This document shows positions 1-64,000 of a DNA stretch of 64,000 bases, in pieces. Origin of the DNA: a virus. Numbering within the stretch: the first letter of the stretch is position 1; each line of letters opens with the position of its first letter. The stretch lies in the IMG/VR virus record IMGVR_UViG_3300033153_008361, positions 1 through 64,000 of that record. One strand, 5' to 3'. The translations under genes were made by a program, and so were the position numbers. The notes beneath the pieces were generated by a model, which was not told the DNA's origin, did no database searches, and saw nothing but the letters and a program-made list of their open reading frames with translations.

Positions 1-3254
<3,254 letters not shown>

Positions 3255-3275
3255 GACTTATCCTATGTAACCAAA

Positions 3276-4340
3276 TTAAACGTGTGTAACAAAAACTCTT
3301 GGAAGCACCTTTTCTCCCCAATAGACATTCGTCCCATCGCTGTAAATGTAGTCAATGGAAACCCTGTTGTTTAGGTTATTGTAAGACCAGCCAGCGATGA
3401 CTGCCTCATATGTACCGACTTGCAAATCGCCTTCGTCGGTCCAGCCACCACCATCGTTGGAAATTAGGTGAATGTCTTCGCCTGTATCGATGTAGAAAAT
3501 GTAGCGGTTGGAACCGCTAAGTGCTGCATCCAATAATCCATGGTATTCGTCGCCTACCGTGTCTATAGTGTAATATCCTGCTCCAACATTATTTTCTTTA
3601 ATTTCCTCATCTGAGTAAGCCTCAAAATTCCGATAAACAGTCCCCCCTGATGTCGCTGTCACCTTGCCCAGATTACCTTGCACACCATAGAGACTTTCAG
3701 CCGTCCAAGATGAACCAGTCCAAGATTTATACGCCATCTCAAACGCGCCTACATCAAAATAATACCATGCTTCGATGTAGTCACTGTTTCTCATTGTAAT
3801 AAAGGGACAAACATACCTGTCCGTTTTCGTGCTTCGAGTGCCAATCTGCGTCGGACTTGCCCACGATGCTCCCGTCTTTTCAGTGTAATAAACATTATCT
3901 TGAGAAGAGCCGGTCTGTTTGACGTTATCAACAACTAGGATGTGTGGCTTGTCGTTGGAATCAATGGAAATAGCACAGCCAGGACTGGTTGGTGCATCTT
4001 CGCTGTAGTCGTAGGCTTCTTCATTTATGCCCCACGAAGGAGTCCCAAGAGGATCGGTTACTGTAGTATAAACGACATCATATGTAGCTTCCACAGTGCC
4101 GGAAAGAACGATATGGATTACGTCGTTACTGTCTATTGCAGCATGAAACCAGCCAATATCTCCGGCTCCTACATCAAAGAAAATAGCGGAAGTTCTTGCA
4201 ATAACTTGAACTGGAGTGGTGTCAAGATTCTTATATACGCGAAGGGTCGTAGCATCCGCCATGACAGCCAGTTTTGTTCCGTCAGATGCCTCGAACGTTG
4301 CACCTCCTATATCTAAATTTCCTGCTCGGATTGTAGTCAT
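3276..4340 (-). CDS. Asp-box (BNR-like) beta-propeller structural protein
   Basis: Start moved to ATG 4340 (MTTIRAGN), which has a GGAGG RBS and a TAATG overlap with the upstream stop. Blade-like repeats are present (AAIDSNDVIHIVL, ISIDSNDKPHILVV). Asp-box-like motifs are SNDGGGW, TGASW and TGSSW. Confidence 0.6.
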   Translation of the reverse strand: MTTIRAGNLDIGGATFEASDGTKLAVMADATTLRVYKNLDTTPVQVIARTSAIFFDVGAGDIGWFHAAIDSNDVIHIVLSGTVEATYDVVYTTVTDPLGTPSWGINEEAYDYSEDAPTSPGCAISIDSNDKPHILVVDNVKQTGSSQDNVYYTEKTGASWASPTQIGTRSTKTDRYVCPFITMRNSDYIEAWYYFDVGAFEMAYKSWTGSSWTAESLYGVQGNLGKVTATSGGTVYRNFEAYSDEEIKENNVGAGYYTIDTVGDEYHGLLDAALSGSNRYIFYIDTGEDIHLISNDGGGWTDEGDLQVGTYEAVIAGWSYNNLNNRVSIDYIYSDGTNVYWGEKVLPRVFVTHV

Positions 4341-4855
4341 TATTCCTCCACCCAGTAATGACTGCACTCGGGATGATCGGTTTCCCACTGGTCAAGGCTG
4401 GCTTGTGTTTCAAATTGAACTGGCCCTTCCGGATCACAGAACTTCTTGTACGCGCCATCGTCCTGTGTGCCAATCAGGGCGCATGGTCGGATGTTATTCG
4501 GATCGCCGTCGGTAGGCTCCAAGAAAGGGCACTCCAAGGAATAGCTTGATCCATTATTCTGTGGACTGGTGTCCTTACAGCAGCCTTCGCCCGTAATCCA
4601 GACGTATGGTTTTTTTCTGCCGCCTACGCGATAAAACCCTACACGATTTTCAGGGGCTACTCCAATCTCATCGCCAAGATTACCAAAACCGAACATACCC
4701 AACTGAGGACACAGCTCGTTGACCGCATCATCCAGCGACCAATGCCGAAGAGCTTCCGGCCAATTACGGGGAAATGGATTAGCCTGATTAGGGCTGCCAT
4801 CCGCGCCACAGCATTGCCCACATCGGTTGCAAGTTCCTTGCCGAATAAAAGCCAT
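4340..4855 (-). CDS. Cys-rich CxxCxxCC protein (YkgJ-like putative Zn/Fe-chelating domain)
   Basis: The N-terminal CNRCGQCC matches the C-x2-C-x2-C-C signature of the PF03692-type family. There are further Cys pairs. AGGA lies upstream of the ATG. Confidence 0.6.
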   Translation of the reverse strand: MAFIRQGTCNRCGQCCGADGSPNQANPFPRNWPEALRHWSLDDAVNELCPQLGMFGFGNLGDEIGVAPENRVGFYRVGGRKKPYVWITGEGCCKDTSPQNNGSSYSLECPFLEPTDGDPNNIRPCALIGTQDDGAYKKFCDPEGPVQFETQASLDQWETDHPECSHYWVEE

Positions 4856-4866
4856 GATTATTCCTA

Positions 4867-4906
4867 AGAAAAAGGCCGGACAGTCAGGTTGTACGACTGT
4901 CCAGCC
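4867..4906 (-). terminator. rho-independent terminator
   Basis: The minus strand reads GGCTGGACAGTC-gtacaacct-GACTGTCCGGCC followed by TTTTTC. The stem is 12 bp with one G-U pair. Confidence 0.75.
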
Positions 4907-4933
4907 TCATCACTCGATTTTAAGCGATGCCTG

Positions 4934-5290
4934 TTATTCAAGCAGAAAAACAGTCGCGCCAGAAACAGACAGCCAGAGAACAAGATTCGTAGGATCGGGT
5001 TCAACGAAGCCCACCAGCCAGGATAGGATGATGAGTGACGCTGCAGCCCACGGCGAGAAACATTTGTGACAGTTCAACAACTTAGAGAAGAAGCTGTCAC
5101 CATCTTCATATCCAATTAGCGTTTGGCTACCGGTTTCAATATTAGTCTCGAACTCCGGTGTTAGGCCGACCCATAGCCTTAATTTATGAAATGTGTCAAA
5201 CGGGCCCATAACCGGTTCGGTCATGTAAAACACCAAAAGATAATTGGCCGCTGTTAAGATAAGAACCTGGGCCAGGACATCAAACATCAA
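4934..5290 (-). CDS. small membrane protein (DUF1360-like, tentative)
   Basis: It has hydrophobic N- and C-terminal segments. LLNCHKCFSPWAAA resembles the CxxC..W core I associate with DUF1360. Confidence 0.55.
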   Translation of the reverse strand: MMFDVLAQVLILTAANYLLVFYMTEPVMGPFDTFHKLRLWVGLTPEFETNIETGSQTLIGYEDGDSFFSKLLNCHKCFSPWAAASLIILSWLVGFVEPDPTNLVLWLSVSGATVFLLE

Positions 5291-5579
5291 TAAATGCCTG
5301 CGGCCACTTATCCGTCATCTCTTGCCGATGAGCCTTTTCAATCTTCGCATTTCGGCCAACGATGATCAAGGCCCCTTGTTCCTTAGCAGGCGCTTTCCTG
5401 GAGCTTGCCACGATAATAACATCCTTACCGTTGATAGCTTGGGGAAGCCTGATAGGAAGGGCAAAGAACGGTTTTAAGCCCAACCGCACATGATCATTAG
5501 TCCCGTTAGCCGAATATTCTACGTTCGGTGTATTTGCTGACTTGGCCGTCCTTTTCTTTTTGTTGCAACCACAACCCAT
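5280..5579 (-). CDS. hypothetical protein
   Basis: Start moved to ATG 5579 (MGCGCNKKKR), which has a GAGG RBS just downstream of the capsid-gene hairpin. Confidence 0.55.
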   Translation of the reverse strand: MGCGCNKKKRTAKSANTPNVEYSANGTNDHVRLGLKPFFALPIRLPQAINGKDVIIVASSRKAPAKEQGALIIVGRNAKIEKAHRQEMTDKWPQAFIDV

Positions 5580-5595
5580 ATTAACCTCAACTAAA

Positions 5596-5617
5596 GGGGG
5601 TCGGAAAACCGACCCCC
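5596..5617 (-). terminator. terminator-like hairpin after the capsid gene
   Basis: GGGGGTCGG-aaaa-CCGACCCCC is a 9-bp stem. Only a short T tract (CTTTAG) follows on the minus strand. Confidence 0.5.
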
Positions 5618-5632
5618 TTACCAATTAATGGT

Positions 5633-7216
5633 CTAGTTTTCGGCTAACTTAACCACCGTCGCACCGACCATGCCACCGCCAGTATCACAATCCACGGCGA
5701 CAGCAAAGTCAAGGGTAAGTACATCAGTGCCGGTGTTATAACCAACCACCGTACCGATGAGGACAGTCACCCCATCTGAACCATAGACAGCGTAGGTATC
5801 ATCAGCGGCAACCGCGCCATAATCTTCCAGCGCGGCCACGGTCAGGTCCAGCGTATCCGCATCAACAACGCCGCAAACAGTAACCGCAACACCCTCATCA
5901 TGATAGACACGCTCGGGGACAAGCCCGTTACAGTCAACATAAGTGATGTCGAGCCACAGATGCCACGCGGAGAGGACTATTACACTCTCAGAGTTGATCC
6001 AGTAGTCGATACAGTTGCCGTTCTTCTGAACATTGATCGAGAAGGCCCGGACCGGGAAGGGATACTCATCATCAACCTCATCGGTTGGATAAAGAGTGTT
6101 CTCATCCGGTAACGCGCCACCCTCAGCGCCGTAGTACGGCATTTCACCGTTCAGAATCGCAACTTGCTCAGCCTGATCGCGGAAAACCCAAGCGATTGAA
6201 GGAGCGCCACCGATCAGTTTGGGGACCAAAATCATTCGGTCGCCTAGCTCGGGGCTAGTCCGTATCACAATGGGAATTTCGTCATAGGGGTAAAGCCAGA
6301 TGACTTTGTTCTTGCGGAAGCTGGCCGAACGATCCCGGATAAGGGGGTCACTCATCGGATTCACACAACCATCACAGGGCTGCATACAAGCGGCCAACTC
6401 TGCGATACAAGTTGTTTGGCCTCGGCCAACCCACAACTCAAACATGATGTCGGCATTGGAATATCCAGCCAAGTCATGCTCCATCAGACGTTCCATCCAA
6501 AGAACCAGGAAGTCAACCAAGTTCTTGCCTTCCAAGCCATCGAAATCCTCACCACGGATGGTAAGAATATCGTGCGCGGCATCAATGACCGCTTCTGGTG
6601 CGGTCGGGGTTGTGGCCCCTGCACCAGTCTGAACACCCCAATCCAACCGGACTGGCTCGTACAGTTCACAGCCATCGCCAGATGAAACAGGACCGGCGTC
6701 AAACTGAGTCAGGATACCGGCAAACGAATTTGCCCCTGCCTGAGTACCGTTCCATGCTTCGCTCCGAAGTTTCTGCATGTAACGTTTCCGCAGGTCCGCA
6801 AAGATATATTCCAGGAACTGATCGGAAAGCATTTCGCCTTCCCGGAATGACCCGTCTGAATTGAACAGAGTCGGGAACTTGAAAATTCGTTTGGCCTTGC
6901 AGAACTTGGTCAAGAACTGCATGTAATCAACATTGTCAACGCCAGCGGCGATCCGGTCCTGGTTGGGAATAACGATGGTGCATTCCAGGGTTTCACTGGA
7001 GAAAACAACGAAATCGCAAGCGCCTTCGGCAGCGGTCTCGCCATAGTTGTCTTCCAATAGAAGTTCCTGGGTATTGCCATCTTCCCAACGACCGAAGTAC
7101 CGGGGAATGTTACCGAGAACATCATCCCCAACATACGGCCGCAAGTCCATGATTGCCAACTCACAAGCGTCTGACCACTTGCCTGCGGGTAGCATGGTTT
7201 CAAATTCGAGTGTCAT
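5633..7216 (-). CDS. major capsid protein candidate
   Basis: This is a 527-aa ORF with a strong AAGGAG RBS. It sits immediately downstream of the prohead protease-scaffold gene and is followed by a hairpin. The call is positional; I recognised no family motif. Confidence 0.55.
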   Translation of the reverse strand: MTLEFETMLPAGKWSDACELAIMDLRPYVGDDVLGNIPRYFGRWEDGNTQELLLEDNYGETAAEGACDFVVFSSETLECTIVIPNQDRIAAGVDNVDYMQFLTKFCKAKRIFKFPTLFNSDGSFREGEMLSDQFLEYIFADLRKRYMQKLRSEAWNGTQAGANSFAGILTQFDAGPVSSGDGCELYEPVRLDWGVQTGAGATTPTAPEAVIDAAHDILTIRGEDFDGLEGKNLVDFLVLWMERLMEHDLAGYSNADIMFELWVGRGQTTCIAELAACMQPCDGCVNPMSDPLIRDRSASFRKNKVIWLYPYDEIPIVIRTSPELGDRMILVPKLIGGAPSIAWVFRDQAEQVAILNGEMPYYGAEGGALPDENTLYPTDEVDDEYPFPVRAFSINVQKNGNCIDYWINSESVIVLSAWHLWLDITYVDCNGLVPERVYHDEGVAVTVCGVVDADTLDLTVAALEDYGAVAADDTYAVYGSDGVTVLIGTVVGYNTGTDVLTLDFAVAVDCDTGGGMVGATVVKLAEN

Positions 7217-7265
7217 AACTTATCTCCTTAAAAAAGTAAGGTCTATTGACCGATAATCTGAACCG

Positions 7266-8462
7266 TTAGCTTTTGTTCTTACGATACATAGTCAAAAAAG
7301 GTGACTTCTTTTTTGGCTTAGCATTTGGCAAAGCTACGGGCGCGGCCTGCGCTACGGTCGGCCGATATGCCGATTTGACAGCCGGTCGAGCGGCCTGCGC
7401 TGGCTGGCTGACCTGTGATCGACCGCTACTCACGAATTTAATCGCGACGGGCAAAGCGGGCGCGGAAAGCAATTCGGCTGCCGGCGGAACCGACTGACCA
7501 TATGCCTCGGCCAATGCTTGCCCAAATCCCGAATGATTGATGAGGGCCATCGCCATGATGTGCATGGCTTCCTCATCCTCAGCCAGTGCAGAGGCAAGTT
7601 CGACAGCTGGGATCTCGATCACCTGCTCGATTTCTTCCTCAATTACTAGCTCATCCTGGACTTCCAATTCTACCGTCACATCAGCAACTTCTTCGGCTGC
7701 TTCAGCGGCAGTTGTTTCGACCTCTTCGGCCGGTGTGCTCTTGCTCATAACTACCTTCCTTTTCTTCTGAACTGGTACGGATACAGAACTACCGCTGTTG
7801 GCAGTTTTTAACATATGAGAGGGGACATAGAGAGCAGATCCAGAAACCGCAAAAGTTCCCGGCCCGCTGGCGATAGCTTCAGCCACATCGCGCCTCATGC
7901 CCTTATGGACCATCCGGTCTACCATTTCTTCGCGGCCGGATTCAGGATCTCCGGGCATGGTTACGATAGACCATTCCAGAACCTCAGAGGTCCCGGCTAC
8001 AATTTCATCTTCTTCCTCGATGATGTTTTCTTCATCCTCGGGGCGGAACATAACATGGACTGAAACCGCATTGTAAAAACCTTCTTGCCACATATCGGCC
8101 ACAACAGAGGTGTCAAACTCTCCTACGGCCGCGCCACCGCCAAAAAGTCCACCACTCATAGCAACAATGGGGATTGTCCTACGGTGGAACTCCAGGTCAT
8201 CCGTTGCCCACAACATGCCATCACGAATGTAGGTGTCGTTGCTTTTGGCAAGCGGAATATTGAAATCGTGCATCCACAGAACCAGGGGGTTTTTATAAAA
8301 ATATTTCAGCCGCATTCCATCGGGTACTAACCGGTATGGCTTTCCTGTCCACCAGTCCCGGTTTCTAGTTGTCTTTCCGCTGTTGATGAGTATCCGGCCA
8401 TCTTCCCGGACGGCCTCATCCATTTGGAAAGTCAGGTTAGGGCGAAAAGTTGGTTTAGGCAT
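7266..8462 (-). CDS. prohead protease (HK97 S78/U35-like) fused to an acidic, Ala-rich scaffold-like C-terminus
   Basis: NPLVLWMHDFNIPLAKS and EWSIVTMPGDPES resemble the conserved His and E-x-S-x-V-x-x-P blocks of HK97-type proteases. The C-terminal half is AEE/VEL-rich. Start placed at ATG 8462 (MPKPTF). Confidence 0.65.
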   Translation of the reverse strand: MPKPTFRPNLTFQMDEAVREDGRILINSGKTTRNRDWWTGKPYRLVPDGMRLKYFYKNPLVLWMHDFNIPLAKSNDTYIRDGMLWATDDLEFHRRTIPIVAMSGGLFGGGAAVGEFDTSVVADMWQEGFYNAVSVHVMFRPEDEENIIEEEDEIVAGTSEVLEWSIVTMPGDPESGREEMVDRMVHKGMRRDVAEAIASGPGTFAVSGSALYVPSHMLKTANSGSSVSVPVQKKRKVVMSKSTPAEEVETTAAEAAEEVADVTVELEVQDELVIEEEIEQVIEIPAVELASALAEDEEAMHIMAMALINHSGFGQALAEAYGQSVPPAAELLSAPALPVAIKFVSSGRSQVSQPAQAARPAVKSAYRPTVAQAAPVALPNAKPKKKSPFLTMYRKNKS

Positions 8463-8473
8463 ATTATCTCGCC

Positions 8474-8944
8474 TTATGCGAAGGTGATGGCTGGCGAAAT
8501 GTAAACGCTGCCATCGCTCTGAACCACGTTCAAATACCAAGTGCCGGCACCGGCCTCACCAATATCGAAGTCGAGTTCCCCGTTTACATCTGTTAGCAAC
8601 TCGAAATAGATGTCGGCCGTATGCTCAATCAGGATGGTGCCTTTGGCGCTAATCGCCACATCACCGTCCGGGGCGGTTGTTGTTGGGGGATTCGGACCGC
8701 CGTTTCCATCAGCCAGCCACGCCACAAGATGTTTGACTTCCTCTAGCGGATTGCCCTCAGCGTCGAATACCTCTAATTCAACCAAGATTGAATCACCGCC
8801 CTCAGCGCCAACCGTGATGTCAATGGTCCAGCCAATTCCCAGCCCTTGCTGAATCTGGGCCAAATTTAACTCGAAAAGAGCATCAATGATGCCCTCTCCG
8901 CCACAATTTCTGATTTCATACTCAGTTGTACTTTGACAGGCCAT
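8474..8944 (-). CDS. hypothetical protein (beta-rich, possible Ig-like or decoration protein)
   Basis: ORF track. GGAGTAGCAC precedes the ATG. It lies within the head module. Confidence 0.6.
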   Translation of the reverse strand: MACQSTTEYEIRNCGGEGIIDALFELNLAQIQQGLGIGWTIDITVGAEGGDSILVELEVFDAEGNPLEEVKHLVAWLADGNGGPNPPTTTAPDGDVAISAKGTILIEHTADIYFELLTDVNGELDFDIGEAGAGTWYLNVVQSDGSVYISPAITFA

Positions 8945-8947
8945 GTG

Positions 8948-9226
8948 CTACTCCTTATCTTCAGATATATATTTTGTATGGATACTTTTCAATCTGGCCG
9001 GGCCAATGCCAGAAACTGCTAACAGTTCCTCATCGGTCGCTTCTGAAACCTGTTGTGGTGTTTTGAAACCACCTTCGGCCAGGACTTGGGCCACATCTTC
9101 ACCATAAACATCTTGGAGCGTCAGGGCCTGCTCGATGGTCGTGACTTCATTCAGCCCCAACCGCGTTTCAAGTTTTTCCACCCGTTTTACTAACTGTGCA
9201 TACTCTTTCGTGGTTACAAACGCCAT
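8948..9226 (-). CDS. small helix-hairpin-helix protein
   Basis: The C-terminal LLAVSGIGPARLKSI is a G-I-G HhH-type motif. It has an AAGGAG RBS. Confidence 0.6.
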   Translation of the reverse strand: MAFVTTKEYAQLVKRVEKLETRLGLNEVTTIEQALTLQDVYGEDVAQVLAEGGFKTPQQVSEATDEELLAVSGIGPARLKSIHTKYISEDKE

Positions 9227-9240
9227 AGACTTCTCCTTAA

Positions 9241-9269
9241 AACAAAAAACGCCACCTAATGGTGGCGCT
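9241..9269 (-). terminator. rho-independent terminator
   Basis: The minus strand reads GCGCCACC-atta-GGTGGCG followed by TTTTTTGTTTT. Confidence 0.8.
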
Positions 9270-9336
9270 CCAATTGACGCTCAAACTCTAATTCAATTGT
9301 GTCCAGTATAAACCGGCTATATTGCCTCTGTCAAAT

Positions 9337-9549
9337 CTATCCAATAAGTGAGGGGGGATCAACAGACATTATTCCCCGAGATGCTGGCCCGACAGACGCT
9401 TGCCGGGTCACTTGAAACCTTCCGTCAATGACTTTGCCCTGAACCAGCTTTTTACATTGGCGACATTGTAACTGGACCTCGCTACCTTCCGTTGCCTGAC
9501 CTCGGATGTGCTTGCAACCAGGACATCGACAATCAATATATATAGGCAT
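9337..9549 (-). CDS. zinc-ribbon protein (Mu Com-like, tentative)
   Basis: Two CxxC pairs, CPGC...CRQC, are spaced as in Com-type zinc ribbons. Confidence 0.5.
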   Translation of the reverse strand: MPIYIDCRCPGCKHIRGQATEGSEVQLQCRQCKKLVQGKVIDGRFQVTRQASVGPASRGIMSVDPPSLIG

Positions 9550-9557
9550 GGCAATCC

Positions 9558-9908
9558 CTATTTCTTTGTCCGTTTTACCGGTCCTGGCTTGGCTTCCATC
9601 AGACTTGCCGGGATCGGGGGACGATGACGCTGGAGTTCAACATCACCATCGCTACGAGCGACATAGGTAACGGTTTCGCTAATCTCTGGTTCGCCACTAA
9701 GGGCCTGAAGGCGACGATCCATCAGGTTCATGTAGACCAACCACTCCCCAACTGAATTTTGGAGCGTTGCTACAGTTCGTTTGAGTTCATCGATCTCGGC
9801 CTCAAGCTCGGGAATGCCCAACTCATCTCGCATCTCATCAACATCAAACGGGATCTCAATTTCCTGGGTCTGTTTAGAGTTCTTGGAAGTCATTTTCATC
9901 CTCAACAT
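9558..9908 (-). CDS. hypothetical coiled-coil protein
   Basis: ORF track. The start is ambiguous among ATGs at 9908, 9899 and 9893, all preceded by GGGGGAG or GAGG. Confidence 0.5.
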   Translation of the reverse strand: MLRMKMTSKNSKQTQEIEIPFDVDEMRDELGIPELEAEIDELKRTVATLQNSVGEWLVYMNLMDRRLQALSGEPEISETVTYVARSDGDVELQRHRPPIPASLMEAKPGPVKRTKK

Positions 9909-10134
9909 TAACTCCCCCGATACTGACAATAGCGAAGGAGTTCTTGAGCCGTCTCACCGGCTTGGGTTTATGGACACGTTTCTTTGCAATCTTCCGGGCA
10001 ACACTTCTCATGATGCGCCCTTCTCTTTCAACCCTCTTTTTGTCAGCCATCATTTGACTAATACGGTGTACCCGAACAAGCCGATCTATGCGCTCTTGTT
10101 CCTTCTCGGCCTTAGATGGCGTCTGCTTGTTCAT
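9874..10134 (-). CDS. hypothetical basic protein
   Basis: ORF track. It is Lys/Arg-rich and overlaps its neighbours as in a coupled operon. Confidence 0.5.
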   Translation of the reverse strand: MNKQTPSKAEKEQERIDRLVRVHRISQMMADKKRVEREGRIMRSVARKIAKKRVHKPKPVRRLKNSFAIVSIGGVNVEDENDFQEL

Positions 10135-10972
10135 AGCACTCCATGTTAATATGATCGCCAGTGTCTTTCTCGAAGATTACCCGTGGACAGGACGCCCGTT
10201 CGATGCAAGTAGGGCAAGACTCCATAGCGGTCCTTATCCATTTGCATTCTATAGTATCCTCAGTCCGCATATATGACCAGTAACACCGGCATTTCATCAA
10301 GCACTCACTGGTAAAGTCCCCTGGATGCCGGGTTAAATTCAAGTTCTCATGTTGGGCCTTCATACGGCCCTGCTCGAAGTTGCTTAGGGCCGTATCAAAG
10401 TATAAGCCGGTCTCCCATGCGATCCACGCCTCTGAGAGGTCGCCTGTCGCAATATTGTCTGCAAAGTCTGAGAGAAAACCGTATTGCCCCAAAAGATAGC
10501 CGTTCAAAAAGTTCCAATCAGCACTAGCCATCCTGTCGAACCCGCCCCGGCCGAAGGTGTATTGAATCACGGCCGAGTCCTGGATAGCCGACCTCATCCG
10601 AGTCTCAAAGATGGTTAGGGTAATGAATCCAAGAAGAAGCAGCGCCAGGATATTAGTCCCCTCATCTTCTTTGGGTTTTTCTTCTTCTTCCAACGGCCAC
10701 GCGGCAAAGTAATCGACCTGCCAATCTGAAATCTGATCCCGCAGCGCGATCATTTCTTCCTCATTCATTTCTTCGCCGGTCTCATCGCGCCGGTAAACCT
10801 TGTCCTCATCGTCCCACCACCAGCCCATAAGGAGATGGCGGATCCCGAGTCGGTCTATGAGATTTTCATACTCTGGTCGTGTTGGCAAAGGGTTTTCAAA
10901 GGGCGGAGAAACCAGTTCCGGGGAAACCGCACCCCCAATCCGGTATTTTCTCGGATCTCGGCCGTGGCTCAT
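10112..10972 (-). CDS. head morphogenesis protein (SPP1 gp7 / Mu F-like, tentative)
   Basis: It sits just after the portal candidate. The C-terminal RHPGDFTSECLMKCRCYW resembles the hPnCRC block of that family. Confidence 0.45.
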   Translation of the reverse strand: MSHGRDPRKYRIGGAVSPELVSPPFENPLPTRPEYENLIDRLGIRHLLMGWWWDDEDKVYRRDETGEEMNEEEMIALRDQISDWQVDYFAAWPLEEEEKPKEDEGTNILALLLLGFITLTIFETRMRSAIQDSAVIQYTFGRGGFDRMASADWNFLNGYLLGQYGFLSDFADNIATGDLSEAWIAWETGLYFDTALSNFEQGRMKAQHENLNLTRHPGDFTSECLMKCRCYWSYMRTEDTIECKWIRTAMESCPTCIERASCPRVIFEKDTGDHINMECYEQADAI

Positions 10973-11257
10973 TTATTCCACCGGGTAATCATCAGGCAAT
11001 CTTTCGACAGACTCCCAGGTAAGACCGTCCCAAGATTGCATACGAAATACAGCAACAATGGTGTCATCGTGTTTCCGAAAATGTACTATTTTTTCTTGTG
11101 GACCACAAGAAGAATGAAAGTGAAGGCGTACATTAATTGGACAATCTAAACTGCCAAGACGCTCCATGTCCACCGGCTCGAAATCCTGCTCAGGAGTCGG
11201 CCGGTAAAATATTTTTGCGTTTTCCCTCTTAATCGTCACCCGGTTCGTCTTCGGCAT
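10973..11257 (-). CDS. hypothetical protein
   Basis: ORF track. Its stop abuts the next start (TAA then ATG). Confidence 0.55.
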   Translation of the reverse strand: MPKTNRVTIKRENAKIFYRPTPEQDFEPVDMERLGSLDCPINVRLHFHSSCGPQEKIVHFRKHDDTIVAVFRMQSWDGLTWESVERLPDDYPVE

Positions 11258-13406
11258 CGAGCAGATCCTTTTTGTCCTCGGGCGCTATGTCCTGCCAAGT
11301 GTCACGGGCCTCAGACTCAGCGCCATCAGCATCTAAATCAACTTCTTCTACACGGGGGAGCGGGTCGCCATCCACCTCGACCCCAAACGGCCGAAGCGTA
11401 TTAGCATCCATCTGTCTCGGGTCAATGTGCGGGCCATCCCAATCAAATTTTATAAGAGCCATGGTCCCGGCAAATCCCACGATAGTCACAGGCGTCCCCT
11501 CAGCGGTCTTAGCCCTGTCTCCAACCTTAAAAGTGCCATGCCAAACGATTGTGCTACCCTCAATATCATAGGCGTAATGAATCCCATCAATGGGGTCTCC
11601 GGCAAACACATCAGGATTAACAAGTTCGCCCGGATCTTGTTTTATCATCAAGCACAGGCGAGACCCAGGTACAAGCATGGTATATTTGTTCTCGGTATGC
11701 ACCCATACCCAATCGTTGTTGCCGCTCCAATGAAGGATTGTGCCCATTTCACCAGAGTCAAGGAACATAACATAGTTGCCAACTTTGTATATGCTTTCAA
11801 GGTTAGCGTCTAGTTCAAGGTCTGTTAAGGCCCGCCCGTTATACATCGGCCAATAAGTTTCCTCGACATCTTCCCCGGTCTTGGAATCCGGTTCGATGTC
11901 GTCATATGTTTCAGTTTCGGGGATCTCGATCCCAATATACCCTTCAAGCAACGCCCGAATTTCCTCTCTGGAGAAAACGGGATTGCCGGGGACCATCTGA
12001 TTAGGCGCTTGGTTCATTCCGTTAAGGCGGGCGATAGCCTGTGACAGCTTGTCGGCCGAGTCGATTTGGTAGCGCCGGGTTCGGTCAGTTTTCCATATAA
12101 CTTGAACTAACACCCGTGGCGGGGCCATGTAATTCCAAACCATTTCAATTTGTGACCGCATGGCAGCTACGGCCGTCTCCGCCTCGATGCTGCTGGCGAT
12201 GTCGCTTTGAGTCATCGCGCCTTCACCGAGCCGAACCTCAAGGTGGGTGACATTAAGGTGGAAGGCCGCGGCCAGCGCGTCAACCCATTCTTTCCGCCAA
12301 CCCTCGGCCGTATACCCGGCCGGCGGTTCGCCCCACGGAAGCATAGCGATCTTGCTGTTTTCCCCACGGGATCCGCCAAAGAAAACGCCAGGATAGAAAT
12401 ACATCTCCTGACCTTCACGTTCTTCCTCATAGGCTTCTAGCTGATCCCTGAACTGAGTCGGATAGTCCAAGCCAGAGATCCAGACAACGCCGCGCATGGG
12501 CTGATTGATCAAATGTTCCCAATCTTGGCGCTCGATAGCCATATACTTGATCATGTAGGGCGAAAAGCGCCATGCCCCTGATTGGCCGAAGCCAGGATAC
12601 ATATCGTTACGGCCACCGGCCTGATTCAGGACCTGGAAACCATAATCACGGTGGATGAGCACCCACACAGCTTCTTTAAGGTCGCTGCTATATTTGCTTA
12701 TCCAGTAAGGATATTCGGAATTGCCGGTAGGATAGCAGGTAAGGCCGTCCAGCATCCACAGCCCCTGATTTTCCCGGAAAGCCTCTTGCTCGGTTCTTAG
12801 AACAAACATGCGCTTTCCAGACTTATCAAGACCTGGGATCTGCTCGGCTTCCATCCCATATTGATCCCAATTGTCGAAAGGGATCTCTCCAATCGGCAAC
12901 TGAGCACCTATAGCACCTCGGTTGTCAACCATCAGCGCACCCATATATAGCTGTACGAATTTAGACGCTCCGAATTGGCTGTCCTGAGCACGAGCCATGA
13001 GGTCCAAAGTCTTTTTCACCGGAGAGGTCCGGCCGCGTACAGTTGAAATCCAAGTGCCGACCATAGCTTGGACCTTGGTAACGATTGTACTTAGTAGGGT
13101 ATTTACAATTGGGGATGTGCCGGAATTCGCCATGTAGCCCTCGACGAGGGCTCTTGATAGCATGTCATCCATGCCACAGGCATAGGCCGGCCAAAAAGCA
13201 ATACCCGTTTCCTCATCATGAGCCAATACTGTGCCAACTCCTGGCACATGGCTAACGACGCCTTGGGCTTTAACAAACCCTTTATTCACAGCATCGAAAG
13301 GATGAGGCAACATCTTACCAGGACCATAACTTGCTGTCGGTACGTAGATACCTAGTGAGGGATCTAGTACAAATCCAGGAACATTAGGGTCACTTGTTAG
13401 AGCCAT
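11229..13406 (-). CDS. portal protein candidate
   Basis: This is a 725-aa ORF between the terminase and head-maturation genes. Start placed at ATG 13406 (MALTSDP), directly after a terminator. The call rests on size and position only. Confidence 0.55.
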   Translation of the reverse strand: MALTSDPNVPGFVLDPSLGIYVPTASYGPGKMLPHPFDAVNKGFVKAQGVVSHVPGVGTVLAHDEETGIAFWPAYACGMDDMLSRALVEGYMANSGTSPIVNTLLSTIVTKVQAMVGTWISTVRGRTSPVKKTLDLMARAQDSQFGASKFVQLYMGALMVDNRGAIGAQLPIGEIPFDNWDQYGMEAEQIPGLDKSGKRMFVLRTEQEAFRENQGLWMLDGLTCYPTGNSEYPYWISKYSSDLKEAVWVLIHRDYGFQVLNQAGGRNDMYPGFGQSGAWRFSPYMIKYMAIERQDWEHLINQPMRGVVWISGLDYPTQFRDQLEAYEEEREGQEMYFYPGVFFGGSRGENSKIAMLPWGEPPAGYTAEGWRKEWVDALAAAFHLNVTHLEVRLGEGAMTQSDIASSIEAETAVAAMRSQIEMVWNYMAPPRVLVQVIWKTDRTRRYQIDSADKLSQAIARLNGMNQAPNQMVPGNPVFSREEIRALLEGYIGIEIPETETYDDIEPDSKTGEDVEETYWPMYNGRALTDLELDANLESIYKVGNYVMFLDSGEMGTILHWSGNNDWVWVHTENKYTMLVPGSRLCLMIKQDPGELVNPDVFAGDPIDGIHYAYDIEGSTIVWHGTFKVGDRAKTAEGTPVTIVGFAGTMALIKFDWDGPHIDPRQMDANTLRPFGVEVDGDPLPRVEEVDLDADGAESEARDTWQDIAPEDKKDLLDAEDEPGDD

Positions 13407-13422
13407 GCGGACAGTGTACCAC

Positions 13423-13459
13423 AAAAAAACCCGCGCCGTAAAGTGTTACGACGCGGGTT
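13423..13459 (-). terminator. rho-independent terminator
   Basis: The minus strand reads CCCGCGTCGTAAC-act-TTACGGCGCGGG followed by TTTTTTT. Confidence 0.8.
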
Positions 13460-13500
13460 GGAAAGAGAAGTAGGCATGAACTACCCACTATTTAATCATT

Positions 13501-13698
13501 TTACGGCGATTCCCGAATGACCGCAACAACGAAATGGCGGCTGCAATAAGTGACTTCTCCAGTTTCCTTGGTCTTTGCCTTACACTCAGGACACAACACT
13601 ATTTTGCCCCGCGGAAGACCCTGATAACCCGGTGGCTGAGAACCACATATAGCGTACATCTTTTGAAGTTCCCCAAGTGCAATTGATTTACTTTCCAT
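13501..13698 (-). CDS. hypothetical small Cys-containing protein
   Basis: ORF track. It contains CPEC and a further Cys/His. Confidence 0.45.
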   Translation of the reverse strand: MESKSIALGELQKMYAICGSQPPGYQGLPRGKIVLCPECKAKTKETGEVTYCSRHFVVAVIRESP

Positions 13699-14233
13699 TA
13701 TTCCGCTTTCCCCTGGCCGCAGCCAGCACCAGCACGATCACCATTATCGAAATGATACCGGCAAGAAGAAACCACACAGCCAGGGTTATATCATCACTCT
13801 CGGCCGTGAAGCTGGTCAAAGTAATCGCGGTTGGCACAAGCGGGGTACACCATGTAATGTGGGAGATACCTTTACCATCAGACTGTATGAGGATCGGCTC
13901 GGCCGGGGTCTGAGGTGTCTTGGGCGGCTCATAAATGAAAAGCTGGTCTCCTTCTATGCCCGCTTTCATGAACGCGGCCGAGATGGGCACATCGAAATTA
14001 TCTAGTTGAACAAACCATGTCACCATCCAAACCTCTTGATCGTCATTCCAGTTCATACCGCCAATGTCAATGTACTCCGCTCCATACTCGAAACCAACCT
14101 CAAAATCCTGTCCATCGTAGGCCGCGGGATCGTACTTGGCTACCTCTCCCATGCCGTTCGGACAATCCATAGGTGCAAGCGGCTCCGGATCCTGCAAAAA
14201 TAAAAAGGCTAACAAAATCAATAATAGTTTCAT
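13688..14233 (-). CDS. exported, C-terminally membrane-anchored protein
   Basis: The N-terminal MKLLLILLAFLFL is signal-peptide-like. The C-terminal hydrophobic helix is followed by RGKRNNGK. It has an AAGGAG RBS. Confidence 0.65.
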   Translation of the reverse strand: MKLLLILLAFLFLQDPEPLAPMDCPNGMGEVAKYDPAAYDGQDFEVGFEYGAEYIDIGGMNWNDDQEVWMVTWFVQLDNFDVPISAAFMKAGIEGDQLFIYEPPKTPQTPAEPILIQSDGKGISHITWCTPLVPTAITLTSFTAESDDITLAVWFLLAGIISIMVIVLVLAAARGKRNNGK

Positions 14234-14245
14234 GTCACTTCTCCT

Positions 14246-15229
14246 TTATTCGCACATTCCTCTCATATCACAAGATAGGGTATCGTCATCGTCTAACCGA
14301 TGAAACAACTCATACTGTCGAGCACCCCAAGCGGTTTTGGACCATGCAACAATATCCCGGATTGTTGCTACATTCATCTTTTCGCCATCGGCCGTAGTTA
14401 TTTCTTTAGTCCGCCATCGCTCGGGCACTGTTTTCCTGGCAAACATAGACGAAAACATATTAGAATTATCGCTAAAATAGCCTTCCTTTGACTCAATGAA
14501 GTCAATACGCTCAGGCCGGTAATGAGCAATCGCCCTGATTTCCCGTTTGGATGAATTGATGCAAGGAAAACACCCAACTCTCCTAGCCCCCATATCATAC
14601 AGCGGGTTTCTTGGCACACCGGTTGTCCTAACCCTTTGGATTAACTCTAAACGGGTCGTTAATGGGACACCCTCATCATCCTTTATTATTTCAACAACGT
14701 CCTCAACATCCAAGTATTTACGGTGCGCTTCCCAAATATCATCTAAGGACCATTCATAAATTGGCAAAAACTTGTCACACCCGTAGGTGTCATCATAATG
14801 AAATTGGTCCAAGTCTCCCCGGTCATTTGCACTATGCCCCTCTGCTTTACGAATACCGCTAAGAGCCAGGACTTTCCCTTTTTCTTTTAGTTCTTCAATA
14901 TGTTTCATGGACGGAATAACTTTCAATATCTGAGTGCAAAACCGTGCTCTCCTTGAAGGAAACCGTTTTTTCTTTCGGGCCAGTTCATAAAAGCCAATAC
15001 CTGGATCAATTGTCTGGATCGGGAATACACGCTCTGAGAGCATCGCCAGATAATTGTATGTCAACACATCCTCATTATCGGTGTCACAGAAAGTGGCGAC
15101 TATTCTTGAAGTAGGCCACCCACTTTCATAAATGAGCCATAACAAGGTCGCTGTGCTATCTTTTCCCCCACTGATCCCGATATGATAGACATCGTAGTCT
15201 AGGGGATCAAATTCTTCGGGTCTAATCAT
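14246..15229 (-). CDS. PAPS reductase-like PP-loop enzyme (DndC/CysH superfamily)
   Basis: It carries the PP-loop motif ISGGKDST near the N-terminus and C-terminal Cys residues. Start is ATG 15229, in an ATGA overlap with the terminase stop. Confidence 0.75.
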   Translation of the reverse strand: MIRPEEFDPLDYDVYHIGISGGKDSTATLLWLIYESGWPTSRIVATFCDTDNEDVLTYNYLAMLSERVFPIQTIDPGIGFYELARKKKRFPSRRARFCTQILKVIPSMKHIEELKEKGKVLALSGIRKAEGHSANDRGDLDQFHYDDTYGCDKFLPIYEWSLDDIWEAHRKYLDVEDVVEIIKDDEGVPLTTRLELIQRVRTTGVPRNPLYDMGARRVGCFPCINSSKREIRAIAHYRPERIDFIESKEGYFSDNSNMFSSMFARKTVPERWRTKEITTADGEKMNVATIRDIVAWSKTAWGARQYELFHRLDDDDTLSCDMRGMCE

Positions 15230-16908
15230 GCCTTTTTCCTTATTCCGCCCATCCAAGTGTTTTCCAAGGCGTATGATAACATGAGGGCTTCCATCTCATC
15301 GGGCGAAAAGGTCAGGCGCTTTCTCATGATCTGTTTGGTAGTAACCCGTATCAGATTTTTTCCCGTAATTTCATAATCAACCGCCTTCAATGAATCGTGT
15401 AGGCGTCTACAGGCTTCGTTGTAGGTTTCTGGCGGGATGGCTATTTCACCCTTCCTGAAAACAGTTCTTAACGTCCAATATGACTCATCTCGAAGCTGGA
15501 AGAACTCAGCATAATCCGCTTCAACGCCGGCGGTCCCGCGGGCTGACTCGGCCACCATCACCCGGACAGCAACGATCCGCTTCCGGGGCGTCTGTCTCCG
15601 TCCCCACTTGACCATATTGCCGGGGGTGCCGGCCCCAACGCCTGTTGCATCAACCTTACACATCTTGGCATCACGCCTAATATACATCCTAGCTGCTTTA
15701 TCGGCCGCATCTGATGGGTCTGAGTCTTTCCAAAGTTCAGGAACATCAACCCACATGCCATACCGGAAGCAAGCAGAGTGATGGTCAGGACCGAAGTCGG
15801 CCACATCCAGCCCCATAGTTGGCTGAATCCCGGCCGGCGGGGTGACAATACCATCATGGGCCGCTCTCATCAGTTCCCATTTAGACACGGCCATATCTAT
15901 CCACTCATCCCATATCAGCCGATCCACTCCGCCAGGGGGGTATTGGCCGAGGACCTTATACCAAAACTGGTTGTCAATAACGACTCGTATACCTGGGAGA
16001 AGCGGCGGGATTATTGTCCCATCATTCATTTTCCCGGTGACACCATAAAGAAACTCGGGTATTTCCCAACAAGTGCTATTAACGTCCATGTCCAGGGGCT
16101 TCGGTTCGGTCCATAGATGGATACGTTCAACCGTTTTGGCCCTAGTGACCGCGCCGGGGATTATATCTTCCCCTGTCAGCACATTCGGATGGTCCAGGGC
16201 GCTCATTTCGATGACTAAGGCCCGCCCCTCTTTTTCCCGGCGATATATTTCACCGGATTTTTTCTTGGGGTTGTAGCAAATAATTTGTCTTGCCATCCCG
16301 CCCGACATGCACCCGTCCATACCTTTATAAACTGGGTCCGGGATTCCGTCTCCTTCATCGGCTTCAAACACGATTACAGGAGCATGTTTACCTGACCATT
16401 TGGTTTCTATATCCTCATCACTACTGGAAACGGGTATCGTAACTCCAGTTATGAACTCTTTTGGATGCCGGGTAATGAACATCGAAGCCCGGATGTCATC
16501 ATCGGCAAACAATTCGGGGAATTCTTTTGTTAGGGAATAAATCTCAGCCCATAACAGGCGTTTCAAGTTGGCTTCTGGCGGGGCTGTGGTTGTGTAAACC
16601 TGAGAGCCGGGGTAAGCCTTATATATCCATATAGCTAACTGAGCCAGCCCGAAAGTTTTGCCTACACCCGTAGCCGATCTTATATGCACGATCTCAGTAT
16701 CCCGGACCGCTTCGAGCATTTCCACCTGCTTAGACCACAGGGTAGCGCCTAAAACCTCACTGACAAAGCCAACCGGGTCATCCTGGTAAATCTCATAGTT
16801 CCCGGCCGCATCAGGATCGAGCCCCTGGACAATCCCATCCCTGAAAAGATCGCCTATGGAAGGCTTCTTAGCTTCTTGTTTTAGCCTTTCTAGCTCATTC
16901 TGTTTCAT
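15226..16908 (-). CDS. terL: terminase large subunit
   Basis: Walker A is ATGVGKT and Walker B-like is VIVFEADEGD. The C-terminal RNase H-like part contains GLDVADFG. Size is 560 aa. Confidence 0.85.
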   Translation of the reverse strand: MKQNELERLKQEAKKPSIGDLFRDGIVQGLDPDAAGNYEIYQDDPVGFVSEVLGATLWSKQVEMLEAVRDTEIVHIRSATGVGKTFGLAQLAIWIYKAYPGSQVYTTTAPPEANLKRLLWAEIYSLTKEFPELFADDDIRASMFITRHPKEFITGVTIPVSSSDEDIETKWSGKHAPVIVFEADEGDGIPDPVYKGMDGCMSGGMARQIICYNPKKKSGEIYRREKEGRALVIEMSALDHPNVLTGEDIIPGAVTRAKTVERIHLWTEPKPLDMDVNSTCWEIPEFLYGVTGKMNDGTIIPPLLPGIRVVIDNQFWYKVLGQYPPGGVDRLIWDEWIDMAVSKWELMRAAHDGIVTPPAGIQPTMGLDVADFGPDHHSACFRYGMWVDVPELWKDSDPSDAADKAARMYIRRDAKMCKVDATGVGAGTPGNMVKWGRRQTPRKRIVAVRVMVAESARGTAGVEADYAEFFQLRDESYWTLRTVFRKGEIAIPPETYNEACRRLHDSLKAVDYEITGKNLIRVTTKQIMRKRLTFSPDEMEALMLSYALENTWMGGIRKKA

Positions 16909-16936
16909 GAAATAGTGTGTCCACTTCTATCCGCAA

Positions 16937-17134
16937 TCATAGTAATGCCCCTTCTGTCTTCGGCGCATCTGTAACATTGTTCCAGTTTTTAATCGCCCAT
17001 GCCTTGCTTGGTGACAATATGCCCGACTTACCACAGCGACACCTTACAAACCATTCTATCACGAAGAAATCTTCCTCAAGGGTTTTTATCTCTGGCATCT
17101 TGCCACAGGAGCAACATTTCATTTTAGGCATCAT
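16937..17134 (-). CDS. Lar-family restriction alleviation-like protein
   Basis: CCSCG...CRCG is followed by AWAIKNWNN. This matches the zinc ribbon plus A-x-x-x-WN pattern of the Lar family. Confidence 0.55.
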   Translation of the reverse strand: MMPKMKCCSCGKMPEIKTLEEDFFVIEWFVRCRCGKSGILSPSKAWAIKNWNNVTDAPKTEGALL

Positions 17135-17191
17135 AGCAGCGCCCCCTGTTGGTAAAACCCGAGCGCAAGGGGCGACTGGGTATTCAGCATG

Positions 17192-17317
17192 TCATTCACA
17201 ATCGCACGGATAGCACTCGCAACACGGGCAATAATAAACGACATAATACCGCGGGGGGTCATAGTATAAATAAAGATAAATCAGGACCGCGATCCAAAAA
17301 CCCATGCAAAGAAACAT
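17192..17317 (-). CDS. 41-aa Cys-rich membrane micropeptide
   Basis: Start moved to ATG 17317 (GGGGGA RBS). The product is MFLCMGFWIAVLIYLYLYYDPPRYYVVYYCPCCECYPCDCE. Confidence 0.4.
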   Translation of the reverse strand: MFLCMGFWIAVLIYLYLYYDPPRYYVVYYCPCCECYPCDCE

Positions 17318-17318
17318 T

Positions 17319-17567
17319 TTAGTCCCCCTTCTTACGCCCCTTCTCATATTCACGTAAATTCTTGGGCCACATACCCAACGCATACCACCGGCCGATAGCT
17401 TGGCTCATAGTCAACTCTGTATCTGGACCATCACCCGGCCACTGTTCGGCCGTCACCTCATGCTGTACCCGTATCAACACGAAGTAAACCAAGTCACGAG
17501 GCATTAACCCTGCCGTGGCCCGAAGCAACTTTACTACCATTTTCCTGTAAGCACTTTGATTACCCAT
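17319..17567 (-). CDS. hypothetical protein
   Basis: ORF track. It is tightly coupled to its neighbours. Confidence 0.5.
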   Translation of the reverse strand: MGNQSAYRKMVVKLLRATAGLMPRDLVYFVLIRVQHEVTAEQWPGDGPDTELTMSQAIGRWYALGMWPKNLREYEKGRKKGD

Positions 17568-18742
17568 TATTCTTCCTCATCCACAATATCGGCTTCAATC
17601 AACTTCGGACCTTTCTTACCTGCCATCTGGCCTTGCATCTCTCTAAGAAATTCATTCCTGATCCTGACAGGAGATGAGTTCTCTAGCTTGCCATTAAGAG
17701 CCAACGTCCAAATATAGTTAGCCGCGGCCGTGGCTGCATCCCGGATGCCAACCAACATCTCTTGCTGGAGCATATACATCTCCTGAACGGAGATGCTTTG
17801 CTGAGCATCAACAATGCGCTTACGCTCAGCGTCTGTCAGCCGTCCTATCCTGGTTGTTATCTTTCCAAACTCATCCCAACGCCGGTAATCGTCAATAGCT
17901 GAGCCCATGAGTTCTTTAATGTCTATGGTAGCCAAATGAATACGGGCGAAATTATCCTCAGCCAGGGCGCTTTCAATCTCTGCTACAGCCCGCCCCATTC
18001 CCGCGGCAATAACCATATAATCCGTATCACCCATCTGGCTCATCAGCTGGGCATTTCGAGCAGCCAGAGCCGCGATCTCAGGCGCTACGGATAGATAATT
18101 CTCATCTGTCACCGCCTCAATATACATTTCTCGAAGCTGACCGTTAAGCATCTCGCCGTATACTTTGAGCCGGCCGGAAGCCTTTTTCCCGTCTCGAAAT
18201 GCGCCAACAATATGCTTTCCACCATGAACCCCACATCGACCAGAGGCAATAGGAGTACGGTTGCAAAAGCGACGGGCAACGCCACATTTCGGACAATACA
18301 TAATCCCCGGTCCTGCATAAGGCGTCCGGCAATTCTCGCCGTCTATCGTGGCTCGACACTGTTTTATGAGTGACCCACACACTTTCTTGCCAGCCGGAGC
18401 AAACATCCCTTCATAGAACCCCATGATTTCCTGAGCAGCCAAATATTCATAATCCTTCAGGAAGCCGCGCATGTATTGAAAAAACCGTTTCATATCCGTC
18501 TTGAACGCTTGGGATTCTTCCAATAGGGGACGATGATACCGGGCCAGCGCCCGCTCCAGATTGTCTACCAATTCAAGGACATGCTCAGTGTCCAGGTCAA
18601 GTTCAAAAAGAGCCCATCTAAGCGCATCGGCCGCAGCATCAGGATCGTATCTTTCAAGCAATACCACGGCCTTGTCGAGCAAGTCCCAATCTTCTTCTGG
18701 CAGCTTCGCAGCTAACTCCGCAATTTCTTGTGAGGTACTCAT
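17567..18742 (-). CDS. hypothetical protein with internal zinc-ribbon cluster
   Basis: Start is ATG 18742 (MSTSQEIA), in an ATGA overlap with the upstream stop. It contains CPKCG...CNRT...CGVHGG. Confidence 0.6.
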   Translation of the reverse strand: MSTSQEIAELAAKLPEEDWDLLDKAVVLLERYDPDAAADALRWALFELDLDTEHVLELVDNLERALARYHRPLLEESQAFKTDMKRFFQYMRGFLKDYEYLAAQEIMGFYEGMFAPAGKKVCGSLIKQCRATIDGENCRTPYAGPGIMYCPKCGVARRFCNRTPIASGRCGVHGGKHIVGAFRDGKKASGRLKVYGEMLNGQLREMYIEAVTDENYLSVAPEIAALAARNAQLMSQMGDTDYMVIAAGMGRAVAEIESALAEDNFARIHLATIDIKELMGSAIDDYRRWDEFGKITTRIGRLTDAERKRIVDAQQSISVQEMYMLQQEMLVGIRDAATAAANYIWTLALNGKLENSSPVRIRNEFLREMQGQMAGKKGPKLIEADIVDEEE

Positions 18743-18984
18743 AATAATTCCAATGCCATCTGCTTTTGCCGCGGCTGTAGTGGCCAGAGCCACCCATTTT
18801 TAGTAAATATATCGAACATATAGAGTATCACGATTGGATGATCATTCTCCCAAATAGCATACATAGTATCCATATATTTGATGCCTTCATCCTCGGTATA
18901 TTTGAGAGCCTGATAGAAATCAGAAAATGTCGGATCGTCATCTTGGGGATAATCTACTGCACCTACTCGATACTTGTTTGCCAT
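18739..18984 (-). CDS. hypothetical protein
   Basis: Start moved to ATG 18984 (MANKYRV). It is preceded by GGGAGTATAGCGAAATG, a copy of the conserved initiation motif. Confidence 0.55.
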   Translation of the reverse strand: MANKYRVGAVDYPQDDDPTFSDFYQALKYTEDEGIKYMDTMYAIWENDHPIVILYMFDIFTKNGWLWPLQPRQKQMALELL

Positions 18985-18988
18985 TTCG

Positions 18989-19270
18989 CTATACTCCCAA
19001 TGCTTTGAATACTTCTTCTCGGGTTGGCACTTCCGGCCCATTGAACCGCTCATTAACAAAGTTAATTTGCGCCTCAGTTAGTTCCACTCGGCCGAGGTAC
19101 ACATGATCTTGCTTCCCGCCTCTGTTAGCCGCTAAGGGATTGCGACGGCGAAGCTGGCTATATGGACCGTGGGGCCGATCTTCCTTGCTTTTCCGGCAGG
19201 TCGGGCAATTCCCACAGTTTCGGTATGTTATTTGCTGAGTCCAATGTCCTAATCCTGCCATCATGGTCAA
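18989..19270 (-). CDS. hypothetical protein (CxxC..HGPY, DUF6788-like)
   Basis: CGNCPTCRKSKEDRPHGPY matches the pattern I associate with DUF6788. It has an ATGA overlap with the HNH gene. Confidence 0.5.
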   Translation of the reverse strand: MTMMAGLGHWTQQITYRNCGNCPTCRKSKEDRPHGPYSQLRRRNPLAANRGGKQDHVYLGRVELTEAQINFVNERFNGPEVPTREEVFKALGV

Positions 19271-19821
19271 TCCTTTATAAAGTTTTGTTCTGGATCAATG
19301 TAGTCCGCTTTTTTCCAGGTTGGAAAAGTTAAAGGCCCTTCGAGGGCCAGTAATTCGCTCATCCGTTCTACTACTTCCTGCCGGCTGAGAGATTCGCCAA
19401 GGTAACGATGAGCGTAAAACCCGGCCGCATAGGGCTTAAACCACTCCGAGTGTTCAAACATCGCCCACGGCCGGAACATATTCACCTTCGCTTGAATAAT
19501 GAGATGGCAAACCTGACACAAAGCCGTTAGATTCCACCATTGAAGATTCCACTTGTTACCGTCCAGGTGATGGACCGTAAGAACCCGCTGCTTTTGGCCG
19601 CTCACCCAATCTAGGCGAAGTTCCGCCGTCCCGTCCTCATTATCTATATGTTCTACACCCCGGATCTCAGGATGACGCACGAGGTCACATTTCATATCAC
19701 ACTTAATATGATGACCAGGGTTCTCATGAGGATGCTTGCAACGAATACAACGCCATCCGGCATCTTCTTTTACCTGGGTAGCAACGTCCTTCCAGTTAGG
19801 CGGATATTCTGCTTTGGGCAT
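19267..19821 (-). CDS. HNH endonuclease
   Basis: It has CIRCKH...VHHLDGNKWNLQWWNLTALCQVCH, the H-N-H core with flanking Cys pairs. Confidence 0.8.
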   Translation of the reverse strand: MPKAEYPPNWKDVATQVKEDAGWRCIRCKHPHENPGHHIKCDMKCDLVRHPEIRGVEHIDNEDGTAELRLDWVSGQKQRVLTVHHLDGNKWNLQWWNLTALCQVCHLIIQAKVNMFRPWAMFEHSEWFKPYAAGFYAHRYLGESLSRQEVVERMSELLALEGPLTFPTWKKADYIDPEQNFIKD

Positions 19822-20127
19822 CTACTTCTCCTTCTGGCTGTTGACGGGACCTAAATAAGACCCGCCCAAATCCCATTTCTGTTGCTGATAGATACCGAAC
19901 CTATGTTCTACATCGCCATTCGCCTTGATCTTGCCTGATTGGGCCAGGAATTGAAGGATACCAAAAATAGGCATGAAGCTATGTGCGCTGATCGGTCCTA
20001 CGAAATGAATAAAATTAACTTGATAAGTACCTTTTCCGCCGATCTGCTCTTGCTCTAAAAACCTGTATTCTGGTCTTTCATCCATAGGCTTAGCTGTTTT
20101 ATCAAACCACTGTTTGCGATCTTTCAT
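19822..20127 (-). CDS. hypothetical protein
   Basis: ORF track. It has an AAAGGAG RBS. Confidence 0.6.
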   Translation of the reverse strand: MKDRKQWFDKTAKPMDERPEYRFLEQEQIGGKGTYQVNFIHFVGPISAHSFMPIFGILQFLAQSGKIKANGDVEHRFGIYQQQKWDLGGSYLGPVNSQKEK

Positions 20128-20227
20128 AAATCTCCTTTAATAAATGGCCCGGCCGGGGTCTCCTGTGTGCTACACATGGGGGATGGATAAACCAACCGGG
20201 CCACATAAATACTATATCATACTATGG

Positions 20228-20842
20228 CTAGTCGCTGATATGAGGTAGCTCCTTGTCCGGCTGGATGAGGTCACTAATCTCTTCTTCCTCGGCCAGCTTC
20301 TCTTTCTCAATCCACGGGGGGGTATTCGCTAACGACATATCAAAAATCTCGCAGCCCTGTCTTAACACTGATGCCTTTTTTGCCAAGTCCCATGCAACCT
20401 GATACCGAACACCGGTATGCCGAAAATCTGGTTGGAAAAAGTCATCTGGCATTTCATACTCGACAGGGGCGACGACAACAAGGTTATGGACATATGACTC
20501 TATGACTTTATATCTTATTCCCGCATAATACTTTGGCGGTTGCCCGTGGGCTTCCAGGGCTAAATCGATCTCTGTCTGAACGGTCAGCTTTGCCCTGTCC
20601 AACAGATCATCCCGGACCGCATGAGGATCATAGAATCTAGTGGAAGCAATTGACCCATCGGGGTTTTGGGTAATCGTTTCCTGAGCAACGTACTCGACAT
20701 CCAATCGGACGTTACAATAATCCCCTACGCTGACCGTTTCACCGTACTTGACGGTGATCCTCTCAACGAGATCGGGTAAAGGCACAGCCAAAGGATTGTT
20801 AGTCGGACCTTGAACGCCAGTATCACCTTGAGGACTACTCAT
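20228..20842 (-). CDS. hypothetical protein
   Basis: ATG 20842 is preceded by AAGGA at 8 nt. The track start at 20845 is a GTG. Confidence 0.6.
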   Translation of the reverse strand: MSSPQGDTGVQGPTNNPLAVPLPDLVERITVKYGETVSVGDYCNVRLDVEYVAQETITQNPDGSIASTRFYDPHAVRDDLLDRAKLTVQTEIDLALEAHGQPPKYYAGIRYKVIESYVHNLVVVAPVEYEMPDDFFQPDFRHTGVRYQVAWDLAKKASVLRQGCEIFDMSLANTPPWIEKEKLAEEEEISDLIQPDKELPHISD

Positions 20843-20943
20843 CACACACGTCCTTTAGCCGCTTGACCACAATGGCTCGATGAGCCTGAGCGGTGCGAAC
20901 TCGATGCACGATCTCAATGCCCAAGATCGTGAACACGAGACAG

Positions 20944-21399
20944 CTAAACGCCACTGTCAATATTGTTGTTTGGTTCATGCCTTACTCCTTTGCCTCTTTC
21001 CGAGACCTCAAAAATTGGAAACAGTTTCCAATCAATATCACACTCAGCCGCTATATGAAAATAAATGGGTTCAATCTCAAATTCCAGTCGACTTATCTTG
21101 TTTACCCACGCCTCAGTTAGCCTTATATTCTTAATGGTACAAACCAATTCACCAGCATAGGGGTTGTCTAACAAGCCTATCGGAACGTGCCGGATCTCAA
21201 TATGGCCCTGGTCGATATTCTGCACCCACTCGAAGGCCGCAGAACTGCATCTGAAAATGACGTAAGGGGATTTCCCGCCACGCCACATGAGCCGGTGAAT
21301 GCCAAGCATATCCCACATGGGCTCTATTCTCTCATCAGGACGATGCCAGAAAACACACATATGGTTAGCCATCATGGGCTGTTCAATCGGTTTCATCAT
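20944..21399 (-). CDS. hypothetical protein
   Basis: ORF track. Confidence 0.5.
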   Translation of the reverse strand: MMKPIEQPMMANHMCVFWHRPDERIEPMWDMLGIHRLMWRGGKSPYVIFRCSSAAFEWVQNIDQGHIEIRHVPIGLLDNPYAGELVCTIKNIRLTEAWVNKISRLEFEIEPIYFHIAAECDIDWKLFPIFEVSERGKGVRHEPNNNIDSGV

Positions 21400-21670
21400 C
21401 TAATACCTCTTGTTCTAATTTTTCCGCTTCCGGTAACGGAGTCTCCATCATCTCGATCAGGTCCACAACAACACCGGCCGGTGTCCCGTTCGCCAACAGT
21501 CGCTTAACCTTATCCAGGATGTGATAAGACCGAAGCAACGACTCATGAAGTTTCATGCTCTGTATTTTAGATAGCATGATAAGATCAATCTCAAATGGAT
21601 TACACTTACCCATGTACTCAACCGGCCGTAATACAGTTTTCATACCCCGGATCTCATCAAAATCATTCAT
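21383..21670 (-). CDS. hypothetical protein
   Basis: ORF track. It has a GGAAAAG RBS. Confidence 0.5.
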   Translation of the reverse strand: MNDFDEIRGMKTVLRPVEYMGKCNPFEIDLIMLSKIQSMKLHESLLRSYHILDKVKRLLANGTPAGVVVDLIEMMETPLPEAEKLEQEVLDDETD

Positions 21671-21860
21671 CGCACTTTTCCTTTAGGTGTTGCTCTATTT
21701 TCCTGGTTGTCGCAAAAAACGCTTTTGTGTCATTTGCTCTAGTGTAATAACCAAGATCGTGAATTAAATCGGAGAGATCAGGATCGCTAGTTGTAAACAA
21801 CCTGGAAACATAAAAATATGCAAGTGCCTTAGCTTCTAAAATCTCTATGCTTTCCGACAT
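21663..21860 (-). CDS. hypothetical protein
   Basis: ORF track. It has an AGGAGAAGG RBS. Confidence 0.5.
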   Translation of the reverse strand: MSESIEILEAKALAYFYVSRLFTTSDPDLSDLIHDLGYYTRANDTKAFFATTRKIEQHLKEKCDE

Positions 21861-21869
21861 AGCCTTCTC

Positions 21870-22568
21870 CTAGTATTCGCTGGAAGCCAAGAAACCCTTC
21901 CCGTTGACCTCGGTCCATTTCTTCGCCGTCAAATCTACAAGCCAGATGCCCGCAGACTCATCATGTTCGCCATTTTTAATGATTTCCTCGGGCAACTCTT
22001 TGAGACTTGGCGGCCAATCATCTTCATACCAGAAGATGGCGAACTTTTCATCACCGCCCATCCGAGACCACCCATCATATTTCTGACCCTCGTAGTAATC
22101 CTCACGCTTCTCTCCAAGGCGCTTTACCCACAACTCGGTTGCTTCCTGCCAGGACTCAGCCACGTAATGGTCAGTCTCATCCTTCCACACATACAATTCG
22201 GCCGGCGCAAAAAACCCGATTGTGTCCCAAACCTCGTAATAATTGCGCCATATCTCGACCTGGGTAGGGGGACGGTAGCCGCGGCCGGTTATCTGAGCCA
22301 TTGTCCTGACATGGGCGTCCGGGATCTCATCCTCTTTCTGAAACTGCAACAGGGTCTCTCTCTGAGCAGGCCCCAAGTACCGTCCCAAGATCCGTTCATC
22401 TGTCAAATTTTCATCTCGATCCATAACTCTCTCCTTCGCGCTCCAAGACCATAAATTATTTTGTTTCTCAAACAACGCCGCTCTCCAAACAGCGATCTTA
22501 ATAGACTCCATAATAATCGGAAAAGCCTTCGCCACGGCCGACAGGCCGTAAGCTGACCTATTTTTCAT
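21870..22568 (-). CDS. hypothetical protein
   Basis: ORF track. It is 232 aa and Trp/Glu-rich. Confidence 0.55.
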   Translation of the reverse strand: MKNRSAYGLSAVAKAFPIIMESIKIAVWRAALFEKQNNLWSWSAKERVMDRDENLTDERILGRYLGPAQRETLLQFQKEDEIPDAHVRTMAQITGRGYRPPTQVEIWRNYYEVWDTIGFFAPAELYVWKDETDHYVAESWQEATELWVKRLGEKREDYYEGQKYDGWSRMGGDEKFAIFWYEDDWPPSLKELPEEIIKNGEHDESAGIWLVDLTAKKWTEVNGKGFLASSEY

Positions 22569-23001
22569 CGGCTCTCTTAGCTATTTCCTTTCGCAGGGCG
22601 ACAGCATAATCCTTGGCATATTGGCCGATGTCATTCATGGAAGACCGATGTTCATCATGCCACTCCAGCCAAAACACTGCAGCTTCTTTTCCGGTCTTTC
22701 CCTGAGCAGCCGCTAGATAGTCTTTCCGGCCCTGTGGTCCACCGATTACAATACTATCCAGACATACGGGCAATTCCCCCCGGCCGCTCTGGAAAAGTTC
22801 TTCCAGGGTGATGCCAAATGTATCCTTAACCCATTTGTCAACATAACCGTCTAATACAAAAATGGGAACATAGCCCTTTCCGCCTACTTCTTTCAAGGCA
22901 TAATTACCCCGCCCGAGAAGCAAACAGGCACAAGCAGCAACCTGGAAATCATCGGCCTTGATGGTATATTGGTCACTCATAGTTGTTAGTTCATATAACA
23001 T
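22558..23001 (-). CDS. hypothetical protein
   Basis: ORF track. AAGGAGTAAATATG forms the initiation region. Confidence 0.6.
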   Translation of the reverse strand: MLYELTTMSDQYTIKADDFQVAACACLLLGRGNYALKEVGGKGYVPIFVLDGYVDKWVKDTFGITLEELFQSGRGELPVCLDSIVIGGPQGRKDYLAAAQGKTGKEAAVFWLEWHDEHRSSMNDIGQYAKDYAVALRKEIAKRADEK

Positions 23002-23003
23002 AT

Positions 23004-23468
23004 TTACTCCTTATCTTTCCAATCGTCGGCCAGGGTGTACCGGGTACTATTCCAGTGAACGTGTTCCCCTGGCGCTTCCACTAAAACGCCCTTTCTTCGC
23101 AACGCATGAAGTGTGGCGTTTGAAGGTCCGCGGCTGTGTGTTAGTAGCCATGCACCCCGATAGTTCCATGAAAAATCGGTATAAGCCTCAATCCCGTGCT
23201 GCATGAAGATATAACACCGGTTATGGTTCATGAAGCGGACCAACCCTTGTTGATGGTCGCTCAAAGTCTCAATATCAGCTTTCATATTATGCCCCTTGAA
23301 GTATCTACGCGGATTGCGCCCATATCCGTACACACTTCCGCGCTTTCTCATGCGCCGTAGGACGAAACTAGCCCAAGATTCTGATATACCGGACATAGCT
23401 GCCAACTCATTTGTGGTATGCCCTGGGTGTTTTTCAACTATACCCTTTAACTCCCTGTCGGTGTTCAT
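23004..23468 (-). CDS. HTH-containing protein
   Basis: The N-terminal TTNELAAMSGISESWASFVLRRMRKRG looks like a winged-helix or HTH domain. Confidence 0.5.
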   Translation of the reverse strand: MNTDRELKGIVEKHPGHTTNELAAMSGISESWASFVLRRMRKRGSVYGYGRNPRRYFKGHNMKADIETLSDHQQGLVRFMNHNRCYIFMQHGIEAYTDFSWNYRGAWLLTHSRGPSNATLHALRRKGVLVEAPGEHVHWNSTRYTLADDWKDKE

Positions 23469-23782
23469 TCTTCTTCCGAGCCATCTTCTAGTTCAAGGGC
23501 GCTTGGATCAATCCAAATGTCTTGAACCACATCGCCCTCAACAACCATGATAACCGGGAAAGTCGCCGTACAACCTGTGCAAACTAACATGGGCTTATCG
23601 GTATCCTCATCGACCAGGAACATCTTTTTCATAGGATGACGACAGTCGCCCACAGGCTGACTCATCAACTCGGCCGTTTCCACAGTGACGGTAGCGGTTC
23701 GTATTTCCTTTTCGGCCGGCAGCTGGGGATCTGGCTGAGCCTCGGGCTGGGGTTTCTTTCTCTTGCCTTTTCTAAAAGCCAT
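23465..23782 (-). CDS. hypothetical protein
   Basis: ORF track. It has a TAATG junction. Confidence 0.5.
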   Translation of the reverse strand: MAFRKGKRKKPQPEAQPDPQLPAEKEIRTATVTVETAELMSQPVGDCRHPMKKMFLVDEDTDKPMLVCTGCTATFPVIMVVEGDVVQDIWIDPSALELEDGSEEE

Positions 23783-24042
23783 TAGTACGGAGACTCCTTA
23801 CCTAAAAGGTCTGTAAGATGACACTCTCCAATCGTATCCATAATCAGTTTTGGCATACTTCCAACGTGGATCCGGGGAATTAAGACCCACCAAACACTAC
23901 CGTCTGATGTCGCTGGATAAAGAGCCATCATTGGAACACCCAACGGCTCATACCAATACCAGCGGCCGGGCTCGATTTCGAGATCCCCATCCAGCCCAAC
24001 CGGGCCAAAGGTCTTAACAATTTTAGTTTCTTCTTCTTCCAT
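23782..24042 (-). CDS. hypothetical protein
   Basis: ORF track. It has an AAGGAGCGATATG start region. Confidence 0.55.
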   Translation of the reverse strand: MEEEETKIVKTFGPVGLDGDLEIEPGRWYWYEPLGVPMMALYPATSDGSVWWVLIPRIHVGSMPKLIMDTIGECHLTDLLGKESPY

Positions 24043-24051
24043 ATCGCTCCT

Positions 24052-24351
24052 TTAGACAAACACCGAGAAAACCAAAATGATGAAAGCCACAATTATGAGG
24101 ATGAGGATCGCACGGTTCATTGTGCGCTGCCTGTCATAGCGGTCCCTCAGCTTGTCATACTGCTCAGCATAAATGAGTTCTCGGAAGGTCTCACCGCCGT
24201 CCTCGCTGGCCGCAAACTGACCGTCCTCAGTACGGATCATGACAATGAGATTGTCATCCTCGATAAACATCTTCATATCGACAAGATCCTCACCCGCATC
24301 ACCTACGGTTACTTCTGCCCATCCATCAGGCGGGTTAGAACGGGATTTCAT
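24052..24351 (-). CDS. small protein with C-terminal transmembrane helix
   Basis: The C-terminus is AILILIIVAFIILVFSVFV. Confidence 0.5.
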   Translation of the reverse strand: MKSRSNPPDGWAEVTVGDAGEDLVDMKMFIEDDNLIVMIRTEDGQFAASEDGGETFRELIYAEQYDKLRDRYDRQRTMNRAILILIIVAFIILVFSVFV

Positions 24352-24748
24352 CTTCTTCCTCTGGATGCTGCTGGCCCTGGCTTTGCGTCCTTTCGCCGGC
24401 GTCTCCGCCAGAAACGAATCGCCATTCAGTGACAGTGATCTCGTAAGAAGCTGCCATTACCCCGTCTTTCCGCTCGTAGACACGGGGATTACCAGTCTGT
24501 GGATCGGGTTTTAACCGTCCCTCGACATAAATGGCCTGTCCCTTGATGAAGTGCTCATTGATCACTTCGGCCGACTTGTTCCATGCTGAGCACCGAACCC
24601 AAACGGTCTCTTTCATCTGTTCGCCCTCAGCATTTTTCCAGGTCCGGTTTGTCGCCACGCTGAAATTGGTGACGGCCGTACCGTCCGCCATGTAGCTCAT
24701 GGTCGGATCTTGTCCTAGATTTCCTAACAGAATTACTTTGTTGTGCAT
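24335..24748 (-). CDS. ssb: single-stranded DNA-binding protein
   Basis: The OB-fold N-terminus is NKVILLGNLGQDP..VTNFSVATN. The acidic tail ends in EEEDEIPF. Confidence 0.9.
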   Translation of the reverse strand: MHNKVILLGNLGQDPTMSYMADGTAVTNFSVATNRTWKNAEGEQMKETVWVRCSAWNKSAEVINEHFIKGQAIYVEGRLKPDPQTGNPRVYERKDGVMAASYEITVTEWRFVSGGDAGERTQSQGQQHPEEEDEIPF

Positions 24749-24756
24749 GATTTCTC

Positions 24757-24912
24757 CTAACTTGTTCGATATGATTTTTTGTGGCGAGTCCCTACGTGCT
24801 TCCAGGTCTCGGTAAACCCCTTTCGCTTGTTGCCCTTGACCGTTATTTTAATCTCTGCCCGCTGATGGCAAATCGGGCATTGTCTGATAACCACTTCGCT
24901 TTTTGCGCCCAT
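24757..24912 (-). CDS. 51-aa hypothetical protein (below the ORF-track cutoff)
   Basis: Hand translation gives MGAKSEVVIRQCPICHQRAEIKITVKGNKRKGFTETWKHVGTRHKKSYRTS. GGAG lies upstream. It fills the gap before ssb. Confidence 0.35.
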   Translation of the reverse strand: MGAKSEVVIRQCPICHQRAEIKITVKGNKRKGFTETWKHVGTRHKKSYRTS

Positions 24913-24913
24913 G

Positions 24914-25156
24914 CTACTCCTTCGGCTCAATAACTAATAAGCCGGACCAAGCAACGAGACCCGCTTGTACTTCACCTTCCATATTGATAGTCCAGCACTG
25001 AGCCAGGTCATCACTATATTCATGGACGAACACACACCGCCCGGCCGCCTTTTCCCAAAACCAACCGATGTCCTTATCTTCTTCCTGGACTTCCGGGACT
25101 TGCCGATTACCGCACCAAACACAATCTAACCGGCGAACTAAATTAAATTCATCCAT
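24914..25156 (-). CDS. hypothetical protein
   Basis: ORF track. It has a TAATG junction. Confidence 0.5.
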   Translation of the reverse strand: MDEFNLVRRLDCVWCGNRQVPEVQEEDKDIGWFWEKAAGRCVFVHEYSDDLAQCWTINMEGEVQAGLVAWSGLLVIEPKE

Positions 25157-25563
25157 TATTTGTTCAGAACGTTTCCGCCCTTCTCCTGAGACTTCCGATA
25201 ACCCGATAGCTCCTGTGGGTCCATGGTCTCATCAATCGGTTGGGCTAACCCACGTCCCCCAAAAAGCCGCTTCCGATGAGCGGCCCGCTTCATAACTTCC
25301 TGGTAAACCCGTTCTCCCTTTTCCCGGTCCGCCCCGTTGGGGAAGAAAACACCCTCGGGATCGTCTCGATAATCAATGACGCCTATACCAGTGGCCTCAC
25401 CGGTCGCATCATCGATCTCGACATACATAGCAAGACCTACAAGGTGCAGAACTTGGCGGTTGACTTCTTGAAGATAACCAATGTCCCTGAATTCTTCCAG
25501 AGACAATTCCTTTAAGGTTTCTTCTGTTTTTTCACTCTTAATAACTAATTTTCTTTTTGCCAT
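25156..25563 (-). CDS. hypothetical protein
   Basis: ORF track. It has an AGGAAGGAAAT RBS. Confidence 0.55.
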   Translation of the reverse strand: MAKRKLVIKSEKTEETLKELSLEEFRDIGYLQEVNRQVLHLVGLAMYVEIDDATGEATGIGVIDYRDDPEGVFFPNGADREKGERVYQEVMKRAAHRKRLFGGRGLAQPIDETMDPQELSGYRKSQEKGGNVLNK

Positions 25564-25921
25564 ATTTCCTTCCTTTTTCTACAGTAAGTTTTAGACGCCA
25601 GAGAGTCATGATTCGGCCGGATTTGGTTTCCTCGTTGCCCTCTGGCTGGAAGCCCATAGCCTTAAACCAAAGATTGGCTGGAAGATCCGCCGGCACCTTT
25701 GCAAAGATGCTCGTTGGCTGAGGCCCTGGATTTGCCCGAGCCCTAGCCTTAACAATATTCAGCATGGTCGTGGCCTTGCTTTGGCGCTGGTACTTGGGAA
25801 GCACGATTATCTCATGAATCGTGACCTGACCGTCCTTCCGTTTATGGAAATGGCACAGGCCGCCAAGCGTAAGGATTAATTCATCTTTTTGGGCGCTGGC
25901 CCACAGCGGTTCAAATATCAT
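25538..25921 (-). CDS. GNAT-like acetyltransferase (tentative)
   Basis: The size and the IIVLPKYQRQSKATTML segment fit GNAT motif A loosely. Confidence 0.4.
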   Translation of the reverse strand: MIFEPLWASAQKDELILTLGGLCHFHKRKDGQVTIHEIIVLPKYQRQSKATTMLNIVKARARANPGPQPTSIFAKVPADLPANLWFKAMGFQPEGNEETKSGRIMTLWRLKLTVEKGRKYGKKKISY

Positions 25922-26253
25922 TCTTTTTCTCCGTCATGTATTTCCCGTGTCCTGACCTCAGCATCAGGCCAGATGTCCTTAGCAATCTCCCCTGGGATAA
26001 TCGGCGATTGGCCGACCCGAAAGAATTTTGGCTGGCCCGGCTGGTCTGTAGCCACTCGAAGGTGAAATGAGCTCGGCGGCTGGCTTTTTAGACCGATCTG
26101 CGGGGAATAATGTGTCAACATCACACCCCATGACAGAACCTTCGCCACAATAAAATAAACTCCATGATAACATGGGTCTAAATCAGAGAATGGGTTGATC
26201 TGAACAACATCCCCTAGTTTTACTTCTTCTGGATCTACTATTTCTTTATTCAC
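25918..26253 (-). CDS. hypothetical protein
   Basis: ORF track. It has a GTG start with an AAGGAG RBS. Confidence 0.5.
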   Translation of the reverse strand: MNKEIVDPEEVKLGDVVQINPFSDLDPCYHGVYFIVAKVLSWGVMLTHYSPQIGLKSQPPSSFHLRVATDQPGQPKFFRVGQSPIIPGEIAKDIWPDAEVRTREIHDGEKE

Positions 26254-26671
26254 TTGTTTCTCCTTGAATTAACATCTTTTTATCAACAAATACCCCAACC
26301 TCAACCTCGGAAGTAACCCGGCCGTCAGGTAACATCAAATAGGCAAAGAACGCGGTCCGCGCCCCTAACACCTTGGACGAAACGCACCGGCTTTTTACAT
26401 CGTGATACAACATAGTAGCCGCTTGCCTTCGAGCAGCTACGATGTCACCAGTCTTGGACTCCAGAACCGGCCACACAACCCGGAAGAAATCATCTCCGAT
26501 CTTAAAGCCCAACATGCACCTAGCTTCGCCGGTCTCGGGGTGTTTCCCGACAGACTGGATGAGAACAGACCCGCCAACTTCCTCGATCAGCTTCTCAGAC
26601 CGATCAAACCATGTGCTATGGCCTGATTTGCTGGTTTTCCAATAATTTATGTCCTCAGCGTAAATGGTCAT
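26246..26671 (-). CDS. hypothetical protein
   Basis: Start moved to ATG 26671 (MTIYAEDI), in an ATGA overlap with the upstream stop. Confidence 0.55.
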   Translation of the reverse strand: MTIYAEDINYWKTSKSGHSTWFDRSEKLIEEVGGSVLIQSVGKHPETGEARCMLGFKIGDDFFRVVWPVLESKTGDIVAARRQAATMLYHDVKSRCVSSKVLGARTAFFAYLMLPDGRVTSEVEVGVFVDKKMLIQGETSE

Positions 26672-26967
26672 TCTATACCCTTCCACTCGTAATGAGATCC
26701 TTTATGGTCAATCACTGTCTCATATCTAACAAGGCCGTAAGTAGCAAGTATGGACAGTAACGAGCTAGTGTTTCTCCGGCTAATATGCAACTTGGCCGCT
26801 ACTTCCACACAGCGCATTGGCCCATTAGCATTAATTAAAGTTACGGCTTGTTTTTGCCTTTCACCGAGGCCGTGCAGAAGCAAGCCATAAAGCGCATCTG
26901 TTGTCTCAGGATGCCCGTTTTTTTTGGACAATTTATACATATAAGCGATTTCAGCTACTTTTATCAT
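26668..26967 (-). CDS. winged-helix (MarR-like) DNA-binding protein
   Basis: The segment MRCVEVAAKLHISRRNTSSLLSILATYGLV is wHTH-like. Confidence 0.55.
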   Translation of the reverse strand: MIKVAEIAYMYKLSKKNGHPETTDALYGLLLHGLGERQKQAVTLINANGPMRCVEVAAKLHISRRNTSSLLSILATYGLVRYETVIDHKGSHYEWKGIE

Positions 26968-27287
26968 TCGGGCTCATCCTCATAGGGCGTATCTACGTAT
27001 ATCCCGTACACTATCGAACCCTTTGGCTTGGCCGGTTGCCGATGAATTGATAACCGAATCTTATCCTTCATCTCAAATGACATAAAATAATAATTCCAAG
27101 CAAGTCCCGGTAGCATCTTTAACAAGCCAAGACCTGGGTAATAATCCCGATGCTTACTTTGTTTCCCGGACGCATACCGCATCACCCGCGTCACTCGTAC
27201 CCTGATTCCCATTTTGTCGAAAGCCTTCTCACGCCAGGGCTCATCATATAGCGCCACGGAGATCGAGTGAACCGGCCATTTAGTCAT
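26964..27287 (-). CDS. hypothetical protein
   Basis: ORF track. The start is ambiguous. I prefer ATG 27287 (8-nt overlap) over 27332 (53-nt overlap). Confidence 0.45.
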   Translation of the reverse strand: MTKWPVHSISVALYDEPWREKAFDKMGIRVRVTRVMRYASGKQSKHRDYYPGLGLLKMLPGLAWNYYFMSFEMKDKIRLSIHRQPAKPKGSIVYGIYVDTPYEDEPE

Positions 27288-27669
27288 CTTTTTCCGTAAA
27301 TGCCTGAATGATGCGGCATATGGCCGAAGCATCTACCCCGTATTCGGCCGCTAATTCTGCCTGTGTGACATCTCCAACCGCATACCGCTTTGGTATCTCA
27401 AAAAGCTGTGCTGGAGTTAGCTTTTTTCTGGTGCGCCTGAGTTCCACAATGTAGCCGTCTGCATCCCTGAGTTCGCCTTCCTGTCCTTCTTGTAATTGTT
27501 CCAGGGCTAACTCGCTGGCCCGACCAAAGGGAAGTCGGCCGTCACCATCTGTGTGCCATACATAGGCATAGTCCTTGACAGCCCTTTGTAGGGCTACAGC
27601 CGGACTTTTTCCTGCCTTTAAGTGACTATCTAGGGCCGTGAAGAAGTATTCTCGTTTTTGTTTATCCAT
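27280..27669 (-). CDS. HTH protein
   Basis: The C-terminal VTQAELAAEYGVDASAICRIIQ is an HTH. Confidence 0.55.
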   Translation of the reverse strand: MDKQKREYFFTALDSHLKAGKSPAVALQRAVKDYAYVWHTDGDGRLPFGRASELALEQLQEGQEGELRDADGYIVELRRTRKKLTPAQLFEIPKRYAVGDVTQAELAAEYGVDASAICRIIQAFTEKDD

Positions 27670-27901
27670 CTTCCCACTCTGCTACTGTTGTAACCGCTAA
27701 GAAAATCATTCCACCAAGGTTCAATGGCGTGATGGCTACTTGTTTTATAGTTACACTTGACGAATATTCGGCATACATCATTTTCATGGCATCTGAAACG
27801 GCCTTATCAATTCGAGCACATACCTCTTGGGCCGTACTAGACCAAGTTCCTTCCGGGGTAACAACCCCCTGAGTCATAACAGTTCTTGTGGCCGTGTTCA
27901 T
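27662..27901 (-). CDS. hypothetical protein
   Basis: ORF track. It has an ATGA junction. Confidence 0.5.
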   Translation of the reverse strand: MNTATRTVMTQGVVTPEGTWSSTAQEVCARIDKAVSDAMKMMYAEYSSSVTIKQVAITPLNLGGMIFLAVTTVAEWEDG

Positions 27902-28386
27902 CCCTGTCTCCGTTTTTTGCGAACAATCATAGAGATCGCAGCCTGAGAAACCCCGTAATATTGAGCCAATCGAACCTGGGTGATATTGCCGGTCTCGTAC
28001 TTTTCCACAATGGCCGCCACTTCCTCGGGATCTAGCTTGTGCATGTACCCAACCTTCCCTTTCTCCAGCCGGCCGAAATACTCCGTAGCCGCGTCAATCA
28101 CATGCTCAGGGCCACCCATCATGTCAGTGAAGCGATGAGTCATAGCCCCGCCATCGAGCATCTTGTCTCGAAGCCGTACACAGGCATCCGACAGCCCCTG
28201 GTTTTCCTGCTCAGCAAGTTCCAGCTTTGCCAGGAGAGCAACGGCTTCGCCAACGATGCAATAACCATCATGTTCGATCTCATCTACCTCTGCTCCCCGA
28301 CTTTCGCACATCGAACATTCATACCCGGCCGATGTATGAGGTCCGATCATTACTTCTTCAATGTAATCACCAATTATGGAAGCCAT
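27898..28386 (-). CDS. HTH protein
   Basis: The C-terminal ITQVRLAQYYGVSQAAISMIVRKK is an HTH. It has an AGGAG RBS. Confidence 0.55.
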   Translation of the reverse strand: MASIIGDYIEEVMIGPHTSAGYECSMCESRGAEVDEIEHDGYCIVGEAVALLAKLELAEQENQGLSDACVRLRDKMLDGGAMTHRFTDMMGGPEHVIDAATEYFGRLEKGKVGYMHKLDPEEVAAIVEKYETGNITQVRLAQYYGVSQAAISMIVRKKRRQG

Positions 28387-28387
28387 G

Positions 28388-28639
28388 CTATTTATCTCCT
28401 GCTACAGGTGAGTTGAATATGTCAACTAGCTCATGCAAATCCCAGCTGGCACCGGAACTCTCCATAAGGTTCGCCTGTAGAATATGCTTTATACACGTTT
28501 CTTTTTGCCCGGTGAGGATTTCTTCGACATCAACGCCCATCATTTCAAGCATGGTCGCCAATGCCAATGCCCGAAGATGCCAATGGTCTTTGTCATGAAA
28601 AACTTTATTGACTAATGAATCAGGAACCACTATCCGCAT
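28388..28639 (-). CDS. hypothetical protein
   Basis: ORF track. It has a GGGGGAAAC RBS. Confidence 0.5.
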   Translation of the reverse strand: MRIVVPDSLVNKVFHDKDHWHLRALALATMLEMMGVDVEEILTGQKETCIKHILQANLMESSGASWDLHELVDIFNSPVAGDK

Positions 28640-29118
28640 ATTTGTTTCCCCCTTCGATGAAGCTGCCTGTTAATTTCTTTTTCAATCTCATCCGGGACCT
28701 GCCAAAGGCTTAAATGCCCGCGGGCCGGGATTGGTTCATCCAATTTAATCACATCCTCGAATACCCACCCATAAGGCCCAAAGAACCATTTGTCATGACT
28801 CTCAATGACAACCCTGGCTATAACGGCCGTGGCAACAATCTTGCCCAACGGCACAGGAACTACATGGACCTCACGCTTGCTTATTCGCAAGATGCTTTCG
28901 GCCGAGAAGTGATCCATCCCCAAGCTGGCATGTAGCGCGATCCGCTGGCCGAGTGCATCGAATCTAAGATTGTTGACTAGCATTTGCAAGGGCGTAGCAT
29001 AGCCAGATAAATAATCATGATAATCCCCTCTTTGGGCATCCTTGATGATCCGCTCATTGATCCCGGCCGCTTTCAGGGCATCAACTAACTTCTTAATCGT
29101 CGGCCAGTCGTCTGACAT
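28630..29118 (-). CDS. ASCH (PUA-like) domain protein (tentative)
   Basis: The C-terminal half, VVPVPLGKIVATAVIARVV...PARGHLSLWQVP, resembles phage ASCH domains. Confidence 0.45.
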   Translation of the reverse strand: MSDDWPTIKKLVDALKAAGINERIIKDAQRGDYHDYLSGYATPLQMLVNNLRFDALGQRIALHASLGMDHFSAESILRISKREVHVVPVPLGKIVATAVIARVVIESHDKWFFGPYGWVFEDVIKLDEPIPARGHLSLWQVPDEIEKEINRQLHRRGKQICG

Positions 29119-29507
29119 TATTCCCCCTTGTCCGCTTGGTCAGGACTTACGTCCGGCCGATCAGGGCTCTTATCTGGCTTGTCCGGGCTTTCGCTCGGTG
29201 GCTCGGACCATATCGGGATGGTAAAGACCGAATTGAATAACTCAGCCGACATGATGATGTTCTTGCTGAAAAACTCCTGTTGTTCCTTCAATTCCTTGCT
29301 CTGGTTGATGAGCAATAATAGTAGGGGTTCTGTGTCTACCGTAGTTTTTCCATAGTCCGGTATATCTATATCCGTGCCTTTCTCTCTGCCCCGACGAACA
29401 GCATTTATTATCTTGTCCAGGGCTTTCACCCTGGTATCAATAGTTGCCAATTGTCCCAGTACAACATTCACCCTCGATATAGCCGTGTCCCTTTTTTGGT
29501 TATTCAT
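29118..29507 (-). CDS. hypothetical protein with Pro/Asp/Ser-rich tail
   Basis: ATG 29507 follows the upstream stop (TAACCATG). The tail is SEPPSESPDKPDKSPDRPDVSPD. Confidence 0.5.
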   Translation of the reverse strand: MNNQKRDTAISRVNVVLGQLATIDTRVKALDKIINAVRRGREKGTDIDIPDYGKTTVDTEPLLLLLINQSKELKEQQEFFSKNIIMSAELFNSVFTIPIWSEPPSESPDKPDKSPDRPDVSPDQADKGE

Positions 29508-29509
29508 GG

Positions 29510-30085
29510 TTAATCCCAATCCTGGTCATGAAATTGACCGCCTTCCTGAATTTTGCGGAAGCGATCATAATCATGTAAATAAATGAAGTCCTGAACGTCC
29601 GCATCCTTAACCGTCGGCCGAGTTTGCCCAACCATATACTTGTCCAGGGCCTCGCACTCAGCTTCTGGACGATCTCCAACCCTCACCAGAAGAAGATCCC
29701 CCAACTGGTAAACATCGACATTGTTGAACCCTTCAACCCATACCCTTTCAATAGTGTCCCGGCCGATCGTGGATGACATCATTGATTTGCAATAGGTGGG
29801 CTCTAACGCTCCATCAATATTGTGCCAGGAAGTCACCCCTTTATTATCGACTACCTGGACCTCGACTGTCCATGCTTTAGAAGCTATCGGGTACGAATGG
29901 TCAAAGAATGAGTCTACCTTTGCTGTTGCTTTCACGGCCGCTTCATCTCGGTTATCAGCGTAGACCTTCTCTATTACATAGAAGGTCTGGTCTACCTTTA
30001 CCCTGGCCCTGAAAACCGGGGGACATTGATGACTGTCGGCCGGACCAAACTTCCCGCAAATTCCACATCTTTTATAATTGCTCAT
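29510..30085 (-). CDS. hypothetical protein
   Basis: ORF track. The N-terminus contains CGICG..HQC. Confidence 0.55.
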   Translation of the reverse strand: MSNYKRCGICGKFGPADSHQCPPVFRARVKVDQTFYVIEKVYADNRDEAAVKATAKVDSFFDHSYPIASKAWTVEVQVVDNKGVTSWHNIDGALEPTYCKSMMSSTIGRDTIERVWVEGFNNVDVYQLGDLLLVRVGDRPEAECEALDKYMVGQTRPTVKDADVQDFIYLHDYDRFRKIQEGGQFHDQDWD

Positions 30086-30330
30086 GCTAACCCCCTTATC
30101 TCCGCTTCGATCTCCTGGATTTGTCGTTTGAGACCGCGGGCCTCAAATTCGATTAATTCCAGTTCTTCTTTCATATCTGGTAGTTTTTTACGAAGTTCGG
30201 CCAGTTTTTCAGCATTTTCGGCCTTTTTTCGGTCGTTTTTCAGCACTTCCACAGCTTCATCAGAACCGAAATGAAGCCGCGTCATAGCGGAACAAAAATC
30301 AATTGTTTCGTCGGTCTGATGTTTAGCCAT
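30082..30330 (-). CDS. hypothetical coiled-coil protein
   Basis: ORF track. It has a GGGGGGATA RBS. Confidence 0.5.
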   Translation of the reverse strand: MAKHQTDETIDFCSAMTRLHFGSDEAVEVLKNDRKKAENAEKLAELRKKLPDMKEELELIEFEARGLKRQIQEIEAEIRGLA

Positions 30331-30628
30331 TATCCCCCCGCCGTTTTACCTCTCCATAGGTCTTTTGCTCCCACTCCTGGAAAGTGGCAATGGTTGTTGG
30401 GGTGACTTCCAGCGCACCGCCAGGAAGCCGATCCAGCACTCCGCGCCGGCCGAGTCTACGCAAACACCTTCGAGCGCCATTGTCAATGTTGTCCCGGTGC
30501 GGGAAGGCGGTCGTGGGCACTACCCGGTCCCCCACATAGTAAAACTTGTCGAAAAGCCTCTCTAAGGCTCTCCCCTGTGCGGCCGTGATCTCGATTTTTG
30601 TAAGCTGCTCCGCTTCATCTCTGTCCAT
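30323..30628 (-). CDS. first gene of the leftward operon, hypothetical
   Basis: Start moved to ATG 30628 (MDRDEAEQ). It is preceded by GGAAGGAGTAGCGAAATG, a copy of the conserved initiation motif. Confidence 0.55.
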   Translation of the reverse strand: MDRDEAEQLTKIEITAAQGRALERLFDKFYYVGDRVVPTTAFPHRDNIDNGARRCLRRLGRRGVLDRLPGGALEVTPTTIATFQEWEQKTYGEVKRRGDNG

Positions 30629-30648
30629 TTCGCTACTCCTTCCTAATA

Positions 30649-30970
30649 CCCCCATATGTGGCCCTGGCTGAGCCTAAACCCGCGTTTTGGGCCGGCCGTG
30701 TCTACATATGGGGGGTCTGGTGCGGCTTGTAGTAACTACAATAGCATCGTCCAACCTTCAAGTTACTACCCGTTGCCCGGATTCCACAGGTCGTCCACCG
30801 TCACCTTGTACCGTGTCTTGCGGCTCAGCTATTAGCCGATTAAAAGCCGTGTCCTGCGGCCGGCCGGTGTTCCGCGTCTCCTTCTCCTACCTTGTTAAAG
30901 CAGGTCCGGCCGTTCCCCCGCGCCCTAAGCACAAGGACTACCGGACCTGCGAGGTTTAACCTACCGCACC
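30649..30970 (-). ncRNA. candidate structured RNA / long structured 5' leader of the leftward operon
   Basis: Nested perfect stems are present. They are 30649-59/30704-14 (11 bp), 30719-25/30964-70 (7 bp, closing), 30729-37/30761-69 (9 bp) and 30900-09/30941-50 (10 bp). A direct repeat CCGTGTCYTGCGG lies near 30821 and 30848. There is no credible ORF. The strand is inferred from the promoter at 31124-31152. Confidence 0.45.
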
Positions 30971-31022
30971 GTAAAGGGCTGTTTTATATGGTCGTCACGC
31001 TTCGACCTATACTTTTGTTAAA

Positions 31023-31114
31023 GAATCGCCCTGGACAATAATTCTACTTATCCCTGATTGCTCATCAACGTGCGGGTCAATTCGCAATACCTTATATATG
31101 GTGCCAGGGCGATT
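31023..31114. promoter_or_regulatory. 11-bp inverted repeat pair flanking 70 nt
   Basis: AATCGCCCTGG (31023-33) pairs with CCAGGGCGATT (31104-14). It lies immediately downstream of the predicted leftward transcription start. Confidence 0.5.
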
Positions 31115-31123
31115 ACGCTTTCT

Positions 31124-31152
31124 ATAATATCAGATGTTATAGTGTTGGTCAA
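31124..31152 (-). promoter_or_regulatory. sigma70-like leftward promoter
   Basis: The minus strand reads TTGACC (31152-47), a 17-nt spacer, then TATTAT (31129-24). Confidence 0.5.
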
Positions 31153-31607
31153 GGGCAAAGCTGCACAGGCTTGAGCTATATGGCTCAGCTGGGGGGGCTT
31201 GGGATCTCGTCACCCATTTTAGGCTATCGAATCCGGCCGTTGAATCCTACCATGATCGATTATGATAACCTAGATTGTAATAATCGATCAGGCGGTCCGC
31301 CTGATGACAGGCAGAAGCAGCGGAGATCGAGCGGTCCGCCTGTCTCCCTGATGACACAGAAGCAGAAGCGGAGATCGCCTGAGCGGACCGCGGTTTTTTT
31401 CTGTTTGTTTTTTTCTGTCTGCTTAGATAATGTTTTTCTGTGTCTGTGTCGCTGTCTCCCTGTCTGCCTGATGAGACACAGAAGCGGACCGCCTGATCGG
31501 TCTGTGTGTGTGTTTGATGAGACAGAAGCGGACCGCCTGATCGGTCTGTGTGTCTCCCTGTGTGGCGATCTCTGTGTGTGTCTGCTTCTGTGTCCGCTTC
31601 TGTGTCT

Positions 31608-31631
31608 CCGCCTAATACAGGCGGGTTTTTT
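31608..31631 (+). terminator. terminator-like hairpin
   Basis: CCGCCT-aatac-AGGCGG is followed by GTTTTTT. Confidence 0.55.
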
Positions 31632-31747
31632 CTGTCTGTGTGTCGAGATCAGGCGGAGATCGGACCGCTCAGGCGATCTCTGCTTCTGTGTCGCATTCTA
31701 AGCGGAGACAGGCGGAGATCAGGCGGTCCGCTTTCTATATAGTACAG

Positions 31748-31772
31748 ACCGCCTATTTTTGTGGCGGTTTTT
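31748..31772 (+). terminator. terminator-like hairpin
   Basis: ACCGCC-tatttttgt-GGCGGT is followed by TTTT. It sits just upstream of the rightward promoter. Confidence 0.5.
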
Positions 31773-31786
31773 CCCTGTGATCTCAC

Positions 31787-31816
31787 TTGACAATAATTGA
31801 CATTATAGGTTATGAT
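31787..31816 (+). promoter_or_regulatory. sigma70-like rightward promoter
   Basis: TTGACA (31787-92), an 18-nt spacer, then TATGAT (31811-16). It is followed by the hairpin GGTCCGCGG-aaaaa-CCGCGGACC. Confidence 0.45.
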
Positions 31817-31882
31817 TTAGGTCCGCGGAAAAACCGCGGACCGCTCAGGCAGACACAAGAACACACAAGGAGTAAAGCGATA

Positions 31883-32356
31883 ATGACAGGCATTACAGAG
31901 AATACAGGAAAAACCGATCTAATTATTAGAGATCACAGACTCACAGAAGCGGACCGCCTGTATAAAAAATCATTCGATCTACACTTGAAAGCGGAGACAC
32001 AACTCGCACTATCTGAGATCATACGAGATCAGGCGGTCCGCTTAAAACTACAGGCGGAGAAAGCAGAAGCAGAAGCGGAGACAGGCGATCATTATATGGT
32101 TTTTCATTTTACTTGTGATCTAGTCATAGGGCACAATTTTACAGGGAGTGAAGTTATATTTTCCGCTATAGATGAGATCGAGATCATAAGACACACAGAA
32201 GCGGACCGCAAAAAATACGATCAATTAATTGTCCGCTTCTGCTTAGAAAAAAATCCGCTATTCCATATTGATACATTGTATTTTACTCTGAGCGATATAT
32301 CACATATTGACGATCACACAGGCGGACAATATAAACTCACAGAGATCACAATATAA
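31883..32356 (+). CDS. small TEADR-motif protein, paralog family member
   Basis: ATG 31883 follows AAGGAGTAAAGCGATA. The track start at 31787 is the promoter TTGACA. The protein has TEADRL, AEAEAE, DHYMVF and EIEI blocks shared with 32596-32913. Confidence 0.65.
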   Translation: MTGITENTGKTDLIIRDHRLTEADRLYKKSFDLHLKAETQLALSEIIRDQAVRLKLQAEKAEAEAETGDHYMVFHFTCDLVIGHNFTGSEVIFSAIDEIEIIRHTEADRKKYDQLIVRFCLEKNPLFHIDTLYFTLSDISHIDDHTGGQYKLTEITI

Positions 32357-32411
32357 CGGACCGCGGACCGCTCAGGCGGTCCGCCTGTACTTTACAAGGA
32401 GTAAAGCGATT
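32357..32411 (+). repeat. intercistronic hairpin-plus-RBS cassette, copy 1
   Basis: CGGACC-GCGGACCGC-TCAG-GCGGTCCGC-CTGTACTTTAC-AAGGAGTAAAGCGATT, then ATG. Confidence 0.85.
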
Positions 32412-32537
32412 ATGATCAAAGTATGGTTTTTTTGTGTTCTTGTTAGCATTCTGCTTTTGTACTACACAGAAGCGATCACAGCGGTTTTTTTTCTGATCGC
32501 TGTGGTTTTATATGAAACATGGAAGACGATCAATTAA
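32412..32537 (+). CDS. 41-aa membrane micropeptide
   Basis: The ATG follows the conserved cassette. The product is MIKVWFFCVLVSILLLYYTEAITAVFFLIAVVLYETWKTIN. Confidence 0.5.
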   Translation: MIKVWFFCVLVSILLLYYTEAITAVFFLIAVVLYETWKTIN

Positions 32538-32595
32538 TATCAGACCGCGGACCGCTCAGGCGGTCCGCCTGTACTTTACAAGGAGTAAAGCGATA
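32538..32595 (+). repeat. intercistronic hairpin-plus-RBS cassette, copy 2
   Basis: The stem is 32547-55/32560-68 (9 bp, perfect) with loop TCAG. CTGTACTTTACAAGGAGTAAAGCGATA follows. Confidence 0.85.
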
Positions 32596-32913
32596 ATGAA
32601 CGATCACATATTGACAGAAGCAGCGGAGACAGAAGCGGACCGCCTAAGCATAGAAGCGGAGATCAAGCGATCTCACACTCGACACAGAGAGACTCACCAC
32701 AGCGATCATTTTATGGTTTTTTCTGTCTGTGGTGATTTTACCCATTATGATCACCTGATCGCTTCTGTCTCCCTGATGGCAGACACAGAGATCGAGATCG
32801 ATTATATTGGCGAGCACACTATGATCGGTCTGATTATTTTGCCAAATGCTACAGAAGCGGAGATCACAGAAGCGGACCGCCTGTATAGTGAATTACAAGG
32901 AGTAAAGCGATAA
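32596..32913 (+). CDS. small TEADR-motif protein, paralog family member
   Basis: ATG 32596 (MNDHILTEAAETEADRL). DHFMVF and EIEI blocks are shared with 31883-32356. The ORF ends inside the next initiation motif (TAATG). Confidence 0.65.
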   Translation: MNDHILTEAAETEADRLSIEAEIKRSHTRHRETHHSDHFMVFSVCGDFTHYDHLIASVSLMADTEIEIDYIGEHTMIGLIILPNATEAEITEADRLYSELQGVKR

Positions 32914-33410
32914 TGACACACAACAATTGTGGTTTTAACAGACCACAGAGATCGAGCGGTCCGCGGTCCGCTTCTGTACTTTCTCCGCCTGAGTGTGAGA
33001 ACACATGGCGATCAGAGATAAAAAACCGCCACACATGCAAAGTAAAAAATACACAGGGAGACTCCGATCTCACTCTGATCTCTGACACACAGGAGATCGA
33101 TCACATTGGCGATTATTTAGGCATTAATCGCCTGAGTGAGGATTATGGTTGTCTGTTTGTCGAGATCGCTGATGGCGATTATGGTCATATATTGGGCTGT
33201 GAGTCTAATATTCCATACTTAGAAAAAATATTATATGACATAGATTATTATGAGGAAACATGGCGGTTTTTTCAGGAGATCGCAGAAAAACACAGCGAGA
33301 TCTATTGTCCTATGTGTGGCGGAGACTCCGCTCACTTGGGCACACTTGGCACACTTGATCATTATCGCTGTGTAATGTGTCATATGGAATTCTCACGATC
33401 TCAGGAGTAA
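32913..33410 (+). CDS. hypothetical protein with C-terminal zinc ribbon
   Basis: It follows the conserved initiation motif. It contains CPMCGG...HYRCVMC. Confidence 0.6.
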   Translation: MTHNNCGFNRPQRSSGPRSASVLSPPECENTWRSEIKNRHTCKVKNTQGDSDLTLISDTQEIDHIGDYLGINRLSEDYGCLFVEIADGDYGHILGCESNIPYLEKILYDIDYYEETWRFFQEIAEKHSEIYCPMCGGDSAHLGTLGTLDHYRCVMCHMEFSRSQE

Positions 33411-33420
33411 AGCGATAATA

Positions 33421-33476
33421 ACAGACCGCGGACCGCTCAGGCGGTCCGCCTACACTTTACAAGGAGTAAAGCGATA
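33421..33476 (+). repeat. intercistronic hairpin-plus-RBS cassette, copy 3
   Basis: It has the same unit with CTACACTTTAC. It is preceded at 33404 by a degenerate initiation motif lacking an ATG (GGAGTAAAGCGATAATA). Confidence 0.85.
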
Positions 33477-33791
33477 ATGAACGATCAAACAATAGCAGAG
33501 ATGGCATATACAGAAGCGGACCGCCTGAACACAGAAGCGGACCGCCTACAGGCAGAAGCGATCAAAATACAGGCAGAAGCGGACCGCCTGATCGAAAAAA
33601 TCACGAGCGGACCGCCTGATCTTGTGTATTACCAATACACAGGGAGATCGGATTTTTTCAATTATGAGAATTCGGGTGATCTCTGTTTTCACACTCCGCC
33701 ACAAGCGGAGAAAGCAGCGATCAATAATGGATTAATTACATGGCGAGTGATCATGGTCTGTGAGTATGTTGTCAAGACAGGGAAAGTATAA
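33477..33791 (+). CDS. small TEADR-motif protein, paralog family member
   Basis: MNDQTIAEMAYTEADRLNTEADRLQAEAIKIQAEADRL... Confidence 0.65.
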   Translation: MNDQTIAEMAYTEADRLNTEADRLQAEAIKIQAEADRLIEKITSGPPDLVYYQYTGRSDFFNYENSGDLCFHTPPQAEKAAINNGLITWRVIMVCEYVVKTGKV

Positions 33792-33792
33792 A

Positions 33793-34458
33793 ATGAACGA
33801 TCTAATACTGGCAGAAGCGGAAAAAAAGAAAGCAGAAGCGGACCGCCACAGAAAAACCGCGGACCGCCTGATCGCAGAAGCGGACCGCCTGTCAAACGTA
33901 TTTTATCTTAGAGATGAGATCGCAGAGAAAGCGGACCGCCTACAGGCAGAAGCGGACCGCCTGATCGCTTTCGCTGATCGCCTGATGGCAGAAGCGGAGA
34001 AAGCAGAAGCGGACCGCCTGATCGATAAAATCAGAAGCGGAGAAAAAATCAGAACATGGAAACATAAAACCGGCCTGTTTTTTATCGATCAGGAGATCAC
34101 AGAGATCGAGATCGAATTATGGCAGACAGGCAGAAGCAGAAGCGGAGACAGAGATCGCCTGTCTTATGTTTTAAGTGAGAATAGTGTGCCTGTATTTTAT
34201 GGTTTATCTGATCTAGGAATTCCGCCACACATGGCAATAGATAGCGATCTCTCTGTGTGTGCCTGTCTGTTTTTTCTCGCACTCAGGCAGGGAGACACAG
34301 ACAGTGATTATTTTGAAAACTACACAGACACACAATTACAATGGATACACTCACAGACCGCCACAGAGATCAGGGAGATCGTGAGCATATGTGAGGAAAA
34401 TGATCTCACACTCGATCAGGCGATCTCTGTTATGTTAGCATGGGAAACAGAAAAATAA
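33793..34458 (+). CDS. ADRL-repeat coiled-coil protein, paralog family member
   Basis: ATG 33793 (MNDLILAEAEKKKAEADRH). Seven ADR(L/H) repeats are present. It has a GGGAAAG RBS. Confidence 0.65.
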   Translation: MNDLILAEAEKKKAEADRHRKTADRLIAEADRLSNVFYLRDEIAEKADRLQAEADRLIAFADRLMAEAEKAEADRLIDKIRSGEKIRTWKHKTGLFFIDQEITEIEIELWQTGRSRSGDRDRLSYVLSENSVPVFYGLSDLGIPPHMAIDSDLSVCACLFFLALRQGDTDSDYFENYTDTQLQWIHSQTATEIREIVSICEENDLTLDQAISVMLAWETEK

Positions 34459-34516
34459 TATCAGACCGCGGACCGCTCAGGCGGTCCGCCTGTACTTTAC
34501 AAGGAGTAAAGCGATT
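34459..34516 (+). repeat. intercistronic hairpin-plus-RBS cassette, copy 4
   Basis: It is identical in core to copy 2. Confidence 0.85.
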
Positions 34517-34969
34517 ATGATCAGTTTAGAAGCAGCAAAAAATCTCACACATGGCGAGATCATTTATCACATAAGTCATAGGAATGCCGATCAGACTCCG
34601 CAGAGATGGCGCATTAATGGCAAAGTGAAAACATGGAGAACCAGACCACAGGAGATCAGTATACCTATAAAACACGGTTTATATGATTATGGTTATTTAA
34701 CACACAATGATCTTGATCTTGTGTGTCTGTCAGAAGCAGAAGCGGAGATCGTGACGAACTCAGGCACAGAGATCGGACATTATGATTATTTATATCGAAA
34801 CATAAAACACAGAGATTATATTTATGGCTGTGTGTTACCACAGGCGGACCGCCTACAGAGATCGATCATTGTAGGCGGAGATCGGACAATTGATGATCAG
34901 GGAGTGACAACAATTACAGGCGGAATCACCTATTATTTTCCTATAGGTGAGGAATCCGGCCTAAATTGA
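34517..34969 (+). CDS. hypothetical protein
   Basis: ORF track. It follows the conserved cassette. Confidence 0.6.
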   Translation: MISLEAAKNLTHGEIIYHISHRNADQTPQRWRINGKVKTWRTRPQEISIPIKHGLYDYGYLTHNDLDLVCLSEAEAEIVTNSGTEIGHYDYLYRNIKHRDYIYGCVLPQADRLQRSIIVGGDRTIDDQGVTTITGGITYYFPIGEESGLN

Positions 34970-34998
34970 CAGAAAAACCACAAACAGACCACAAACAG

Positions 34999-35036
34999 AC
35001 CACAGAGATCGATCAGGTGATCTCTGTGGTTTTTTC
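34999..35036 (+). terminator. rho-independent terminator
   Basis: ACCACAGAGATC-gatcaggt-GATCTCTGTGGT is followed by TTTTT. Confidence 0.8.
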
Positions 35037-35560
35037 TGTGTGTAGACCACAGAAGCAGCGGAGATCGGACCGCCTGAGCGGTCCGCCTGTCTGCCTGTCT
35101 GCTTCTGCGGTCTGTGTGCCTGTCTCCCTGTCACTTTGATCGAGATCGGACCGCTCAGGCGGTTTTTTTCCGATCAGGCGGTCCGCCTGTCTGCCTGTCT
35201 GCTTCTGCTTCTGTGGTCTGTGTCATCAGGCAGAAGCAGAAGCAGAGATCGCCTGAGCGGACAATACAGGCGATCTCTGTGTCTGCCTGTCTGCTTCTGC
35301 CTGTCTCCGCTGCTTCTGCTTCTGCTTCTGCGGTCTGTGTGTCTGTCTCCCTGTCACTTTGATCGAGATCGGACCGCTCAGGCGGAGATCGATCAGGCGG
35401 TCCGCCTGTCTGCTTCTGTTATCCCAGGACACAGACCGCCACAGAGATCAGGCGGACCGCGGACCGCTCAGGCGGAGATCGATCAGGCGGTCCGCCTGTC
35501 TTCCCAGCTGGGATCGGCCGACTGGCAGAAGCAGCGGAGATCAGGCGATCATGGTTCATT
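35037..35560. repeat. word-repeat island B (ORF-free)
   Basis: It uses the same vocabulary. A 62-bp direct repeat (35101-35162 and 35324-35385) has one mismatch. A long imperfect palindrome lies at 35224-35300. Confidence 0.85.
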
Positions 35561-35691
35561 CACACGCGCAAAAATGATCGGTGAGCAGAATTTTATAATG
35601 TTTTCGGCCGGGTCTTTTTGGTTTTTCTGGTTTTTTTTATTGGTTTACGGCCGGGTTTTTCCGGCGCGATTACACACAAGGAGTAAAGTAT

Positions 35692-36063
35692 ATGATCACA
35701 GCTATAGTTATGGGCGCATATGGTAAAAAAGATGAGTACAGAGTGGATCGACTTGCTAACCGTGGCGAGTGGTTCGGTAAAACTTGGTTCGTTGGGATCG
35801 GTTGCGGGTTCGATATACACCGCGTAGTAGTAGAAGCGGACAATGAGTCAGAGGTGATCGACGCCTTGACGGATTCGGCCGCTGGTCACTTGATAAAAGT
35901 TGATGAGGAATGCCCCCATCAAGATCCTGATCAATGGGATCAATGTAATTGCACATTTGCCGGTAATTTTTCTGATCGCGTCGATCTGGATGACATTCGA
36001 ATTCTGAAGCGTTGCAAAGTAAAATATTTTGAACCGGCCGATCGTTGGTTGGATATTAGCTAA
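35692..36063 (+). CDS. hypothetical protein
   Basis: ORF track. It has an AAGGAGTAAAGTAT start region. Confidence 0.6.
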   Translation: MITAIVMGAYGKKDEYRVDRLANRGEWFGKTWFVGIGCGFDIHRVVVEADNESEVIDALTDSAAGHLIKVDEECPHQDPDQWDQCNCTFAGNFSDRVDLDDIRILKRCKVKYFEPADRWLDIS

Positions 36064-36420
36064 ACAGACAGACACAGACCACAGGATCAGACAGGATCGG
36101 CCGGTTTTCGGCCGGTCCTGAGTGTGATCGCGTCTCTGTATGGTTTTACCTGTCTGCCTGTCTGCCTGTCTGCCTGAGCGGAGATCGGACCGCTTGATCG
36201 GTCTGCTTCTGCTTCTGTGTCTCCGCTTGTGCCTGTCTGCCTGTGTTCTCATTGGGCGGACCGCTCAGGCGATCTCTGTGTGTGTGTCCGCCTGTCTGCC
36301 TGTGTCCTCATCAGGCGGACCGCTCAGGCGATCTCTGTGTCTCCCTGTCTGCCTGTCTGCTTCTGTGTGTCTGCCTGTGTCCTCATCAGGCGGAGATCGG
36401 CCGGTTCTACCACAGGTAAA
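36064..36420. repeat. word-repeat island C (ORF-free)
   Basis: It has CTGTCTGCCTGTCTGCC runs. GCGGACCGCTCAGGCGATCTCTGTGT occurs twice, near 36256 and 36315. Confidence 0.85.
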
Positions 36421-36532
36421 ACGCGCCGGCGCGGAAAGTCTGAACGGCCGTTCGATCCTTGCCGGCCAACGGTCCGCGGCGAGTGTGGTCGAGCGGGCAG
36501 CGGGCGGACCGTGGGCGGGGGCGCTTCTACTA

Positions 36533-36640
36533 TATACACGCGGGATCGACATAGGCGAGCAGAATTTACACGCGCTAAGGGGTTCGGCCGCCTTAAAAAA
36601 TACACGCGGCCGGGGAGGTGCGAGCAGAATTTACACGCGG
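36533..36640. promoter_or_regulatory. tandem ~65-bp unit carrying a 20-bp perfect direct repeat (operator or iteron candidate)
   Basis: GCGAGCAGAATTTACACGCG occurs at 36555-74 and 36620-39. ATACACGCGG occurs at 36534 and 36600. A related copy (CACACGCGC...GAGCAGAATTT) lies at 35563-35594. Confidence 0.6.
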
Positions 36641-36697
36641 ATCGAAGGGGGGCGGGCTGGAGTTGGCAGCAAATCGGGCGGATCGGTTCTCATTTAC

Positions 36698-36725
36698 TTG
36701 ACAAGCAATTATAAGGTGTTATTAT
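36698..36725 (+). promoter_or_regulatory. sigma70-like promoter
   Basis: TTGACA (36698-703), a 16-nt spacer, then TATTAT (36720-25). Confidence 0.5.
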
Positions 36726-36781
36726 CTATCTATCCGACGCGGGCCGCGGGCGGTCCGCCTTAGTAATAAGGAGCAAGCGAA

Positions 36782-37549
36782 ATGATAAATGATCAGAATT
36801 TAGAGATCGGGCAATTGGTAAAGGTTAGCAGATCGCTCACCGTGGGCGATCTATATGGGGCGGGACATTCTCAGGCGGGGGAAGTGGTGATCGTGGCGGG
36901 GGAAGTCGGCCGGGTTATATCGCCTGTCATTGCAGAGGCGCGGGACGGGTCGAAGTTGGATCGGCCGTGGGTTGTGGTTCGCTTTTTCTTCACTTTGCCG
37001 GATCACTACCGGCGCGATCCAACCTGTGAACCGGTCCACAATATAAAGATCGGGCGGCTGGAAGCGGTGACAGAGGCGGAAGCGGTGATCCTGATTATGA
37101 TCGGGCGCTATGGTAAACCGTGGGCCAATACGAGACAGGATCGGGCGGCTATGGCCTCATATATGGATCAGCGGCCGTTATATGACGATCCCGGCGTTTT
37201 GGGTAACTGGAGATCAGCGGCTTCTATCTTGTCAGAAGTGGCGGAGCGGGTGAGCCTTGCTGCTTGGGGGGTTCATCCGGCCGGGGAGACGGATCTCACC
37301 GTATACATGGAAGCGGGCGATCCGGGTGAGCGGGTCAATTGTGAGGGGTTCGTTGTGGACGGGGACGGGGGGATCGTCTTTGATACTGTAGGCGGCGGGC
37401 CGTATCTCTGCGAAAGTTGCAACAAATCGATCCGGTTCTTGACATGCTCAGGGCGGGCGATCTGTGAGGCATGTCTGGACGCGGAGATCGCAGAGGCGGA
37501 AGCGGTGACAGGGGCGGGCTATATTACGCCTAATGAGGCGATCATATAA
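36782..37549 (+). CDS. hypothetical protein
   Basis: ORF track. It has an AAGGAGCAAGCGAA start region. The C-terminus contains CESC...CEAC. Confidence 0.65.
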   Translation: MINDQNLEIGQLVKVSRSLTVGDLYGAGHSQAGEVVIVAGEVGRVISPVIAEARDGSKLDRPWVVVRFFFTLPDHYRRDPTCEPVHNIKIGRLEAVTEAEAVILIMIGRYGKPWANTRQDRAAMASYMDQRPLYDDPGVLGNWRSAASILSEVAERVSLAAWGVHPAGETDLTVYMEAGDPGERVNCEGFVVDGDGGIVFDTVGGGPYLCESCNKSIRFLTCSGRAICEACLDAEIAEAEAVTGAGYITPNEAII

Positions 37550-37914
37550 TGGCTATACGAAACGGTATAAAGTGGGGTAACGGGCGGATCTGGCAAATGA
37601 TCGGGAAAGCAGCAAGGGAAGCGGAGCGGGCCGAGCAGATCGAGCGGGTGAAAGCAGAGACGGCCGCGGGGGGTTTTCCGCTGTGCCTCTGTGACATATG
37701 CCTATATTATGAAAACGATCCCGCGGACCGGGCCAAGTGGCGGATCATTATGCACAGGCGGCGATCACAACTGATCGCGCTTAGCCGTCACTATCTGCGA
37801 AACTTTCACGGCTTCACAGCGGCGGAGTGTGATCAGTTCGGTCCTGAGTGTGATCGGGTCATTCTGGCACATAATGACGCGGCGATCCGTTGTGGCGGTG
37901 ATCCTATTGTATAA
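37549..37914 (+). CDS. hypothetical protein
   Basis: ORF track. It has a TAATG junction. Confidence 0.6.
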   Translation: MAIRNGIKWGNGRIWQMIGKAAREAERAEQIERVKAETAAGGFPLCLCDICLYYENDPADRAKWRIIMHRRRSQLIALSRHYLRNFHGFTAAECDQFGPECDRVILAHNDAAIRCGGDPIV

Positions 37915-37961
37915 CCAACGCGGGCCGGGTTCGGCTTGCCTTAGCTAAGGAGTAAAGCGAA

Positions 37962-40900
37962 ATGATACAGATCCACGATAAACAGACAGAAGCGAACGCG
38001 GGCCAAGCGGAACGGGCGACACTTTACCACCGATCCGGGCTTGGCCTTGGTTATAACAAGCGGGAAGTAAAGCGGATCGAATGGGCGCGGGGTCAATATG
38101 CCCAATATGATCAGGCGGTCCGGCTACGCTGGAGAGAACCCCGGCAACGCAAAGATCGCCAAACATGGCTCACTTATAAGCCGGACGCGGTGATCGTGGC
38201 GGGCTGGAATAACCCCGATCCGCCGTCCTCATATAACACAACTAAGGACAAAGACGGAACGATCCAACGCGGGAAATATACCAGTTTCGATCCCCGCTTT
38301 ACTTCCGATTTTCGGTCATGGCTTGCGGACGCGGGCCTCACGGTGATCGCGGACTTTCACAAGGCGGAGACAGGCGATCAGGGGTCGATCTCCCTTACAG
38401 AGATCGCGGAGCGGGGGCGGGCTGAGCGAGAAGCAGAAGCGGAGAAAGCAACGCGGATCGCGTCTGTTATAACGGAAGCAGAACCGGCCGAACTGGAAGC
38501 AGAGACGGAAGCGGGCGATCTTGGGGCTTATGATACGGCGGATAATTGGATCAATCGTTGGGGTGACTTCTACAAAGACACACAACAACACAACGCGGAA
38601 GCGGCCAAACTGGAAACAGAACCCGATCCCCTTGCTGATTATTCTAACGGGGATCTACTTGGTGATTATTTGGATCTGTGTCCTCATTATGATCAATCTG
38701 ATGAGGATATAACGGAGATCAGGACCGTACTCACGGCGCGGGGCTTCTTATTTGTGGCTCAGGCGGACGGGGGCGGGCCAACAGAGGCGGAAGTCAAAAC
38801 CACGGCGGATCGGCTCATCAGGGAAGCAAAAACGGCGGACCGGGCCAACGGACGCGGGCCGGGGTTCGATATATGGACTAAGGCACAAGCAGCGGCCAAA
38901 GCAGAAGCGGCGGAAGCTGAGCAACACGCGGAGACAGAACCCGCGGACCGGGTAAAGATTGAACCGGCCGACGCGGATCGCTTTGAATATATCGAACCCG
39001 AACCCGATCCAGTTATGCCAGCGGGCGCGGCGGAGTCAATCACAGGTAAAGAAGTTGGAAAAATGATCCGGCCACGGTTGCGGGCTATCTTTCCCGGCGT
39101 CACGTTCTATGTAAGGACTGATCATAGTTCACTTGATATAAGCTGGATCGACGGGCCAACGGGGGCGGAAGTCAAAAAGATCGCGGGCCAATATGACGGC
39201 GGCGGCTTCGATGGCATGATCGATCTTGGTTATTGTATTTATCATTGGTTAATGCCAGATGGATCGACGCGGATCGCCTATTCCAGCGGTACAGCGGGAT
39301 CGGGGGGTTCTGTGTCCGCGTTTGGCGGTGACGGGTCAAAGCCTGATCCGGGGGCGCGGTTGGTTAGCTTCCACACGGAATATATAAACTGTAAACGGGC
39401 GCATTCGGCCGACTTCTTAAAGCGGGCGGGGGAGCAAATCAGCGGTGAGTATAATTGGCCTGTGCCAAAGATTGAAGCTAGTACAACATGGATCTCACAC
39501 TCCAAAACTATTGACGGCGCGTCATTTGTCCATGATCCGATCAACGCTCCAGCCCCCGCGGATCATTTTCGGGCGGGCGGGTCGCCTTATGTCCGATCTT
39601 TGGGCGGGGTTTTCGATCACGCGGCTCACGATATAAGCTATTATGAACCGCCAAAAGCAAAGCCGAAAGCTAAGCGGGCCGCGGGCGGGGCTTCTGTCGA
39701 TTATGATCCCGCGGAAGCGGTGATCACCTATAGTGAGCGGAACGGCGCGATCTGGACATGGATCGAAACGGTAAAACCCCCGGCCGATGTGAGGGACGGG
39801 CTAACGGGGATCGGCTTCTTTTGGTGGCGGAAGCGGGGCAAATGGGCCGCCAAGCAAGAGATCGCAGAGGACACGATCCGCGCTATACTGGAAGGGGGAT
39901 CGGGCGCTCAGGGAGACGGGGACGGGGGCGGAGAAGCTGATCCGCCGTCCTCATCCCCAAGCAAGCCAAAGACTAAGGCCGAACCGGGGACAGAACCCGA
40001 TCAAGCTAAGGCGGAGAAGCTGATCGCCTTGGCGGACTCCTTCGACAAACAGATCCAAAAGAAGCGGGACACGTTCAAAGGGGCTAACCTCACTCACAGG
40101 CGGGCGGAGTTCATAGCGTCCGCAAACTATGACGCGGATCGAATGCAAGAAGCACAAATGATCCTGATCGCCTTGGCGGACCTGTGGACAGTTGGAAGCG
40201 TCCCGGCGCAATTTAGGAAAATGGGAACTAAAAAAACGGCGCTGGAGTTGACTCACAATATCCGGGCGCGGGCTAAGTATGGGGATAAGTACCCATCAGA
40301 CTATAATGATCGTGTTTGGGGGTCATGGGGCGATTATAACGCGGCTCACGCATGGGCGGACCGGGTGATCTCAGGGGTCGATAACACTGAGCGAGACGCG
40401 GAGCGAAAGATCGCCGGGCTGGAGCAAAACGCCAAATTTGCCAAGATCCGCGGGTTTTTCCCCACTCCGCGGGCCGTGGCGGATCTTATGCTGGAGCATG
40501 TGAACCTCACAGAGGGGGATCTTGTTTTAGAACCCTCAGCGGGATCGGGCGCTCTATGCGATATGATCGCGGAATACTTCCCACGCGCCACGCTTCACGC
40601 GGTCGAAGTGTCTCACATGCTCAGGGAGATCCTCACCTTAAAGGGGCACGAGTTGATCGGCCGGGACATTTACGATCTCGATCCTGTGGATAGCATCGGA
40701 AAATATGACGCGATCATAATGAATCCCCCATTTGAAAAAATGCAAGACGCCGATCACGTTCGCTTTTGTTATGCGATGTTAAAAAGCGGCGGAACGCTAG
40801 TGAGCGTTATGTCCCCGTCACCCTTCCACAATTCCACTCACGCGGCGGCGGATTTCCGATCATGGTTCGATACATTTGGCGGTGAGAAGTTCGATCTCCC

Positions 40901-40967
40901 CGTTGGCAGCTTCAAAAAGTCCGGGACGGGCGTAAGTTCTTGTTTTATTGTCATCAGCAAAGATTAG
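37962..40967 (+). CDS. large polyvalent-type protein with C-terminal gamma-class N6-adenine DNA methyltransferase domain
   Basis: The C-terminus has motif I (LEPSAGSGAL) followed by motif IV (IIMNPPF). The upstream 800 aa contain Ala/Glu-rich linkers and unassigned globular modules, for example FYVRTDHSSLDISWIDGP and GIGFFWWRKRGKW. Confidence 0.75.
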   Translation: MIQIHDKQTEANAGQAERATLYHRSGLGLGYNKREVKRIEWARGQYAQYDQAVRLRWREPRQRKDRQTWLTYKPDAVIVAGWNNPDPPSSYNTTKDKDGTIQRGKYTSFDPRFTSDFRSWLADAGLTVIADFHKAETGDQGSISLTEIAERGRAEREAEAEKATRIASVITEAEPAELEAETEAGDLGAYDTADNWINRWGDFYKDTQQHNAEAAKLETEPDPLADYSNGDLLGDYLDLCPHYDQSDEDITEIRTVLTARGFLFVAQADGGGPTEAEVKTTADRLIREAKTADRANGRGPGFDIWTKAQAAAKAEAAEAEQHAETEPADRVKIEPADADRFEYIEPEPDPVMPAGAAESITGKEVGKMIRPRLRAIFPGVTFYVRTDHSSLDISWIDGPTGAEVKKIAGQYDGGGFDGMIDLGYCIYHWLMPDGSTRIAYSSGTAGSGGSVSAFGGDGSKPDPGARLVSFHTEYINCKRAHSADFLKRAGEQISGEYNWPVPKIEASTTWISHSKTIDGASFVHDPINAPAPADHFRAGGSPYVRSLGGVFDHAAHDISYYEPPKAKPKAKRAAGGASVDYDPAEAVITYSERNGAIWTWIETVKPPADVRDGLTGIGFFWWRKRGKWAAKQEIAEDTIRAILEGGSGAQGDGDGGGEADPPSSSPSKPKTKAEPGTEPDQAKAEKLIALADSFDKQIQKKRDTFKGANLTHRRAEFIASANYDADRMQEAQMILIALADLWTVGSVPAQFRKMGTKKTALELTHNIRARAKYGDKYPSDYNDRVWGSWGDYNAAHAWADRVISGVDNTERDAERKIAGLEQNAKFAKIRGFFPTPRAVADLMLEHVNLTEGDLVLEPSAGSGALCDMIAEYFPRATLHAVEVSHMLREILTLKGHELIGRDIYDLDPVDSIGKYDAIIMNPPFEKMQDADHVRFCYAMLKSGGTLVSVMSPSPFHNSTHAAADFRSWFDTFGGEKFDLPVGSFKKSGTGVSSCFIVISKD

Positions 40968-40994
40968 GGCCGGGAACGGTCAAAGGATCGTATT

Positions 40995-41195
40995 ATGTAC
41001 TATGTATTTTCCTACTATACCAAAAGATACAACGCCAAAGGGGAGATCGTGACCGAGTACGCGCCACGGCTACACACGATCAAAAAGAATATTGAGACGG
41101 AAGCGGAAGCACAACAGGCGGTGAGGGATTATGACGCCACTCACAAACGCGGGCCGCTCGGCCGGGTTGCTGGATATGATGACCAAAGACGCTAA
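40995..41195 (+). CDS. hypothetical protein
   Basis: ORF track. It has an AAAGGA RBS. Confidence 0.5.
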   Translation: MYYVFSYYTKRYNAKGEIVTEYAPRLHTIKKNIETEAEAQQAVRDYDATHKRGPLGRVAGYDDQRR

Positions 41196-41208
41196 AGGAG
41201 ATCAACCA

Positions 41209-41622
41209 ATGAACGATCAAGAAAAAATACACGCGGACACGGAACACGCGCCAGAAGTCGATCCGGGCTTCTCGGGGCTTCACACGCGGGAAACGTGGGA
41301 GCAAATCTCACAGGCGCTATTCAAGATTGAACAGACGGCCGTAACGCTCCAGCGCCAAGCTAAGCGGGCGCAATACTACGCGGGCGCGGCTAGTTCGCTT
41401 CTTTTCTTGCTGGAGCAAGAACCCGAAACGCTAGAAAAAATGCTTGATTCTTTGGGGCTTCACATGGATGAGCACGATCAGCGGATCGATCTCCTTACAA
41501 GCAGTACGGCGGACTCTGATCAATGGGCCGTAGCATCGGCCGAAACTCTGATCGCGTTACATGAACTCAATCAACTTTGGGGTACATTAGATCCTTTAGT
41601 ACAAGAGTTAGGTATTAACTAA
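41209..41622 (+). CDS. hypothetical protein (MND N-terminus like the 32.6-34.5 kb paralogs)
   Basis: ATG 41209 follows AAAGGAG. It starts ATGAACGATCA, as do three upstream paralogs. Confidence 0.55.
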   Translation: MNDQEKIHADTEHAPEVDPGFSGLHTRETWEQISQALFKIEQTAVTLQRQAKRAQYYAGAASSLLFLLEQEPETLEKMLDSLGLHMDEHDQRIDLLTSSTADSDQWAVASAETLIALHELNQLWGTLDPLVQELGIN

Positions 41623-41672
41623 ATAAACACGCGCTAGAGCGATCCAGCGCCTTAAAATAAGGAGTAAGCGAA

Positions 41673-42350
41673 ATGAGTCACAATGTATTTATGACAGAGG
41701 ACGTTAACACATTCAGCACATTAATGTATCAATACGGCCACGGATCGAGCGGGCGCGGGCCTTGGCGGGTGATTGGCGGTGACGATCTCCGTTCTGAGGG
41801 GATCAAATTTGACGCCACTCCGCGCCACTGGTACATAACTAACACGCTCACAGGCGTTTCTAAGCGGATCGGACCGTCCACAGGCCGGGGCACTAATTAC
41901 TTTGATCGGGCGCGGTTATTGGCCGAGCAACGTAACCAAGACCACTGGAGCAAGAACCCGCCAACGCTGAACACACCTGATGAGATCGCGGACCTGTGGA
42001 TCGAGCGGGATCGGATCGTCCTGGAGTTTAACGGATCTGATAAGGTTGGGATCAGGGTACGCGGTTTTAATGCTGTGATCAATGCCTATTTTGAGAAGCT
42101 ACCCGGCCGGGGTTGGGTCGAAATTGGCGGACCGTTCCAAGGTTTTAACCGGGTACTTGGGCCGGGGTTCAATTGGTCCTCAGAGGGGCTACAGGTACAG
42201 ATCCGCGGCGGCCAATGGAAGCATAACAAGATCCAACCGGGCGAAATTAAGCGGCTGGAAGGGCTGATCGCGGGTTGGCTGGAGTCTCAACACCTACGCG
42301 ATCTGGAAGTCAAGGTAACACGCACTAGGGGCGGGGAGCGTCTGTACTAA
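41673..42350 (+). CDS. hypothetical protein
   Basis: ORF track. It has the conserved initiation motif. Confidence 0.6.
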   Translation: MSHNVFMTEDVNTFSTLMYQYGHGSSGRGPWRVIGGDDLRSEGIKFDATPRHWYITNTLTGVSKRIGPSTGRGTNYFDRARLLAEQRNQDHWSKNPPTLNTPDEIADLWIERDRIVLEFNGSDKVGIRVRGFNAVINAYFEKLPGRGWVEIGGPFQGFNRVLGPGFNWSSEGLQVQIRGGQWKHNKIQPGEIKRLEGLIAGWLESQHLRDLEVKVTRTRGGERLY

Positions 42351-42562
42351 TGGACAAAAACGCGCTCACGATCACAATAAACGGCCGTAATTGGCGGGGG
42401 TCACGCTTTGTAGATGAGGTTGATCTCGCCGTCCTGGAAAAAATGATCGCCATGTACCTGGAGCACAAACAGTACGCGATCTTTGAAACACGCCAAGCGC
42501 CGGATCATATTGTTTATGATTATACGGTCACGGTAACGCGCTCCAGCGGGGGATCGGCTTAA
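42350..42562 (+). CDS. hypothetical protein
   Basis: ORF track. It has a TAATG junction. Confidence 0.5.
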   Translation: MDKNALTITINGRNWRGSRFVDEVDLAVLEKMIAMYLEHKQYAIFETRQAPDHIVYDYTVTVTRSSGGSA

Positions 42563-42843
42563 TGTTCACTTTTGAGACTGATTGTACCTGTAGTACGGCG
42601 CGGTGGATCAACAATATGGTTGATCAGGCGCGTGAGGTTACTTATGAGACGCTAGTACGCCGGGTAGGGGTCGATCAATTGGCCTCTGTGTTTCCCTTCT
42701 ACGAGTGGGGGCGCGGGACGCGGGCGGGCCTCAGAATGAAAGATGACTATATGATCAGCTACTATCGGAGCAAATACCGCGGGCGGACCTGCTACTATGT
42801 TTGTCATTCATCTATTGAATATATTTTCACTGAGTCCGGCTAA
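42562..42843 (+). CDS. hypothetical protein
   Basis: ORF track. It has a TAATG junction. Confidence 0.5.
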   Translation: MFTFETDCTCSTARWINNMVDQAREVTYETLVRRVGVDQLASVFPFYEWGRGTRAGLRMKDDYMISYYRSKYRGRTCYYVCHSSIEYIFTESG

Positions 42844-42863
42844 GGCCGGGAAGGAAAAGCGAA

Positions 42864-43547
42864 ATGATAAAAGTAAACGCATCAGATATTAAAGTTAATT
42901 TGCTCCTGGATGATTGTCCCGATCTGTCATGGTTGGGGACGTTTGGAACTAAGCCGGAAACGGATCAGGCGATCAAGCACAACGGCGGGCGTAATACGCT
43001 CCCTTGGTTCAATCCTGGTAACGCGGGTGAGGATTATGAGGACGAATATTGCCAGCAAGATTATGAGCGGATCATGGGCTATGAAAATGGGGATTGGTAT
43101 ATGATGGGCGTCCGGGCCAAGATCACGCTCACGCTCCCTGAGTTCAAGGAAAACGCTTTACAACGGCTCGGCCGTCGGTTGGGCCTGTTAAAACGGGTTC
43201 ACAAGTCCTGGAGTCTACACGAATTCAATACGCCGGGGCTATGGGGGGTCGAATCTGACTCTGATTATTTCCTGGAAGTCTGGATTGAAGAGGTTTACTC
43301 ACTCGTTGCCCAACTCAGGCAGCTAAACATTAAGGTTAAGAATGATCACGCGGGCTTCTTAACGGTTGATCCCCCCTTCGATAGTGAGTCTGTTATCACC
43401 CTCAGTGATAGGCAACGGGCGGACCTGGATCGGGCGCTGGCCGCCGGTCCGTTTTGGGCGAAGCGTTTCGGGCGCTGGATCGTTCGGTTATTAGATAGTC
43501 GATACGCCAAAACTCAGGCGGAGATCGCAGTATTTAACGCGGCTTAG
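42864..43547 (+). CDS. hypothetical protein
   Basis: ORF track. It has a GGAAGGAAAAGCGAA start region. Confidence 0.6.
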   Translation: MIKVNASDIKVNLLLDDCPDLSWLGTFGTKPETDQAIKHNGGRNTLPWFNPGNAGEDYEDEYCQQDYERIMGYENGDWYMMGVRAKITLTLPEFKENALQRLGRRLGLLKRVHKSWSLHEFNTPGLWGVESDSDYFLEVWIEEVYSLVAQLRQLNIKVKNDHAGFLTVDPPFDSESVITLSDRQRADLDRALAAGPFWAKRFGRWIVRLLDSRYAKTQAEIAVFNAA

Positions 43548-43611
43548 GGCGTTTGGGGTATCACAGGTTATATCGGGCCACTTAGGGCCGTAAGGCCAAA
43601 GGATAAGCGAA

Positions 43612-44139
43612 ATGAAAGATACTAACGAGATCACAATAAAGAATCATAAACATGGAAAAACCTATTTTGGGAAGCGTAACGCGGCCATTATCACGAACCC
43701 GATAGGGGCAACATTTACAAGCGTCCGCTTCTATGAAAGTGAGGCCGATCTACAGGCCGGGGATCTGGCCTTGTCTTTTCGCAGGGACTTCCGAAACTGG
43801 ACGAAAATAAGCGGCCGGAAGCAAGCCGAGATCGCGGCCACTATTTGGGCCAATATGACGCGGGGTGTAACCGTTTGGGATAACGGCGGAGCAACGGCCG
43901 ATCGTTACCGGGTCATTATTAATACCTCTGTGTACTATATGAGCAAACGCGCCAACCAACCAAACGGGGTGTGCATGTATTCGGGCGAAACATTCAACAA
44001 CCATGAAAACACAGGAGATCCAAAGAAGCGGATCGCGCTCGGGGATCTTCCGCTCGGGGTTGCATCGCAGATCGGATACCTCATCTATGCTGAGCATGAA
44101 CACCTAGAATACTTAAAGGAGATCGGCCATGTTCAATAA
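43612..44139 (+). CDS. hypothetical protein
   Basis: ORF track. It has an AAAGGATAAGCGAA start region. Confidence 0.6.
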   Translation: MKDTNEITIKNHKHGKTYFGKRNAAIITNPIGATFTSVRFYESEADLQAGDLALSFRRDFRNWTKISGRKQAEIAATIWANMTRGVTVWDNGGATADRYRVIINTSVYYMSKRANQPNGVCMYSGETFNNHENTGDPKKRIALGDLPLGVASQIGYLIYAEHEHLEYLKEIGHVQ

Positions 44140-44971
44140 AAAACTGATCGTCAATGGAAATTTGGAGATCGCAGAGTCAGGAGGGGGCTTCACTCCCTGC
44201 TTGATCATGGTTGGGCCTAAACCGCTCGACACGCTGATCGCTGAGCATGTAGGAATCAAGAAGTCCGGCCGGGAACACGCGCTCCAGGATAACGCCAACC
44301 ATTATTTGGGGCATGTTCAGATCACTATTGAACCGGTCTATATCGTTTGCCCTGGGTGTGGTGATTCTAACCTGAATTATGATCATAATGACGATATACG
44401 CGGGCGCTTCTTGTATGATTGCTTGGCCTGTGGTATCAGCTTCGATGAGGACGGCGCAAAGAATACGCGCTGGCTCACCGTGGCGGACGTTCAGGACCGT
44501 TGTAATTTTATCTCTATGACTAATAAGCCCCTTCTCCGTTTTTGGGCGCAGTATTTAGAGATGAATGTTGGGGTCAAGTTTGGAAACGGGGGGATCTATA
44601 GCCGTTGGGATCTGGATCTAGGGGGCTACGCGGAAATTTACCTCACAGAATCAGACGCGCCACGCGCCAGGGATAGGGTTTTTCCTTATTTAATCGTGGT
44701 TGATCGAACCGATCAGAATGATGAACCTGTACCGGCCGATCTCGTTATCATGCCTACCCATGATAAGCTGGACGTGGGGGACTTTCTTAACCTGCTCTTT
44801 TTTGTCCCCTGGTATGAGTGTGAGGGAGTGCTGCTAGTCTCAGGCGCGGAGATCAACAACGTGACAACACTCCAACCGGCCGACGCGGGGATCGATATTG
44901 TGGCAAGTCAGATATTTAAGATAGATGAGTCCCTGAAAAACTTCGATAATCATGGTGGGTTCAGCATTTAA
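44129..44971 (+). CDS. hypothetical protein
   Basis: ORF track. It has an AAGGAG RBS and an internal CPGCG...CLAC pair. Confidence 0.6.
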   Translation: MFNKKLIVNGNLEIAESGGGFTPCLIMVGPKPLDTLIAEHVGIKKSGREHALQDNANHYLGHVQITIEPVYIVCPGCGDSNLNYDHNDDIRGRFLYDCLACGISFDEDGAKNTRWLTVADVQDRCNFISMTNKPLLRFWAQYLEMNVGVKFGNGGIYSRWDLDLGGYAEIYLTESDAPRARDRVFPYLIVVDRTDQNDEPVPADLVIMPTHDKLDVGDFLNLLFFVPWYECEGVLLVSGAEINNVTTLQPADAGIDIVASQIFKIDESLKNFDNHGGFSI

Positions 44972-44987
44972 TAAGGAGTAAAGCGAA

Positions 44988-45317
44988 ATGAAGAAAAACA
45001 AATCATTCAAATGGAAAGTTACGCTTCTGACAGACTCGGGCAACTTCAAAGGATCTCCCTTCTCTAGTAGCCGATTTGACGCGGAAGGGTTCAGGATCGG
45101 GGACATAATCGTAACGCAAATCAAGGCCGACGCGGTAACAATCGGGCGGAACTATGTCCAACGAAAACCGCCCTATGATAAGCGTAAGGCTATCATCCAA
45201 CGCCGTTGGGGAGCGATCAAGCCGTCTCAGGTTCTTTATTCCCAAGGCATGATAATCGAAAAGAATCAGGCTCACCATATCGATCCGGCTTCGCCAACCG
45301 GCTATAGCGTTATATAA
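44988..45317 (+). CDS. hypothetical protein
   Basis: ORF track. It has the conserved initiation motif. Confidence 0.55.
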   Translation: MKKNKSFKWKVTLLTDSGNFKGSPFSSSRFDAEGFRIGDIIVTQIKADAVTIGRNYVQRKPPYDKRKAIIQRRWGAIKPSQVLYSQGMIIEKNQAHHIDPASPTGYSVI

Positions 45318-45334
45318 CGCAAAGGAGATCAATT

Positions 45335-46213
45335 ATGTCACATATGGAAGCACAAGCAGACCTCGGAAATTGGATCGAGTTTGAAGATCCCTTAGAAGGG
45401 CGGCGGGTTGTTGAAGCTGAGTGGGAAGACGATCAGGACATAGTAACCGGGCCGGTAACTGATAAATGGGTCAATGTTTGGTTTTCCCGGCTTAGTGCTC
45501 CAGGTTATTTGGACTGTACTGCTTGGGAAGGGCCATATCACACTGAGGAAGGGGCGCTCTATGGCCTGTATGAAAGTCTCGGAAGCGATGATAGTGAGAC
45601 TTACTTCTCATTCATCGGGGATGATAAGTGGATTATCCAGGGTTCGCTAAGGGTCACAGGCCGGGAAAACCACTTATACGGCCGTCCCCTTGGCGAAAAA
45701 CCCCCGGTTGAAATTTGGTTAGCACAACTCGGAGATATTGACCTGGATGAGGAAACGGGCGAAACATTCCCCTATGATCCTAATGAGGACCATGATCTCC
45801 CCGAAGCGTATGAGTTCAGGCTGATCGATCCAAAGTCCAAGCGGGACATAAGGACCAAACGTTGGGGCTATCTGTCAGAAGCAGCGGCCGAACTCCTGGA
45901 TCGGCTGGAGTGCGCCAAGCGGGACTCAGAATGGTTCGTGAGTGTTGAGGTGTTCATCGGCTGGACCGATTATACCTGGACCACGCGCTACTCCGAGCAA
46001 CCGGCCGAAATCTCAGATAATGAGCGAACGGATCGGGCCATAGCCGAGATTTTACACGCGCTAGAACCCGATCCCAACGCGCCAACGCTTCCTATGGACT
46101 TACCCACCGTGGCGTTTACTGGCATCTATCATATGGGTATTGAAGAATTCGAGTGGTCTGAAATTGACACTCCTGGATATTATTCACGACAAGGAGATCA
46201 GAATGAAAAATGA
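45335..46213 (+). CDS. hypothetical protein
   Basis: ORF track. It has an AAAGGAG RBS. Confidence 0.6.
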   Translation: MSHMEAQADLGNWIEFEDPLEGRRVVEAEWEDDQDIVTGPVTDKWVNVWFSRLSAPGYLDCTAWEGPYHTEEGALYGLYESLGSDDSETYFSFIGDDKWIIQGSLRVTGRENHLYGRPLGEKPPVEIWLAQLGDIDLDEETGETFPYDPNEDHDLPEAYEFRLIDPKSKRDIRTKRWGYLSEAAAELLDRLECAKRDSEWFVSVEVFIGWTDYTWTTRYSEQPAEISDNERTDRAIAEILHALEPDPNAPTLPMDLPTVAFTGIYHMGIEEFEWSEIDTPGYYSRQGDQNEK

Positions 46214-46808
46214 AAATGAGATGACAGAGGGCGGACTTTTAACCAAGGGCCAAGCCCGAGACCTTGCGGACCATTTCGGATGTAAACAGGCCAACATTTA
46301 CAAGACGGGCATCATTATCGCCGTCAATGAAACTGAGGACCGTTTTGTACCTCATCCTCTTTGGCCTGATTTTATTCGCAGCCTGAAAGCGATCCGGTTC
46401 ATGGTTAAGGAGCGTTATGAGTGCCGGGTAATTGGCGCTCAGGATGATGGTCAACACGGCTGGCTTATAACCACCGTTACGGACCGGGACGGGCCGCCTA
46501 TGACACAAGAAAAGGCGCTACGGGCCGCGATCTACGCCGTTTGGCTTCAATATTCGGGTGACAATCCCCCGCTCCCTGTGGATGAAAAGATCACCACGGT
46601 CCGATCCACAGAGGGCCATGTTATGACCGTCAAAACCAACAAGTACGGGGTTGCAATTGGGGTCGAAGGATATGATCATTTCGTCAATGGGGAGATCGCC
46701 TACCTGGAGAATACAGACGGTGAATTAATCCTGTATGTTTGGGCGGACCATGACAACCAAGATCCTACCCATCGGATCGAGTTTTCCCCCACTCCAGAGG
46801 ATGAATAA
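46203..46808 (+). CDS. hypothetical protein
   Basis: Start moved to ATG 46203 (AAGGAGATCAGA upstream). Confidence 0.55.
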   Translation: MKNENEMTEGGLLTKGQARDLADHFGCKQANIYKTGIIIAVNETEDRFVPHPLWPDFIRSLKAIRFMVKERYECRVIGAQDDGQHGWLITTVTDRDGPPMTQEKALRAAIYAVWLQYSGDNPPLPVDEKITTVRSTEGHVMTVKTNKYGVAIGVEGYDHFVNGEIAYLENTDGELILYVWADHDNQDPTHRIEFSPTPEDE

Positions 46809-46814
46809 AAAGAT

Positions 46815-46841
46815 AAGCCCCGGCTGATAAGACCGGGGCTT
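46815..46841 (+). terminator. terminator-like hairpin
   Basis: AAGCCCCGG-ctgataaga-CCGGGGCTT. The T tract is weak. Confidence 0.5.
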
Positions 46842-46868
46842 GGCATACCCCTTGCGGAGTAAAGCGAA

Positions 46869-46904
46869 ATGTATACACATTCTAACACAAGGAGATCGAA
46901 ATGA
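46869..46904 (+). CDS. 11-codon upstream mini-ORF coupled to the next gene
   Basis: GGAGTAAAGCGAA then ATG TAT ACA CAT TCT AAC ACA AGG AGA TCG AAA TGA. Its stop overlaps the ATG of 46901, and its codons 8-9 form that gene's AAGGAG. Confidence 0.35.
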   Translation: MYTHSNTRRSK

Positions 46905-47155
46905 GCAAGAATCAATCGGTTACGAGTAAGGCGGAGCAGAAGCGCCTAGAAGCCCGCCAACGCGCTCGGGCCTGTGCTGATGACTTTATCAGGACCGGCC
47001 GTGTCTGTTTTGGGTGCGCCTATTACGCGCTATGCGGGATTGGGGATAGGGACGCGGCTAACCTGAGCAGCTTCTTACGGGCCGTCGATCCTGATGGGAA
47101 AAACATTACTGTTATCGGACTCGGGCCACTAGCCCCTAGTAAGGAGTCACGATGA
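46901..47155 (+). CDS. hypothetical protein
   Basis: ORF track. It has an AAGGAG RBS. Confidence 0.55.
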   Translation: MSKNQSVTSKAEQKRLEARQRARACADDFIRTGRVCFGCAYYALCGIGDRDAANLSSFLRAVDPDGKNITVIGLGPLAPSKESR

Positions 47156-47424
47156 AAAAAATACGGCTAGAACCCAAGATCAAGAAGGATAAGCCCTGGA
47201 CGGCCGTCGCCACCAAGGGAACATTCACCCATAAGGGCGCAAAGTACGCGCTCCAGGGCTTCAATAGCAACGATGAGCGGGTGATCGACACCAAGATCCA
47301 GGGGCAACTTACAATGCTTCCCTATGGGTCAAAGAGTATCGCGGTCGGTGGCTGTGTCCAGGTTCTTAACGGCTCAGGCCGGAATAACTTCCGCACCCTC
47401 ATCCTAGCCCCCAGCTCGAATTAA
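47152..47424 (+). CDS. hypothetical protein
   Basis: ORF track. It has an ATGA junction and an AAGGAG RBS. Confidence 0.55.
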   Translation: MKKIRLEPKIKKDKPWTAVATKGTFTHKGAKYALQGFNSNDERVIDTKIQGQLTMLPYGSKSIAVGGCVQVLNGSGRNNFRTLILAPSSN

Positions 47425-47435
47425 AGGAGTTTGCC

Positions 47436-47642
47436 ATGGATCCACTTAAAGATAAACGTTTTTTGAAGTACCTCATCATGTTCGGAGTCTTGGTCATGTC
47501 CTGTTGGATCGTTTTCAGCGGTTGGATACTGCCAATGCTCCCTAACACGCCCTTAAAGGGCGGGCTGGCAACGCTCGGGGGCGGGGTCATCCTGGTTGTG
47601 TGTGCTCTGCTAGTAATACGCGCCTACGAAGCCGGGGAGTAG
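47436..47642 (+). CDS. small membrane protein (2 predicted TM helices)
   Basis: The product is MDPLKDKRFLKYLIMFGVLVMSCWIVFSGWILPML...GGGVILVVCALLVIRAY. It has an AAAGGAG RBS. Confidence 0.55.
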   Translation: MDPLKDKRFLKYLIMFGVLVMSCWIVFSGWILPMLPNTPLKGGLATLGGGVILVVCALLVIRAYEAGE

Positions 47643-47650
47643 AACCCGTG

Positions 47651-47678
47651 TTGTAAAAGGTATGGGTTATGATATACT
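47651..47678 (+). promoter_or_regulatory. possible sigma70-like promoter
   Basis: TTGTAA, a 16-nt spacer, then TATACT. Confidence 0.3.
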
Positions 47679-47721
47679 ATTTTTCACCGGCTGAGATACG
47701 GTCGGTAAAGGAGTAAACGAA

Positions 47722-48726
47722 ATGGATAGAATAAAAGCTACACTTAATTTATCTTTTGATTTTCCGGCCGATTGGGGAGATGATCAGATTATAGACCATA
47801 TAAAGGATGAGGTATTGGGGTTCGGCCGCCGTCATGAACTGGAGCAATACATCGAGATCCTTAACCCGAAAATAAACCCGGCCGACTTCCTGTATGCGGT
47901 TCGACATGAGTCCGCTTTTGGACCTGTCCCCGGCGCGTATATGGGTAAGTTTCACAAGCAGGGAGCGTATGATGGGGTAGATATACTCTGCTCCTGTAAA
48001 GATTGCCGAGCAGCACACGCCTTGGCGAACCTCACGCCTGATAGCCCTCTGAACCAAGCCGACATTGTTGAGACTCCAGACGGGGAGATCGGCAACGTTT
48101 ATCAGACCAACCCGGAAGACACGCGGGTTCAGGTTATTCGGCCGTTGCAGACGCTCGTACTAAAATACCCGACCTCAAAAATATTTTTGATGGGGATCGA
48201 TCCTAATATGGCTTGCCCTAATTGTAAACAGGAGCATCAGGCTTGCCCTTGTGGAAACCCGACCTATTGCCCGCCTGATGAACCGGGCGAACCCTTCACA
48301 CGCTGTAATGAGTGCGACGAAGCCATAAAAGCGGCCGAAGTGTTGGGGATTGCTCGGCCGGAGTTGATCATTTTAACCAAAGACGTGACCCATGTCGGGC
48401 GGGACGCCTCTTTGATCGACGTGCCAAGCGGAACTCGGTGCGCTGTAAGAACGCATCTCACTAATGGTCCGGCCGTCTCTCCCCTGAATGTCCCGGTCCA
48501 GGTTCGACAGCTTGTCAAGGGTGAAAGCTACAGAACCAAGGGCGACCACGGGGAAGTCTACATCTACCAGGGGTTCAACATCAAAACCAACCGCCATGAA
48601 TTTATGCCAGAAAAACCAAGCCGTTTTGACGGGGGTGTGGGGGTTCACGAGACCAAGATCCCGACCACGCTCCAGCATCATTTCAAAATACAACTTGACC
48701 ATAGTCAATACAGACCTGCAATTTAA
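47722..48726 (+). CDS. hypothetical Cys-rich protein
   Basis: ORF track. It has the conserved initiation motif and contains CPNCKQEHQACPCG...CNEC. Confidence 0.6.
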   Translation: MDRIKATLNLSFDFPADWGDDQIIDHIKDEVLGFGRRHELEQYIEILNPKINPADFLYAVRHESAFGPVPGAYMGKFHKQGAYDGVDILCSCKDCRAAHALANLTPDSPLNQADIVETPDGEIGNVYQTNPEDTRVQVIRPLQTLVLKYPTSKIFLMGIDPNMACPNCKQEHQACPCGNPTYCPPDEPGEPFTRCNECDEAIKAAEVLGIARPELIILTKDVTHVGRDASLIDVPSGTRCAVRTHLTNGPAVSPLNVPVQVRQLVKGESYRTKGDHGEVYIYQGFNIKTNRHEFMPEKPSRFDGGVGVHETKIPTTLQHHFKIQLDHSQYRPAI

Positions 48727-48741
48727 TAAGGAGTAAAGCAA

Positions 48742-49689
48742 ATGAATGAATTAATACAGGTAAACGGCGGGCTACAAGTCCTGGTCGATCTCGTTACCAA
48801 TGGGAAATCGACCAACACAAAACGGGCCTATGGACGGGCCATCAATGATTATGCTGAGTTTGTCCAAGCTGCCAGCTTCAACGCAAAAATGAGCATGGGC
48901 GGTTTCACACGGTCAATGGTCATGTTCTATGTCAACCACTTACAAAATGAGGGGTATTCTCCGGCCTCAATTAACCAGCGATTGGCCGCGCTCCGCTCCT
49001 TAGCCAGGGAATTAAGGTACACAGGCGCTCTAAAGGACGATATAGCCAGGGGGATCGGGGAAATTGAGAACGTCCCGGACCGGGGTTCGCATGTCGGCCA
49101 CTGGCTCACCCAGGACGAAGCCAGAGACCTATTAGACGCGCCGGAGCGTGATACGCTCCAGGGGCGACAGGAGCGGCTATTACTGGCTCTCTTGCTTGGG
49201 GTTGGTCTCAGGCGGAGTGAGGCCGCGGATCTCGATTGGGCTCACATTAAGGAGCACGGCGGTAACTTTTTCGTTACCAACATCGTAGGCAAGCACAACC
49301 GGAAGCGGACAATCCCGATCCCCCCGTGGGTTGTGAAGATCCTACTCGACTGGAAGGACGAAACGGCCGCGGCCGGCCTCATTTTGCGGGCTGTAAGCAA
49401 AAGTGACAAACTCGCCGGTCATGTCCGTACCAAAGGTGGGGGAATGACTAACGGCGGGCTATCGGCTCAGGCCGTCTATAAAAAGGTGAAGCTGCTGGCC
49501 GCAAGAGCGCATATCACCGACCTCGGGCCGCATAGCCTACGCCGTACCTACGCCCAACGCCTTTACAAGCAGGGGTGTCCGCTCGATCAGATCAGCCTAT
49601 TCCTTGGTCACAAGAACCTAGAGACCACGGAACTCTATCTCGGGCTGAAAAATGTGGACCTGGAAGATCCCTTTTTCGTGGAATACTAG
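48742..49689 (+). CDS. int: tyrosine recombinase / phage integrase (XerC/D-like)
   Basis: The catalytic blocks are GLRRSEAADL, HSLRRTYA and LGHKNLETTELYLG (R...H-x-x-R...H...Y). Confidence 0.85.
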   Translation: MNELIQVNGGLQVLVDLVTNGKSTNTKRAYGRAINDYAEFVQAASFNAKMSMGGFTRSMVMFYVNHLQNEGYSPASINQRLAALRSLARELRYTGALKDDIARGIGEIENVPDRGSHVGHWLTQDEARDLLDAPERDTLQGRQERLLLALLLGVGLRRSEAADLDWAHIKEHGGNFFVTNIVGKHNRKRTIPIPPWVVKILLDWKDETAAAGLILRAVSKSDKLAGHVRTKGGGMTNGGLSAQAVYKKVKLLAARAHITDLGPHSLRRTYAQRLYKQGCPLDQISLFLGHKNLETTELYLGLKNVDLEDPFFVEY

Positions 49690-49701
49690 AAGGAGCATAT
49701 C

Positions 49702-50268
49702 ATGAATGAATCAGTAATTATGGACCATTGGCTCAAAACTATCCTGGAGTTCTCACAACTCACGCTTGATCACCGCTTCAAAAAGTGGGCCAAGTACATC
49801 ACGGATTGTGACATGGACCGGGATGATGGGTATATGTTTGAAGGGGAATGGATTGGGCCGGGAACAGTCCAAGTACCTACCGGACATCACCGTATTATTT
49901 TAACCTGTGCGATCTCCGGCTCGAATAAGTACCATTATCGACACTTCCGGGTATTGATCATGAAACCTGATACAACCCTGGAGTTTACAGACATATTCAC
50001 CGATGATCATGACAAGGGTTGGGCGCTCCGCCTGAAACCTGTGATTTGCACCCTTCTGGAAACCCTGGAGCAACGCGATCAAGGCATCCTCACGCCGCGG
50101 GACAGGGTTCATTTGGCCGCTGAAAGTTTTTCTTCCGTTGTGAGCCAGCTACCAGAGGATGAACAAATCAAATGGTTTTCGTGGCTTCTCCAGGGCAAAG
50201 ACGATCAATTCCTGCCAAAGGTCGGGGAGATGCTGGTGAAACTCAACAGAGAGGTTAATAATGTTTAG
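49702..50268 (+). CDS. hypothetical protein
   Basis: ORF track. It has an AAGGAG RBS. Confidence 0.6.
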   Translation: MNESVIMDHWLKTILEFSQLTLDHRFKKWAKYITDCDMDRDDGYMFEGEWIGPGTVQVPTGHHRIILTCAISGSNKYHYRHFRVLIMKPDTTLEFTDIFTDDHDKGWALRLKPVICTLLETLEQRDQGILTPRDRVHLAAESFSSVVSQLPEDEQIKWFSWLLQGKDDQFLPKVGEMLVKLNREVNNV

Positions 50269-50518
50269 AATAATGAGCAAGGGAAGACAGTCCGGCCAAT
50301 TAGCATCGTTGGCAACGCTGATCAAAGACGAGTCCGATGTCCAGATACTTGTTGATGAGTTCAATACCAAGCATGGATCTTGGCTGGAGTTCTCATATCA
50401 GGACGCGGCCGATCCTGTCCCCGATGGGGTCATGGAAATTGGCACTGAATTCGCCGTTGAAAAAACCGCCTTGGAAACGGTTTATATAGATCCGGTTTAC
50501 TCGGATGAGGAAGAATAA
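50261..50518 (+). CDS. hypothetical protein
   Basis: ORF track. Confidence 0.5.
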   Translation: MFRIMSKGRQSGQLASLATLIKDESDVQILVDEFNTKHGSWLEFSYQDAADPVPDGVMEIGTEFAVEKTALETVYIDPVYSDEEE

Positions 50519-50519
50519 C

Positions 50520-51182
50520 ATGGTTAAAATGGATGTTTATAACACTCGATTGGAAGTAGCGGCCGCAAGAAAGAATATGTGGTTGCACCTGCTACTTTTT
50601 GTGACCGTCCTGTTTGCCTTCTTTGTGGTAGCAAAGCCCTTTGCCAACACGGGGTCACGCTTAGAGACCTTTTACCAGAGTCCCTACTTCATGTCAGTGA
50701 CGGCCGACGGCGGGGTGGAAGTCACCTTACCAACTGACCTGGGTATGCCCAATATTCCCAGCTGCAAAGACCTTGACCCTGAGCTATGTTCTTGGGACTC
50801 CAGGATGAGATCCACCTATGCGGACGGCGAAGAAACCATAGTAATAGAGACTAGCCTAGAAGTGGACGGGGAAGTAATTGGTCAGGGCATGTTGATGAGG
50901 GTTAGAACAACCACCTTCGAGCAGCTTCTACCGCTGGCTGAGAAGGGCATAGAGTACGGTTGGGTCTCTCATATCATGGTTGATAAGGGGATGAGAGGTC
51001 AGGGACTCGGCCGACTTCTATGGCAAGCATCAGATGTGATGCTCAAATCTGTTGTTGGCAGCGGCCGGGGTATTCATGTATTTGTTGATCAGGCAGGTTG
51101 GGGACAGGCCATCATGGGGCGGGTCCCGGTTAATGATGTCATCTTCCACCTGAATGACCTTTGGGCTTACATAGTAAGATAA
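50520..51182 (+). CDS. membrane-anchored GNAT-like acetyltransferase (tentative)
   Basis: ATG 50520 follows GAGGAAG. It has an N-terminal TM helix. The C-terminal IMVDKGMRGQGLGRLLW fits GNAT motif A (R-x-x-G-x-G). Confidence 0.5.
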   Translation: MVKMDVYNTRLEVAAARKNMWLHLLLFVTVLFAFFVVAKPFANTGSRLETFYQSPYFMSVTADGGVEVTLPTDLGMPNIPSCKDLDPELCSWDSRMRSTYADGEETIVIETSLEVDGEVIGQGMLMRVRTTTFEQLLPLAEKGIEYGWVSHIMVDKGMRGQGLGRLLWQASDVMLKSVVGSGRGIHVFVDQAGWGQAIMGRVPVNDVIFHLNDLWAYIVR

Positions 51183-51191
51183 GGAGCGATT

Positions 51192-51722
51192 ATGACTACA
51201 CATGACAGTGGCATCGGTGAGATGACCAGGAAAGCAAGGTACTTTGTCTCTCAGCAACGCATTATGGAAAAAATAAATGGCTTGCTGGACGCCAACAACC
51301 GGGAATTCCGGGTTGTCTCGGGGACAAAAGAGAAGCCTAGTCGATGGCGGAAAAGCCAAGAGCCAAAAGACTCGCGCAAATGGCAGCGCCAATTGCCCTT
51401 GGCTGGTTCGGGGGCTGTAATTATCCAGGAGCGGGGACATCTGGCAACTAAGGTAAAAGTAATTCTATCAGGCAGCGACACGGCCGATCAGATTGTATTC
51501 AAAAGTGCGAACGGCGAAAGAACCGACATCTTTCTTATGGGTCATTGGGTGTGGGCCTTGCAAGAGGAATATAACGCTCAGGCCCATCGAAACCTGAACC
51601 CGGAAATTCTGGAGTATGAAAATACCTTTATGCCATTATGGGATTGGCCCGGAGTCAATGACCCACACGAAACCTTTGATCCGTATCATAAATTCATGTT
51701 GGATCATCCCCCGCCTGAATAA
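51192..51722 (+). CDS. hypothetical protein
   Basis: ORF track. It has an AAGGAGCGATT start region. Confidence 0.6.
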   Translation: MTTHDSGIGEMTRKARYFVSQQRIMEKINGLLDANNREFRVVSGTKEKPSRWRKSQEPKDSRKWQRQLPLAGSGAVIIQERGHLATKVKVILSGSDTADQIVFKSANGERTDIFLMGHWVWALQEEYNAQAHRNLNPEILEYENTFMPLWDWPGVNDPHETFDPYHKFMLDHPPPE

Positions 51723-51754
51723 TCCCCCAACAAATATGATGCGGCTCTAAAAGT

Positions 51755-51782
51755 GAAAGCCCGGTCCTGTGACCGGGCTTTC
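51755..51782. terminator. bidirectional terminator hairpin between convergent genes
   Basis: GAAAGCCCGGTC-ctgt-GACCGGGCTTTC is a 12-bp stem. Confidence 0.7.
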
Positions 51783-51828
51783 TGCTCACCCAACATGGAT
51801 CAGGATGAGTGTTTGGCGCATTATCAGC

Positions 51829-53046
51829 TTACAATAATTCTTCCTCGGGCACAAGTGCCTTTGGCTTAGTAAGCCAATCATACATTTCCTGAGCCGTAGT
51901 CCCCTTTAGCTTCTGGTCCATAATAATCTTGAATTTCCCGGCCTCAATAACCGCTTGCTGGCTATCAGTGAAGGGGTATTCCTTTAGTCTGAGCAGGTAG
52001 TCAACGACACTGGTCAAGTCATCTTTGACCGTGGCTGCAGCATAAACCACTTTGCCGATGGTGGCATCAGGGGTGTTAAGTCCGGCCCGTAAAGTGTCCT
52101 TATCCAGGTCAGTTTCATACGCGGGTTCAGTGTCCTCGACCTGAATTTCCGCTGCCGGCTGCTCCTGTGGGGCCGACGCCGGCGAATTTTTGTCCTCTGT
52201 TTTGTCCTCTGTTTTGTCCTTTACTAGATCATCGACATGCTGAACCCACGCGATCCACATTTCCGGCTTAGTTTCAGGGCTCACAACATCCTTAACGCGC
52301 TCATACTCTGACTCGGCTTCTTCTGGCAGCAAGCCAAGGCTCTTAGCGCCCCACTTAATCGCTTCGTCCCTGGAATGGAATGAGGAATAGATTAGGCGCT
52401 CCAGCCGCTCGGCCCCACCTGCCCAATAATTGCCGGGTTCATCATAGAGCGTAAAACCGGTGTTGGCAGGTCGGCCACCAAAATCACGCGCCTCGACTAC
52501 CGTTATTCCAAAACGATCCTTCTTACGAAAGAACTCCAAAGACACATTTATGGAAGTTGCAAGGCGGGCCATTTCCACGCCCGAGATCATGTCCCGGACC
52601 TCAGAGTTTCCCATCCCGTCTATCCCATGTGTCCTGTGGTAACAGTAAAAAATGTCTGTTCCAAATACAGCTATATCCCTGGCCACTGACATAGCATTTG
52701 CCTTGTCGATATGTTCACTGGCTTTGTTCTTTGACCTTCCGGCCCTGGCCCGCATGTAGCCAATACGCGCATGAACAGAATACAGCTTCGTCAAAGAATC
52801 AAAGACAACCGTCTTGGCCTCTTTTTCTACTACCAATACCATCAATTCCTCAACCAGGGTCAGGGGATCGATGAACTGTTTTGGATAGATAATTTCGCCG
52901 TCTGCTAATGGCGCAACCGCTCCAAAGCGGCCGTCAGTATCGACTACAATAGCTGGCCGCCGCACATTAGACCCGAGGAAGGTAGACTTTCCCGCACCCG
53001 CTCCGTCACTAAATAACGCCCAATGCCTACGCTTTAATTTGTTCAT
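51829..53046 (-). CDS. AAA_24 / Sak4-like phage ATPase with C-terminal extension
   Basis: Walker A is GAGAGKST. It continues ...IVVDTDG...VVFDSLTKL. ATG 53046 follows AGGAGAAG. Confidence 0.65.
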   Translation of the reverse strand: MNKLKRRHWALFSDGAGAGKSTFLGSNVRRPAIVVDTDGRFGAVAPLADGEIIYPKQFIDPLTLVEELMVLVVEKEAKTVVFDSLTKLYSVHARIGYMRARAGRSKNKASEHIDKANAMSVARDIAVFGTDIFYCYHRTHGIDGMGNSEVRDMISGVEMARLATSINVSLEFFRKKDRFGITVVEARDFGGRPANTGFTLYDEPGNYWAGGAERLERLIYSSFHSRDEAIKWGAKSLGLLPEEAESEYERVKDVVSPETKPEMWIAWVQHVDDLVKDKTEDKTEDKNSPASAPQEQPAAEIQVEDTEPAYETDLDKDTLRAGLNTPDATIGKVVYAAATVKDDLTSVVDYLLRLKEYPFTDSQQAVIEAGKFKIIMDQKLKGTTAQEMYDWLTKPKALVPEEELL

Positions 53047-53374
53047 CCACTTCTCCTGTATCCATACGGGATTCAAATAATAGCCCCTGGCGATACAAAC
53101 TATCGTCGTCGTAATACTGGATAGCTTGCATTTCTTCCATCAATTTATCTTCATCTATAAACCACGCCATAAGCTGCATCTTCTTAACGATCCAACGTAA
53201 CGCGATTTCCTCACCCGCTTCCTTAACTTTGTGCAACTCCTTAACCGCGATCCTAATATCTACAAGACCTGGGGTATCCTTTTCCCACTTTTCTACTAGC
53301 GCCTTGATCAAGCCGATGTCAGGGTCTTGGCTCAGCATCCATAATAGGGTTGTGACTTGCAGTTCAGATTTCAT
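53027..53374 (-). CDS. hypothetical protein, probably leaderless
   Basis: ATG 53374 (MKSELQV) lies 6 nt downstream of a TACAAT -10 box. The longer track ORF would run through the promoter. Confidence 0.45.
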   Translation of the reverse strand: MKSELQVTTLLWMLSQDPDIGLIKALVEKWEKDTPGLVDIRIAVKELHKVKEAGEEIALRWIVKKMQLMAWFIDEDKLMEEMQAIQYYDDDSLYRQGLLFESRMDTGEVDEQIKA

Positions 53375-53380
53375 GACCAG

Positions 53381-53409
53381 ATTGTAGCAAAACCATGTCC
53401 CATAAGCAA
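53381..53409 (-). promoter_or_regulatory. sigma70-like promoter (leftward)
   Basis: The minus strand reads TTGCTT (53409-04), a 17-nt spacer, then TACAAT (53386-81). Confidence 0.5.
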
Positions 53410-53416
53410 CCCTGAC

Positions 53417-53445
53417 TTGACAGCAAGTCCCTGTACCGCTAATAT
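53417..53445 (+). promoter_or_regulatory. sigma70-like promoter (rightward)
   Basis: TTGACA (53417-22), a 17-nt spacer, then TAATAT (53440-45). The ATG at 53454 begins 8 nt after the -10 box. Confidence 0.55.
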
Positions 53446-53453
53446 TGTGCCTT

Positions 53454-53834
53454 ATGATTGTAAAATACAAGAAGCCAATAAGAAATACTCGCGTATCAAC
53501 GAGAATACCGGACGGGCTACTCACACGCATCTATAAATTGGGGGATAAACACTTACCAAAACCGTTCAAAAATGTGTTCATGGAATACATCATGGAATTG
53601 GGGCTCTCTGCCTATAAAGACGGAAAAATACTCAAACGCAAATATGTGTTCAAAGGGGTGCAGCAACAATTAAACCACGATATGCAAAAGCATATTGTCC
53701 AAGAATTTAAGAAACTATCAGAGGAACATCGTCCCCAAGTAACGCGCCAAGAATTTTTAGCCTTCATCTTGGGCCTCGGAGTCCAGTCCTACGAAAAAAT
53801 CTATAACGAATATGGGTTCAAGAAGGAAAATTGA
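53454..53834 (+). CDS. ribbon-helix-helix-like DNA-binding protein (tentative)
   Basis: The N-terminal KKPIRNTRVSTRIPDGLLTRI resembles the beta-strand region of CopG/Arc-type RHH proteins. Start placed at ATG 53454. Confidence 0.5.
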   Translation: MIVKYKKPIRNTRVSTRIPDGLLTRIYKLGDKHLPKPFKNVFMEYIMELGLSAYKDGKILKRKYVFKGVQQQLNHDMQKHIVQEFKKLSEEHRPQVTRQEFLAFILGLGVQSYEKIYNEYGFKKEN

Positions 53835-54058
53835 TGGATTATCCAATTGTTGATTTGACCGCAGACATAGCTGCTCAACATGCCCATCGTTGGCGGGATA
53901 AAGATGATGATTACTGGTTGAAACGGATGGTGCAGGAAGTGGGAGAGTTGGCATCTGTTTTGGCTAATGATCATGATGATACGGTCGAACATGAACTATT
54001 TCAGATTGCTAGTATTACTATCAATTGGCTGGATAAAAGGATGAATAATGAAGATTGA
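53834..54058 (+). CDS. MazG-like nucleotide pyrophosphohydrolase (small all-alpha type, tentative)
   Basis: QEVGELASVL...EHELFQIASITINWL fits the E-x-x-E-L pattern of phage MazG-like proteins. Confidence 0.45.
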   Translation: MDYPIVDLTADIAAQHAHRWRDKDDDYWLKRMVQEVGELASVLANDHDDTVEHELFQIASITINWLDKRMNNED

Positions 54059-54130
54059 TTTGACGCGCTAATAGAAAAGGATTAAGATAATTTTAGGTCG
54101 GTGCCATAATTAACAATCAGGTTCAAGCAG

Positions 54131-54238
54131 AAAACGCCTGCTATGTTCTGTCAGGGGCGGCTTCGGAGACCCCCGACCTCTCCGTTACGCTCCTTGAACC
54201 GGCTTACGCCGCCCCTGACAGAGGGTATCAGGCGTTTT
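54131..54238. promoter_or_regulatory. 108-bp compound inverted repeat with T tracts on both strands
   Basis: The arms are AAAACGCCTG + CTGTCAGGGGCGGC and GCCGCCCCTGACAG + CAGGCGTTTT. They are 10 and 14 bp and are split by a 7/7 internal loop. The apical region contains GGAGA/TCTCC. Confidence 0.6.
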
Positions 54239-54255
54239 TGTATCAGGAGACCACA

Positions 54256-55194
54256 ATGAGCATTCAAATGATGACCTTGGTCTACCAGTCGGGATTAGGA
54301 AAAAGTCAGAAGTCCGTTGCCCTGGCTTATGCTGACCACGCGGACGATGAGGGGCGAAACATTTATCCATCTGTAGAATACATGGCTTGGAAAACAGGCT
54401 ACTCAGAAAGACAGATACAACGAGTTACCAAAGAACTCCTGGCCGACAGAATTTTAATCAGAGAAGGAGTCGGCCAACACGGAACAAATAAATTCCGCCT
54501 CTCAGCCGACAGACTTCCCAAAAGACCCCCATTCAGACCCGAAACCGAAAACCCATATATGGGGGGTGACAAAATGTCACCCCCGACATTTACGACACCA
54601 AAAATGTCGTCAATGTCACCCGATCCATCAGTTAATCTTTATAAAGAAAAGGAAACTAACTTTAACTGGATGGAAATACCGGTAGATATGGATTTGCTTG
54701 ATGATGGGGCCGAACTTCTTCAACAAATGACTTCTGAGATTGCTGGCACTTGCAAGGGGCATTGTAATCCCTTTGATGAGCGCGATCCTATGGTTAGGGC
54801 AGCGGCAACCCTCGTTATGCACAGTCGAACGCCTGAGCAGGTTCATAGCTTCCGGGACTGGTGGAAGGAAAACGGTCACTATGAAGGAAAGCCAGCCGTT
54901 AAATCTCTGCTCGATGAGTTAGAGAATTGTATTGACGAGATCCAGATTGACAGGAGCAATCGGCCGGACCAAGAAACAAATCAGGCTTGGGCCGAAATGT
55001 TAGAGTGGCGGGGCAAAAAAAGGAACGCCGTGGATTTCACCTCACCTGTAACGCAAAACGTGATAGGGCGTATGGGTGAAAGCAGATTCAGAAACATGGG
55101 GAAGCACAATGAGAAAACGATAGAAAGAGAGTTCAAACAACTATTCACAGCACTAAGGAGTGAGCGAAATGAGTCAAGGATCACCACAGGATGA
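54256..55194 (+). CDS. replication initiation / helicase-loader-like HTH protein
   Basis: ATG 54256 follows AGGAG. The N-terminal winged-helix region (SVEYMAWKTGYSERQIQRVTKELLADRIL) resembles HTH_36-type phage replication proteins. It sits immediately upstream of dnaB. Confidence 0.55.
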   Translation: MSIQMMTLVYQSGLGKSQKSVALAYADHADDEGRNIYPSVEYMAWKTGYSERQIQRVTKELLADRILIREGVGQHGTNKFRLSADRLPKRPPFRPETENPYMGGDKMSPPTFTTPKMSSMSPDPSVNLYKEKETNFNWMEIPVDMDLLDDGAELLQQMTSEIAGTCKGHCNPFDERDPMVRAAATLVMHSRTPEQVHSFRDWWKENGHYEGKPAVKSLLDELENCIDEIQIDRSNRPDQETNQAWAEMLEWRGKKRNAVDFTSPVTQNVIGRMGESRFRNMGKHNEKTIEREFKQLFTALRSERNESRITTG

Positions 55195-56527
55195 GGATGT
55201 TTTTGCAGTACCTTCGGAGATAGAAGCGGAAGAAGCGGCTCTTGGCAGCTTGTTAATTGATCCAGAGGCCATCCATGATGTTTCATATTTTCTAAAAGCA
55301 GATCATTTTTATAGAATTACCAACGGCTGGATATTTGAAGCCATCCTTGAACTTTCAGAAACGGGGACGCCGGTTGATCTTGTCACACTGTCATCGAACC
55401 TAACTGCAAAGGAACAACTAAAAGAAATAGGCGGGGAAGCCTATATTGTCGGCCTCATCAACGCCGTACCAACATCCATCAATATTGAAGCCTATGCAAA
55501 GCTAATTACTAACGCGGCCAAAAAGCGGGCACTCATCAATGCCGCGAGGGAGATAACTACCCTGGCATTTGATGGCGAAATCAGCGCCAGCGATGCGATT
55601 GCCCAAAGCGAAGAAGCCCTCTTTGATGTCGCCCTGGCCGAACGTGACGGGAAAGCTACCCGTCACATAGGGGACGTAGCCCGTGAGCACATAGACAAAA
55701 TGGAGCGGCTGAGCCAGGAAGGTGTATCAGATATGATCCCCACTGGCTTTATGGATCTTGACAAACTATTAGGCGGGGGGTTCGAGCAGGGCGCTCTGGT
55801 ATTAGTTGCTGCCGATACCAGCATGGGTAAGTCAAGTTTTGTCCGGCAAATTATGTTCAACGCGGCCAAAGAAGGGCATAGCGGGGCGATGTTTACGCTC
55901 GAAATGCCAGCCATTCAATATTTTCAGAGACAGGTTGCCTCAGATACGCGGATCCCGGTTTCCAGAATGAAGGCCGGGGGAATGGCGGACTCTGAATGGC
56001 CTACGTACTATCAGCATGTAGGGGAGTTATCGACCCTGCCAATGGACCTGGACGATACACGGCTAACAACCTCACAACTGCTCAGCAAGTGCCGGAGAAT
56101 AAAAATGAAACGCGGCCTGAAAATAGCCGCTGTGGATTTGATGCACCAAATGGACGTTGAAGAACCGTACCATAACGAGACTCAGCGGCTGGCGGTTCTT
56201 TCTCGGCGCTGCAAGCAGATCGCTATGGAATTAAAGATCGTCCTCATTATTGTCTTGCAACTGAACACCAAGCAGATCGCACAAAGGCAGGATAACCGAC
56301 CCACAATTGCCGATGTCCGAAACAGTAGCGACCCTAATGGGGACTCCGATACCATTATCCTCATCTATCGAGATGAATATTACAACCCCGATACCAGTGA
56401 ACGGCCGAATATCGCTGAGATAACCGTAGCCAAGAACCGTGACCAGACTACAGGCACAGCGGATCTCTATTGGCACGGGCAACTAATGTCGTTCAGAAAC
56501 TTACAGCGTAGGGAGATTACACTATGA
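55169..56527 (+). CDS. dnaB: replicative DNA helicase DnaB
   Basis: The N-terminal block is SEIEAEEAALGSLLIDPEAI and Walker A is DTSMGKSSF. It also has IIVLQLN and the RD..Y C-terminal blocks. ATG 55169 follows AAGGAGTGAGCGAA. Confidence 0.9.
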   Translation: MSQGSPQDEDVFAVPSEIEAEEAALGSLLIDPEAIHDVSYFLKADHFYRITNGWIFEAILELSETGTPVDLVTLSSNLTAKEQLKEIGGEAYIVGLINAVPTSINIEAYAKLITNAAKKRALINAAREITTLAFDGEISASDAIAQSEEALFDVALAERDGKATRHIGDVAREHIDKMERLSQEGVSDMIPTGFMDLDKLLGGGFEQGALVLVAADTSMGKSSFVRQIMFNAAKEGHSGAMFTLEMPAIQYFQRQVASDTRIPVSRMKAGGMADSEWPTYYQHVGELSTLPMDLDDTRLTTSQLLSKCRRIKMKRGLKIAAVDLMHQMDVEEPYHNETQRLAVLSRRCKQIAMELKIVLIIVLQLNTKQIAQRQDNRPTIADVRNSSDPNGDSDTIILIYRDEYYNPDTSERPNIAEITVAKNRDQTTGTADLYWHGQLMSFRNLQRREITL

Positions 56528-56829
56528 TCGGTCCAGATTATGAACAGATACAGGCGAACCCCAACGACTTCATTGATTTTGAATTGGTAAAACGAAGCAA
56601 CGTACACAGAATTGCCAGGACCTTTGGTGTTCCCATGAGATACTGGCTCCAAGGCCATAAAAAATATATATTGTGTAGTGAGAAAGATTGTGGACACTTC
56701 GGTCAGCTTCGATGGGCGCTCGATGAGAAAGGCAACTTCATTCCTGACCCGGAACAGTGGGGCTATTATTGTGGTATGCACTATTTTGAAAAGGTAGAAG
56801 TATGGACCAAGAACAACCGTTCGGAATAA
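56524..56829 (+). CDS. hypothetical protein
   Basis: ORF track. It has an ATGA junction with dnaB. Confidence 0.5.
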   Translation: MIGPDYEQIQANPNDFIDFELVKRSNVHRIARTFGVPMRYWLQGHKKYILCSEKDCGHFGQLRWALDEKGNFIPDPEQWGYYCGMHYFEKVEVWTKNNRSE

Positions 56830-58511
56830 TTACGGCCGACGTTGGAGAAGTCGCTGCAGCATGGAAGGGGGAGAAGAAGTTTCACGCGGTCTTTTGTGAC
56901 CCGCCCTATGGCCTCGGATCAGTTAAGGACATACGCGGCCTATTGGAAGCATGGTTAGCCGATGCTGAATATGATACCGGGAAAGGGTTCATGAACGCTG
57001 AGTGGGATGTCATTCCCCCACCGTCTGTATGGCGGGACATCCGGGAAAACATGGTATATCCCGGCGCGGTTCTCTTTGCCTATGGCGGGACCCGCACTTC
57101 CGATCTCCTGTCGCTTTCTATCCGGCTCGGGGGTTGGGAAAAGTTCGATGAGATCCTGCATTGGTCCTACGGCTCAGGCTATCCAAAGGTGTATGACATT
57201 GGGAAAGCAATTGATAAGGCCGCGGGCGAAGTCCGGGAAATAATAGGTCAAGGGAAAGGGACTTCACTAAAAAAGAGAAATGAACTAAATGAAGAACTAG
57301 GCTATCGACCTGGGGACTATTACGAGGAAAATGACGGTAGCTTTGATATTACTGCTCCAGCTAGTGAAGATGCCAAAAGTTGGGATGGCTATGGCAATCT
57401 GTTGAAGCCCGCCCAAGAGCCCATATTGTGCTTTCGTGCGCCATATGATGGGACATACGTGGACAGGGCTCTCACTTATGGCACATCGGCACTAAACATT
57501 GGCGGGGGTAGGGTATCAGCAAAAGGGGAAACATGGGAAAGAGAACCGAATACTATTAAACCAAATGATAGCATTGGAACATTTAAGACTGGAGTTCGAT
57601 CAATGGTACAGAATGAGGGGGGGCGCTGGCCCGCTAATTTAGTCCTTACGCACCTTCCAGGATGTCGGCCGGCGGGGGCGAAGAAAGTCAGGGCTACCAA
57701 ACAGCGGGTACAGAAAGACACCAAAACATATGAGTCTAATTCCCGAGCTGGGGATTCGACTCCGCCAGCCGGCCTCGCCACGAGTGGGTATGCGGACGAC
57801 GATGGTTTAGAGACCGTTATCAATTGGGAATGTATGGATGGATGCCCGGTGAAAGAAATGGGCGAACAATCTGGAATATTGAAAAGTGGGAAGGGCTCGG
57901 TCAAGAAAGCAAGTGCGGCCGGGTATTCACCAAACGCCTATGGAAAAGAAAACAGGCCCATAGGGACCAAGATGGTCGAACACGCGGACGAAGGTACGGC
58001 CGCCCGGTATTTTCTGCAAAGCCATTGGGCGCACGAAATCCATGAGCGGATCGCCATGGCACCGGGCGCTTTCTATCAGGCCAAGGTATCGAAGGCTGAG
58101 CGCAACGCCGGGGTTACTGGCGATGGCGGAACAGTCAACGACGGCCGTAAAAAGGAGATCGACAATGCCTACCAACGCGGAAGCACCCGTAAGAAAAACA
58201 ATCACCCAACCTTAAAGCCCATCGCCTTAAATAAATGGCTGGCTACGCTGCTTCTTCCAGCCGAGTCGGTAGGCGAACGCCGTCTACTCATCCCTTATTC
58301 AGGCGCGGGAAGCGAAGCTATAGGAGCTATGTTGGCCGGTTGGGACGCCGGTCTAGGGCTTGAAGGCGGGAAAGATTACGCCAGGATAAGCCGGGAACGG
58401 TTAGAGTTTTGGTGGAACTACTATCGCCACGGCGGAGATGATGTCCGCAAGATTCTCGAAAATTGGAAACCAGAACCTGATGATGGGCCTAAGCAAGCAA
58501 GGATGTTCTAA
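56802..58511 (+). CDS. DNA methyltransferase, beta class (N4/N6, PF01555-like)
   Basis: Motif IV is FCDPPYGLGS near the N-terminus. HPTLKP and the motif I-like PYSGAGSE lie near the C-terminus. Confidence 0.8.
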   Translation: MDQEQPFGIITADVGEVAAAWKGEKKFHAVFCDPPYGLGSVKDIRGLLEAWLADAEYDTGKGFMNAEWDVIPPPSVWRDIRENMVYPGAVLFAYGGTRTSDLLSLSIRLGGWEKFDEILHWSYGSGYPKVYDIGKAIDKAAGEVREIIGQGKGTSLKKRNELNEELGYRPGDYYEENDGSFDITAPASEDAKSWDGYGNLLKPAQEPILCFRAPYDGTYVDRALTYGTSALNIGGGRVSAKGETWEREPNTIKPNDSIGTFKTGVRSMVQNEGGRWPANLVLTHLPGCRPAGAKKVRATKQRVQKDTKTYESNSRAGDSTPPAGLATSGYADDDGLETVINWECMDGCPVKEMGEQSGILKSGKGSVKKASAAGYSPNAYGKENRPIGTKMVEHADEGTAARYFLQSHWAHEIHERIAMAPGAFYQAKVSKAERNAGVTGDGGTVNDGRKKEIDNAYQRGSTRKKNNHPTLKPIALNKWLATLLLPAESVGERRLLIPYSGAGSEAIGAMLAGWDAGLGLEGGKDYARISRERLEFWWNYYRHGGDDVRKILENWKPEPDDGPKQARMF

Positions 58512-58708
58512 TGGATCTAGAAAAATCTAAAATATGGGACGCGCTGAAAGCCTCTGGTTGGAATTATGTCGCTGGAAAAGAAGGTGATTACGTTCGCTGC
58601 CATTTATGTAAGAAGGTTCTTCGGCCGGATCTACCCAGATTTGTTTCGCCGGACAAAAAGAAATCGTATCATCGGTATTGTATAGCTCATCAAAAGCGAA
58701 ACGAATGA
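58511..58708 (+). CDS. hypothetical small protein
   Basis: ORF track. It has a TAATG junction and contains CHLC...H..C. Confidence 0.45.
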   Translation: MDLEKSKIWDALKASGWNYVAGKEGDYVRCHLCKKVLRPDLPRFVSPDKKKSYHRYCIAHQKRNE

Positions 58709-60192
58709 TTCATCTGATTAACGGTGACTCCCTGAGCATCCCCCTGGCCGACGAAACGGTCCACTGTATCGCTTTCTCCCCGCCATATTATTCGCTCCGG
58801 GACTATGGGGTTGAAGGGCAACTCGGCCGAGAGCCGTTACACGATTGTCACGCTTGGGCCATCGGCCGGCCGCCATGTGGAAACTGCTACGTGTGCAATA
58901 TACGCACTGTCATGAAAGAAGTTTGGCGGGTACTACACCCAACCGGCACTGTCTGGATAAACTTGGCCGATAGTTGGGTGCGCGATCCCAAGAAGGGCAT
59001 TAAGTACGAGGCCGGGGCCGGCACCTACATGAATAATCGACAGGCTGTCGAGAAAAACGTGGGCGCTCCAGTCCCGCCCGGTTTGAAACCCAAGGATCTT
59101 TATGGCATCCCTTACCGTGTTGCCCTGGCCCTACAAACTGATGGTTGGTATTGGCGGAGCAAACCCCCGTGGATTAAAAAGAACGCCATGCCATCGTCGG
59201 CCAGCGATCGGCCGGGTACATATCATGAGGAAATACTGTTCTTCTCGAAGGCTGAGCGATACTTCTATGACCGGTACTCGGTCCTCAGACCCGCTACCCA
59301 AGCATCATTAGAGAGATCAAGGCGGGCCGTCCATGATGGGCACAAGAATATCAACGGCGCTCCGGGACAAGTCCCGCACTCGATGGCCCGCTCCCGGCCG
59401 AACGTCAACCGGCACAGCTTCTCGCGCCGTGCGAAGGCTGAGACCATCCACCCGGACCAACAATACAGCCAGCACCGGGACGGCCGAGAAAACGAGTTCT
59501 ATGGATTGGACTGGCGAAACTGGCGGACCTCTGACACCTTCTTTGACTCCCTGTCCTTGGTCATCGAGCAGCAAAGGGAATATCTCAGTCACCTAGAACA
59601 GGTCCTGGCCGCGGGCGGATATTTGGTGGATGAGGAAGGGATGCCATTGGCCTTCCAGGTTAATCCTACCGGCTACGGTGGCAATCATTATGCTGTTTGG
59701 CCGCGGGCCTTGGTCAAGGACATGCTGAAAGCATCCACTTCCAGACATGGGGCCTGCCCCAGCTGTGGAAACCAGTGGCAACGGGAAATTGAGAAGGGAG
59801 AACCGCAGGCCCGCCATGACAATCCCAACCCGGTCCTTCCATACTCAGCCGACAGCGGCATGAAACACGGCCAAGGGGGTAGCACCCTTCATAAGACAGT
59901 AGAAATTATGACCAAGGGCTGGACGCCTACTTGCGATTGCAACCGGCCGGATGTTATCCCGCCGGTCGTGCTGGATTGCTTTGTCGGATCCGGAACCACC
60001 ATGATAGAAGCCAGGACGCTCGGGCTAACCGGGATCGGGATAGACCTTAAATTTAATAATCTTCTGGTGGACTGTCGCCAGCGGTTGGACCTGGACAAAT
60101 TAGAAGCCTTTGAGCAGGGTAGGGGGGCTGTGGTCCGGCCGCCCAAGAAAGGCCGTAAGAAGCCTAGCCCTAATCAACCTAGTTTATTTTAG
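58705..60192 (+). CDS. DNA methyltransferase, beta class (N4/N6, PF01555-like)
   Basis: ATG 58705 is in an ATGA overlap. Motif IV is AFSPPYYSL and C-terminal motif I is LDCFVGSGTT. Confidence 0.8.
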   Translation: MIHLINGDSLSIPLADETVHCIAFSPPYYSLRDYGVEGQLGREPLHDCHAWAIGRPPCGNCYVCNIRTVMKEVWRVLHPTGTVWINLADSWVRDPKKGIKYEAGAGTYMNNRQAVEKNVGAPVPPGLKPKDLYGIPYRVALALQTDGWYWRSKPPWIKKNAMPSSASDRPGTYHEEILFFSKAERYFYDRYSVLRPATQASLERSRRAVHDGHKNINGAPGQVPHSMARSRPNVNRHSFSRRAKAETIHPDQQYSQHRDGRENEFYGLDWRNWRTSDTFFDSLSLVIEQQREYLSHLEQVLAAGGYLVDEEGMPLAFQVNPTGYGGNHYAVWPRALVKDMLKASTSRHGACPSCGNQWQREIEKGEPQARHDNPNPVLPYSADSGMKHGQGGSTLHKTVEIMTKGWTPTCDCNRPDVIPPVVLDCFVGSGTTMIEARTLGLTGIGIDLKFNNLLVDCRQRLDLDKLEAFEQGRGAVVRPPKKGRKKPSPNQPSLF

Positions 60193-60201
60193 GAGAAGTA
60201 C

Positions 60202-60570
60202 ATGAACAATCAGCTAGATTTATTTCCAGAAAGGGTATTAGACCCAATCCAGATTGTCAGTCACGACCCTGACTCGACCCTAGAAGAACGTTTTTATGAG
60301 TTCCACGCCGCTAACCCGCATGTCTACACGGTTATCGTCAAGAAAGCCCTGGCTCTGCGGGAACGGGGCATAACCCATTTTGGTATGAAAGCCATATTTG
60401 AAAGCCTTCGATATGACGCTGCTTTGCAAACCGGGGGAGACGAATACAGGCTGAACAATAATTATACCGCCTTCTACGCACGATTGATCATGCGAAACAC
60501 CGCCGTTTTGAAAGATTTCTTTGAAACGCGGGAACAATCGGCCGTAGAATCGCCCCCTGATGGGCCATAA
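60202..60570 (+). CDS. hypothetical protein
   Basis: ORF track. It has an AGGAGAAG RBS. Confidence 0.55.
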   Translation: MNNQLDLFPERVLDPIQIVSHDPDSTLEERFYEFHAANPHVYTVIVKKALALRERGITHFGMKAIFESLRYDAALQTGGDEYRLNNNYTAFYARLIMRNTAVLKDFFETREQSAVESPPDGP

Positions 60571-60578
60571 CATATGTT

Positions 60579-60977
60579 ATGAACAAAATAAACGGGATTC
60601 AAGTACCAACTACGGCGGACAGTGCGGAATTACGCGCCTTCGTCCAATCTGTATACAAAAGCTGTGGCTGTAATTACACCCAAGCCGCGGCCCTTATTGG
60701 CGTCCACGGTGACACGGTTCGGAAATTGCTTCTCGATTTCCAGCAAGACTCCCAAGTCATCCGGGACCGGTTGGATATTAAGAAAACCAAAACCCGGCCG
60801 CGGGTATGGATGCCAACCAACAATTGTGATGCCGCTATGGAGAAGCTGCTCACCCATTATGAGAGACAAATTGTTTTTGACGCGCTAGTTCTGGCGCTTG
60901 GAAGGAAGGGGATACTGATCTCCGTGAATGAGACTATCCACCCTAAACGATATTATGAAAACAGGAGAGAGAAATGA
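60579..60977 (+). CDS. HTH protein
   Basis: YTQAAALIGVHGDTVRKLL is an HTH. Confidence 0.5.
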   Translation: MNKINGIQVPTTADSAELRAFVQSVYKSCGCNYTQAAALIGVHGDTVRKLLLDFQQDSQVIRDRLDIKKTKTRPRVWMPTNNCDAAMEKLLTHYERQIVFDALVLALGRKGILISVNETIHPKRYYENRREK

Positions 60978-61204
60978 TTAGATATGGACTTGGTAAAATA
61001 ACCTTATTTCTATTACTTTTGCTTGCTTATTCAGTTGCCTACGCCCGCGGTTACAGAAAAGGCATGTTTGACCAATGGATGACATCTTCATTATTAAGCC
61101 ATGTTCTATGGAACGGGACCGGTGAGAACAGCCCTGATGCGGCCGGCGGGTTTGATGGCCTTCTCAAATTCATGGAAGAGAAAAATGACAACCCTGACAA
61201 CTAA
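60974..61204 (+). CDS. small membrane protein
   Basis: The N-terminal hydrophobic helix is KITLFLLLLLAYSVAYA. It has an ATGA junction. Confidence 0.5.
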   Translation: MIRYGLGKITLFLLLLLAYSVAYARGYRKGMFDQWMTSSLLSHVLWNGTGENSPDAAGGFDGLLKFMEEKNDNPDN

Positions 61205-61466
61205 AACTTTTAGTGCATTTCCTAATGATATGCTACGAGGATATTGGTTTTCATTTCAAAACGATGAATGGGTACACGACTGGTGTAGCAAATCACCAAA
61301 TCATCATCATGACTGGATAGAGCATAGCGAACCCCTTTATACTTCGGACCACATATACAGCCAGCCGATGTTCATCCGTGATAAGCATGGCAACCCGGTT
61401 GTATATGAACGGTGGAATTTGCGTTGTAAACACTGTGGGGCAAAGAAAAAATATCCGGCTGATTAA
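61185..61466 (+). CDS. hypothetical protein
   Basis: Start moved to ATG 61185 (GGAAGAG upstream). The C-terminus contains CKHCG. Confidence 0.45.
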   Translation: MTTLTTKTFSAFPNDMLRGYWFSFQNDEWVHDWCSKSPNHHHDWIEHSEPLYTSDHIYSQPMFIRDKHGNPVVYERWNLRCKHCGAKKKYPAD

Positions 61467-61802
61467 CTAGAACGGAGCAAACAACTGTTCTAGGGTGTTG
61501 AATAGTCGGCCGTCAATAATCATATCGGTCGTGAAACGATACACGCGCCAGCCTAATACGCCAGCCGCATTGTACTTCTCGCAATCTTCCTCAAAGTGTT
61601 TGCCCCTAGTATGTGCCCCGTCAATCCATGTTCCCCCCTCAGCTTCAAAGGCAATCATGTATTTCGGCCACGCAAAATCAAACCGCCACTTGCGCTCATC
61701 ATGAAACCGGTATTCCTTTTCAGGATCTTCCAGGTACGGCCGATCCTCTGTTAGTTGAAACTGCCGAATCACCCCTGCCATATTATCTTCTAATTCAGTC
61801 AT
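61467..61802 (-). CDS. PD-(D/E)xK endonuclease-like protein (DUF559/Vsr-like, tentative)
   Basis: RFDFAWPKYMIAFEAEGG...GWRVYRF matches the D...E-x-E/K core and the C-terminal GW-x-V-x-RF of that fold family. Confidence 0.5.
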   Translation of the reverse strand: MTELEDNMAGVIRQFQLTEDRPYLEDPEKEYRFHDERKWRFDFAWPKYMIAFEAEGGTWIDGAHTRGKHFEEDCEKYNAAGVLGWRVYRFTTDMIIDGRLFNTLEQLFAPF

Positions 61803-62326
61803 TGCGGTGGCTCCTGGCTAACTAATATGGATGACAAGCTCCAATCCCACACAAGTTCCATTGTTGGGTCAGGAGAAAAACGGTCTAATGGAATTACCCA
61901 CATGCCAAATTCTTCCTGGAAACGCGGAGTGCGGTAGTCAGGATCTCCAAACGAATCATTACAAACGTAATCACCAAATCCCGGCAAAGTAACAACATTT
62001 GTGTTGTGTGGGTATCTTCCTGTCCACCCGGTTATACATGCGGCTGATTGATTCATCCATTCTAAGCGGGTATGAATGCCATTTGAAAAATAACTACAGT
62101 CAGAATCACATTGCCCCCGCCAATTATTCATCATTACCCATTGGCCTCCAATCCATTCGTAGGGCCAATAATTGAACGCCAATATGGGCATTTCTTCTAT
62201 GGGGGGAGCGACTAATGGATTATATATGGACGGCACTTTTTCTAATAACGTAAGCCAATCAACCAAAGGGAGACAAACATCATCAGGTCCAATAATGCAA
62301 AACAATAAATAAATTACCAATTTCAT
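61799..62326 (-). CDS. secreted hypothetical protein
   Basis: The N-terminal MKLVIYLLFCIIG is signal-like. It has an AAGGAG RBS. Confidence 0.55.
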   Translation of the reverse strand: MKLVIYLLFCIIGPDDVCLPLVDWLTLLEKVPSIYNPLVAPPIEEMPILAFNYWPYEWIGGQWVMMNNWRGQCDSDCSYFSNGIHTRLEWMNQSAACITGWTGRYPHNTNVVTLPGFGDYVCNDSFGDPDYRTPRFQEEFGMWVIPLDRFSPDPTMELVWDWSLSSILVSQEPPQ

Positions 62327-62346
62327 GGGAACTCCTTAAATAAGGA

Positions 62347-62372
62347 GAGGCCGATCCAAATGGATCGGCCTC
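62347..62372 (-). terminator. terminator-like hairpin
   Basis: GAGGCCGATCCA-aa-TGGATCGGCCTC is a 12-bp stem. The T tract is weak. Confidence 0.5.
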
Positions 62373-62490
62373 AAATACCTAGCTCGGGCAACTAGGGGTG
62401 GAAAGGAGTAAAAACCGCTAGGGGAGCGGACGCGGACTCGGGTAGCCTACACATAATTACATTATCCACATTTTTTATTATGTGACAATG

Positions 62491-64000
62491 CTAACCCATA
62501 CAGTGGATCACCTCTCTTTGGAGTGGCGGCCGACCTGCCGGGATTTCACTTATCCAACTATGACCACCAGAATTGTTCATCCATTCGCAGTATGGGCCAA
62601 GGTTAGGCGGGATGAAATAACGCTCTAACCACGCGCCGTCCCGAGACCAAGCGAAAGACAATTCAACAACATTCTTTAAGGTAATGCCATTGGGCGAAGC
62701 GTTAGATGGTGGCGATGTCCAGACGGGATGGAGTTTATTAAACCTGAGCCAGCTTCCTACCAAATCGTTACTGATGGGATTGCAATTCTTGTCCATGACC
62801 CTAACAGTGGGGCTTCGATAAAACGCATCACCCACCGCCCAAACTTCGGGACACCAGCGGGACCACCCATAACCATCGTCTAGGATATACATGGTCCCAC
62901 CGCCCCGACTTGTGTCCTCACGGCGCTCAACGTATCCATTGTGAATACGCATGTGCTCATATTGATGATTTTTCACGACATAGATGCTTTCGCCCATGAC
63001 CTGGACCTGGATGTCCTCGGTCGGGCCGCTACCATGCTGGAGCACAAAGAAAGGCGCTACGCCAGCTTCCACAGGCCGGAAGTACGGCCGCATATTGACG
63101 CCTGTCGATGTCGGTGGCTTATAAATTGCTTCCAGATACGGGCCGGGATTAATAATGCACCACGGCCAATCCGGTAGACCTGGGCATCTACGCATCTCGA
63201 AATGGAGATGTGGGCCGGTCGAGTTGCCGGTATTACCACTGTATCCAATTATCTGACCCGCTTTAACATTTTGCCCAACCTTGACCGGGATATTAGAAGC
63301 CGCATGTCCATAAATGATGAGATTGTCTCCGGTCTGGATGCGAACATGCCAACCGTAACCATCCGAGTAGCTGACCTGGACAACTTGTCCACTTACGGCC
63401 GCATAAAACGCCGAACCCATAGGAGCGGCGATGTCCCAACCGTTGTGACCCTTTAGACAAACTCCATTCGAGTCACAATACTGTTTGTAATTATCAGGGT
63501 TTTCTCCAAACCGCTGAGTGATAATCCAGGTTTGCGCTGGCCACACTTCGAGTTTGAACCCCGGCGAAAGTTTATAGGGGTCTGTGAAGGACCGGATTGG
63601 TTTGCCCGGTTCATAGACAAATACTTCTCGGGGCTTAACATGCTCCAGGTCCTCTCCAGCTTGGACAACACGGGTAATGTCGCCAGGGAAACCGGCCGTG
63701 ATTTCACTTATTACCGGGATGAGCCCCTTGCCCTTGATTGCCTGTTCTAATCCCGCCTCATCATTTAAGCGGATCCCGCAAGTCTCTTGCTCGGTGACGG
63801 TAGCAGACCATAGAAACTTTTCTACCGTTTCTTCAACCGGTGGCTGTGTGTATTCCGGTGGCGTCCACGGGTCAGAGGGATTAGCTCGAAGATACGCGGC
63901 TATGGCGACCGATGAGTTTTCAATATTGACACCATGCCAGTTACCGTAGGTCCACCATGCCGCGCCAACAAGGAACTTTCTATTAACCCGAGTCCCTTGC
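62491..64000 (-). CDS. M23 peptidase domain protein (lysin or tail-associated lysin); 5' partial, open to the right edge
   Basis: The M23 motifs are HNGWDIAAP and GNTGNSTGPHLHFE. Hand translation upstream of the track GTG start (63546) stays open for about 151 more codons to 64000 with no in-frame ATG, GTG or TTG (...NWHGVNIENSSVAIAAYLRANP...). Confidence 0.75.
   Translation of the reverse strand, partial: QGTRVNRKFLVGAAWWTYGNWHGVNIENSSVAIAAYLRANPSDPWTPPEYTQPPVEETVEKFLWSATVTEQETCGIRLNDEAGLEQAIKGKGLIPVISEITAGFPGDITRVVQAGEDLEHVKPREVFVYEPGKPIRSFTDPYKLSPGFKLEVWPAQTWIITQRFGENPDNYKQYCDSNGVCLKGHNGWDIAAPMGSAFYAAVSGQVVQVSYSDGYGWHVRIQTGDNLIIYGHAASNIPVKVGQNVKAGQIIGYSGNTGNSTGPHLHFEMRRCPGLPDWPWCIINPGPYLEAIYKPPTSTGVNMRPYFRPVEAGVAPFFVLQHGSGPTEDIQVQVMGESIYVVKNHQYEHMRIHNGYVERREDTSRGGGTMYILDDGYGWSRWCPEVWAVGDAFYRSPTVRVMDKNCNPISNDLVGSWLRFNKLHPVWTSPPSNASPNGITLKNVVELSFAWSRDGAWLERYFIPPNLGPYCEWMNNSGGHSWISEIPAGRPPLQREVIHCMG

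Follow-up and report, generated by a model that had tools for sequence, protein, structure and literature searches.

The window analysed here is a stretch of 64,000 nucleotides from a phage described as uncultured and temperate; the contig runs on past the window, which does not contain all of it. The rightward arm of this genome, module B, is marked by a dense array of GATC sites and carries a gene for a polyvalent protein, and two further methyltransferase-type genes lie downstream. The principal features are as follows.

31203–46200, no strand: core GATC-rich domain, about 21 sites per kb, 323 sites, median spacing 37 bp.
46201–50500, no strand: tail in which GATC density falls away, about 8–10 sites per kb, containing a tyrosine integrase gene (48742–49689).
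31151–36780, plus strand: sub-module B1, DNA of restricted vocabulary that holds small ORFs along with three arrays of non-coding repeats.
31787–31816, plus strand: putative sigma-70-type promoter into B1, near-consensus TTGACA-18-TATGAT, a consensus match only (11/12).
32360–32417, plus strand: one copy of a repeated intergenic cassette, consisting of the hairpin GCGGACCGC-tcag-GCGGTCCGC (9-bp stem) followed by ACAAGGAGTAAAGCGATAATG.
36698–36725, plus strand: putative sigma-70-type promoter into B2 and the polyvalent gene, TTGACA-16-TGnTATTAT, a consensus match (11/12) with an extended -10 element.
37962–40967, plus strand: polyvalent protein of 1001 aa that combines LPD29 with an NPPF methyltransferase domain at its C terminus.
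56802–58511, plus strand: candidate DNA methyltransferase with weak matches only, counted as one of two beta-class N6/N4 enzymes.
58678–60192, plus strand: beta-class N6/N4 DNA methyltransferase (PF01555), MboIIA/CcrM-like.

The DNA of module B has a distinctive character at several levels. Its G + C content ranges from 0.43 to 0.57, and it uses a codon dialect of its own, in which some words greatly outnumber their reverse complements (CGGGC 66:0, GCGGG 70:6, and ACGCG 52:5). Complexity in B1 is about 600 distinct 6-mers per kb, compared with about 845 elsewhere, and is graded along the sequence. The word CGGWCCG occurs 50 times in B1, the peptide ‘ADRL’ (GCG GAC CGC CTG) is repeated across several of its ORFs, and many of its GATC sites are embedded in longer repeated words such as CGGAGATCG and GCGGACCGCCTGATCG. 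The intergenic cassette is present in at least six copies, with others starting from about 31833, 32544, 32895, 33425, and 34465, and its element ACAAGGAGTAAAGCGATAATG provides a Shine-Dalgarno sequence and a start codon.

The polyvalent protein contains LPD29 (PF18847) at 49.3 bits (Pfam cut-off 27) and MTS (PF05175) at 28.4 bits (cut-off 23). Its methyltransferase core is METTL5-like, without a recognisable target-recognition domain, and the combination of LPD29 with a methyltransferase recurs in P0001. A domain above its gathering score that is fused to an unrelated activity places the protein in the LPD29 class, within a family of polyvalent proteins that has been described previously (PMC5512222, PMC13551039). 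Proteins of the LPD29/methyltransferase type are predicted to be active at the earliest phase of invasion (PMC5512222), and an early anti-defence function is predicted for this one. The three methyltransferases reported in the first-pass annotation were recovered as three methyltransferase-type genes. SeqA-, MutH-, DpnI-, and Vsr-like proteins were not detectable within the window, and the ORFans of module B gave no SeqA-, MutH-, or DpnI-like match even at E ≤ 1 in sequence searches, which fold-level relatives could escape. Two roles proposed initially for the array, binding of a sequestration protein and control by a methylation-dependent regulator, are therefore not supported by a detectable reader in the window. 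Relatives of the TerL protein point loosely to Desulfobacterota MAGs, a group in which, to our knowledge, Dam/SeqA biology is not established.

Exact counting identified 320 GATC sites between 31001 and 46000 (21.3 per kb), where base composition predicts 58, a first-order Markov model 95, and a second-order model 173. Among all 256 tetramers GATC is the most over-represented in the 31–46 kb region, at 5.6 times the level expected from base composition, and the ratio of observed to expected sites (O/E) across the sub-modules of module B is 4.4–6.8. The enrichment claimed at first for the 31–45 kb module is real and stronger than was noted; the hand counts behind it (16, 8, 6, and 3 in 600-bp samples) agree with exact values of 16, 8, 6, and 2, the last being off by one. 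Density is 4.7 per kb at positions 1–31000 (n = 146), 9.0 per kb at 46001–51000 (n = 45), and 4.0 per kb at 51001–64000 (n = 52), and the 4–5 per kb of the structural and replication modules bears out the view that enrichment is specific to one module. The onset at 31.2 kb is sharp, with the opening GATC of the domain at 31203 preceded by a gap of 616 bp; the densest 5-kb window reaches 25.2 per kb, and the enrichment has decayed by 46–50 kb. The GATC sites form a polar gradient from 31.2 kb. Their spacing in the core domain is even (CV 0.85), and spacing analysis there found no extended motif, helical phasing, or focal cluster. Non-coding DNA inside the domain is also enriched (17.6 per kb), and 13 sites fall within the 587 bp that precede the main promoter.

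Within the genes of module B there are 269 GATC sites, compared with 155 ± 7 after synonymous shuffling within genes (z = 15.6) and 118 ± 8.5 when the proteins are recoded with the codon usage of the other modules, so that the excess holds under codon-shuffle as well as Markov nulls. The polyvalent gene has 71 sites (38 ± 4 by synonymous shuffle), and the tail has 45 (36 ± 4; z = 2.2). Under a codon-aware null the structural genes have 85 sites with 88 expected, and the replication genes 27 with 25 expected; the ‘mild enrichment’ previously ascribed to the structural module therefore vanishes, whereas the description of the replication module as not enriched stands. The attribution of the sites to codon pairs was well founded, although the three junctions named contribute unequally: GAT-C and nnG-ATC account for the bulk of the sites, and nGA-TCn for 20 of the 269. 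The Ile codon ATC is used in 87% of cases behind a G-ending codon and in 26% otherwise (odds ratio 18.8, p = 2e-26), and the Asp codon GAT in 82% of cases ahead of a C-starting codon and in 54% otherwise (odds ratio 4.0, p = 9e-8). The same test finds neither effect in the other modules, and the Ile effect persists in the tail (odds ratio 4.9). Dipeptides of the form Asp-[LPHQR] are written GAT-C in 71–90% of cases in module B and 42% in the structural module, x-Ile junctions are written nnG-ATC in 49–70% and 16%, respectively, and the Asp-[LPHQR] dipeptide itself is 2–3 times commoner among module B proteins. Words one mismatch away from GATC are depleted to much the same degree in all six classes, which fits selection at the level of the word, not a single mutation pathway. 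The enrichment reflects selection on the DNA itself, as had been suggested, and is written into both codon pairing and amino-acid composition. It survives codon and amino-acid nulls, uses context-dependent codons, extends to non-coding DNA, and involves sites conserved in an orthologue.

This conservation is seen in the one known relative (L016/L005), which comes from another environment and has 49% protein identity. It has a bounded GATC-rich domain, with about 15–20 sites per kb across 5.5 kb and then about 7 per kb, and the same codon-context effect. In one orthologue pair 24 GATC sites are positionally identical, compared with 7.1 ± 2.0 in protein-conditioned shuffles (maximum 13 in 500). 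Conservation in this diverged relative extends from the GATC domain as a whole down to individual sites. The window and the relative have just two genes in common, the polyvalent gene and a small one, and the domain of the relative also covers genes unrelated to those of the window and ends within the contig. A different evolutionary origin for the module, one of the meanings suggested at first, is disfavoured, since the relative shares two genes yet has a bounded domain over unrelated ones. Extreme site avoidance is absent from L016 (CCWGG 102, GGATCC 20, TCGA O/E 1.4–1.5), and none of the relatives and MAG contigs compared is above a GATC O/E of 2.4.

Nearly all other short palindromes are strongly avoided. 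Of 64 hexamer palindromes 34 are virtually absent, and 4-mer palindromes are depleted about twice as strongly in module B as elsewhere. Zones free of restriction sites are nested, and all of them open at 31.1–31.2 kb.

31105–42019, no strand: zone without CCWGG apart from 1 site in its 10.9 kb, compared with about 4 per kb on the flanks.
31236–35515, no strand: zone nearly without CCGG, GGCC, and CGGCCG, with 2 CCGG and 2 GGCC in 4.3 kb.

The first of these stops about 1 kb beyond the end of the polyvalent gene, and the three words missing from the second are enriched outside it. CGGCCG is itself hyper-abundant (9 times genome-wide; z = 7–13 relative to codon shuffle), and the genome has three hyper-abundant palindromes, GATC, CGGCCG, and CGGWCCG. 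The first-pass annotation missed the avoidance, the nested polar zones, and the second and third of these palindromes.

Palindromes that overlap GATC fall into two groups. TGATCA is kept (44 observed, 41.5 expected), whereas GGATCC (8, 25.8), CGATCG (4, 50.5), and AGATCT (1, 25.3) are purged. Of the 22 ATCGAT sites 21 overlap a GATC (p = 4e-7), as do 5 of the 6 outside module B (p = 0.06, with few sites), and in module B the TCGA sites that lie clear of GATC are depleted to 0.37–0.58. The enzymes BclI, ClaI, and TaqI are Dam-sensitive, and BamHI, BglII, and PvuI are Dam-insensitive. This pattern of tolerated and purged sites suggests that the GATC sites carry N6-methyladenine, and that they may do so when the DNA meets restriction enzymes. 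The link to Dam-type adenine methylation proposed earlier thus gains indirect support from the overlapping palindromes, but not from the gene content, as no Dam-family methyltransferase (PF02086) was detectable within the window.

Stronger site avoidance, a predicted anti-defence gene, and two host-type promoters are features of leading regions, and the combination of anti-defence genes, such promoters, and the strongest anti-restriction selection makes the arm functionally a ‘leading region’. From gene order, promoters, and avoidance zones we infer that it would also be the first to enter the cell physically. The first-step-transfer DNA of T5/BF23, the early region of Autographiviridae, and the leading regions of plasmids are likewise promoter-proximal, anti-defence, and site-purged, and the early-entering region is reported to set restriction sensitivity (PMC12455610, PMC10644984). 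Those regions are described by site avoidance alone, whereas the phage arm, presumed to enter first, adds enrichment of a palindrome. No positive palindrome enrichment in early-injected or leading regions was found in the literature searched.

Local excess of GATC is familiar from the origin of replication oriC of E. coli, where SeqA acts in sequestration, and from the Dam-regulated promoters of phage P1, and the function of these sites is methylation-dependent. They comprise a handful of GATC over tens to hundreds of bp, whereas the phage array has about 320 over 15 kb, mostly in coding DNA. The P1 annotation lists three Dam sites at each of the cre and kilA promoters, its first 50 kb has 4.1 GATC per kb with a maximum of 7 per kb in any 5-kb window, and its darB gene has 5.2 per kb and no enrichment. 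Nothing like the small P1 clusters is seen in the even 15-kb array, and the P1-like control of timing or packaging that was first considered is not supported. The polyvalent protein, product of the one conserved gene in the domain, resembles P1 DarB-type polyvalent proteins in having a methyltransferase domain, and differs in lacking a helicase partner and LPD36. Another comparison is with the cyanobacterial palindrome HIP1 (GCGATCGC), which is also hyper-abundant, contains a methylation site, and occurs in coding and non-coding DNA. Its sites are shared by orthologous genes and go together with cognate methyltransferases, and no function for it is known (PMC4390886, PMC5861425). Phage GATC shares over-representation beyond codon nulls and, in one pair, conservation between orthologues, but not genome-wide spread: HIP1 is an 8-mer found at about 1 per kb throughout genomes of a cellular lineage, and the phage has a bare 4-mer at about 21 per kb in one polar domain. 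The window has no copies of HIP1, and CGATCG is among its purged words.

The explanation that we tentatively prefer, with somewhat less than even confidence, is that positive selection favours the array as a cis signal whose effect depends on density, with Dam-type (G-m6A-TC) sites blanketing the promoter-proximal part of the rightward early arm. Its methylation state would mark the arm. In the infecting genome the array would be fully methylated, which would shield GATC and the sites overlapping it from restriction and keep the arm open to transcription; in freshly replicated copies the arm would be hemi- or unmethylated. A methylation-sensitive binder may treat these new copies differently, for example by shutting off the early and anti-defence genes. 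Methylation could be carried out by an enzyme of the host or by one of the three methyltransferases of the phage. Against this explanation, regulation usually acts through promoter sites and not through 15 kb of gene bodies, and methylated GATC is known to block overlapping restriction sites only, so that a protective benefit from density would be conjectural. The failure of the window searches to detect a Dam-family methyltransferase or a reader also counts against it, as does its reliance on one independent relative.

Alternative models involve the processes that generate or read the word. Mismatch repair or gene conversion biased by a methyltransferase could keep making GATC, in the manner of HIP sequences, with no function for density itself. 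The presence of several hyper-abundant palindromes beside several methyltransferases fits this model, as does the proposal of Elhai that ties HIPs to cognate methyltransferases (PMC4390886). We consider it unlikely, as such repair should act genome-wide and GATC is at its null level in modules A and C, the even depletion of neighbours does not show one directional class, and the equilibrium of that model is about 1 site per kb (PMC4390886), compared with 21 here. Conservation beyond the protein-conditioned null also speaks against it, and Xu et al. used orthologue site conservation as an argument for selection on HIP1 (PMC5861425). Alternatively, a purged arm could collapse to a few tolerated words, with methylated GATC over-used by default as a passive ‘safe word’ and spread by duplicated units. 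The many absent hexamers, the low complexity and repeated words of B1, and the rarity of other 4-mer palindromes where GATC enrichment peaks are all consistent with this. It remains quite unlikely, because B2 and B3 consist of unique coding genes without repeats and yet have the top saturation (90% and 70%) and context-specific codons, the alternatives GAC-C or ATT/ATA make no forbidden palindromes, and L016 combines a GATC-rich domain with unexceptional avoidance.

An array on early, later multi-copy DNA might instead act as a decoy that titrates a GATC binder of the host, such as Dam, a SeqA-like protein, MutH, or a GATC-specific defence nuclease. Selection on density, without extended motif or phasing, and location on the early-acting arm would suit a sponge of this kind; it is improbable, given that genome-wide spread would serve equally well or better, which leaves the polar gradient unexplained, that there is no candidate host factor, and that unmethylated sites would be lethal were a GATC nuclease the target. 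Transfer of module B from a lineage that is GATC-rich throughout, and from which it has not yet equilibrated, could account for its codon dialect and its differing G + C content and CCWGG profile. This is decidedly improbable in the face of a signal that falls off smoothly behind a fixed boundary and does not form a block, of codon choice that depends on junction context and not on general bias, of a domain in the relative that spans non-homologous genes and stops inside its contig, and of the low O/E in every relative and MAG contig compared; genomes that reach about 21 GATC per kb are not known to us. In RNA, GAUC could mark early transcripts for shut-off by an endoribonuclease, much as RegB of T4 cuts GGAG, and the enrichment does track a co-directional early transcription unit and fall with distance. 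We regard this as very improbable: GATC is one of the 16 of 256 tetramers that are palindromic, which fits a dimeric DNA-binding protein, sites lie upstream of the main promoter, the hexamer-context rules follow the logic of DNA restriction, and the module B ORFan searches found no RNase candidate.

The density-dependent cis signal that we prefer can be extended to an epigenetic ‘coat’ on the first-acting arm, a near-saturating array of methylation sites in which density, and not position, would be the functional unit; this extension is speculative and, in our judgement, probably incorrect. A hyper-methylated early arm would gain protection or timing of expression, and the nested site-free zones would record the order of DNA exposure and the onset of anti-defence. 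In the literature searched we found no precedent for a dense methylation-site array on an early phage arm. If the coat reading is true, it would amount to a genome-scale cis signal of a kind new to viruses, and sequence alone would suffice to read the order of DNA entry and the specificity of methylases.

The window covers part of the genome of an uncultured tailed phage, assembled from several metagenome samples of JGI, and a comparison with 50,697 deposited phage records found no close DNA relatives. A non-coding region at 30.7-31.2 kb, at which the GC skew changes sign, separates two divergent arms; the genes are arranged as follows.

From ~31 kb leftwards, minus strand: terminase large subunit (TerL) and a weak major-capsid match
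From 31.2 kb, plus strand: small ORFans, then the 1001-aa LPD29 and methyltransferase polyvalent protein, then more ORFans
48.7 kb, plus-strand arm: tyrosine integrase, after the second set of ORFans
After the integrase, plus-strand arm: replication module that includes a DnaB-like helicase and two more genes of methyltransferase type
Past the right end of the window, minus strand: M23 peptidase, a 1404-aa protein and other genes

The gene at 11229-13424, called a portal gene in the first-pass annotation, has no PHROG match. Minus-strand coding DNA at 1-3180 is a large region of imperfect tandem repeats (periods 33, 99, 117, and 315 nt; GC ~0.6; only ~225 distinct 6-mers per kb) and looks like the gene of a repetitive structural, fibre-like protein. 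Between the arms, 30645-31000 is GC-rich and non-coding, without an ORF, and contains a long inverted repeat, CCCCCATATGT...ACATATGGGGGG (~30648-30716); this stretch has no Rfam match and may act as a bidirectional terminator or form a structured element of unknown kind. Neither Rfam nor tRNA scans had any hit in the whole window, and no usable match, nor any GATC reader, came from comparing the ORFans of module B, the rightward arm from ~31.2 kb, with Pfam, PHROGs, and NCBIfam.

The interval 31001-46000 contains 320 GATC sites (21.3/kb), compared with 4.7/kb in 1-31000 and 4.0/kb in 51001-64000, and no other of the 256 tetramers is as strongly over-represented there. The 600-bp hand counts from which the first-pass annotation drew attention to this word agree with exact counts in all samples but the last, which has two sites rather than three. 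The enrichment is graded and polar: it sets in where the putative early arm begins and extends to ~46 kb with a tail to ~50.5 kb, and the non-coding DNA of the domain has 17.6 GATC/kb. Spacing is slightly more even than random (median 37 bp, CV 0.85), with no extended motif, helical phasing, or clustering of the sites, and the one-mismatch neighbours of GATC are all depleted about equally.

The excess persists in module B when codon and amino-acid usage are controlled for. Its genes carry 269 GATC compared with 155±7 under within-gene synonymous shuffling (z 15.6), and 118±8.5 would be expected if its proteins followed the codon usage of the other modules; under the codon null, structural genes (85 observed, 88 expected) and replication genes (27 observed, 25 expected) show no such excess. 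Amino-acid content, codon choice, and codon-pair context therefore all contribute. The frequency of Asp-[LPHQR] dipeptides is two to three times higher in module B proteins, and 71-90% of these dipeptides encode GATC there, against 42% in the structural module; for x-Ile junctions the figures are 49-70% and 16%. The suggestion in the first-pass annotation that codon choice depends on context is borne out at Ile and Asp junctions. In module B, 87% of Ile codons are ATC when the preceding codon ends in G, against 26% otherwise (OR 18.8, p 2e-26), and 82% of Asp codons are GAT when the next codon starts with C, against 54% otherwise (OR 4.0, p 9e-8); both effects are absent outside the GATC-rich domain. 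There is, then, a positive pressure for GATC density at the DNA level.

Words that overlap GATC are either tolerated or purged. Against expectations from flanking-base frequencies, TGATCA is present in full (44 compared with 41.5), and GGATCC (8 compared with 25.8), CGATCG (4 compared with 50.5), and AGATCT (1 compared with 25.3) are scarce. Furthermore, 21 of 22 ATCGAT sites overlap GATC (p 4e-7), and TCGA without such overlap is depleted in module B like other palindromes (O/E 0.37-0.58); outside module B the pattern rests on few sites (5 of 6, p 0.06). The modified word G-m6A-TC blocks BclI, as well as ClaI- and TaqI-type cleavage at overlapping sites, and leaves BamHI, BglII, and PvuI unblocked. 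Set beside these sensitivities, the overlap pattern is as expected if GATC carried N6-methyladenine when the phage DNA meets restriction enzymes, to which it points indirectly. No Dam-family enzyme is encoded in the window. Its three methyltransferase-type proteins, encoded at 37962-40967, 56802-58511, and 58678-60192, comprise an NPPF core like that of METTL5 and two N6/N4 enzymes of the beta class, and no specificity could be assigned to them from NCBIfam or PDB sequence matches.

The GATC array lies where selection against restriction sites is strongest. Across the window, 34 of the 64 hexamer palindromes have no more than one copy (~15 expected), ACGT, CTAG, TGCA, GTAC, and AGCT are depleted genome-wide (O/E 0.3-0.6), and a few palindromes are tolerated or hyper-abundant; in module B, depletion of the other 4-mer palindromes is about twice that elsewhere. 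Several avoidance zones share a start at 31.1-31.2 kb and differ in how far they reach rightwards.

31236-35515 (to 35.5 kb): CCGG, GGCC, and CGGCCG nearly absent
31105-42019: a single CCWGG site, the zone extending ~1 kb beyond the polyvalent gene, with ~4/kb on either side

CCWGG, the Dcm/EcoRII-type site, returns to normal density downstream of the polyvalent methyltransferase gene as if the DNA were protected from a CCWGG-specific activity once that gene is expressed or has entered. Outside its zone of near-absence, CGGCCG is a second, genome-wide HIP-like palindrome, with 144 copies in the window (~9 times expectation) and enrichment over codon shuffles (z 7-13) in each module, apart from the first 4 kb of module B. 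Its abundance is common to a TerL relative, L003 (37 in 17.7 kb), to L016, the only relative with a polyvalent homologue (25 in 15.5 kb), and also to L002. Among other hexamers containing GGCC or CCGG, only ACCGGT and GCCGGC are tolerated; AGGCCT, TGGCCA, CCCGGG, and TCCGGA are purged.

The small-ORF part of module B, B1 (31151-36780, plus strand), is built from a small vocabulary (CAGAAG, CGGAGATC, GCGGWCCGC, and CTGTCTGC), with ~600 distinct 6-mers per kb compared with ~845 elsewhere. The DNA word GCGGACCGCCTG is read in-frame as 'ADRL' in several unrelated ORFs. CGGWCCG has 50 copies in 5.6 kb (31293-36751), against ~0.2/kb elsewhere; it is the core of a 15-bp palindrome, CAGGCGGWCCGCCTG, found in intergenic hairpins and inside ORFs, where it encodes (T/A)EADRL, a peptide that recurs. 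In B1, a hairpin and Shine-Dalgarno cassette, made up of a 9-bp-stem hairpin, GCGGACCGC-tcag-GCGGTCCGC, and then ACAAGGAGTAAAGCGATAATG, precedes at least six small ORFs.

31833-31888, 32360-32417, 32544-32601, 32895-32918, 33425-33482, 34465-34522: near-identical intergenic cassette before successive small ORFs
31200-31790, 34970-35690, 36060-36780: very-low-complexity non-coding arrays upstream of two sigma-70-type promoters

An exact search of IMG/VR for the 22-nt hairpin word found none. T4-type phages have hyperplastic early regions with mobile regulatory cassettes, which the B1 cassette resembles. The two promoters are near-consensus, by consensus match, and directed into the GATC-rich domain. 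The arrays may be operator or regulatory arrays; they consist of CTGTCTGCCTG, CTGCTTCTG, and GCTCAGGCGG words and are often A-poor on one strand. An analogous array of ~110-bp units containing GGCTCAGG stands ahead of the relative's promoter (L016 1-300), and GCTCAGG is a core common to both. Beyond B1, 36780-46200 (plus strand) has module-specific, strand-asymmetric words (CGGGC 66:0, GGGCC 30:0, GCGGG 70:6, ACGCG 52:5), a codon dialect unlike the rest of the genome, and GAAGCGG is skewed to the plus strand in 30-42 kb. A Chi-like reading of GAAGCGG and CGGGC was considered, but their orientation misfits an end at 31.2 kb, and they are left as probable codon dialect.

Combined, the avoidance zones, vocabulary, and sigma-70-type promoters mark module B as a putative early, anti-defence arm, the one most exposed to restriction. 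T5/BF23 and Autographiviridae offer precedent for the early-arm concept (PMC12455610, PMC10644984), and LPD29 proteins are predicted early anti-defence factors (PMC5512222, PMC13551039).

A search of 5.8 billion proteins found one homologue of the polyvalent protein, with 49% identity. This search and a metagenome scan led to one independent phage (L005 and L016 are the same), whose DNA comes from marine-sediment and other metagenomes. It too has a bounded GATC-rich domain (~15-20/kb over ~5.5 kb, then ~7/kb), and, as in the window, a repeat array of restricted vocabulary and a sigma-70-type promoter lie ahead of it. The Ile junction effect is present inside this domain (OR 10.2, p 1e-4) and absent outside. 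The relative shares with the window just the polyvalent gene and the small one that follows it, and its GATC-rich domain also spans two genes without a homologue in the window, which rules out a quirk of one gene family. The relative lacks extreme palindrome avoidance, CGGWCCG words, and a CCWGG-free zone, and conservation there rules out a side effect of restricted vocabulary. Between the two polyvalent orthologues, 24 GATC sites occupy identical aligned positions, compared with 7.1±2.0 expected when both genes are synonymously shuffled independently (maximum 13 in 500). What is conserved is therefore GATC enrichment at the level of a genomic domain. In the GATC-rich domain of L016, at 500-6000, CCGG is also elevated (59 in 5.5 kb compared with 56 over the following 9.5 kb) and TGCA is reduced three-fold, which suggests that in leading domains palindromes are sorted into an over-used set and a purged one, differing from phage to phage.

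TerL relatives (38-44% identity) lie mostly in Desulfobacterota MAG contigs, a loose hint at the possible host. Their contigs, in MAGs and IMG/VR, fall short of an equivalent of module B, and none has at least 15 GATC/kb; viral-contig scans with three more proteins (two from module B, one flanking its boundary) found no relatives.

The most economical reading is that the array consists of Dam-type methylation sites, selected for density, that mark the early arm. We tentatively favour a methylation-state-dependent device over that arm: a fully methylated infecting genome would be both safe and open, and replicated copies, hemi- or unmethylated, would be handled differently. That a HIP1-like repair drive creates GATC seems unlikely. 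HIP1 is the nearest analogue in kind, being a hyper-abundant methylated palindrome within genes, with conserved sites and function unknown (PMC4390886, PMC5861425), but it is an 8-mer, genome-wide, at ~1/kb, and cellular, and a repair drive misfits the module specificity of the excess, the even depletion of neighbour words, and the conservation of sites between orthologues. A HIP1 or cyanobacterial signature was rejected for the window, which has 0 GCGATCGC and in which CGATCG is purged.

A passive safe-word effect, which we rate slightly lower than repair drive, is contradicted by the later, unique protein-coding parts of module B (B2 and B3) and by the relative. The array might instead be a decoy for a host GATC-binding factor, a doubtful proposal to which we give a little less weight still; a foreign origin of module B is improbable, and a GAUC signal at the RNA level is the least credible of these explanations.

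Among known systems, the annotated Dam-regulated sites of P1 are small clusters, unlike the domain-scale array of the window; within the first 50 kb of P1, GATC averages 4.1/kb, no 5-kb window exceeds 7/kb, and darB has 5.2/kb. Full-text literature searches turned up no account of a phage with GATC enriched on the scale of a domain. Short palindromes are regarded in phage genomics as things to avoid, and here one of them is near saturation exactly where all others are most strongly purged. This saturation costs altered protein sequences, and the trait has been kept across 50% protein divergence. The finding would surprise a specialist and is testable. Should the array serve for protection or timing in a methylation-dependent way, it would represent a new anti-defence or regulatory principle; leading regions could be spotted, and the methylated sites of phage DNA deduced, from sequence only. 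Synonymous recoding would then offer a tractable route to the role of hyper-abundant methylated palindromes such as HIP1, a long-standing question.

What the first reader, a model, noticed from the sequence alone, without database searches (positions are those of the whole stretch)
31280..36760. About 50 copies of the palindromic heptamer CGGWCCG in 5.5 kb
Counting line by line I find about 50 CGGACCG or CGGTCCG sites between 31280 and 36760. Fewer than one is expected by chance for a 7-mer with one degenerate position. Most sit within GCGGWCCGC. In the whole left-hand 30 kb I noticed only a handful (for example near 16701, 20600 and 25325). More copies continue at lower density into 37.7-40.4 kb (GCGGACCGGG-type). 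The motif is the core of the repeated hairpins and of the in-frame 15-mer. CGGWCCG is the recognition sequence type of RsrII-like enzymes and contains GGWCC (AvaII type). A phage segment saturated with a restriction-type palindrome is the opposite of normal palindrome avoidance. That suggests the site is protected, for example by one of the encoded methyltransferases, or is used as a binding or recognition site.
Basis: partly seen in the sequence, partly recalled or inferred. Interest (0 to 1): 0.65.

Follow-up and report, generated by a model that had tools for sequence, protein, structure and literature searches.

The report
Palindrome-cored repeat vocabulary in phage early region
A new ~90 kb phage starts its early genes with 5 kb of DNA built from a few short repeated "words"; one word has the palindrome CGGWCCG at its centre, which is real and very unusual in density but most likely a regulatory hairpin/repeat family, not proven restriction or methylation biology.

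Summary
The count is exact. There are 50 CGGWCCG sites in 31280-36760, against 0.5 expected from shuffles of that region. 42 of them are GCGGWCCGC.

The sites are not copies of a few long duplications. They sit in 38 different 21-mer contexts and 36 flank combinations. All belong to one mosaic family of short words that covers 72% of 31280-36400: 93% of three non-coding blocks and 56-79% of seven small ORFan early genes.

The complete unit is a perfect 9-bp-stem hairpin joined to a conserved ribosome-binding cassette, placed in front of early genes. Half-units and fragments occur in both orientations and inside ORFs, where they are translated (EADRL and others).

No variant in the core breaks the inner heptamer. 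14 of 16 Ala-Asp-Arg tripeptides are written GCGGACCGC.

The genome lacks about half of all 6-bp palindromes, yet it is enriched for CGGCCG (9x) and for GATC. GATC is enriched through synonymous codon choice, and the only relative found shares this.

My best reading is an ESAS/SAS- or PeSL-like regulatory hairpin cassette family spread by recombination (confidence 0.4). A protein-binding array and a methylation target remain open. No relative carries the region, so the function is inferred, not shown.

The parts
31280..36760 (.). CGGWCCG-rich segment: 50 sites. The repeat-word vocabulary proper runs from 31280 to about 36400.
   Evidence: 72% of 31280-36400 is covered by 8-mers present at least 4 times in the block; control regions give 3-10%.
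31124..31152 (-). Leftward sigma-70-like promoter (TTGACC-17-TATTAT) that bounds block A.
31161..31786 (.). Non-coding block A between the divergent promoters. It has 7 CGGWCCG sites, 93% word coverage and two terminator-like hairpins with T-runs (31607-31625 and about 31757-31780).
   Evidence: RNA fold z = -9.1; no ORF on either strand.
31787..31816 (+). Early promoter P1 (TTGACA-18-TATGAT, 11 of 12 matches).
31820..31842 (+). 23-bp palindrome GGTCCGCGG-AAAAA-CCGCGGACC across the predicted start of the P1 transcript. It could be an operator or a 5' hairpin.
31883..34969 (+). Seven small acidic ORFan early genes: g1 31883-32356, g2 32412-32537, g3 32596-32913, g4 32913-33410, g5 33477-33791, g6 33784-34458, g7 34517-34969. 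Together they carry 18 sites, 15 of them in the frame xCG GWC CGx (Ala-Asp/Val-Arg).
   Evidence: no homologue for g4.
32363..32414 (+). Hairpin plus translation-initiation cassette in front of g2: GCGGACCGC-TCAG-GCGGTCCGC, then CTGTACTTTACAAGGAGTAAAGCGATTATG. Near-identical copies lie at 32547-32598 (g3), 33428-33479 (g5) and 34468-34519 (g7).
   Evidence: D3, D11, D13; -25 to -27 kcal/mol, z about -4.
34997..35032 (+). Strong bidirectional terminator-like hairpin after g7 (15 pairs followed by a T-run).
34970..35691 (.). Non-coding block B: 9 sites, 93% word coverage up to 35560, an inverted copy of the cassette hairpin at 35065-35086, polar CCTGTCTGC runs, and A-free stretches of up to 82 nt.
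   Evidence: (z = -16).
35692..36063 (+). g8, an ordinary ORFan gene between blocks B and C. It has 11% word coverage and no CGGWCCG.
36064..36697 (.). Non-coding block C: 5 sites and a 59-nt tandem unit repeated about 3 times at 36214-36406. From about 36400 the composition changes (CGGCCG returns, and there are two copies of GAGCAGAATTTACACGCG).
   Evidence: (D16).
36698..36759 (+). Promoter P2 (TTGACA-16-TATTAT) followed by the palindrome GGCGGTCCGCC at about +18 to +28, upstream of g9.
37962..40967 (+). Polyvalent protein (LPD29 plus a C-terminal amino-methyltransferase domain). It carries four lineage-specific CGGWCCG sites and 71 GATC.

Best explanation
CGGWCCG is the invariant centre of one word, usually GCGGWCCGC. 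That word belongs to a small, largely self-complementary repeat vocabulary that has colonised the first ~5 kb of the rightward early arm of a novel ~90 kb tailed phage.

The functional unit is a cassette placed between small early genes. It consists of a perfect 9-bp-stem, 4-nt-loop hairpin, followed by a second small hairpin that displays the Shine-Dalgarno sequence in its loop, followed by the start codon.

I infer that on the polycistronic early mRNA the GC-rich stem acts as a cistron boundary, either for stability or processing, or as the binding site of a regulator. Related palindromes sit at about +1 to +28 of both early promoters.

The many solitary copies are half-cassettes and fragments. 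I infer they were spread and kept uniform by recombination or template switching between cassettes. They occur in both orientations in three non-coding blocks and inside ORFs, where they are simply translated.

The match to an RsrII-type site is tolerated, not causal. In a genome purged of most short palindromes, the stems can only be built from the few GC-rich palindromes the phage can afford.

Shown: the anatomy, the counts, the modularity, the codon invariance and the folding energies. Inferred: the RNA-level role and the recombinational spread.
For: - Complete units: four near-identical hairpin plus ribosome-binding cassettes lie in front of g2, g3, g5 and g7, with variants before g1 and g4. 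They fold at -25 to -27 kcal/mol with z about -4.
- The start-associated sequence AAGGAGTAAAGCGAWAATG occurs 9 times, against 0.04 expected.
- The cassettes are the only GATC-free parts of the region: 0 GATC in 417 nt, against 19-32 per kb elsewhere.
- Cassette sequence is read as protein. The g3 C-terminus, and TEADRLY in g1 and g3, come from the 3' half of a cassette.
- The same words are read in other frames and in the other orientation: SGPPD in g5, RSSGPRSAS in g4, GRSRSGDRDRL in g6.
- 14 of 16 Ala-Asp-Arg tripeptides use GCGGACCGC, where codon usage predicts about 2%.
- Modularity: the 50 sites show 36 flank combinations drawn from about 6 half-site flank types and 38 distinct 21-mers.
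- Words cover 72% of the block, including 56-79% of the genes.
- The block has its own composition. The genome-wide CGGCCG is absent from 31235-35514, where about 9.6 copies are expected, and codon usage differs.
- Published analogues exist: SAS/ESAS (PMC3203893) and PeSL (PMC2839356, PMC4122927).
Against: - Only 10 of 50 sites form local perfect hairpins. The other 40 have no nearby partner, yet none has a mutated heptamer. Neutral relics should decay.
- Block A lies upstream of P1 and may not be transcribed, so an RNA role cannot cover its 7 sites.
- The cassettes contain no promoter and no proper U-tract, so they are neither PeSLs nor classical terminators.
- No related genome carries the region. 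Recombination at cassettes is inferred from internal mosaicism alone.
- The phage clearly can select short palindromes at the DNA level (GATC). This makes a direct DNA-level role for CGGWCCG plausible.
Confidence: 0.4

Rival explanations
1. The sites form a dense array of binding sites for a sequence-specific dimeric DNA-binding protein, from the phage or the host. The protein would coat or silence the immediate-early segment, as an operator or 'stoperator'-like roadblock array or as a nucleoprotein structure. CGGWCCG is the recognised palindrome and the word flanks are secondary.
For: - The inner 7 bp are invariant in all 50 copies. The eight 9-mer variants that keep the heptamer change only an outer base.
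- The orientation of the central base is balanced in non-coding DNA, 19 A to 13 T, as expected for a symmetric DNA site.
- Palindromes lie at +1 to +28 of both early promoters.
- Seven sites lie in the probably untranscribed block A.
- Ten sites extend to 13-19 bp palindromes such as CAGGCGGWCCGCCTG.
- The first gene of the leftward operon (30323-30628, minus strand) belongs to a small conserved family. Its only similarities, all weak, are to winged-helix repressors: PhiH1 repressor-like, LexA DNA-binding domain, MntR, AbiEi.
- Precedents: Cluster O mycobacteriophages have 34 invariant copies of TGTTCGGNNNCCGAACA (PMC4351075), and Cluster A phages have stoperators (PMC9283540, PMC6550527).
Against: - No binding protein is identified, and the winged-helix similarities are not significant (E = 0.3-0.8).
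- Structure models were unusable (pLDDT 45 and 51).
- Homologues of that gene in five viral contigs have no adjacent repeat arrays.
- Site spacing shows no helical phasing.
- A 7-9 bp core is short for an operator. Only one site (31293) has both extended half-sites.
- This model does not explain the other co-amplified words.
Confidence: 0.25
2. CGGWCCG is a substrate for one of the phage's methyltransferases, possibly the one carried on the polyvalent protein. The cluster would be an epigenetically marked or shielded segment, analogous to highly iterated palindromes that are tied to a cognate methyltransferase.
For: - Three amino-methyltransferase genes are present alongside three over-represented palindromes: GATC, CGGCCG and CGGWCCG.
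- The methyltransferase domain of the polyvalent protein resembles proteins annotated as structural or internal virion proteins in Pseudomonas phages.
- GATC is demonstrably selected at synonymous sites in the early arm, and also in a relative with 53% amino-acid identity. DNA-level selection of palindromes therefore does occur in this lineage.
- The strict invariance of a 7-bp palindrome is typical of restriction-modification-type recognition.
- The link between iterated palindromes and methyltransferases has been described for cyanobacteria (PMC4390886).
Against: - The enrichment is confined to 5.5 kb and is tied to longer words and hairpins. Outside the region CGGWCCG is no more frequent than CGGSCCG.
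- The four sites in the polyvalent gene are not conserved in the relative.
- The methyltransferase specificities are unknown.
- No methylation data exist.
Confidence: 0.15
3. Restricted 'safe-word' vocabulary. The DNA that is exposed first in a host with very many restriction systems is assembled by re-using a few sequences proven to be uncuttable. CGGWCCG is simply part of a safe word.
For: - Palindrome avoidance is extreme across the genome.
- Sequence complexity and GATC density form a gradient from 32 kb to about 46-50 kb along the early arm.
- Both true SNPs between samples are synonymous and remove 6-bp palindromes.
Against: - The order of DNA entry is unknown.
- Low complexity by itself removes most k-mers, so the avoidance test is confounded in the core.
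- It does not explain why a palindrome would be chosen as a safe word.
Confidence: 0.08
4. Neutral by-product. Very recent slippage and duplication produced a repeat expansion with no function, or the repeats are an assembly artefact.
For: - Tandem units occur in blocks B and C.
- Contigs from other samples break inside the region.
Against: - An independent assembly is identical over 32654-36760.
- The ORFs stay open, with consensus ribosome-binding sites.
- No decayed cores are seen despite 38 different contexts.
- The cassettes are placed precisely in front of genes.
Confidence: 0.1

Closest known systems
Start-associated sequences and extended SAS (SAS/ESAS) of Cluster K mycobacteriophages (PMC3203893)
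   Same: Both have a conserved asymmetric sequence, containing the ribosome-binding site, immediately upstream of many start codons. In about half of the cases an inverted repeat with a short spacer lies just upstream. The associated genes are unrelated and the function is unknown.
   Different: Here the inverted repeat is a perfect 9-bp GC stem. The units are confined to one early operon. Fragments of the unit pervade coding sequence and three non-coding blocks at about 9 sites per kb. Conservation across relatives cannot be shown.
PeSL (promoter-early stem-loop) cassettes of T4-type phages (PMC2839356, PMC4122927)
   Same: Both are repeated stem-loop cassettes that flank small ORFan genes in a plastic early region, and both are thought to mediate modular shuffling by recombination.
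   Different: No promoter and no U-tract are found in the cassettes here. Shuffling is inferred only from internal mosaicism, not from genome comparison.
17-bp palindromic repeat of Cluster O mycobacteriophages, TGTTCGGNNNCCGAACA, 34 copies (PMC4351075)
   Same: Both have dozens of copies of a palindrome with invariant arms (also CGG...CCG), both between genes and inside them, and the function is unknown.
   Different: The Cluster O repeat is dispersed over the whole genome as an isolated 17-mer. Here the sites are packed into 5.5 kb and embedded in a vocabulary of other repeated words.
Stoperators of Cluster A mycobacteriophages (PMC9283540, PMC6550527)
   Same: Both show many copies of a short site inside transcription units of a phage. 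In Cluster A the immunity repressor binds them to stop elongation.
   Different: Stoperators are asymmetric, orientation-dependent 13-14-mers with a known repressor. Here the site is palindromic and no repressor is known.
Highly iterated palindromes (HIP1 and alternates) linked to cognate methyltransferases (PMC4390886)
   Same: Both involve a GC-rich palindrome far above expectation in a genome that encodes methyltransferases. CGGCCG in this phage behaves this way, being context-free at about 1 per 450 bp.
   Different: CGGWCCG is local, context-bound and about 20 times denser. The methyltransferase specificity is unknown.

Membership tests
SAS/ESAS-like start-associated cassettes | A conserved asymmetric sequence that includes the ribosome-binding site, immediately upstream of the start codons of several unrelated genes | tested here: met
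   AAGGAGTAAAGCGAWAATG occurs 9 times with up to 3 mismatches, against 0.04 expected. See also the alignment.
SAS/ESAS-like start-associated cassettes | An inverted repeat with a short spacer directly upstream, in a subset of the sites | tested here: met
   GCGGACCGC-TCAG-GCGGTCCGC lies upstream of g2, g3, g5 and g7, with a variant before g1.
SAS/ESAS-like start-associated cassettes | Conservation of the sites in related phages in front of orthologous genes | not testable with these tools
   No relative carries the region. The single relative fragment, L145, uses a different ribosome-binding context.
PeSL cassettes | A composite of an early promoter plus a stem-loop terminator | tested here: not met
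   No sigma-70-like promoter lies inside the cassettes. The hairpin is followed by CTGTACTTTAC, not by a U-tract.
PeSL cassettes | Cassettes bound insertions, deletions and replacements between closely related genomes | not testable with these tools
   Only identical copies of this phage were found.
Restriction/methylation target (RsrII-type) or HIP-like iterated palindrome | Context-free over-representation across the genome | tested here: not met
   Outside the core there are 17 sites against 6.7 expected, equal to CGGSCCG with 19. Inside the core every site is part of longer words. CGGCCG, by contrast, does meet this feature.
Restriction/methylation target (RsrII-type) or HIP-like iterated palindrome | A cognate methyltransferase of matching specificity, and modified sites in virion DNA | not testable with these tools
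   Three methyltransferase genes are present, but their specificity cannot be inferred.
Repressor operator / stoperator array | An identified cognate DNA-binding repressor | tested here: inconclusive
   The only candidate is a winged-helix-like protein at 30323-30628 (minus strand), and its similarities are sub-threshold. The structure models have low confidence.
Repressor operator / stoperator array | Sites overlap or closely follow the regulated promoters | tested here: met
   Palindromes lie at 31820-31842 (P1) and 36749-36759 (P2). The leftward promoter has none.
Replication origin iterons | Proximity to the replication genes, DnaA boxes, and an AT-rich unwinding element | tested here: not met
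   The initiator-like HTH protein and DnaB lie at 54-56.5 kb. No DnaA box lies in 31-37 kb.
Chi-like polar motif (GAAGCGG/AGCGG) | Strand polarity independent of gene orientation | tested here: not met
   GAAGCGG follows the coding strand: 2:10 in the left arm and 15:2 in the right arm.
Known RNA families (Rfam) | A covariance-model match | tested here: not met
   No match at the gathering threshold or at E <= 1 with any relevant family.

The most novel reading that the evidence does not exclude
The phage deliberately writes a small set of palindromes into its DNA as substrates for its own three amino-methyltransferases, one of which may travel into the cell on the polyvalent protein. The palindromes are:
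- GATC over the whole early arm, by synonymous codon choice;
- CGGCCG genome-wide;
- CGGWCCG at about 9 per kb in the first 5 kb.

The immediate-early DNA would then be an epigenetically armoured, or self-marked, segment. This would let a phage that has had to purge about half of all 6-bp palindromes survive a host with dozens of restriction systems. Alternatively, methylation could time early-gene shut-off after replication.
Probability: 0.15. Interest if true: 0.85.

Novelty: new variant of a known kind. Interest (0 to 1): 0.55.

Why it matters
If the cassette reading is right, this is an extreme case of a phage regulatory repeat family invading coding sequence. Genes g1-g7 are 56-79% repeat words, which shows how ORFan early genes can be assembled from, or remodelled by, regulatory DNA.

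If the DNA-level reading is right, the phage offers a natural system in which short palindromes are positively selected in a genome under extreme restriction pressure. That would make the link between phage-borne methyltransferases, injected polyvalent proteins and motif composition directly testable.

In either case, three patterns are measurable and have not been reported for a relative of this phage:
- GATC saturation made by synonymous codon choice and shared with a relative at 53% amino-acid identity;
- 9-fold CGGCCG enrichment;
- loss of about half of all 6-bp palindromes.

Tried and rejected
Searches for relatives (little found):
- blastn of 31000-37000 against phage records gave no match.
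- Exact-pattern scans gave nothing in viral contigs. In genome and metagenome contigs they gave only single, chance-level hits in GC-rich DNA.
- g9 and g4 have no homologue among 5.8 billion proteins.
- The polyvalent protein has one relative, on a 4.35 kb contig that ends just upstream of the gene.
- L001, a distant relative through the methyltransferase domain, has no comparable features.
- Look-ups of g1, g4, g5 and g7 for strain variants failed.

Ideas rejected:
- Chi-like polar motif GAAGCGG: it follows the coding strand everywhere.
- Iterons or a replication origin: no DnaA boxes, and the replication genes are 20 kb away.
- Hidden minus-strand genes in blocks A, B and C: no ORFs.
- Known RNAs or tRNAs: none.
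- A 21-bp operator GATCAGGCGGWCCGCCTGATC: only one site has both halves.
- Helical phasing of the sites: none, only a weak excess of multiples of 7.
- Integron attC cassettes and CRISPR-repeat mimics: considered from memory. No core-site motifs were seen, and this was not formally tested.

Attempts that gave nothing usable:
- Structure prediction of two candidate small proteins gave unusable models.
- Neighbourhoods of the winged-helix-like gene's homologues show no repeat arrays.
- Methyltransferase specificity could not be inferred from NCBIfam or PDB matches.

Full report
**Observation.** CGGWCCG occurs 67 times in the window, against 8.9 +/- 2.9 expected from whole-window shuffles. Exactly 50 of these lie between 31293 and 36751. 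Shuffling only 31280-36760, preserving dinucleotides, gives a mean of 0.49 and a maximum of 4 in 1000 trials. 42 of the 50 are GCGGWCCGC, a 9-mer seen only once elsewhere in the window. 50 of the region's 52 GGWCC are inside the heptamer. Contigs from other samples reproduce window 32654-45657 at 99.985% and 36094-39320 at 100%. The structure is therefore not an assembly artefact, at least from 32654 rightwards.

**Genome context.** The window is part of a novel tailed phage.
- It encodes a large terminase 36% identical to those of Salinibacter phages, a weak major-head-protein match, a PAPS-reductase-like protein, an XerC/D-like integrase and DnaB.
- It also encodes two stand-alone DNA methyltransferases and a 1001-aa polyvalent protein (LPD29 plus a C-terminal methyltransferase domain).
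- Genes left of about 31.1 kb are on the minus strand, and genes from 31.8 to about 51.8 kb are on the plus strand.
- Sigma-70-like promoters diverge at 31152-31124 (minus strand) and 31787-31816 (P1, plus strand). A third, P2, lies at 36698-36725.
- Beyond the right end of the window lie minus-strand genes including a 742-aa M23 peptidase-domain protein and a protein of more than 1400 aa (probably tail genes), with no host flank seen.
- The finding therefore covers the very start of the rightward early arm.

**Anatomy of the region.** The segment contains the following parts.
- Non-coding block A (31161-31786), between the divergent promoters.
- Seven small acidic ORFan genes g1-g7 (31883-34969), expressed from P1.
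- A strong terminator-like hairpin (34997-35032).
- Non-coding block B (34970-35691).
- An ordinary gene, g8 (35692-36063).
- Non-coding block C (36064-36697).
- P2, followed by g9 and the polyvalent-protein gene.

32 sites are non-coding and 18 are coding.

**The repeat vocabulary.** 72% of 31280-36400 is covered by 8-mers that occur at least four times in that block on either strand. Coverage is 93% in blocks A, B and C, 56-79% in g1-g7 and 11% in g8, against 3-10% in control regions. The frequent words include GCGGWCCGC, CAGAAGC, GCGGAGATC (14:0 strand bias), CCTGTCTGC (14:1, non-coding blocks only), CACAGA and CCTGATC. Because many words are mutually complementary, the three blocks fold far better than shuffles, with z = -9, -16 and -5.6.

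**The complete unit.** In front of g2, g3, g5 and g7 lies a near-identical cassette.
- It starts with GCGGACCGC-TCAG-GCGGTCCGC, a 9-bp stem.
- CTGTA follows, then a second hairpin, CUUUAC-AAGGA-GUAAAG, that displays the Shine-Dalgarno sequence, then the ATG.
- It folds at -25 to -27 kcal/mol with z about -4.
- The start-associated sequence occurs 9 times in the window.
- The cassettes and the two 5' UTRs are the only GATC-free stretches in a region that otherwise has 19-32 GATC per kb.
- An inverted copy of the hairpin lies in block B.
- Palindromes built from the same half-sites span the predicted start of the P1 transcript (31820-31842) and lie at about +18 to +28 of P2.

**Are the copies independent?** They are not copies of a few long repeats.
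- The 50 sites have 38 distinct 21-mer contexts, 27 distinct 15-mers, and 36 combinations of about six half-site flank types.
- Between 31280 and 36400, every departure from the 9-mer is at an outer base, and none breaks the inner heptamer.
- In coding sequence, 15 of 18 sites are read as xCG GWC CGx.
- 14 of 16 Ala-Asp-Arg tripeptides in g1-g7 are written GCGGACCGC, where codon usage predicts about 2%.
- The same DNA words are also read in other frames and in the other orientation: SGPPD, RSSGPRSAS, GRSRSGDRDRL.
- The C-terminus of g3, and TEADRLY in g1 and g3, are read from the 3' half of a cassette.

So the DNA words are primary and the peptides secondary. All copies belong to one mosaic family. 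None can be called an independent origin by point mutation.

**Genome-wide palindrome landscape.**
- About half of the palindromic hexamers, and several interrupted palindromes, are absent from 64 kb. Median observed/expected for palindromic hexamers is 0.17 in the left arm, against 0.93 for non-palindromes, p = 3e-18.
- CGGCCG occurs 144 times (9x expected). It has no flanking preference and is found in all reading frames. It has a gap at 31235-35514, exactly where CGGWCCG peaks; about 9.6 copies are expected there.
- GATC reaches 47-54 per 2 kb from 32 to 40 kb and decays to background by about 50 kb. CGATCG is almost absent.
- The GATC excess is made by synonymous choice. Asp-[LPHQR] is written GAT-Cnn in 85% of cases in early genes, against 40% in the left arm. 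X-Ile is written nnG-ATC in 59%, against 18%.
- The only relative found is a marine-sediment contig whose polyvalent protein is 53% identical. It shows the same GATC saturation, with 24 of 62 GATC sites in the same alignment columns (1.2 expected). It has no CGGWCCG, and the four sites in the window's gene are lineage-specific.
- Outside the core, CGGWCCG (17 sites) is no more frequent than CGGSCCG (19 sites).

**Interpretation.** The best-supported reading is a family of regulatory hairpin plus translation-initiation cassettes whose GC-rich stem has CGGWCCG at its centre. I infer that fragments of the cassettes were spread and homogenised by recombination or template switching through the early region, including into ORFs. 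This explains several features:
- the complete units placed in front of genes;
- the modular flanks;
- the translated cassette halves;
- the distinct composition of the block;
- the co-amplification of other words.

It explains two features less well: the perfect preservation of the heptamer in 40 solitary copies, and the sites in the probably untranscribed block A.

Those features fit a rival in which CGGWCCG is itself recognised on DNA, either by a dimeric regulator or by a methyltransferase. For the regulator, there is a conserved family of small proteins, encoded by the first leftward gene, whose only similarities are sub-threshold ones to winged-helix repressors. Nothing links that protein to the motif, and its homologues elsewhere have no adjacent repeat arrays. 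For methylation, three methyltransferases and three enriched palindromes coexist, and DNA-level selection of GATC is demonstrated. However, the CGGWCCG excess is local and context-bound, and the specificities are unknown.

**Comparison with known systems.** The cassettes meet the two testable defining features of the SAS/ESAS elements of Cluster K mycobacteriophages (PMC3203893). They fail the promoter and terminator criteria of T4-type PeSLs (PMC2839356, PMC4122927), although they resemble them in flanking small ORFans. The invariant palindrome in dozens of copies recalls the 17-bp repeat of Cluster O phages, whose function is also unknown (PMC4351075), and more loosely the stoperators (PMC9283540). 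What differs from all of these is the density (about 9 per kb), the confinement to one 5-kb block, the accompanying vocabulary, and the degree to which coding sequence is made of it.

**Verdict.** I rate this a new variant of a known kind of phage repeat element, with moderate-to-high interest (0.55). The function is inferred, not shown. A methylome, transcript-end mapping and binding assays would decide between the readings.

Noticed in passing
whole window (for example 6001-64000): Extreme avoidance of short palindromes. About half of the 64 palindromic hexamers are absent, as are CCTNAGG, GCCN5GGC, GACN3GTC, GGTNACC and CACN3GTG. Median observed/expected for palindromic hexamers is 0.17, against 0.93 for non-palindromes.
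   Followed up: partly
window 6000-64000, with gaps at 1-6000 and 31235-35514: CGGCCG occurs 144 times (9x expected). It has no flanking preference and occurs in all reading frames. It is missing exactly where CGGWCCG is densest.
   Followed up: partly
window 31800-50000; locus L145: GATC saturates the early arm, up to 1 per 43 bp, decaying to background by about 50 kb. It is produced by synonymous codon choice, while CGATCG is almost absent. The same holds in the only relative, where 24 of 62 sites are positionally conserved.
   Followed up: yes
window 33858 and 36039, compared with L122: These are the only two true SNPs between samples in 13 kb. Both are synonymous and both remove 6-bp palindromes: CCGCGG at the first, CGATCG plus CGGCCG at the second.
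   Followed up: partly
window 30640-31117 (minus strand): A 478-nt ORF-free leader lies between the leftward promoter and its first gene. It is moderately structured (z = -3.05) and has no Rfam match. It may be a non-coding RNA or a regulatory leader.
   Followed up: partly
window 30323-30628 (minus strand): The first leftward gene encodes a 101-aa protein of a small conserved family with the motif AFPxRDNxDNGxRRxLRxL. Its only similarities are sub-threshold ones to winged-helix repressors. It is a candidate regulator.
   Followed up: partly
window 1-3230 (minus strand): A highly repetitive collagen-like Gly-X-Y gene, probably a tail fibre. It is the other low-complexity part of the window.
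   Followed up: no
window 35583-35600, 36557-36574, 36622-36639: A separate repeated motif, GAGCAGAATTT(A/T)..., occurs upstream of g8 and twice upstream of P2. It may be an activator site or an alternative promoter element.
   Followed up: no
window 37962-40967: The polyvalent protein (LPD29 plus methyltransferase) has a methyltransferase domain that resembles proteins annotated as structural or internal virion proteins of F116/H66-like Pseudomonas phages. This suggests it could enter the cell with the DNA.
   Followed up: partly
window 31883-37549: Nine of the ten early proteins g1-g10 are acidic (pI 4.6-5.9); g10 has pI 8.6. Several start with MND or MI, because their start codons are followed by GATC (ATGAACGATC, ATGATC).
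   Followed up: no

Follow-up and report, generated by a model that had tools for sequence, protein, structure and literature searches.

Repeated hairpin and ribosome-binding-site linkers in the early operon of an uncultured tailed phage

Introduction

Why would the small genes of a single phage operon, divergent in their own sequences, be separated by linkers that are nearly identical? The question is raised by a 64,000-nt stretch of DNA (the window) from an uncultured tailed phage of ~90 kb, whose early operon carries four repeated stop-to-start linkers, here called cassettes. Each is ~62 nt long, joins small genes, and combines a strong hairpin with a standard ribosome-binding site downstream of it. 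We tentatively favor, with a little less than even confidence, a reading in which these units punctuate a polycistronic early mRNA as modules acting at the RNA level, which would insulate or stabilize it, keep the Shine-Dalgarno (SD) sequence accessible, and be homogenized by duplication or gene conversion together with selection. The anatomy of the units, the identity of their copies, the distribution of variation among them, the predicted accessibility of the SD, and the use of the design across one arm of the genome can all be read from the DNA itself.

Results

Four linkers with sharp edges in one early operon

A rightward, near-consensus sigma70-type early promoter (TTGACA-18-TATGAT, 11/12 matches; 31787..31816, + strand) precedes seven small early ORFs spanning 31883..34969 on the + strand (ORF1, 31883-32356; ORF2, 32412-32537; ORF3, 32596-32913; ORF4, 32913-33410; ORF5, 33477-33791; ORF6, 33793-34458; ORF7, 34517-34969), and a strong intrinsic terminator (14-bp stem, -22.2 kcal/mol, T6; 34997..35038, +) closes the operon. 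The cassettes, all on the + strand, run from the ORF1 stop to the ORF2 ATG (c1, 32354..32414), from the ORF2 stop to the ORF3 ATG (c2, 32535..32598), from the ORF4 stop to the ORF5 ATG (c3, 33408..33479), and from the ORF6 stop to the ORF7 ATG (c4, 34456..34519). A preliminary description had taken them for genuine repeats between divergent ORFs, which proves correct: pairwise identity is 91-98% inside the unit vs. 20-33% in the 60 nt on each side, and the unit extends from the upstream stop codon (TAA) through the downstream ATG(A). The one exception to low flank identity, 75% downstream of c2 and c3, arises because ORF3 and ORF5 have a common N terminus. ORF6 shares it as well, so some gene-plus-leader duplication took place.

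None of ORF1-ORF7 (0/7) gave a family match above threshold. Residues 1-76 of ORF7 do fall into a widespread small-domain family, with 1,087 relatives, and the genes that follow the modules are therefore genuine. Megablast against GenBank phages returned zero matches, the best terminase identity by tblastn is 36%, and the cassette is known only from this phage. L027, assembled independently from another sample, matches 32654-45657 at 99.985% identity and spans c3, c4, and a hairpin-less junction (r3, below), while two further assemblies are 100% identical over 36094-39320 (L028; downstream arrays and ORF9) and 99.96% identical over 28482-32032 (L012; upstream array, promoter, and 5' hairpin). 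Independent confirmation thus applies to 2 of the 4 cassettes, c1 and c2 lying outside the covered ranges. These other assemblies of the phage (99.96-100% identical) show no structural differences, and the features they cover are not assembly artefacts.

Each cassette encodes two predicted hairpins

The 22-nt sequence GCGGACCGC-TCAG-GCGGTCCGC occurs in exactly four + strand copies (starting at 32363, 32547, 33428, and 34468), with a chance expectation of none. It forms a GC hairpin with a 9-bp GC stem and a UCAG loop that begins 6-17 nt past the stop codon (32363-32384 in c1, 32547-32568 in c2, 33428-33449 in c3, and 34468-34489 in c4). This stem had been recognized in the preliminary description, which missed a second one: a weak 6-bp A/U stem whose loop exposes the Shine-Dalgarno AAGGA, placed 10 nt ahead of the AUG (SD hairpin; 32390-32406, 32574-32590, 33455-33471, and 34495-34511, respectively). 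The consensus given there holds overall, save that c1 has AACGGACC for ATCAGACC and c3 has CCTACAC for CCTGTAC. Both hairpins are predicted in 4/4 copies (-25 to -30 kcal/mol, z-scores -2.6 to -5.6, in 81-91-nt contexts), and the computed free energies of the GC and SD hairpins alone are -19.1 and -3.2 kcal/mol.

Placement between cistrons of an early operon had led to the suggestion that the hairpins resemble the RNase III processing sites of T7 early genes, and RNAfold does lengthen the stem of c1, c2, and c4 to 12 bp, across a 3-nt bulge. T7 R-sites, however, are ~20-bp irregular duplexes, often with an internal loop, whereas the stem here is a perfect 9 bp capped by a tetraloop, and the 3-bp extension is broken in c3. 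No Rfam 15 match falls at the cassettes: a search of 28000-40000 at E<=1 gave five spurious miRNA/snoRNA/sRNA matches, far below gathering score, so no Rfam 15 family can be assigned. The comparison with T7 is weak, and we regard RNase III processing as highly improbable. The hairpins may still bind a protein or an antiterminator, the other option raised in the preliminary description.

The distribution of variation follows the predicted structures. All 7 variable alignment columns lie in unpaired linkers and 0 among the 39 hairpin columns (P=5e-4; P=6e-3 with the stop-codon region left out), and the two informative columns are mutually incompatible, failing the four-gamete test. Both observations fit the earlier proposal of purifying selection or gene conversion. 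Being paralogues, the four copies could owe their identical stems simply to recent duplication.

The hairpins are not canonical terminators

The absence of a proper U tract, already pointed out in the preliminary description, is borne out: the longest T run is 3, starting 6 nt after the stem, and transcription therefore probably reads through. A canonical intrinsic terminator was rejected, since the stem is present but the tail is CTGTACTTTAC, whereas 3 of 4 compared terminator-like hairpins carry T5-T6 directly after the stem. A milder version, in which the hairpin followed by CUGUACUUUAC stops a fraction of transcripts, would lower expression step by step from gene to gene, an effect that an antiterminator loading at the 5' hairpin, with its A-rich loop, might relieve. 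In keeping with such leaky terminators or attenuators, a lenient scan for terminators picks out c1, c2, and c4 on the + strand (and c3 solely on the - strand), the 9-bp stem has 8 GC pairs with 4 T in the next 8 nt, its -19.1 kcal/mol falls among those of real terminators (-10.6 to -22.2 kcal/mol), and the promoter-proximal hairpin has an AAAAA pentaloop. The T-rich segment itself pairs within the SD hairpin, though, and no boxA-like element was noticed in an unsystematic look; together with the short, displaced T run, these points make attenuation decidedly improbable.

Several other element classes were considered. The proposed check for CRISPR repeats came out negative, the 22-mer never occurring more than once in any of 185,579 species-representative genomes, and a host REP/BIME or CRISPR-repeat mimic was rejected because the 7 matches in that set are single-copy with unrelated flanks. 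Metagenome contigs gave 4 single-copy matches, all with unrelated flanks, and IMG/VR none. An integron attC site was discarded, RYYYAAC and GTTRRRY both being absent from the cassette. A promoter scan found no sigma70 promoter inside the four cassettes; its sole nearby match (33390-33419, 9/12) falls within a vestigial initiation module described below.

A shared initiation region marks gene starts across the right arm

The ribosome-binding module AAGGAGTAAAGCGATWATG of the translation-initiation region (TIR) is present in exactly 6 copies (31867, 32396, 32580, 32897, 33461, and 34501) vs. 0.05 expected by chance. The initiation region described earlier as fixed is indeed identical in the cassettes but is not specific to them, as two exact copies stand without the hairpin: one before ORF1 (31867..31885, +) and one at junction r3 (32897..32915, +), which lacks the left arm and lies in the 3' end of ORF3. 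At r3 the ORF3 stop overlaps the ORF4 start (TAATG), with a right-arm-like GCGGACCGCCTGTA upstream. A degenerate copy at 33402 (CAGGAGTAAAGCGATAATA; 33402..33420, +) spans the ORF4 stop directly before c3, and this and a copy at 46854 are vestigial TIR modules.

Slightly diverged TIRs precede ~9 further right-arm genes, and the extended consensus AAGGAGTAAAGCGA[T]WATG, of which the cassette TIR is a local version, or a close variant of it is found at at least 15 + strand gene starts of the right arm. All copies fall within 31.8-48.8 kb, the - strand holds a single match to the consensus with 3 mismatches, and 29 gene starts of the left arm carry only a generic AAGGAG. The predicted probability that the SD is unpaired is 0.82-0.98 for the six genes with an exact TIR vs. 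0.03-0.88 (median ~0.4) for other right-arm genes.

Inverted repeats lie upstream of at least 9 of the ~15 TIR copies, with arms of 8-9 bp that are perfect or contain G-U pairs and whose sequence varies by junction. GC hairpins unrelated in sequence are also seen at five or more further right-arm junctions, where they end 15-27 nt before the ATG. The ORF9 junction (36739..36784, +), downstream of a second promoter (36698-36725), combines GCGGGCCG-CGGG-CGGUCCGC (one G-U pair) with the diverged TIR TAAGGAGCAAGCGAAATG; the junction of a polyvalent protein gene (37920..37964, +) combines GCGGGCCG-GGUU-CGGCUUGC (two G-U pairs) with the exact consensus TIR AAGGAGTAAAGCGAAATG; and a like-designed junction at 47686..47724 (+) pairs ACCGGCUG-AGAUA-CGGUCGGU with the TIR AAAGGAGTAAACGAAATG. 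Non-Watson-Crick positions in these stems are G-U on the sense strand in 5/6 cases, an asymmetry of G-U vs. A-C that is confounded by GC skew.

The related hairpin reported after the promoter, GGTCCGCGG-AAAAA-CCGCGGACC, lies at 31820-31842 on the + strand, 4 nt past the -10 element, and corresponds to GGUCCGCGG-AAAAA-CCGCGGACC at the predicted transcript start (-18.1 kcal/mol). It has ACCGCGGACCGCTCAGGC in common with the cassettes, but pairs it with an upstream arm. This 5'-UTR copy thus retains CCGCGGACCGC with a different upstream partner, so that the hairpin is conserved and the pairing partner is not. Going by the predicted start, the hairpin sits at the transcript's 5' end, the classic position of a stabilizer.

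The early region is built from iterated words

A 5.5-kb early region is made of short iterated words, the most frequent of which is the hairpin arm, GCGGWCCGC. The preliminary description had placed this arm in the hairpins, as is the case, and had missed that it is a near-palindromic word iterated 48 times, also inside genes. Its 48 copies, on both strands and in coding and noncoding sequence, are confined to 31.2-36.8 kb; noncoding copies number 12 per strand, and 14 of the 18 coding copies are in one reading frame, as EADRL heptads. The right arm with its flanks forms a perfect 15-bp palindrome, CAGGCGGTCCGCCTG, of which there are 7 exact copies, and 24 sites when up to 2 mismatches are allowed, vs. 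0.14 expected. It recurs in the noncoding arrays to the left and right of the operon; in c3 the palindrome is broken (…CCTA) and the 9-bp stem is still perfect.

One noncoding array lies between the divergent promoters (31280..31780). Both of its strands carry the words GCGGWCCGC, CAGAAGC, GAGATC, and CTGTGTC, and its + strand has three terminator-like hairpins. A second, downstream of the operon (35040..35560), has 76% of its 9-mers iterated, local duplications of 98-100% identity, and an inverted version of the hairpin at 35065-35086; a third (36060..36400) contains a 59-nt tandem unit (2.2 copies) and runs of the 8-nt CCTGTCTG. The region as a whole is rich in local duplications of 97-100% identity with periods of 6 to 223 nt. 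A relative (L003) has the same architecture with different, GCCGGCCTGG-type, words.

These words bear on the main rival to the RNA-module reading, namely that the sites are DNA operators or roadblocks. GCGGWCCGC, or the extended CAGGCGGWCCGCCTG, would be bound by a phage-specific dimeric protein, for example an immunity-type repressor, and its copies would silence the early operon by promoter occlusion and elongation block; those at junctions would act like the stoperators of L5, the RNA hairpin being a by-product of two adjacent sites. The confinement and even strand split of the word agree with this, the 15-bp palindrome in its many copies looks like an operator for a dimeric protein, and word-based elements stand just past the -10 of both rightward promoters (31820-31842 and 36739-36761). 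A different word in the same architecture in L003 is what repressor-operator coevolution would lead one to expect, the phage genes include an integrase and a weak-scoring HTH protein, and DNA-binding sites were the explanation favored for the analogous inverted repeats of Cluster K mycobacteriophages (PMC3203893). No cognate binding protein was found, however, the sole candidate being an HTH_3/Cro-like match (27898-28386) below gathering score. Moreover, c3 breaks the palindrome yet keeps its stem, the in-frame heptads resemble protein-repeat expansion, and one site-specific protein would not recognize the unrelated hairpins at other right-arm junctions. Stoperators, too, are asymmetric, of single orientation, and genome-wide (PMC9283540), whereas the sites here are near-palindromic, on both strands, and within 5.5 kb. 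On balance we consider an operator role unlikely.

The same duplications allow for a reading without dedicated function, in which the cassettes are recent products of tandem duplication and slippage in a fast-evolving region of cryptic simplicity and the hairpin is a chance head-to-head meeting of an abundant word. Nested near-identical duplications fill the region, pairs of the word and its reverse also stand in the noncoding arrays (e.g., 35065-35086), and the common N termini of ORF3, ORF5, and ORF6 speak for gene-plus-leader duplication. Against such a process speak identity that ends sharply at the stop codon and the ATG with flanks at background, variation that spares both hairpins, the same design in other sequences at unrelated right-arm genes, and an SD that is uniformly accessible, and we find it improbable.

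Discussion

As RNA-level modules, the cassettes would be standardized intercistronic junctions in the sigma70-driven early operon mRNA that runs from the promoter at 31787 to the terminator at 34997-35038. The GC hairpin would most likely be a barrier and insulator, blocking 3'-exonucleolytic decay of the upstream cistron and preventing base pairing between upstream coding sequence and the ribosome-binding site that follows; alternatively, it may cap the 5' end of the downstream cistron after cleavage in the A/U-rich linker. The SD hairpin would give all operon genes one highly accessible initiation region, and a trans-acting factor, either a translational regulator or a nuclease, may use this fixed region as a common handle. 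The copies may have arisen through local duplication in a region evolving by slippage and duplication of short words, with the stem built out of the commonest local word, and their likeness may be upheld by gene conversion or recombination and by selection on the two hairpins. Repeated modules could also act as recombination points for gain and loss of small genes. Action at the RNA level, read-through, the role in decay or insulation, and any trans-acting factor are what we infer from the sequence features above.

The closest analogues appear to be the Start-Associated Sequences (SAS) and extended SAS (ESAS) of Cluster K mycobacteriophages (Pope et al. 2011, PMC3203893) and the promoter-early stem-loop (PeSL) mobile regulatory cassettes of T4-type phages (Arbiol et al. 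2010, PMC2839356; Comeau et al. 2014, PMC4122927). Like SAS, the TIR is a fixed asymmetric sequence with an SD core a few nucleotides before the start codon (3-7 nt for SAS), conserved at positions for which pairing with 16S rRNA is probably not a sufficient explanation; in both systems there are many copies per genome, in one orientation and in the nonstructural arm only, with ATG preferred, and the consensus varies between lineages. About half of the SAS copies are directly preceded by an inverted repeat with a short spacer, and upstream inverted repeats, with arms of 8-9 bp, accompany at least 9 of the ~15 TIR copies here. The sequences are unrelated, though (GGGATAGGAGCCC there vs. AAGGAGTAAAGCGA[T]WATG here), and with no homology to 5'-GGGATAGGAGCCC and a lineage outside Cluster K, the TIR is an analogue of SAS/ESAS and not a member. 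ESAS repeats are imperfect, 17 bp long with a 4-13-bp spacer, and their departures do not support RNA pairing (PMC3203893), whereas this phage has a perfect 9-bp stem and other junction stems that keep pairing with different sequences; the word from which its stem is made also abounds throughout the region, within genes and between them.

With PeSLs the cassettes have in common that they are short, near-identical stem-loop units beside small ORFan genes in a plastic early region, whose copies are plausible recombination points, as the vestigial TIRs and the four-gamete incompatibility hint here. A PeSL, however, carries a strong sigma70 promoter and an effective terminator; membership was rejected for want of a sigma70-like early promoter in any of the four cassettes. 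With no promoter found and no U tract, the module would instead couple cistrons in one transcript, where a PeSL separates transcription units. Recombination between PeSLs gives rise to mini-circles and, among close relatives, to indels or replacements.

In Cluster A mycobacteriophages, stoperators are asymmetric, 13 bp long, and found across the genome in a single orientation, and a known monomeric immunity repressor binds them and blocks elongation (PMC9283540, PMC6550527). The resemblance is that a short phage-specific site is present many times, frequently between a stop and a start codon, and a lineage-specific sequence would fit immunity specificity; near-palindromic sites with 12 noncoding copies per strand, confined to 31.2-36.8 kb, led us to reject membership. 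Intercistronic stabilizer hairpins and REP elements of enterobacterial operons resemble the GC hairpin in being stable stem-loops between cistrons without a U tract. Hairpins of this kind can shield upstream mRNA from 3' exonucleases and can make expression differ between genes of one operon. REPs, however, are host chromosomal repeat families, unlike the 22-mer, which is unrepeated in the 185,579 species-representative genomes.

CsrA-type sites consist of A(N)GGA in a hairpin loop. As with these and with the targets of T4 RegB and RegA in early translation-initiation regions (reviewed by Uzan and Miller, PMC3014915), a TIR sequence common to early genes could permit coordinated posttranscriptional shut-off. 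The T4 RegB consensus GGAGRAYARAA is unmatched here, and no RegB-, RegA-, or CsrA-like gene was found among the proteins tested.

Phages were already known >10 years ago to carry repeated gene-start elements, SAS/ESAS among them, and repeated regulatory cassettes such as PeSLs; the role of SAS/ESAS was never demonstrated. This phage offers an unusually clean independent case, with a perfect RNA-competent stem, an SD in a defined loop, and unrelated stems in the same position, so that an RNA-level role is directly testable with simple reporters. Modules that insulate and standardize would be natural counterparts of the synthetic-biology parts used for context-independent operon expression, and would hint at a route by which phages add new ORFan genes to an early operon.

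A separate puzzle is the building of the early region from words, which differ in a related phage; it bears on the evolution of phage early regions and their small genes. A broader reading, which we think rather unlikely, is that a lineage-specific palindromic word (GCGGWCCGC here, GCCGGCCTGG-type in L003) is in triple use as the DNA site of a lineage-specific factor, as raw material for hairpins, and as in-frame coding heptads (EADRL) of early proteins that arise rapidly. Under it the DNA sites would serve immunity, silencing, or roadblock, and the hairpins would serve as 5' cap, intercistronic elements, and terminators; the four cassettes would be the visible tip of a larger system, in which early genes are born from word arrays and plugged in via a hairpin-TIR adaptor. 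Iteron-type replication origins have direct repeats beside the initiator gene, along with DnaA boxes or an AT-rich unwinding element. Direct repeats at 21-bp spacing are present in the word region; DnaA boxes, however, are at chance level overall, with none in 30-37 kb, and an initiator-like HTH_36 protein and DnaB are encoded at 54.2-56.5 kb.

Four near-identical units between small early genes

The gene strand of this tailed phage, known from a contig of about 90 kb, flips at about 31 kb, with minus-strand genes to the left and plus-strand genes to the right, and the GC skew switches at the same place. The first rightward operon consists of a near-consensus sigma70-type promoter (31787-31816, + strand), a hairpin where the transcript is predicted to begin (31820-31842, +), seven small ORFs (ORF1-ORF7; 31883-34969, +), and a strong terminator (34997-35038, +). 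Four of its stop-to-start junctions hold the cassettes c1-c4, each with an exact copy of a 22-nt palindromic hairpin, GCGGACCGC-TCAG-GCGGTCCGC (+ strand, at 32363, 32547, 33428, and 34468), for which shuffled sequences give an expectation of zero copies. The accompanying ribosome-binding module, AAGGAGTAAAGCGATWATG, occurs in six exact copies and one degenerate copy. Alignment of the units with their flanks places the limits of the common stretch (~62 nt) at the TAA stop of the upstream ORF and the ATG(A) of the downstream ORF. Identity is 91-98% within the unit and falls to a background of 20-33% in the two 60-nt flanks, the sole exception being the downstream flanks of c2 and c3 (75%), because ORF3 and ORF5 have an N terminus in common. 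Near-identical units between small ORFs, as the preliminary description had it, are thus borne out.

Other metagenome assemblies of this phage are 99.985% identical to the window over 32654-45657 (L027), 100% over 36094-39320 (L028), and 99.96% over 28482-32032 (L012). The first of these takes in c3, c4, and r3, the ORF3/ORF4 junction, with c1 and c2 lying outside the independent cover, and the features so covered are not assembly artifacts. The cassettes are a real, non-random feature and are probably functional.

The early-operon ORFs gave nothing above threshold in Pfam, PHROGs, or PADLOC, with matches to ORF4 and ORF5 only at E values of about 0.001-0.004. Residues 1-76 of ORF7 (34517-34744) belong to a widespread small-domain family with 1,087 relatives in metagenomes (231 at E<=1e-10), and structure prediction gives a confident small β-barrel, for which neither sequence nor fold comparison turned up a significant PDB match; no Pfam family covers it. 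This is an uncharacterized, widespread phage domain, and its more than 1,000 relatives indicate that the modules precede real genes.

Paired elements and their variation

Each unit is predicted to fold into two hairpins, a 9-bp GC stem (-19.1 kcal/mol) and a 6-bp stem (CUUUAC/GUAAAG; -3.2 kcal/mol) whose loop is the Shine-Dalgarno (SD) sequence AAGGA. All seven columns that vary among c1-c4 are in unpaired linkers, and the 39 hairpin columns are invariant (P=5e-4). The two parsimony-informative columns conflict, one joining c1 with c3 and c2 with c4 and the other c1 with c4 and c2 with c3, and therefore require recombination, gene conversion, or recurrent mutation. This pattern agrees with the purifying selection or gene conversion initially invoked, with recurrent mutation as a further possible source of the conflict. 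An element in the 5' UTR has ACCGCGGACCGCTCAGGC and the translation-initiation region (TIR) in common with the cassettes and pairs with an upstream arm, whereas the cassettes pair with a downstream one. The asymmetry between G-U and A-C, taken as a test for the RNA strand, points in the right direction and is not relied on, because it is confounded by GC skew.

The GC hairpin had been described as lacking a U tract and as no obvious terminator, and it is indeed not a canonical one: its longest T run is 3, starting 6 nt past the stem, compared with T5-T6 in three of the four terminator-like hairpins with which we compared it. Leaky terminators or attenuators are a decidedly doubtful reading of the same stem. 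The likeness to the RNase III sites between T7 early genes, by contrast, is weak. T7-type sites are far longer than a 9-bp stem, and c3 lacks the 3-bp extension predicted by RNAfold for the other three copies; that the units are RNase III sites seems to us very improbable.

An initiation region extended across the right arm

The more unusual aspects of this phage are an extended right-arm TIR and an early region built of short words. The initiation region had been seen as fused to the hairpin, which holds for the cassettes and fails as a general description, since the TIR also stands without the hairpin, at ORF1 and at the ORF3/ORF4 junction, and recurs in diverged form across the arm. At that junction ORF3 runs through the module and ends in the TAA of GATAATG, so that it overlaps the start of ORF4, and a vestigial TIR copy spans the ORF4 stop.

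The early-operon TIR is a local variant of an extended right-arm consensus, AAGGAGTAAAGCGA[T]WATG. The consensus is matched exactly or nearly so at 37947 and 44973; a vestigial copy, GCGGAGTAAAGCGAAATG, with a 5-codon mini-ORF (46854-46900), comes directly before the TIR that belongs to the gene at 46901; and diverged forms stand ahead of the genes that start at 35692, 36782, 41673, 42864, 43612, 47722, and 48742. Left-arm genes have generic AAGGAG only, and the extended consensus is absent from the loci of relatives (L001, L003, L006, L013, and L015). GC hairpins with unrelated stems mark other right-arm junctions, at 36739-36758, 37920-37939, 41631-41650, 47686-47706, and, as read off the predicted fold, about 42835-42848. 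These hairpins stop 15-27 nt before the ATG, and several include G-U pairs on the sense strand. The predicted probability that the SD is unpaired is 0.82-0.98 in the six genes with an exact TIR, compared with a median near 0.4 in other right-arm genes.

An early region built of repeated words

The hairpin arm is an odd palindrome, GCGG-W-CCGC, and belongs to a set of iterated words. The window has 48 copies of GC-GGACCGC, in either orientation, within 31.2-36.8 kb and only nine outside that stretch, and the extended palindrome CAGGCGGWCCGCCTG occurs in 7 exact copies and in 24 within two mismatches (0.14 expected). Of 18 coding copies of the word, 14 are read in one frame as (E)ADR(L) at 21-nt spacing, and hence form a heptad repeat, and the remainder translate as SGPPD, QAVRL, or SGPRSAS. 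Noncoding arrays (31280-31780, 35040-35560, and 36060-36400), with 12 word copies per strand, interleave the word with CAGAAGC, GAGATC, CTGTCTGC, and CTGTGTG. The terminators and 5' hairpin of the region are likewise assembled from words. The stretch 31170-36450 as a whole is "cryptically simple": a limited set of words of 6-15 nt recurs on both strands, within genes as well as between them.

Nested duplications run through the word region with periods from 6 to 223 nt, many of them 97-100% identical. Recent duplication without function is a distinctly unlikely account of the cassettes, whose paired columns are the invariant ones.

Composition also shifts locally. Between 32 and 40 kb GATC is ~5-fold enriched, with about 100 sites in 4 kb vs. 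about 20 elsewhere, and GGCC, CCGG, and CGGCCG are ~5-fold depleted at 32-36 kb, CGGCCG being 9-fold over-represented in the rest of the genome. The window as a whole has 144 copies of CGGCCG, mostly within genes and in all three codon phases. A related phage type (L003; anchor protein 54% and terminase, seen in L002, 50% identical to those of the window) has a divergent region (about 1250-2400) that is equally word-dense and uses other words, GCCGGCCTGG, GGCCTGGT, and GGTCGGTCGG, and its terminator consists of one of its own words and the reverse complement of that word.

Several other readings were set aside. GAAGCGG, which matches the Chi sequence reported for Staphylococcus, is not read here as a Chi site: its noncoding copies are found on either strand, and the EADRL repeat accounts for those in coding sequence. 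The case for a replication origin in the 21-bp-spaced words is weak: DnaA boxes are no more frequent than chance predicts, and both DnaB and the initiator-like gene lie 20 kb off, at 54-56.5 kb. A HIP1 (cyanobacterial) signature was dismissed, there being no GCGATCGC sites.

Comparison with known elements

The cassettes are a variant of a kind of phage element already known, of which the SAS/ESAS of Cluster K mycobacteriophages is the nearest analogue. In these phages 11-19 gene starts, all in the non-structural arm, carry an invariant element that includes the SD, half the copies are preceded by inverted repeats, and the function is not established (PMC3203893). The layout is alike; the cassettes are nevertheless not members, their sequence and phage lineage being unrelated and their repeats RNA-competent. 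PeSL are also near-identical stem-loop cassettes between ORFans, but they are promoter-terminator units (PMC2839356, PMC4122927), and the cassettes, with no sigma70 promoter inside, are not PeSL in the strict sense. Stoperators share the junction location and, unlike the cassettes, are asymmetric, in one orientation, and genome-wide (PMC9283540, PMC6550527). Integron attC sites were excluded because the core sites are absent from the cassette.

Rfam searches over 28-40 kb returned nothing relevant at E<=1, and IMG/VR gave no match to the exact 22-nt hairpin, the TIR, or the L003 array unit. Among 185,579 GTDB species genomes and JGI metagenome contigs every occurrence of the 22-mer is a chance hairpin, present once and set in unrelated sequence; it is therefore no host REP element, no CRISPR-repeat mimic (a link to host CRISPR repeats had been floated earlier), and no signal common to phages. 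Megablast found no close GenBank relative, and terminase identity there is at most 36%; the terminase of another relative, P0002, is 69% identical. The relatives compared have no homologs of the cassette-flanked ORFs. A search anchored on the polyvalent protein brought up only a contig of 4 kb and a single 35% relative that lacks repeats, the loci reached through the terminase and the anchor protein (L002-L015) end short of the early region or differ in gene order, and a right-arm protein of L003 used as query found nothing.

A tentative role in the early mRNA

From the observed anatomy and statistics of the units we infer, tentatively and with real room for error, that they punctuate a polycistronic early mRNA as modules acting at the RNA level. 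RNA polymerase would probably pass the hairpin, which lacks a U tract and lies just past the stop codon. Once transcribed, the stable hairpin could be a decay barrier or protective end, and it might also insulate the upstream coding sequence structurally from the next initiation region. The hairpin with the SD in its loop, together with the fixed spacer, would offer the same highly accessible initiation site to each cistron. On such a model one would expect 3' ends at the foot of the GC stem, 5' ends produced by processing within the linkers (UAAUAUCAG or CUGUAC|UUUAC), or both. The copies may have been born of local duplication and homogenized by conversion and by selection on their paired parts.

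An unlikely alternative, closer to the protein-binding site first proposed, is that the units are DNA operator or roadblock sites, with CAGGCGGTCCGCCTG as the candidate duplex site. The word is palindromic and clusters around both rightward promoters and the operon, and the vocabulary is specific to the lineage; yet the palindrome of c3 is broken while its stem is intact, the stems at other junctions are unrelated, and no cognate protein was found. Candidate binders of the duplex or of the RNA hairpins are the proteins encoded at 30323-30655 and 27898-28386 and ORF1-ORF9.

On the favored RNA-level reading, the spacer, which is conserved exactly in the cassettes and along the right arm, suggests that something further recognizes all these sites, possibly a translational repressor or a nuclease that targets early and middle messages, as an analogue of T4 RegA and RegB. 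No factor of the RegA/RegB type was found among the proteins tested, nor was a CsrA-like gene, the latter a weak negative, as the reference sequences were approximate.

Other features of the phage

The phage encodes a large terminase, a head protein, an LPD29-methyltransferase polyvalent protein, DnaB, an integrase, and an HTH_36 initiator-like protein; a tRNA search found none. Two or three DNA methyltransferases are encoded (C terminus of 37962-40967, 56802-58511, and 58678-60192). A DpdA-like gene (14246-15256, - strand), recognized by a PHROG "PAPS reductase" match and by Pfam DpdA on the syntenic 336-aa gene of the relative L002, suggests 7-deazaguanine modification of the phage DNA; the DpdA gene of L002 adjoins a Vut_1 transporter-like gene.

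A leader of ~470 noncoding nt (30656-31124, - strand), with no Rfam match, separates the first leftward gene from a candidate leftward promoter (31152-31124); in L003 a noncoding stretch of comparable length, at about 2290-2870, contains poly-C tracts. A repeat, GAGCAGAATTT(TATAATG or ACACGCG), occurs three times on the + strand, at 35583, 36556, and 36622, and may represent either another class of promoter or a site for binding. A second repeat-dense zone (1-3000, - strand) has periods of 33, 36, 99, and 117 nt whose units are Gly-X-Y (collagen-like) triplets; these are probably fiber genes, ordinary and with no relation to the cassettes.
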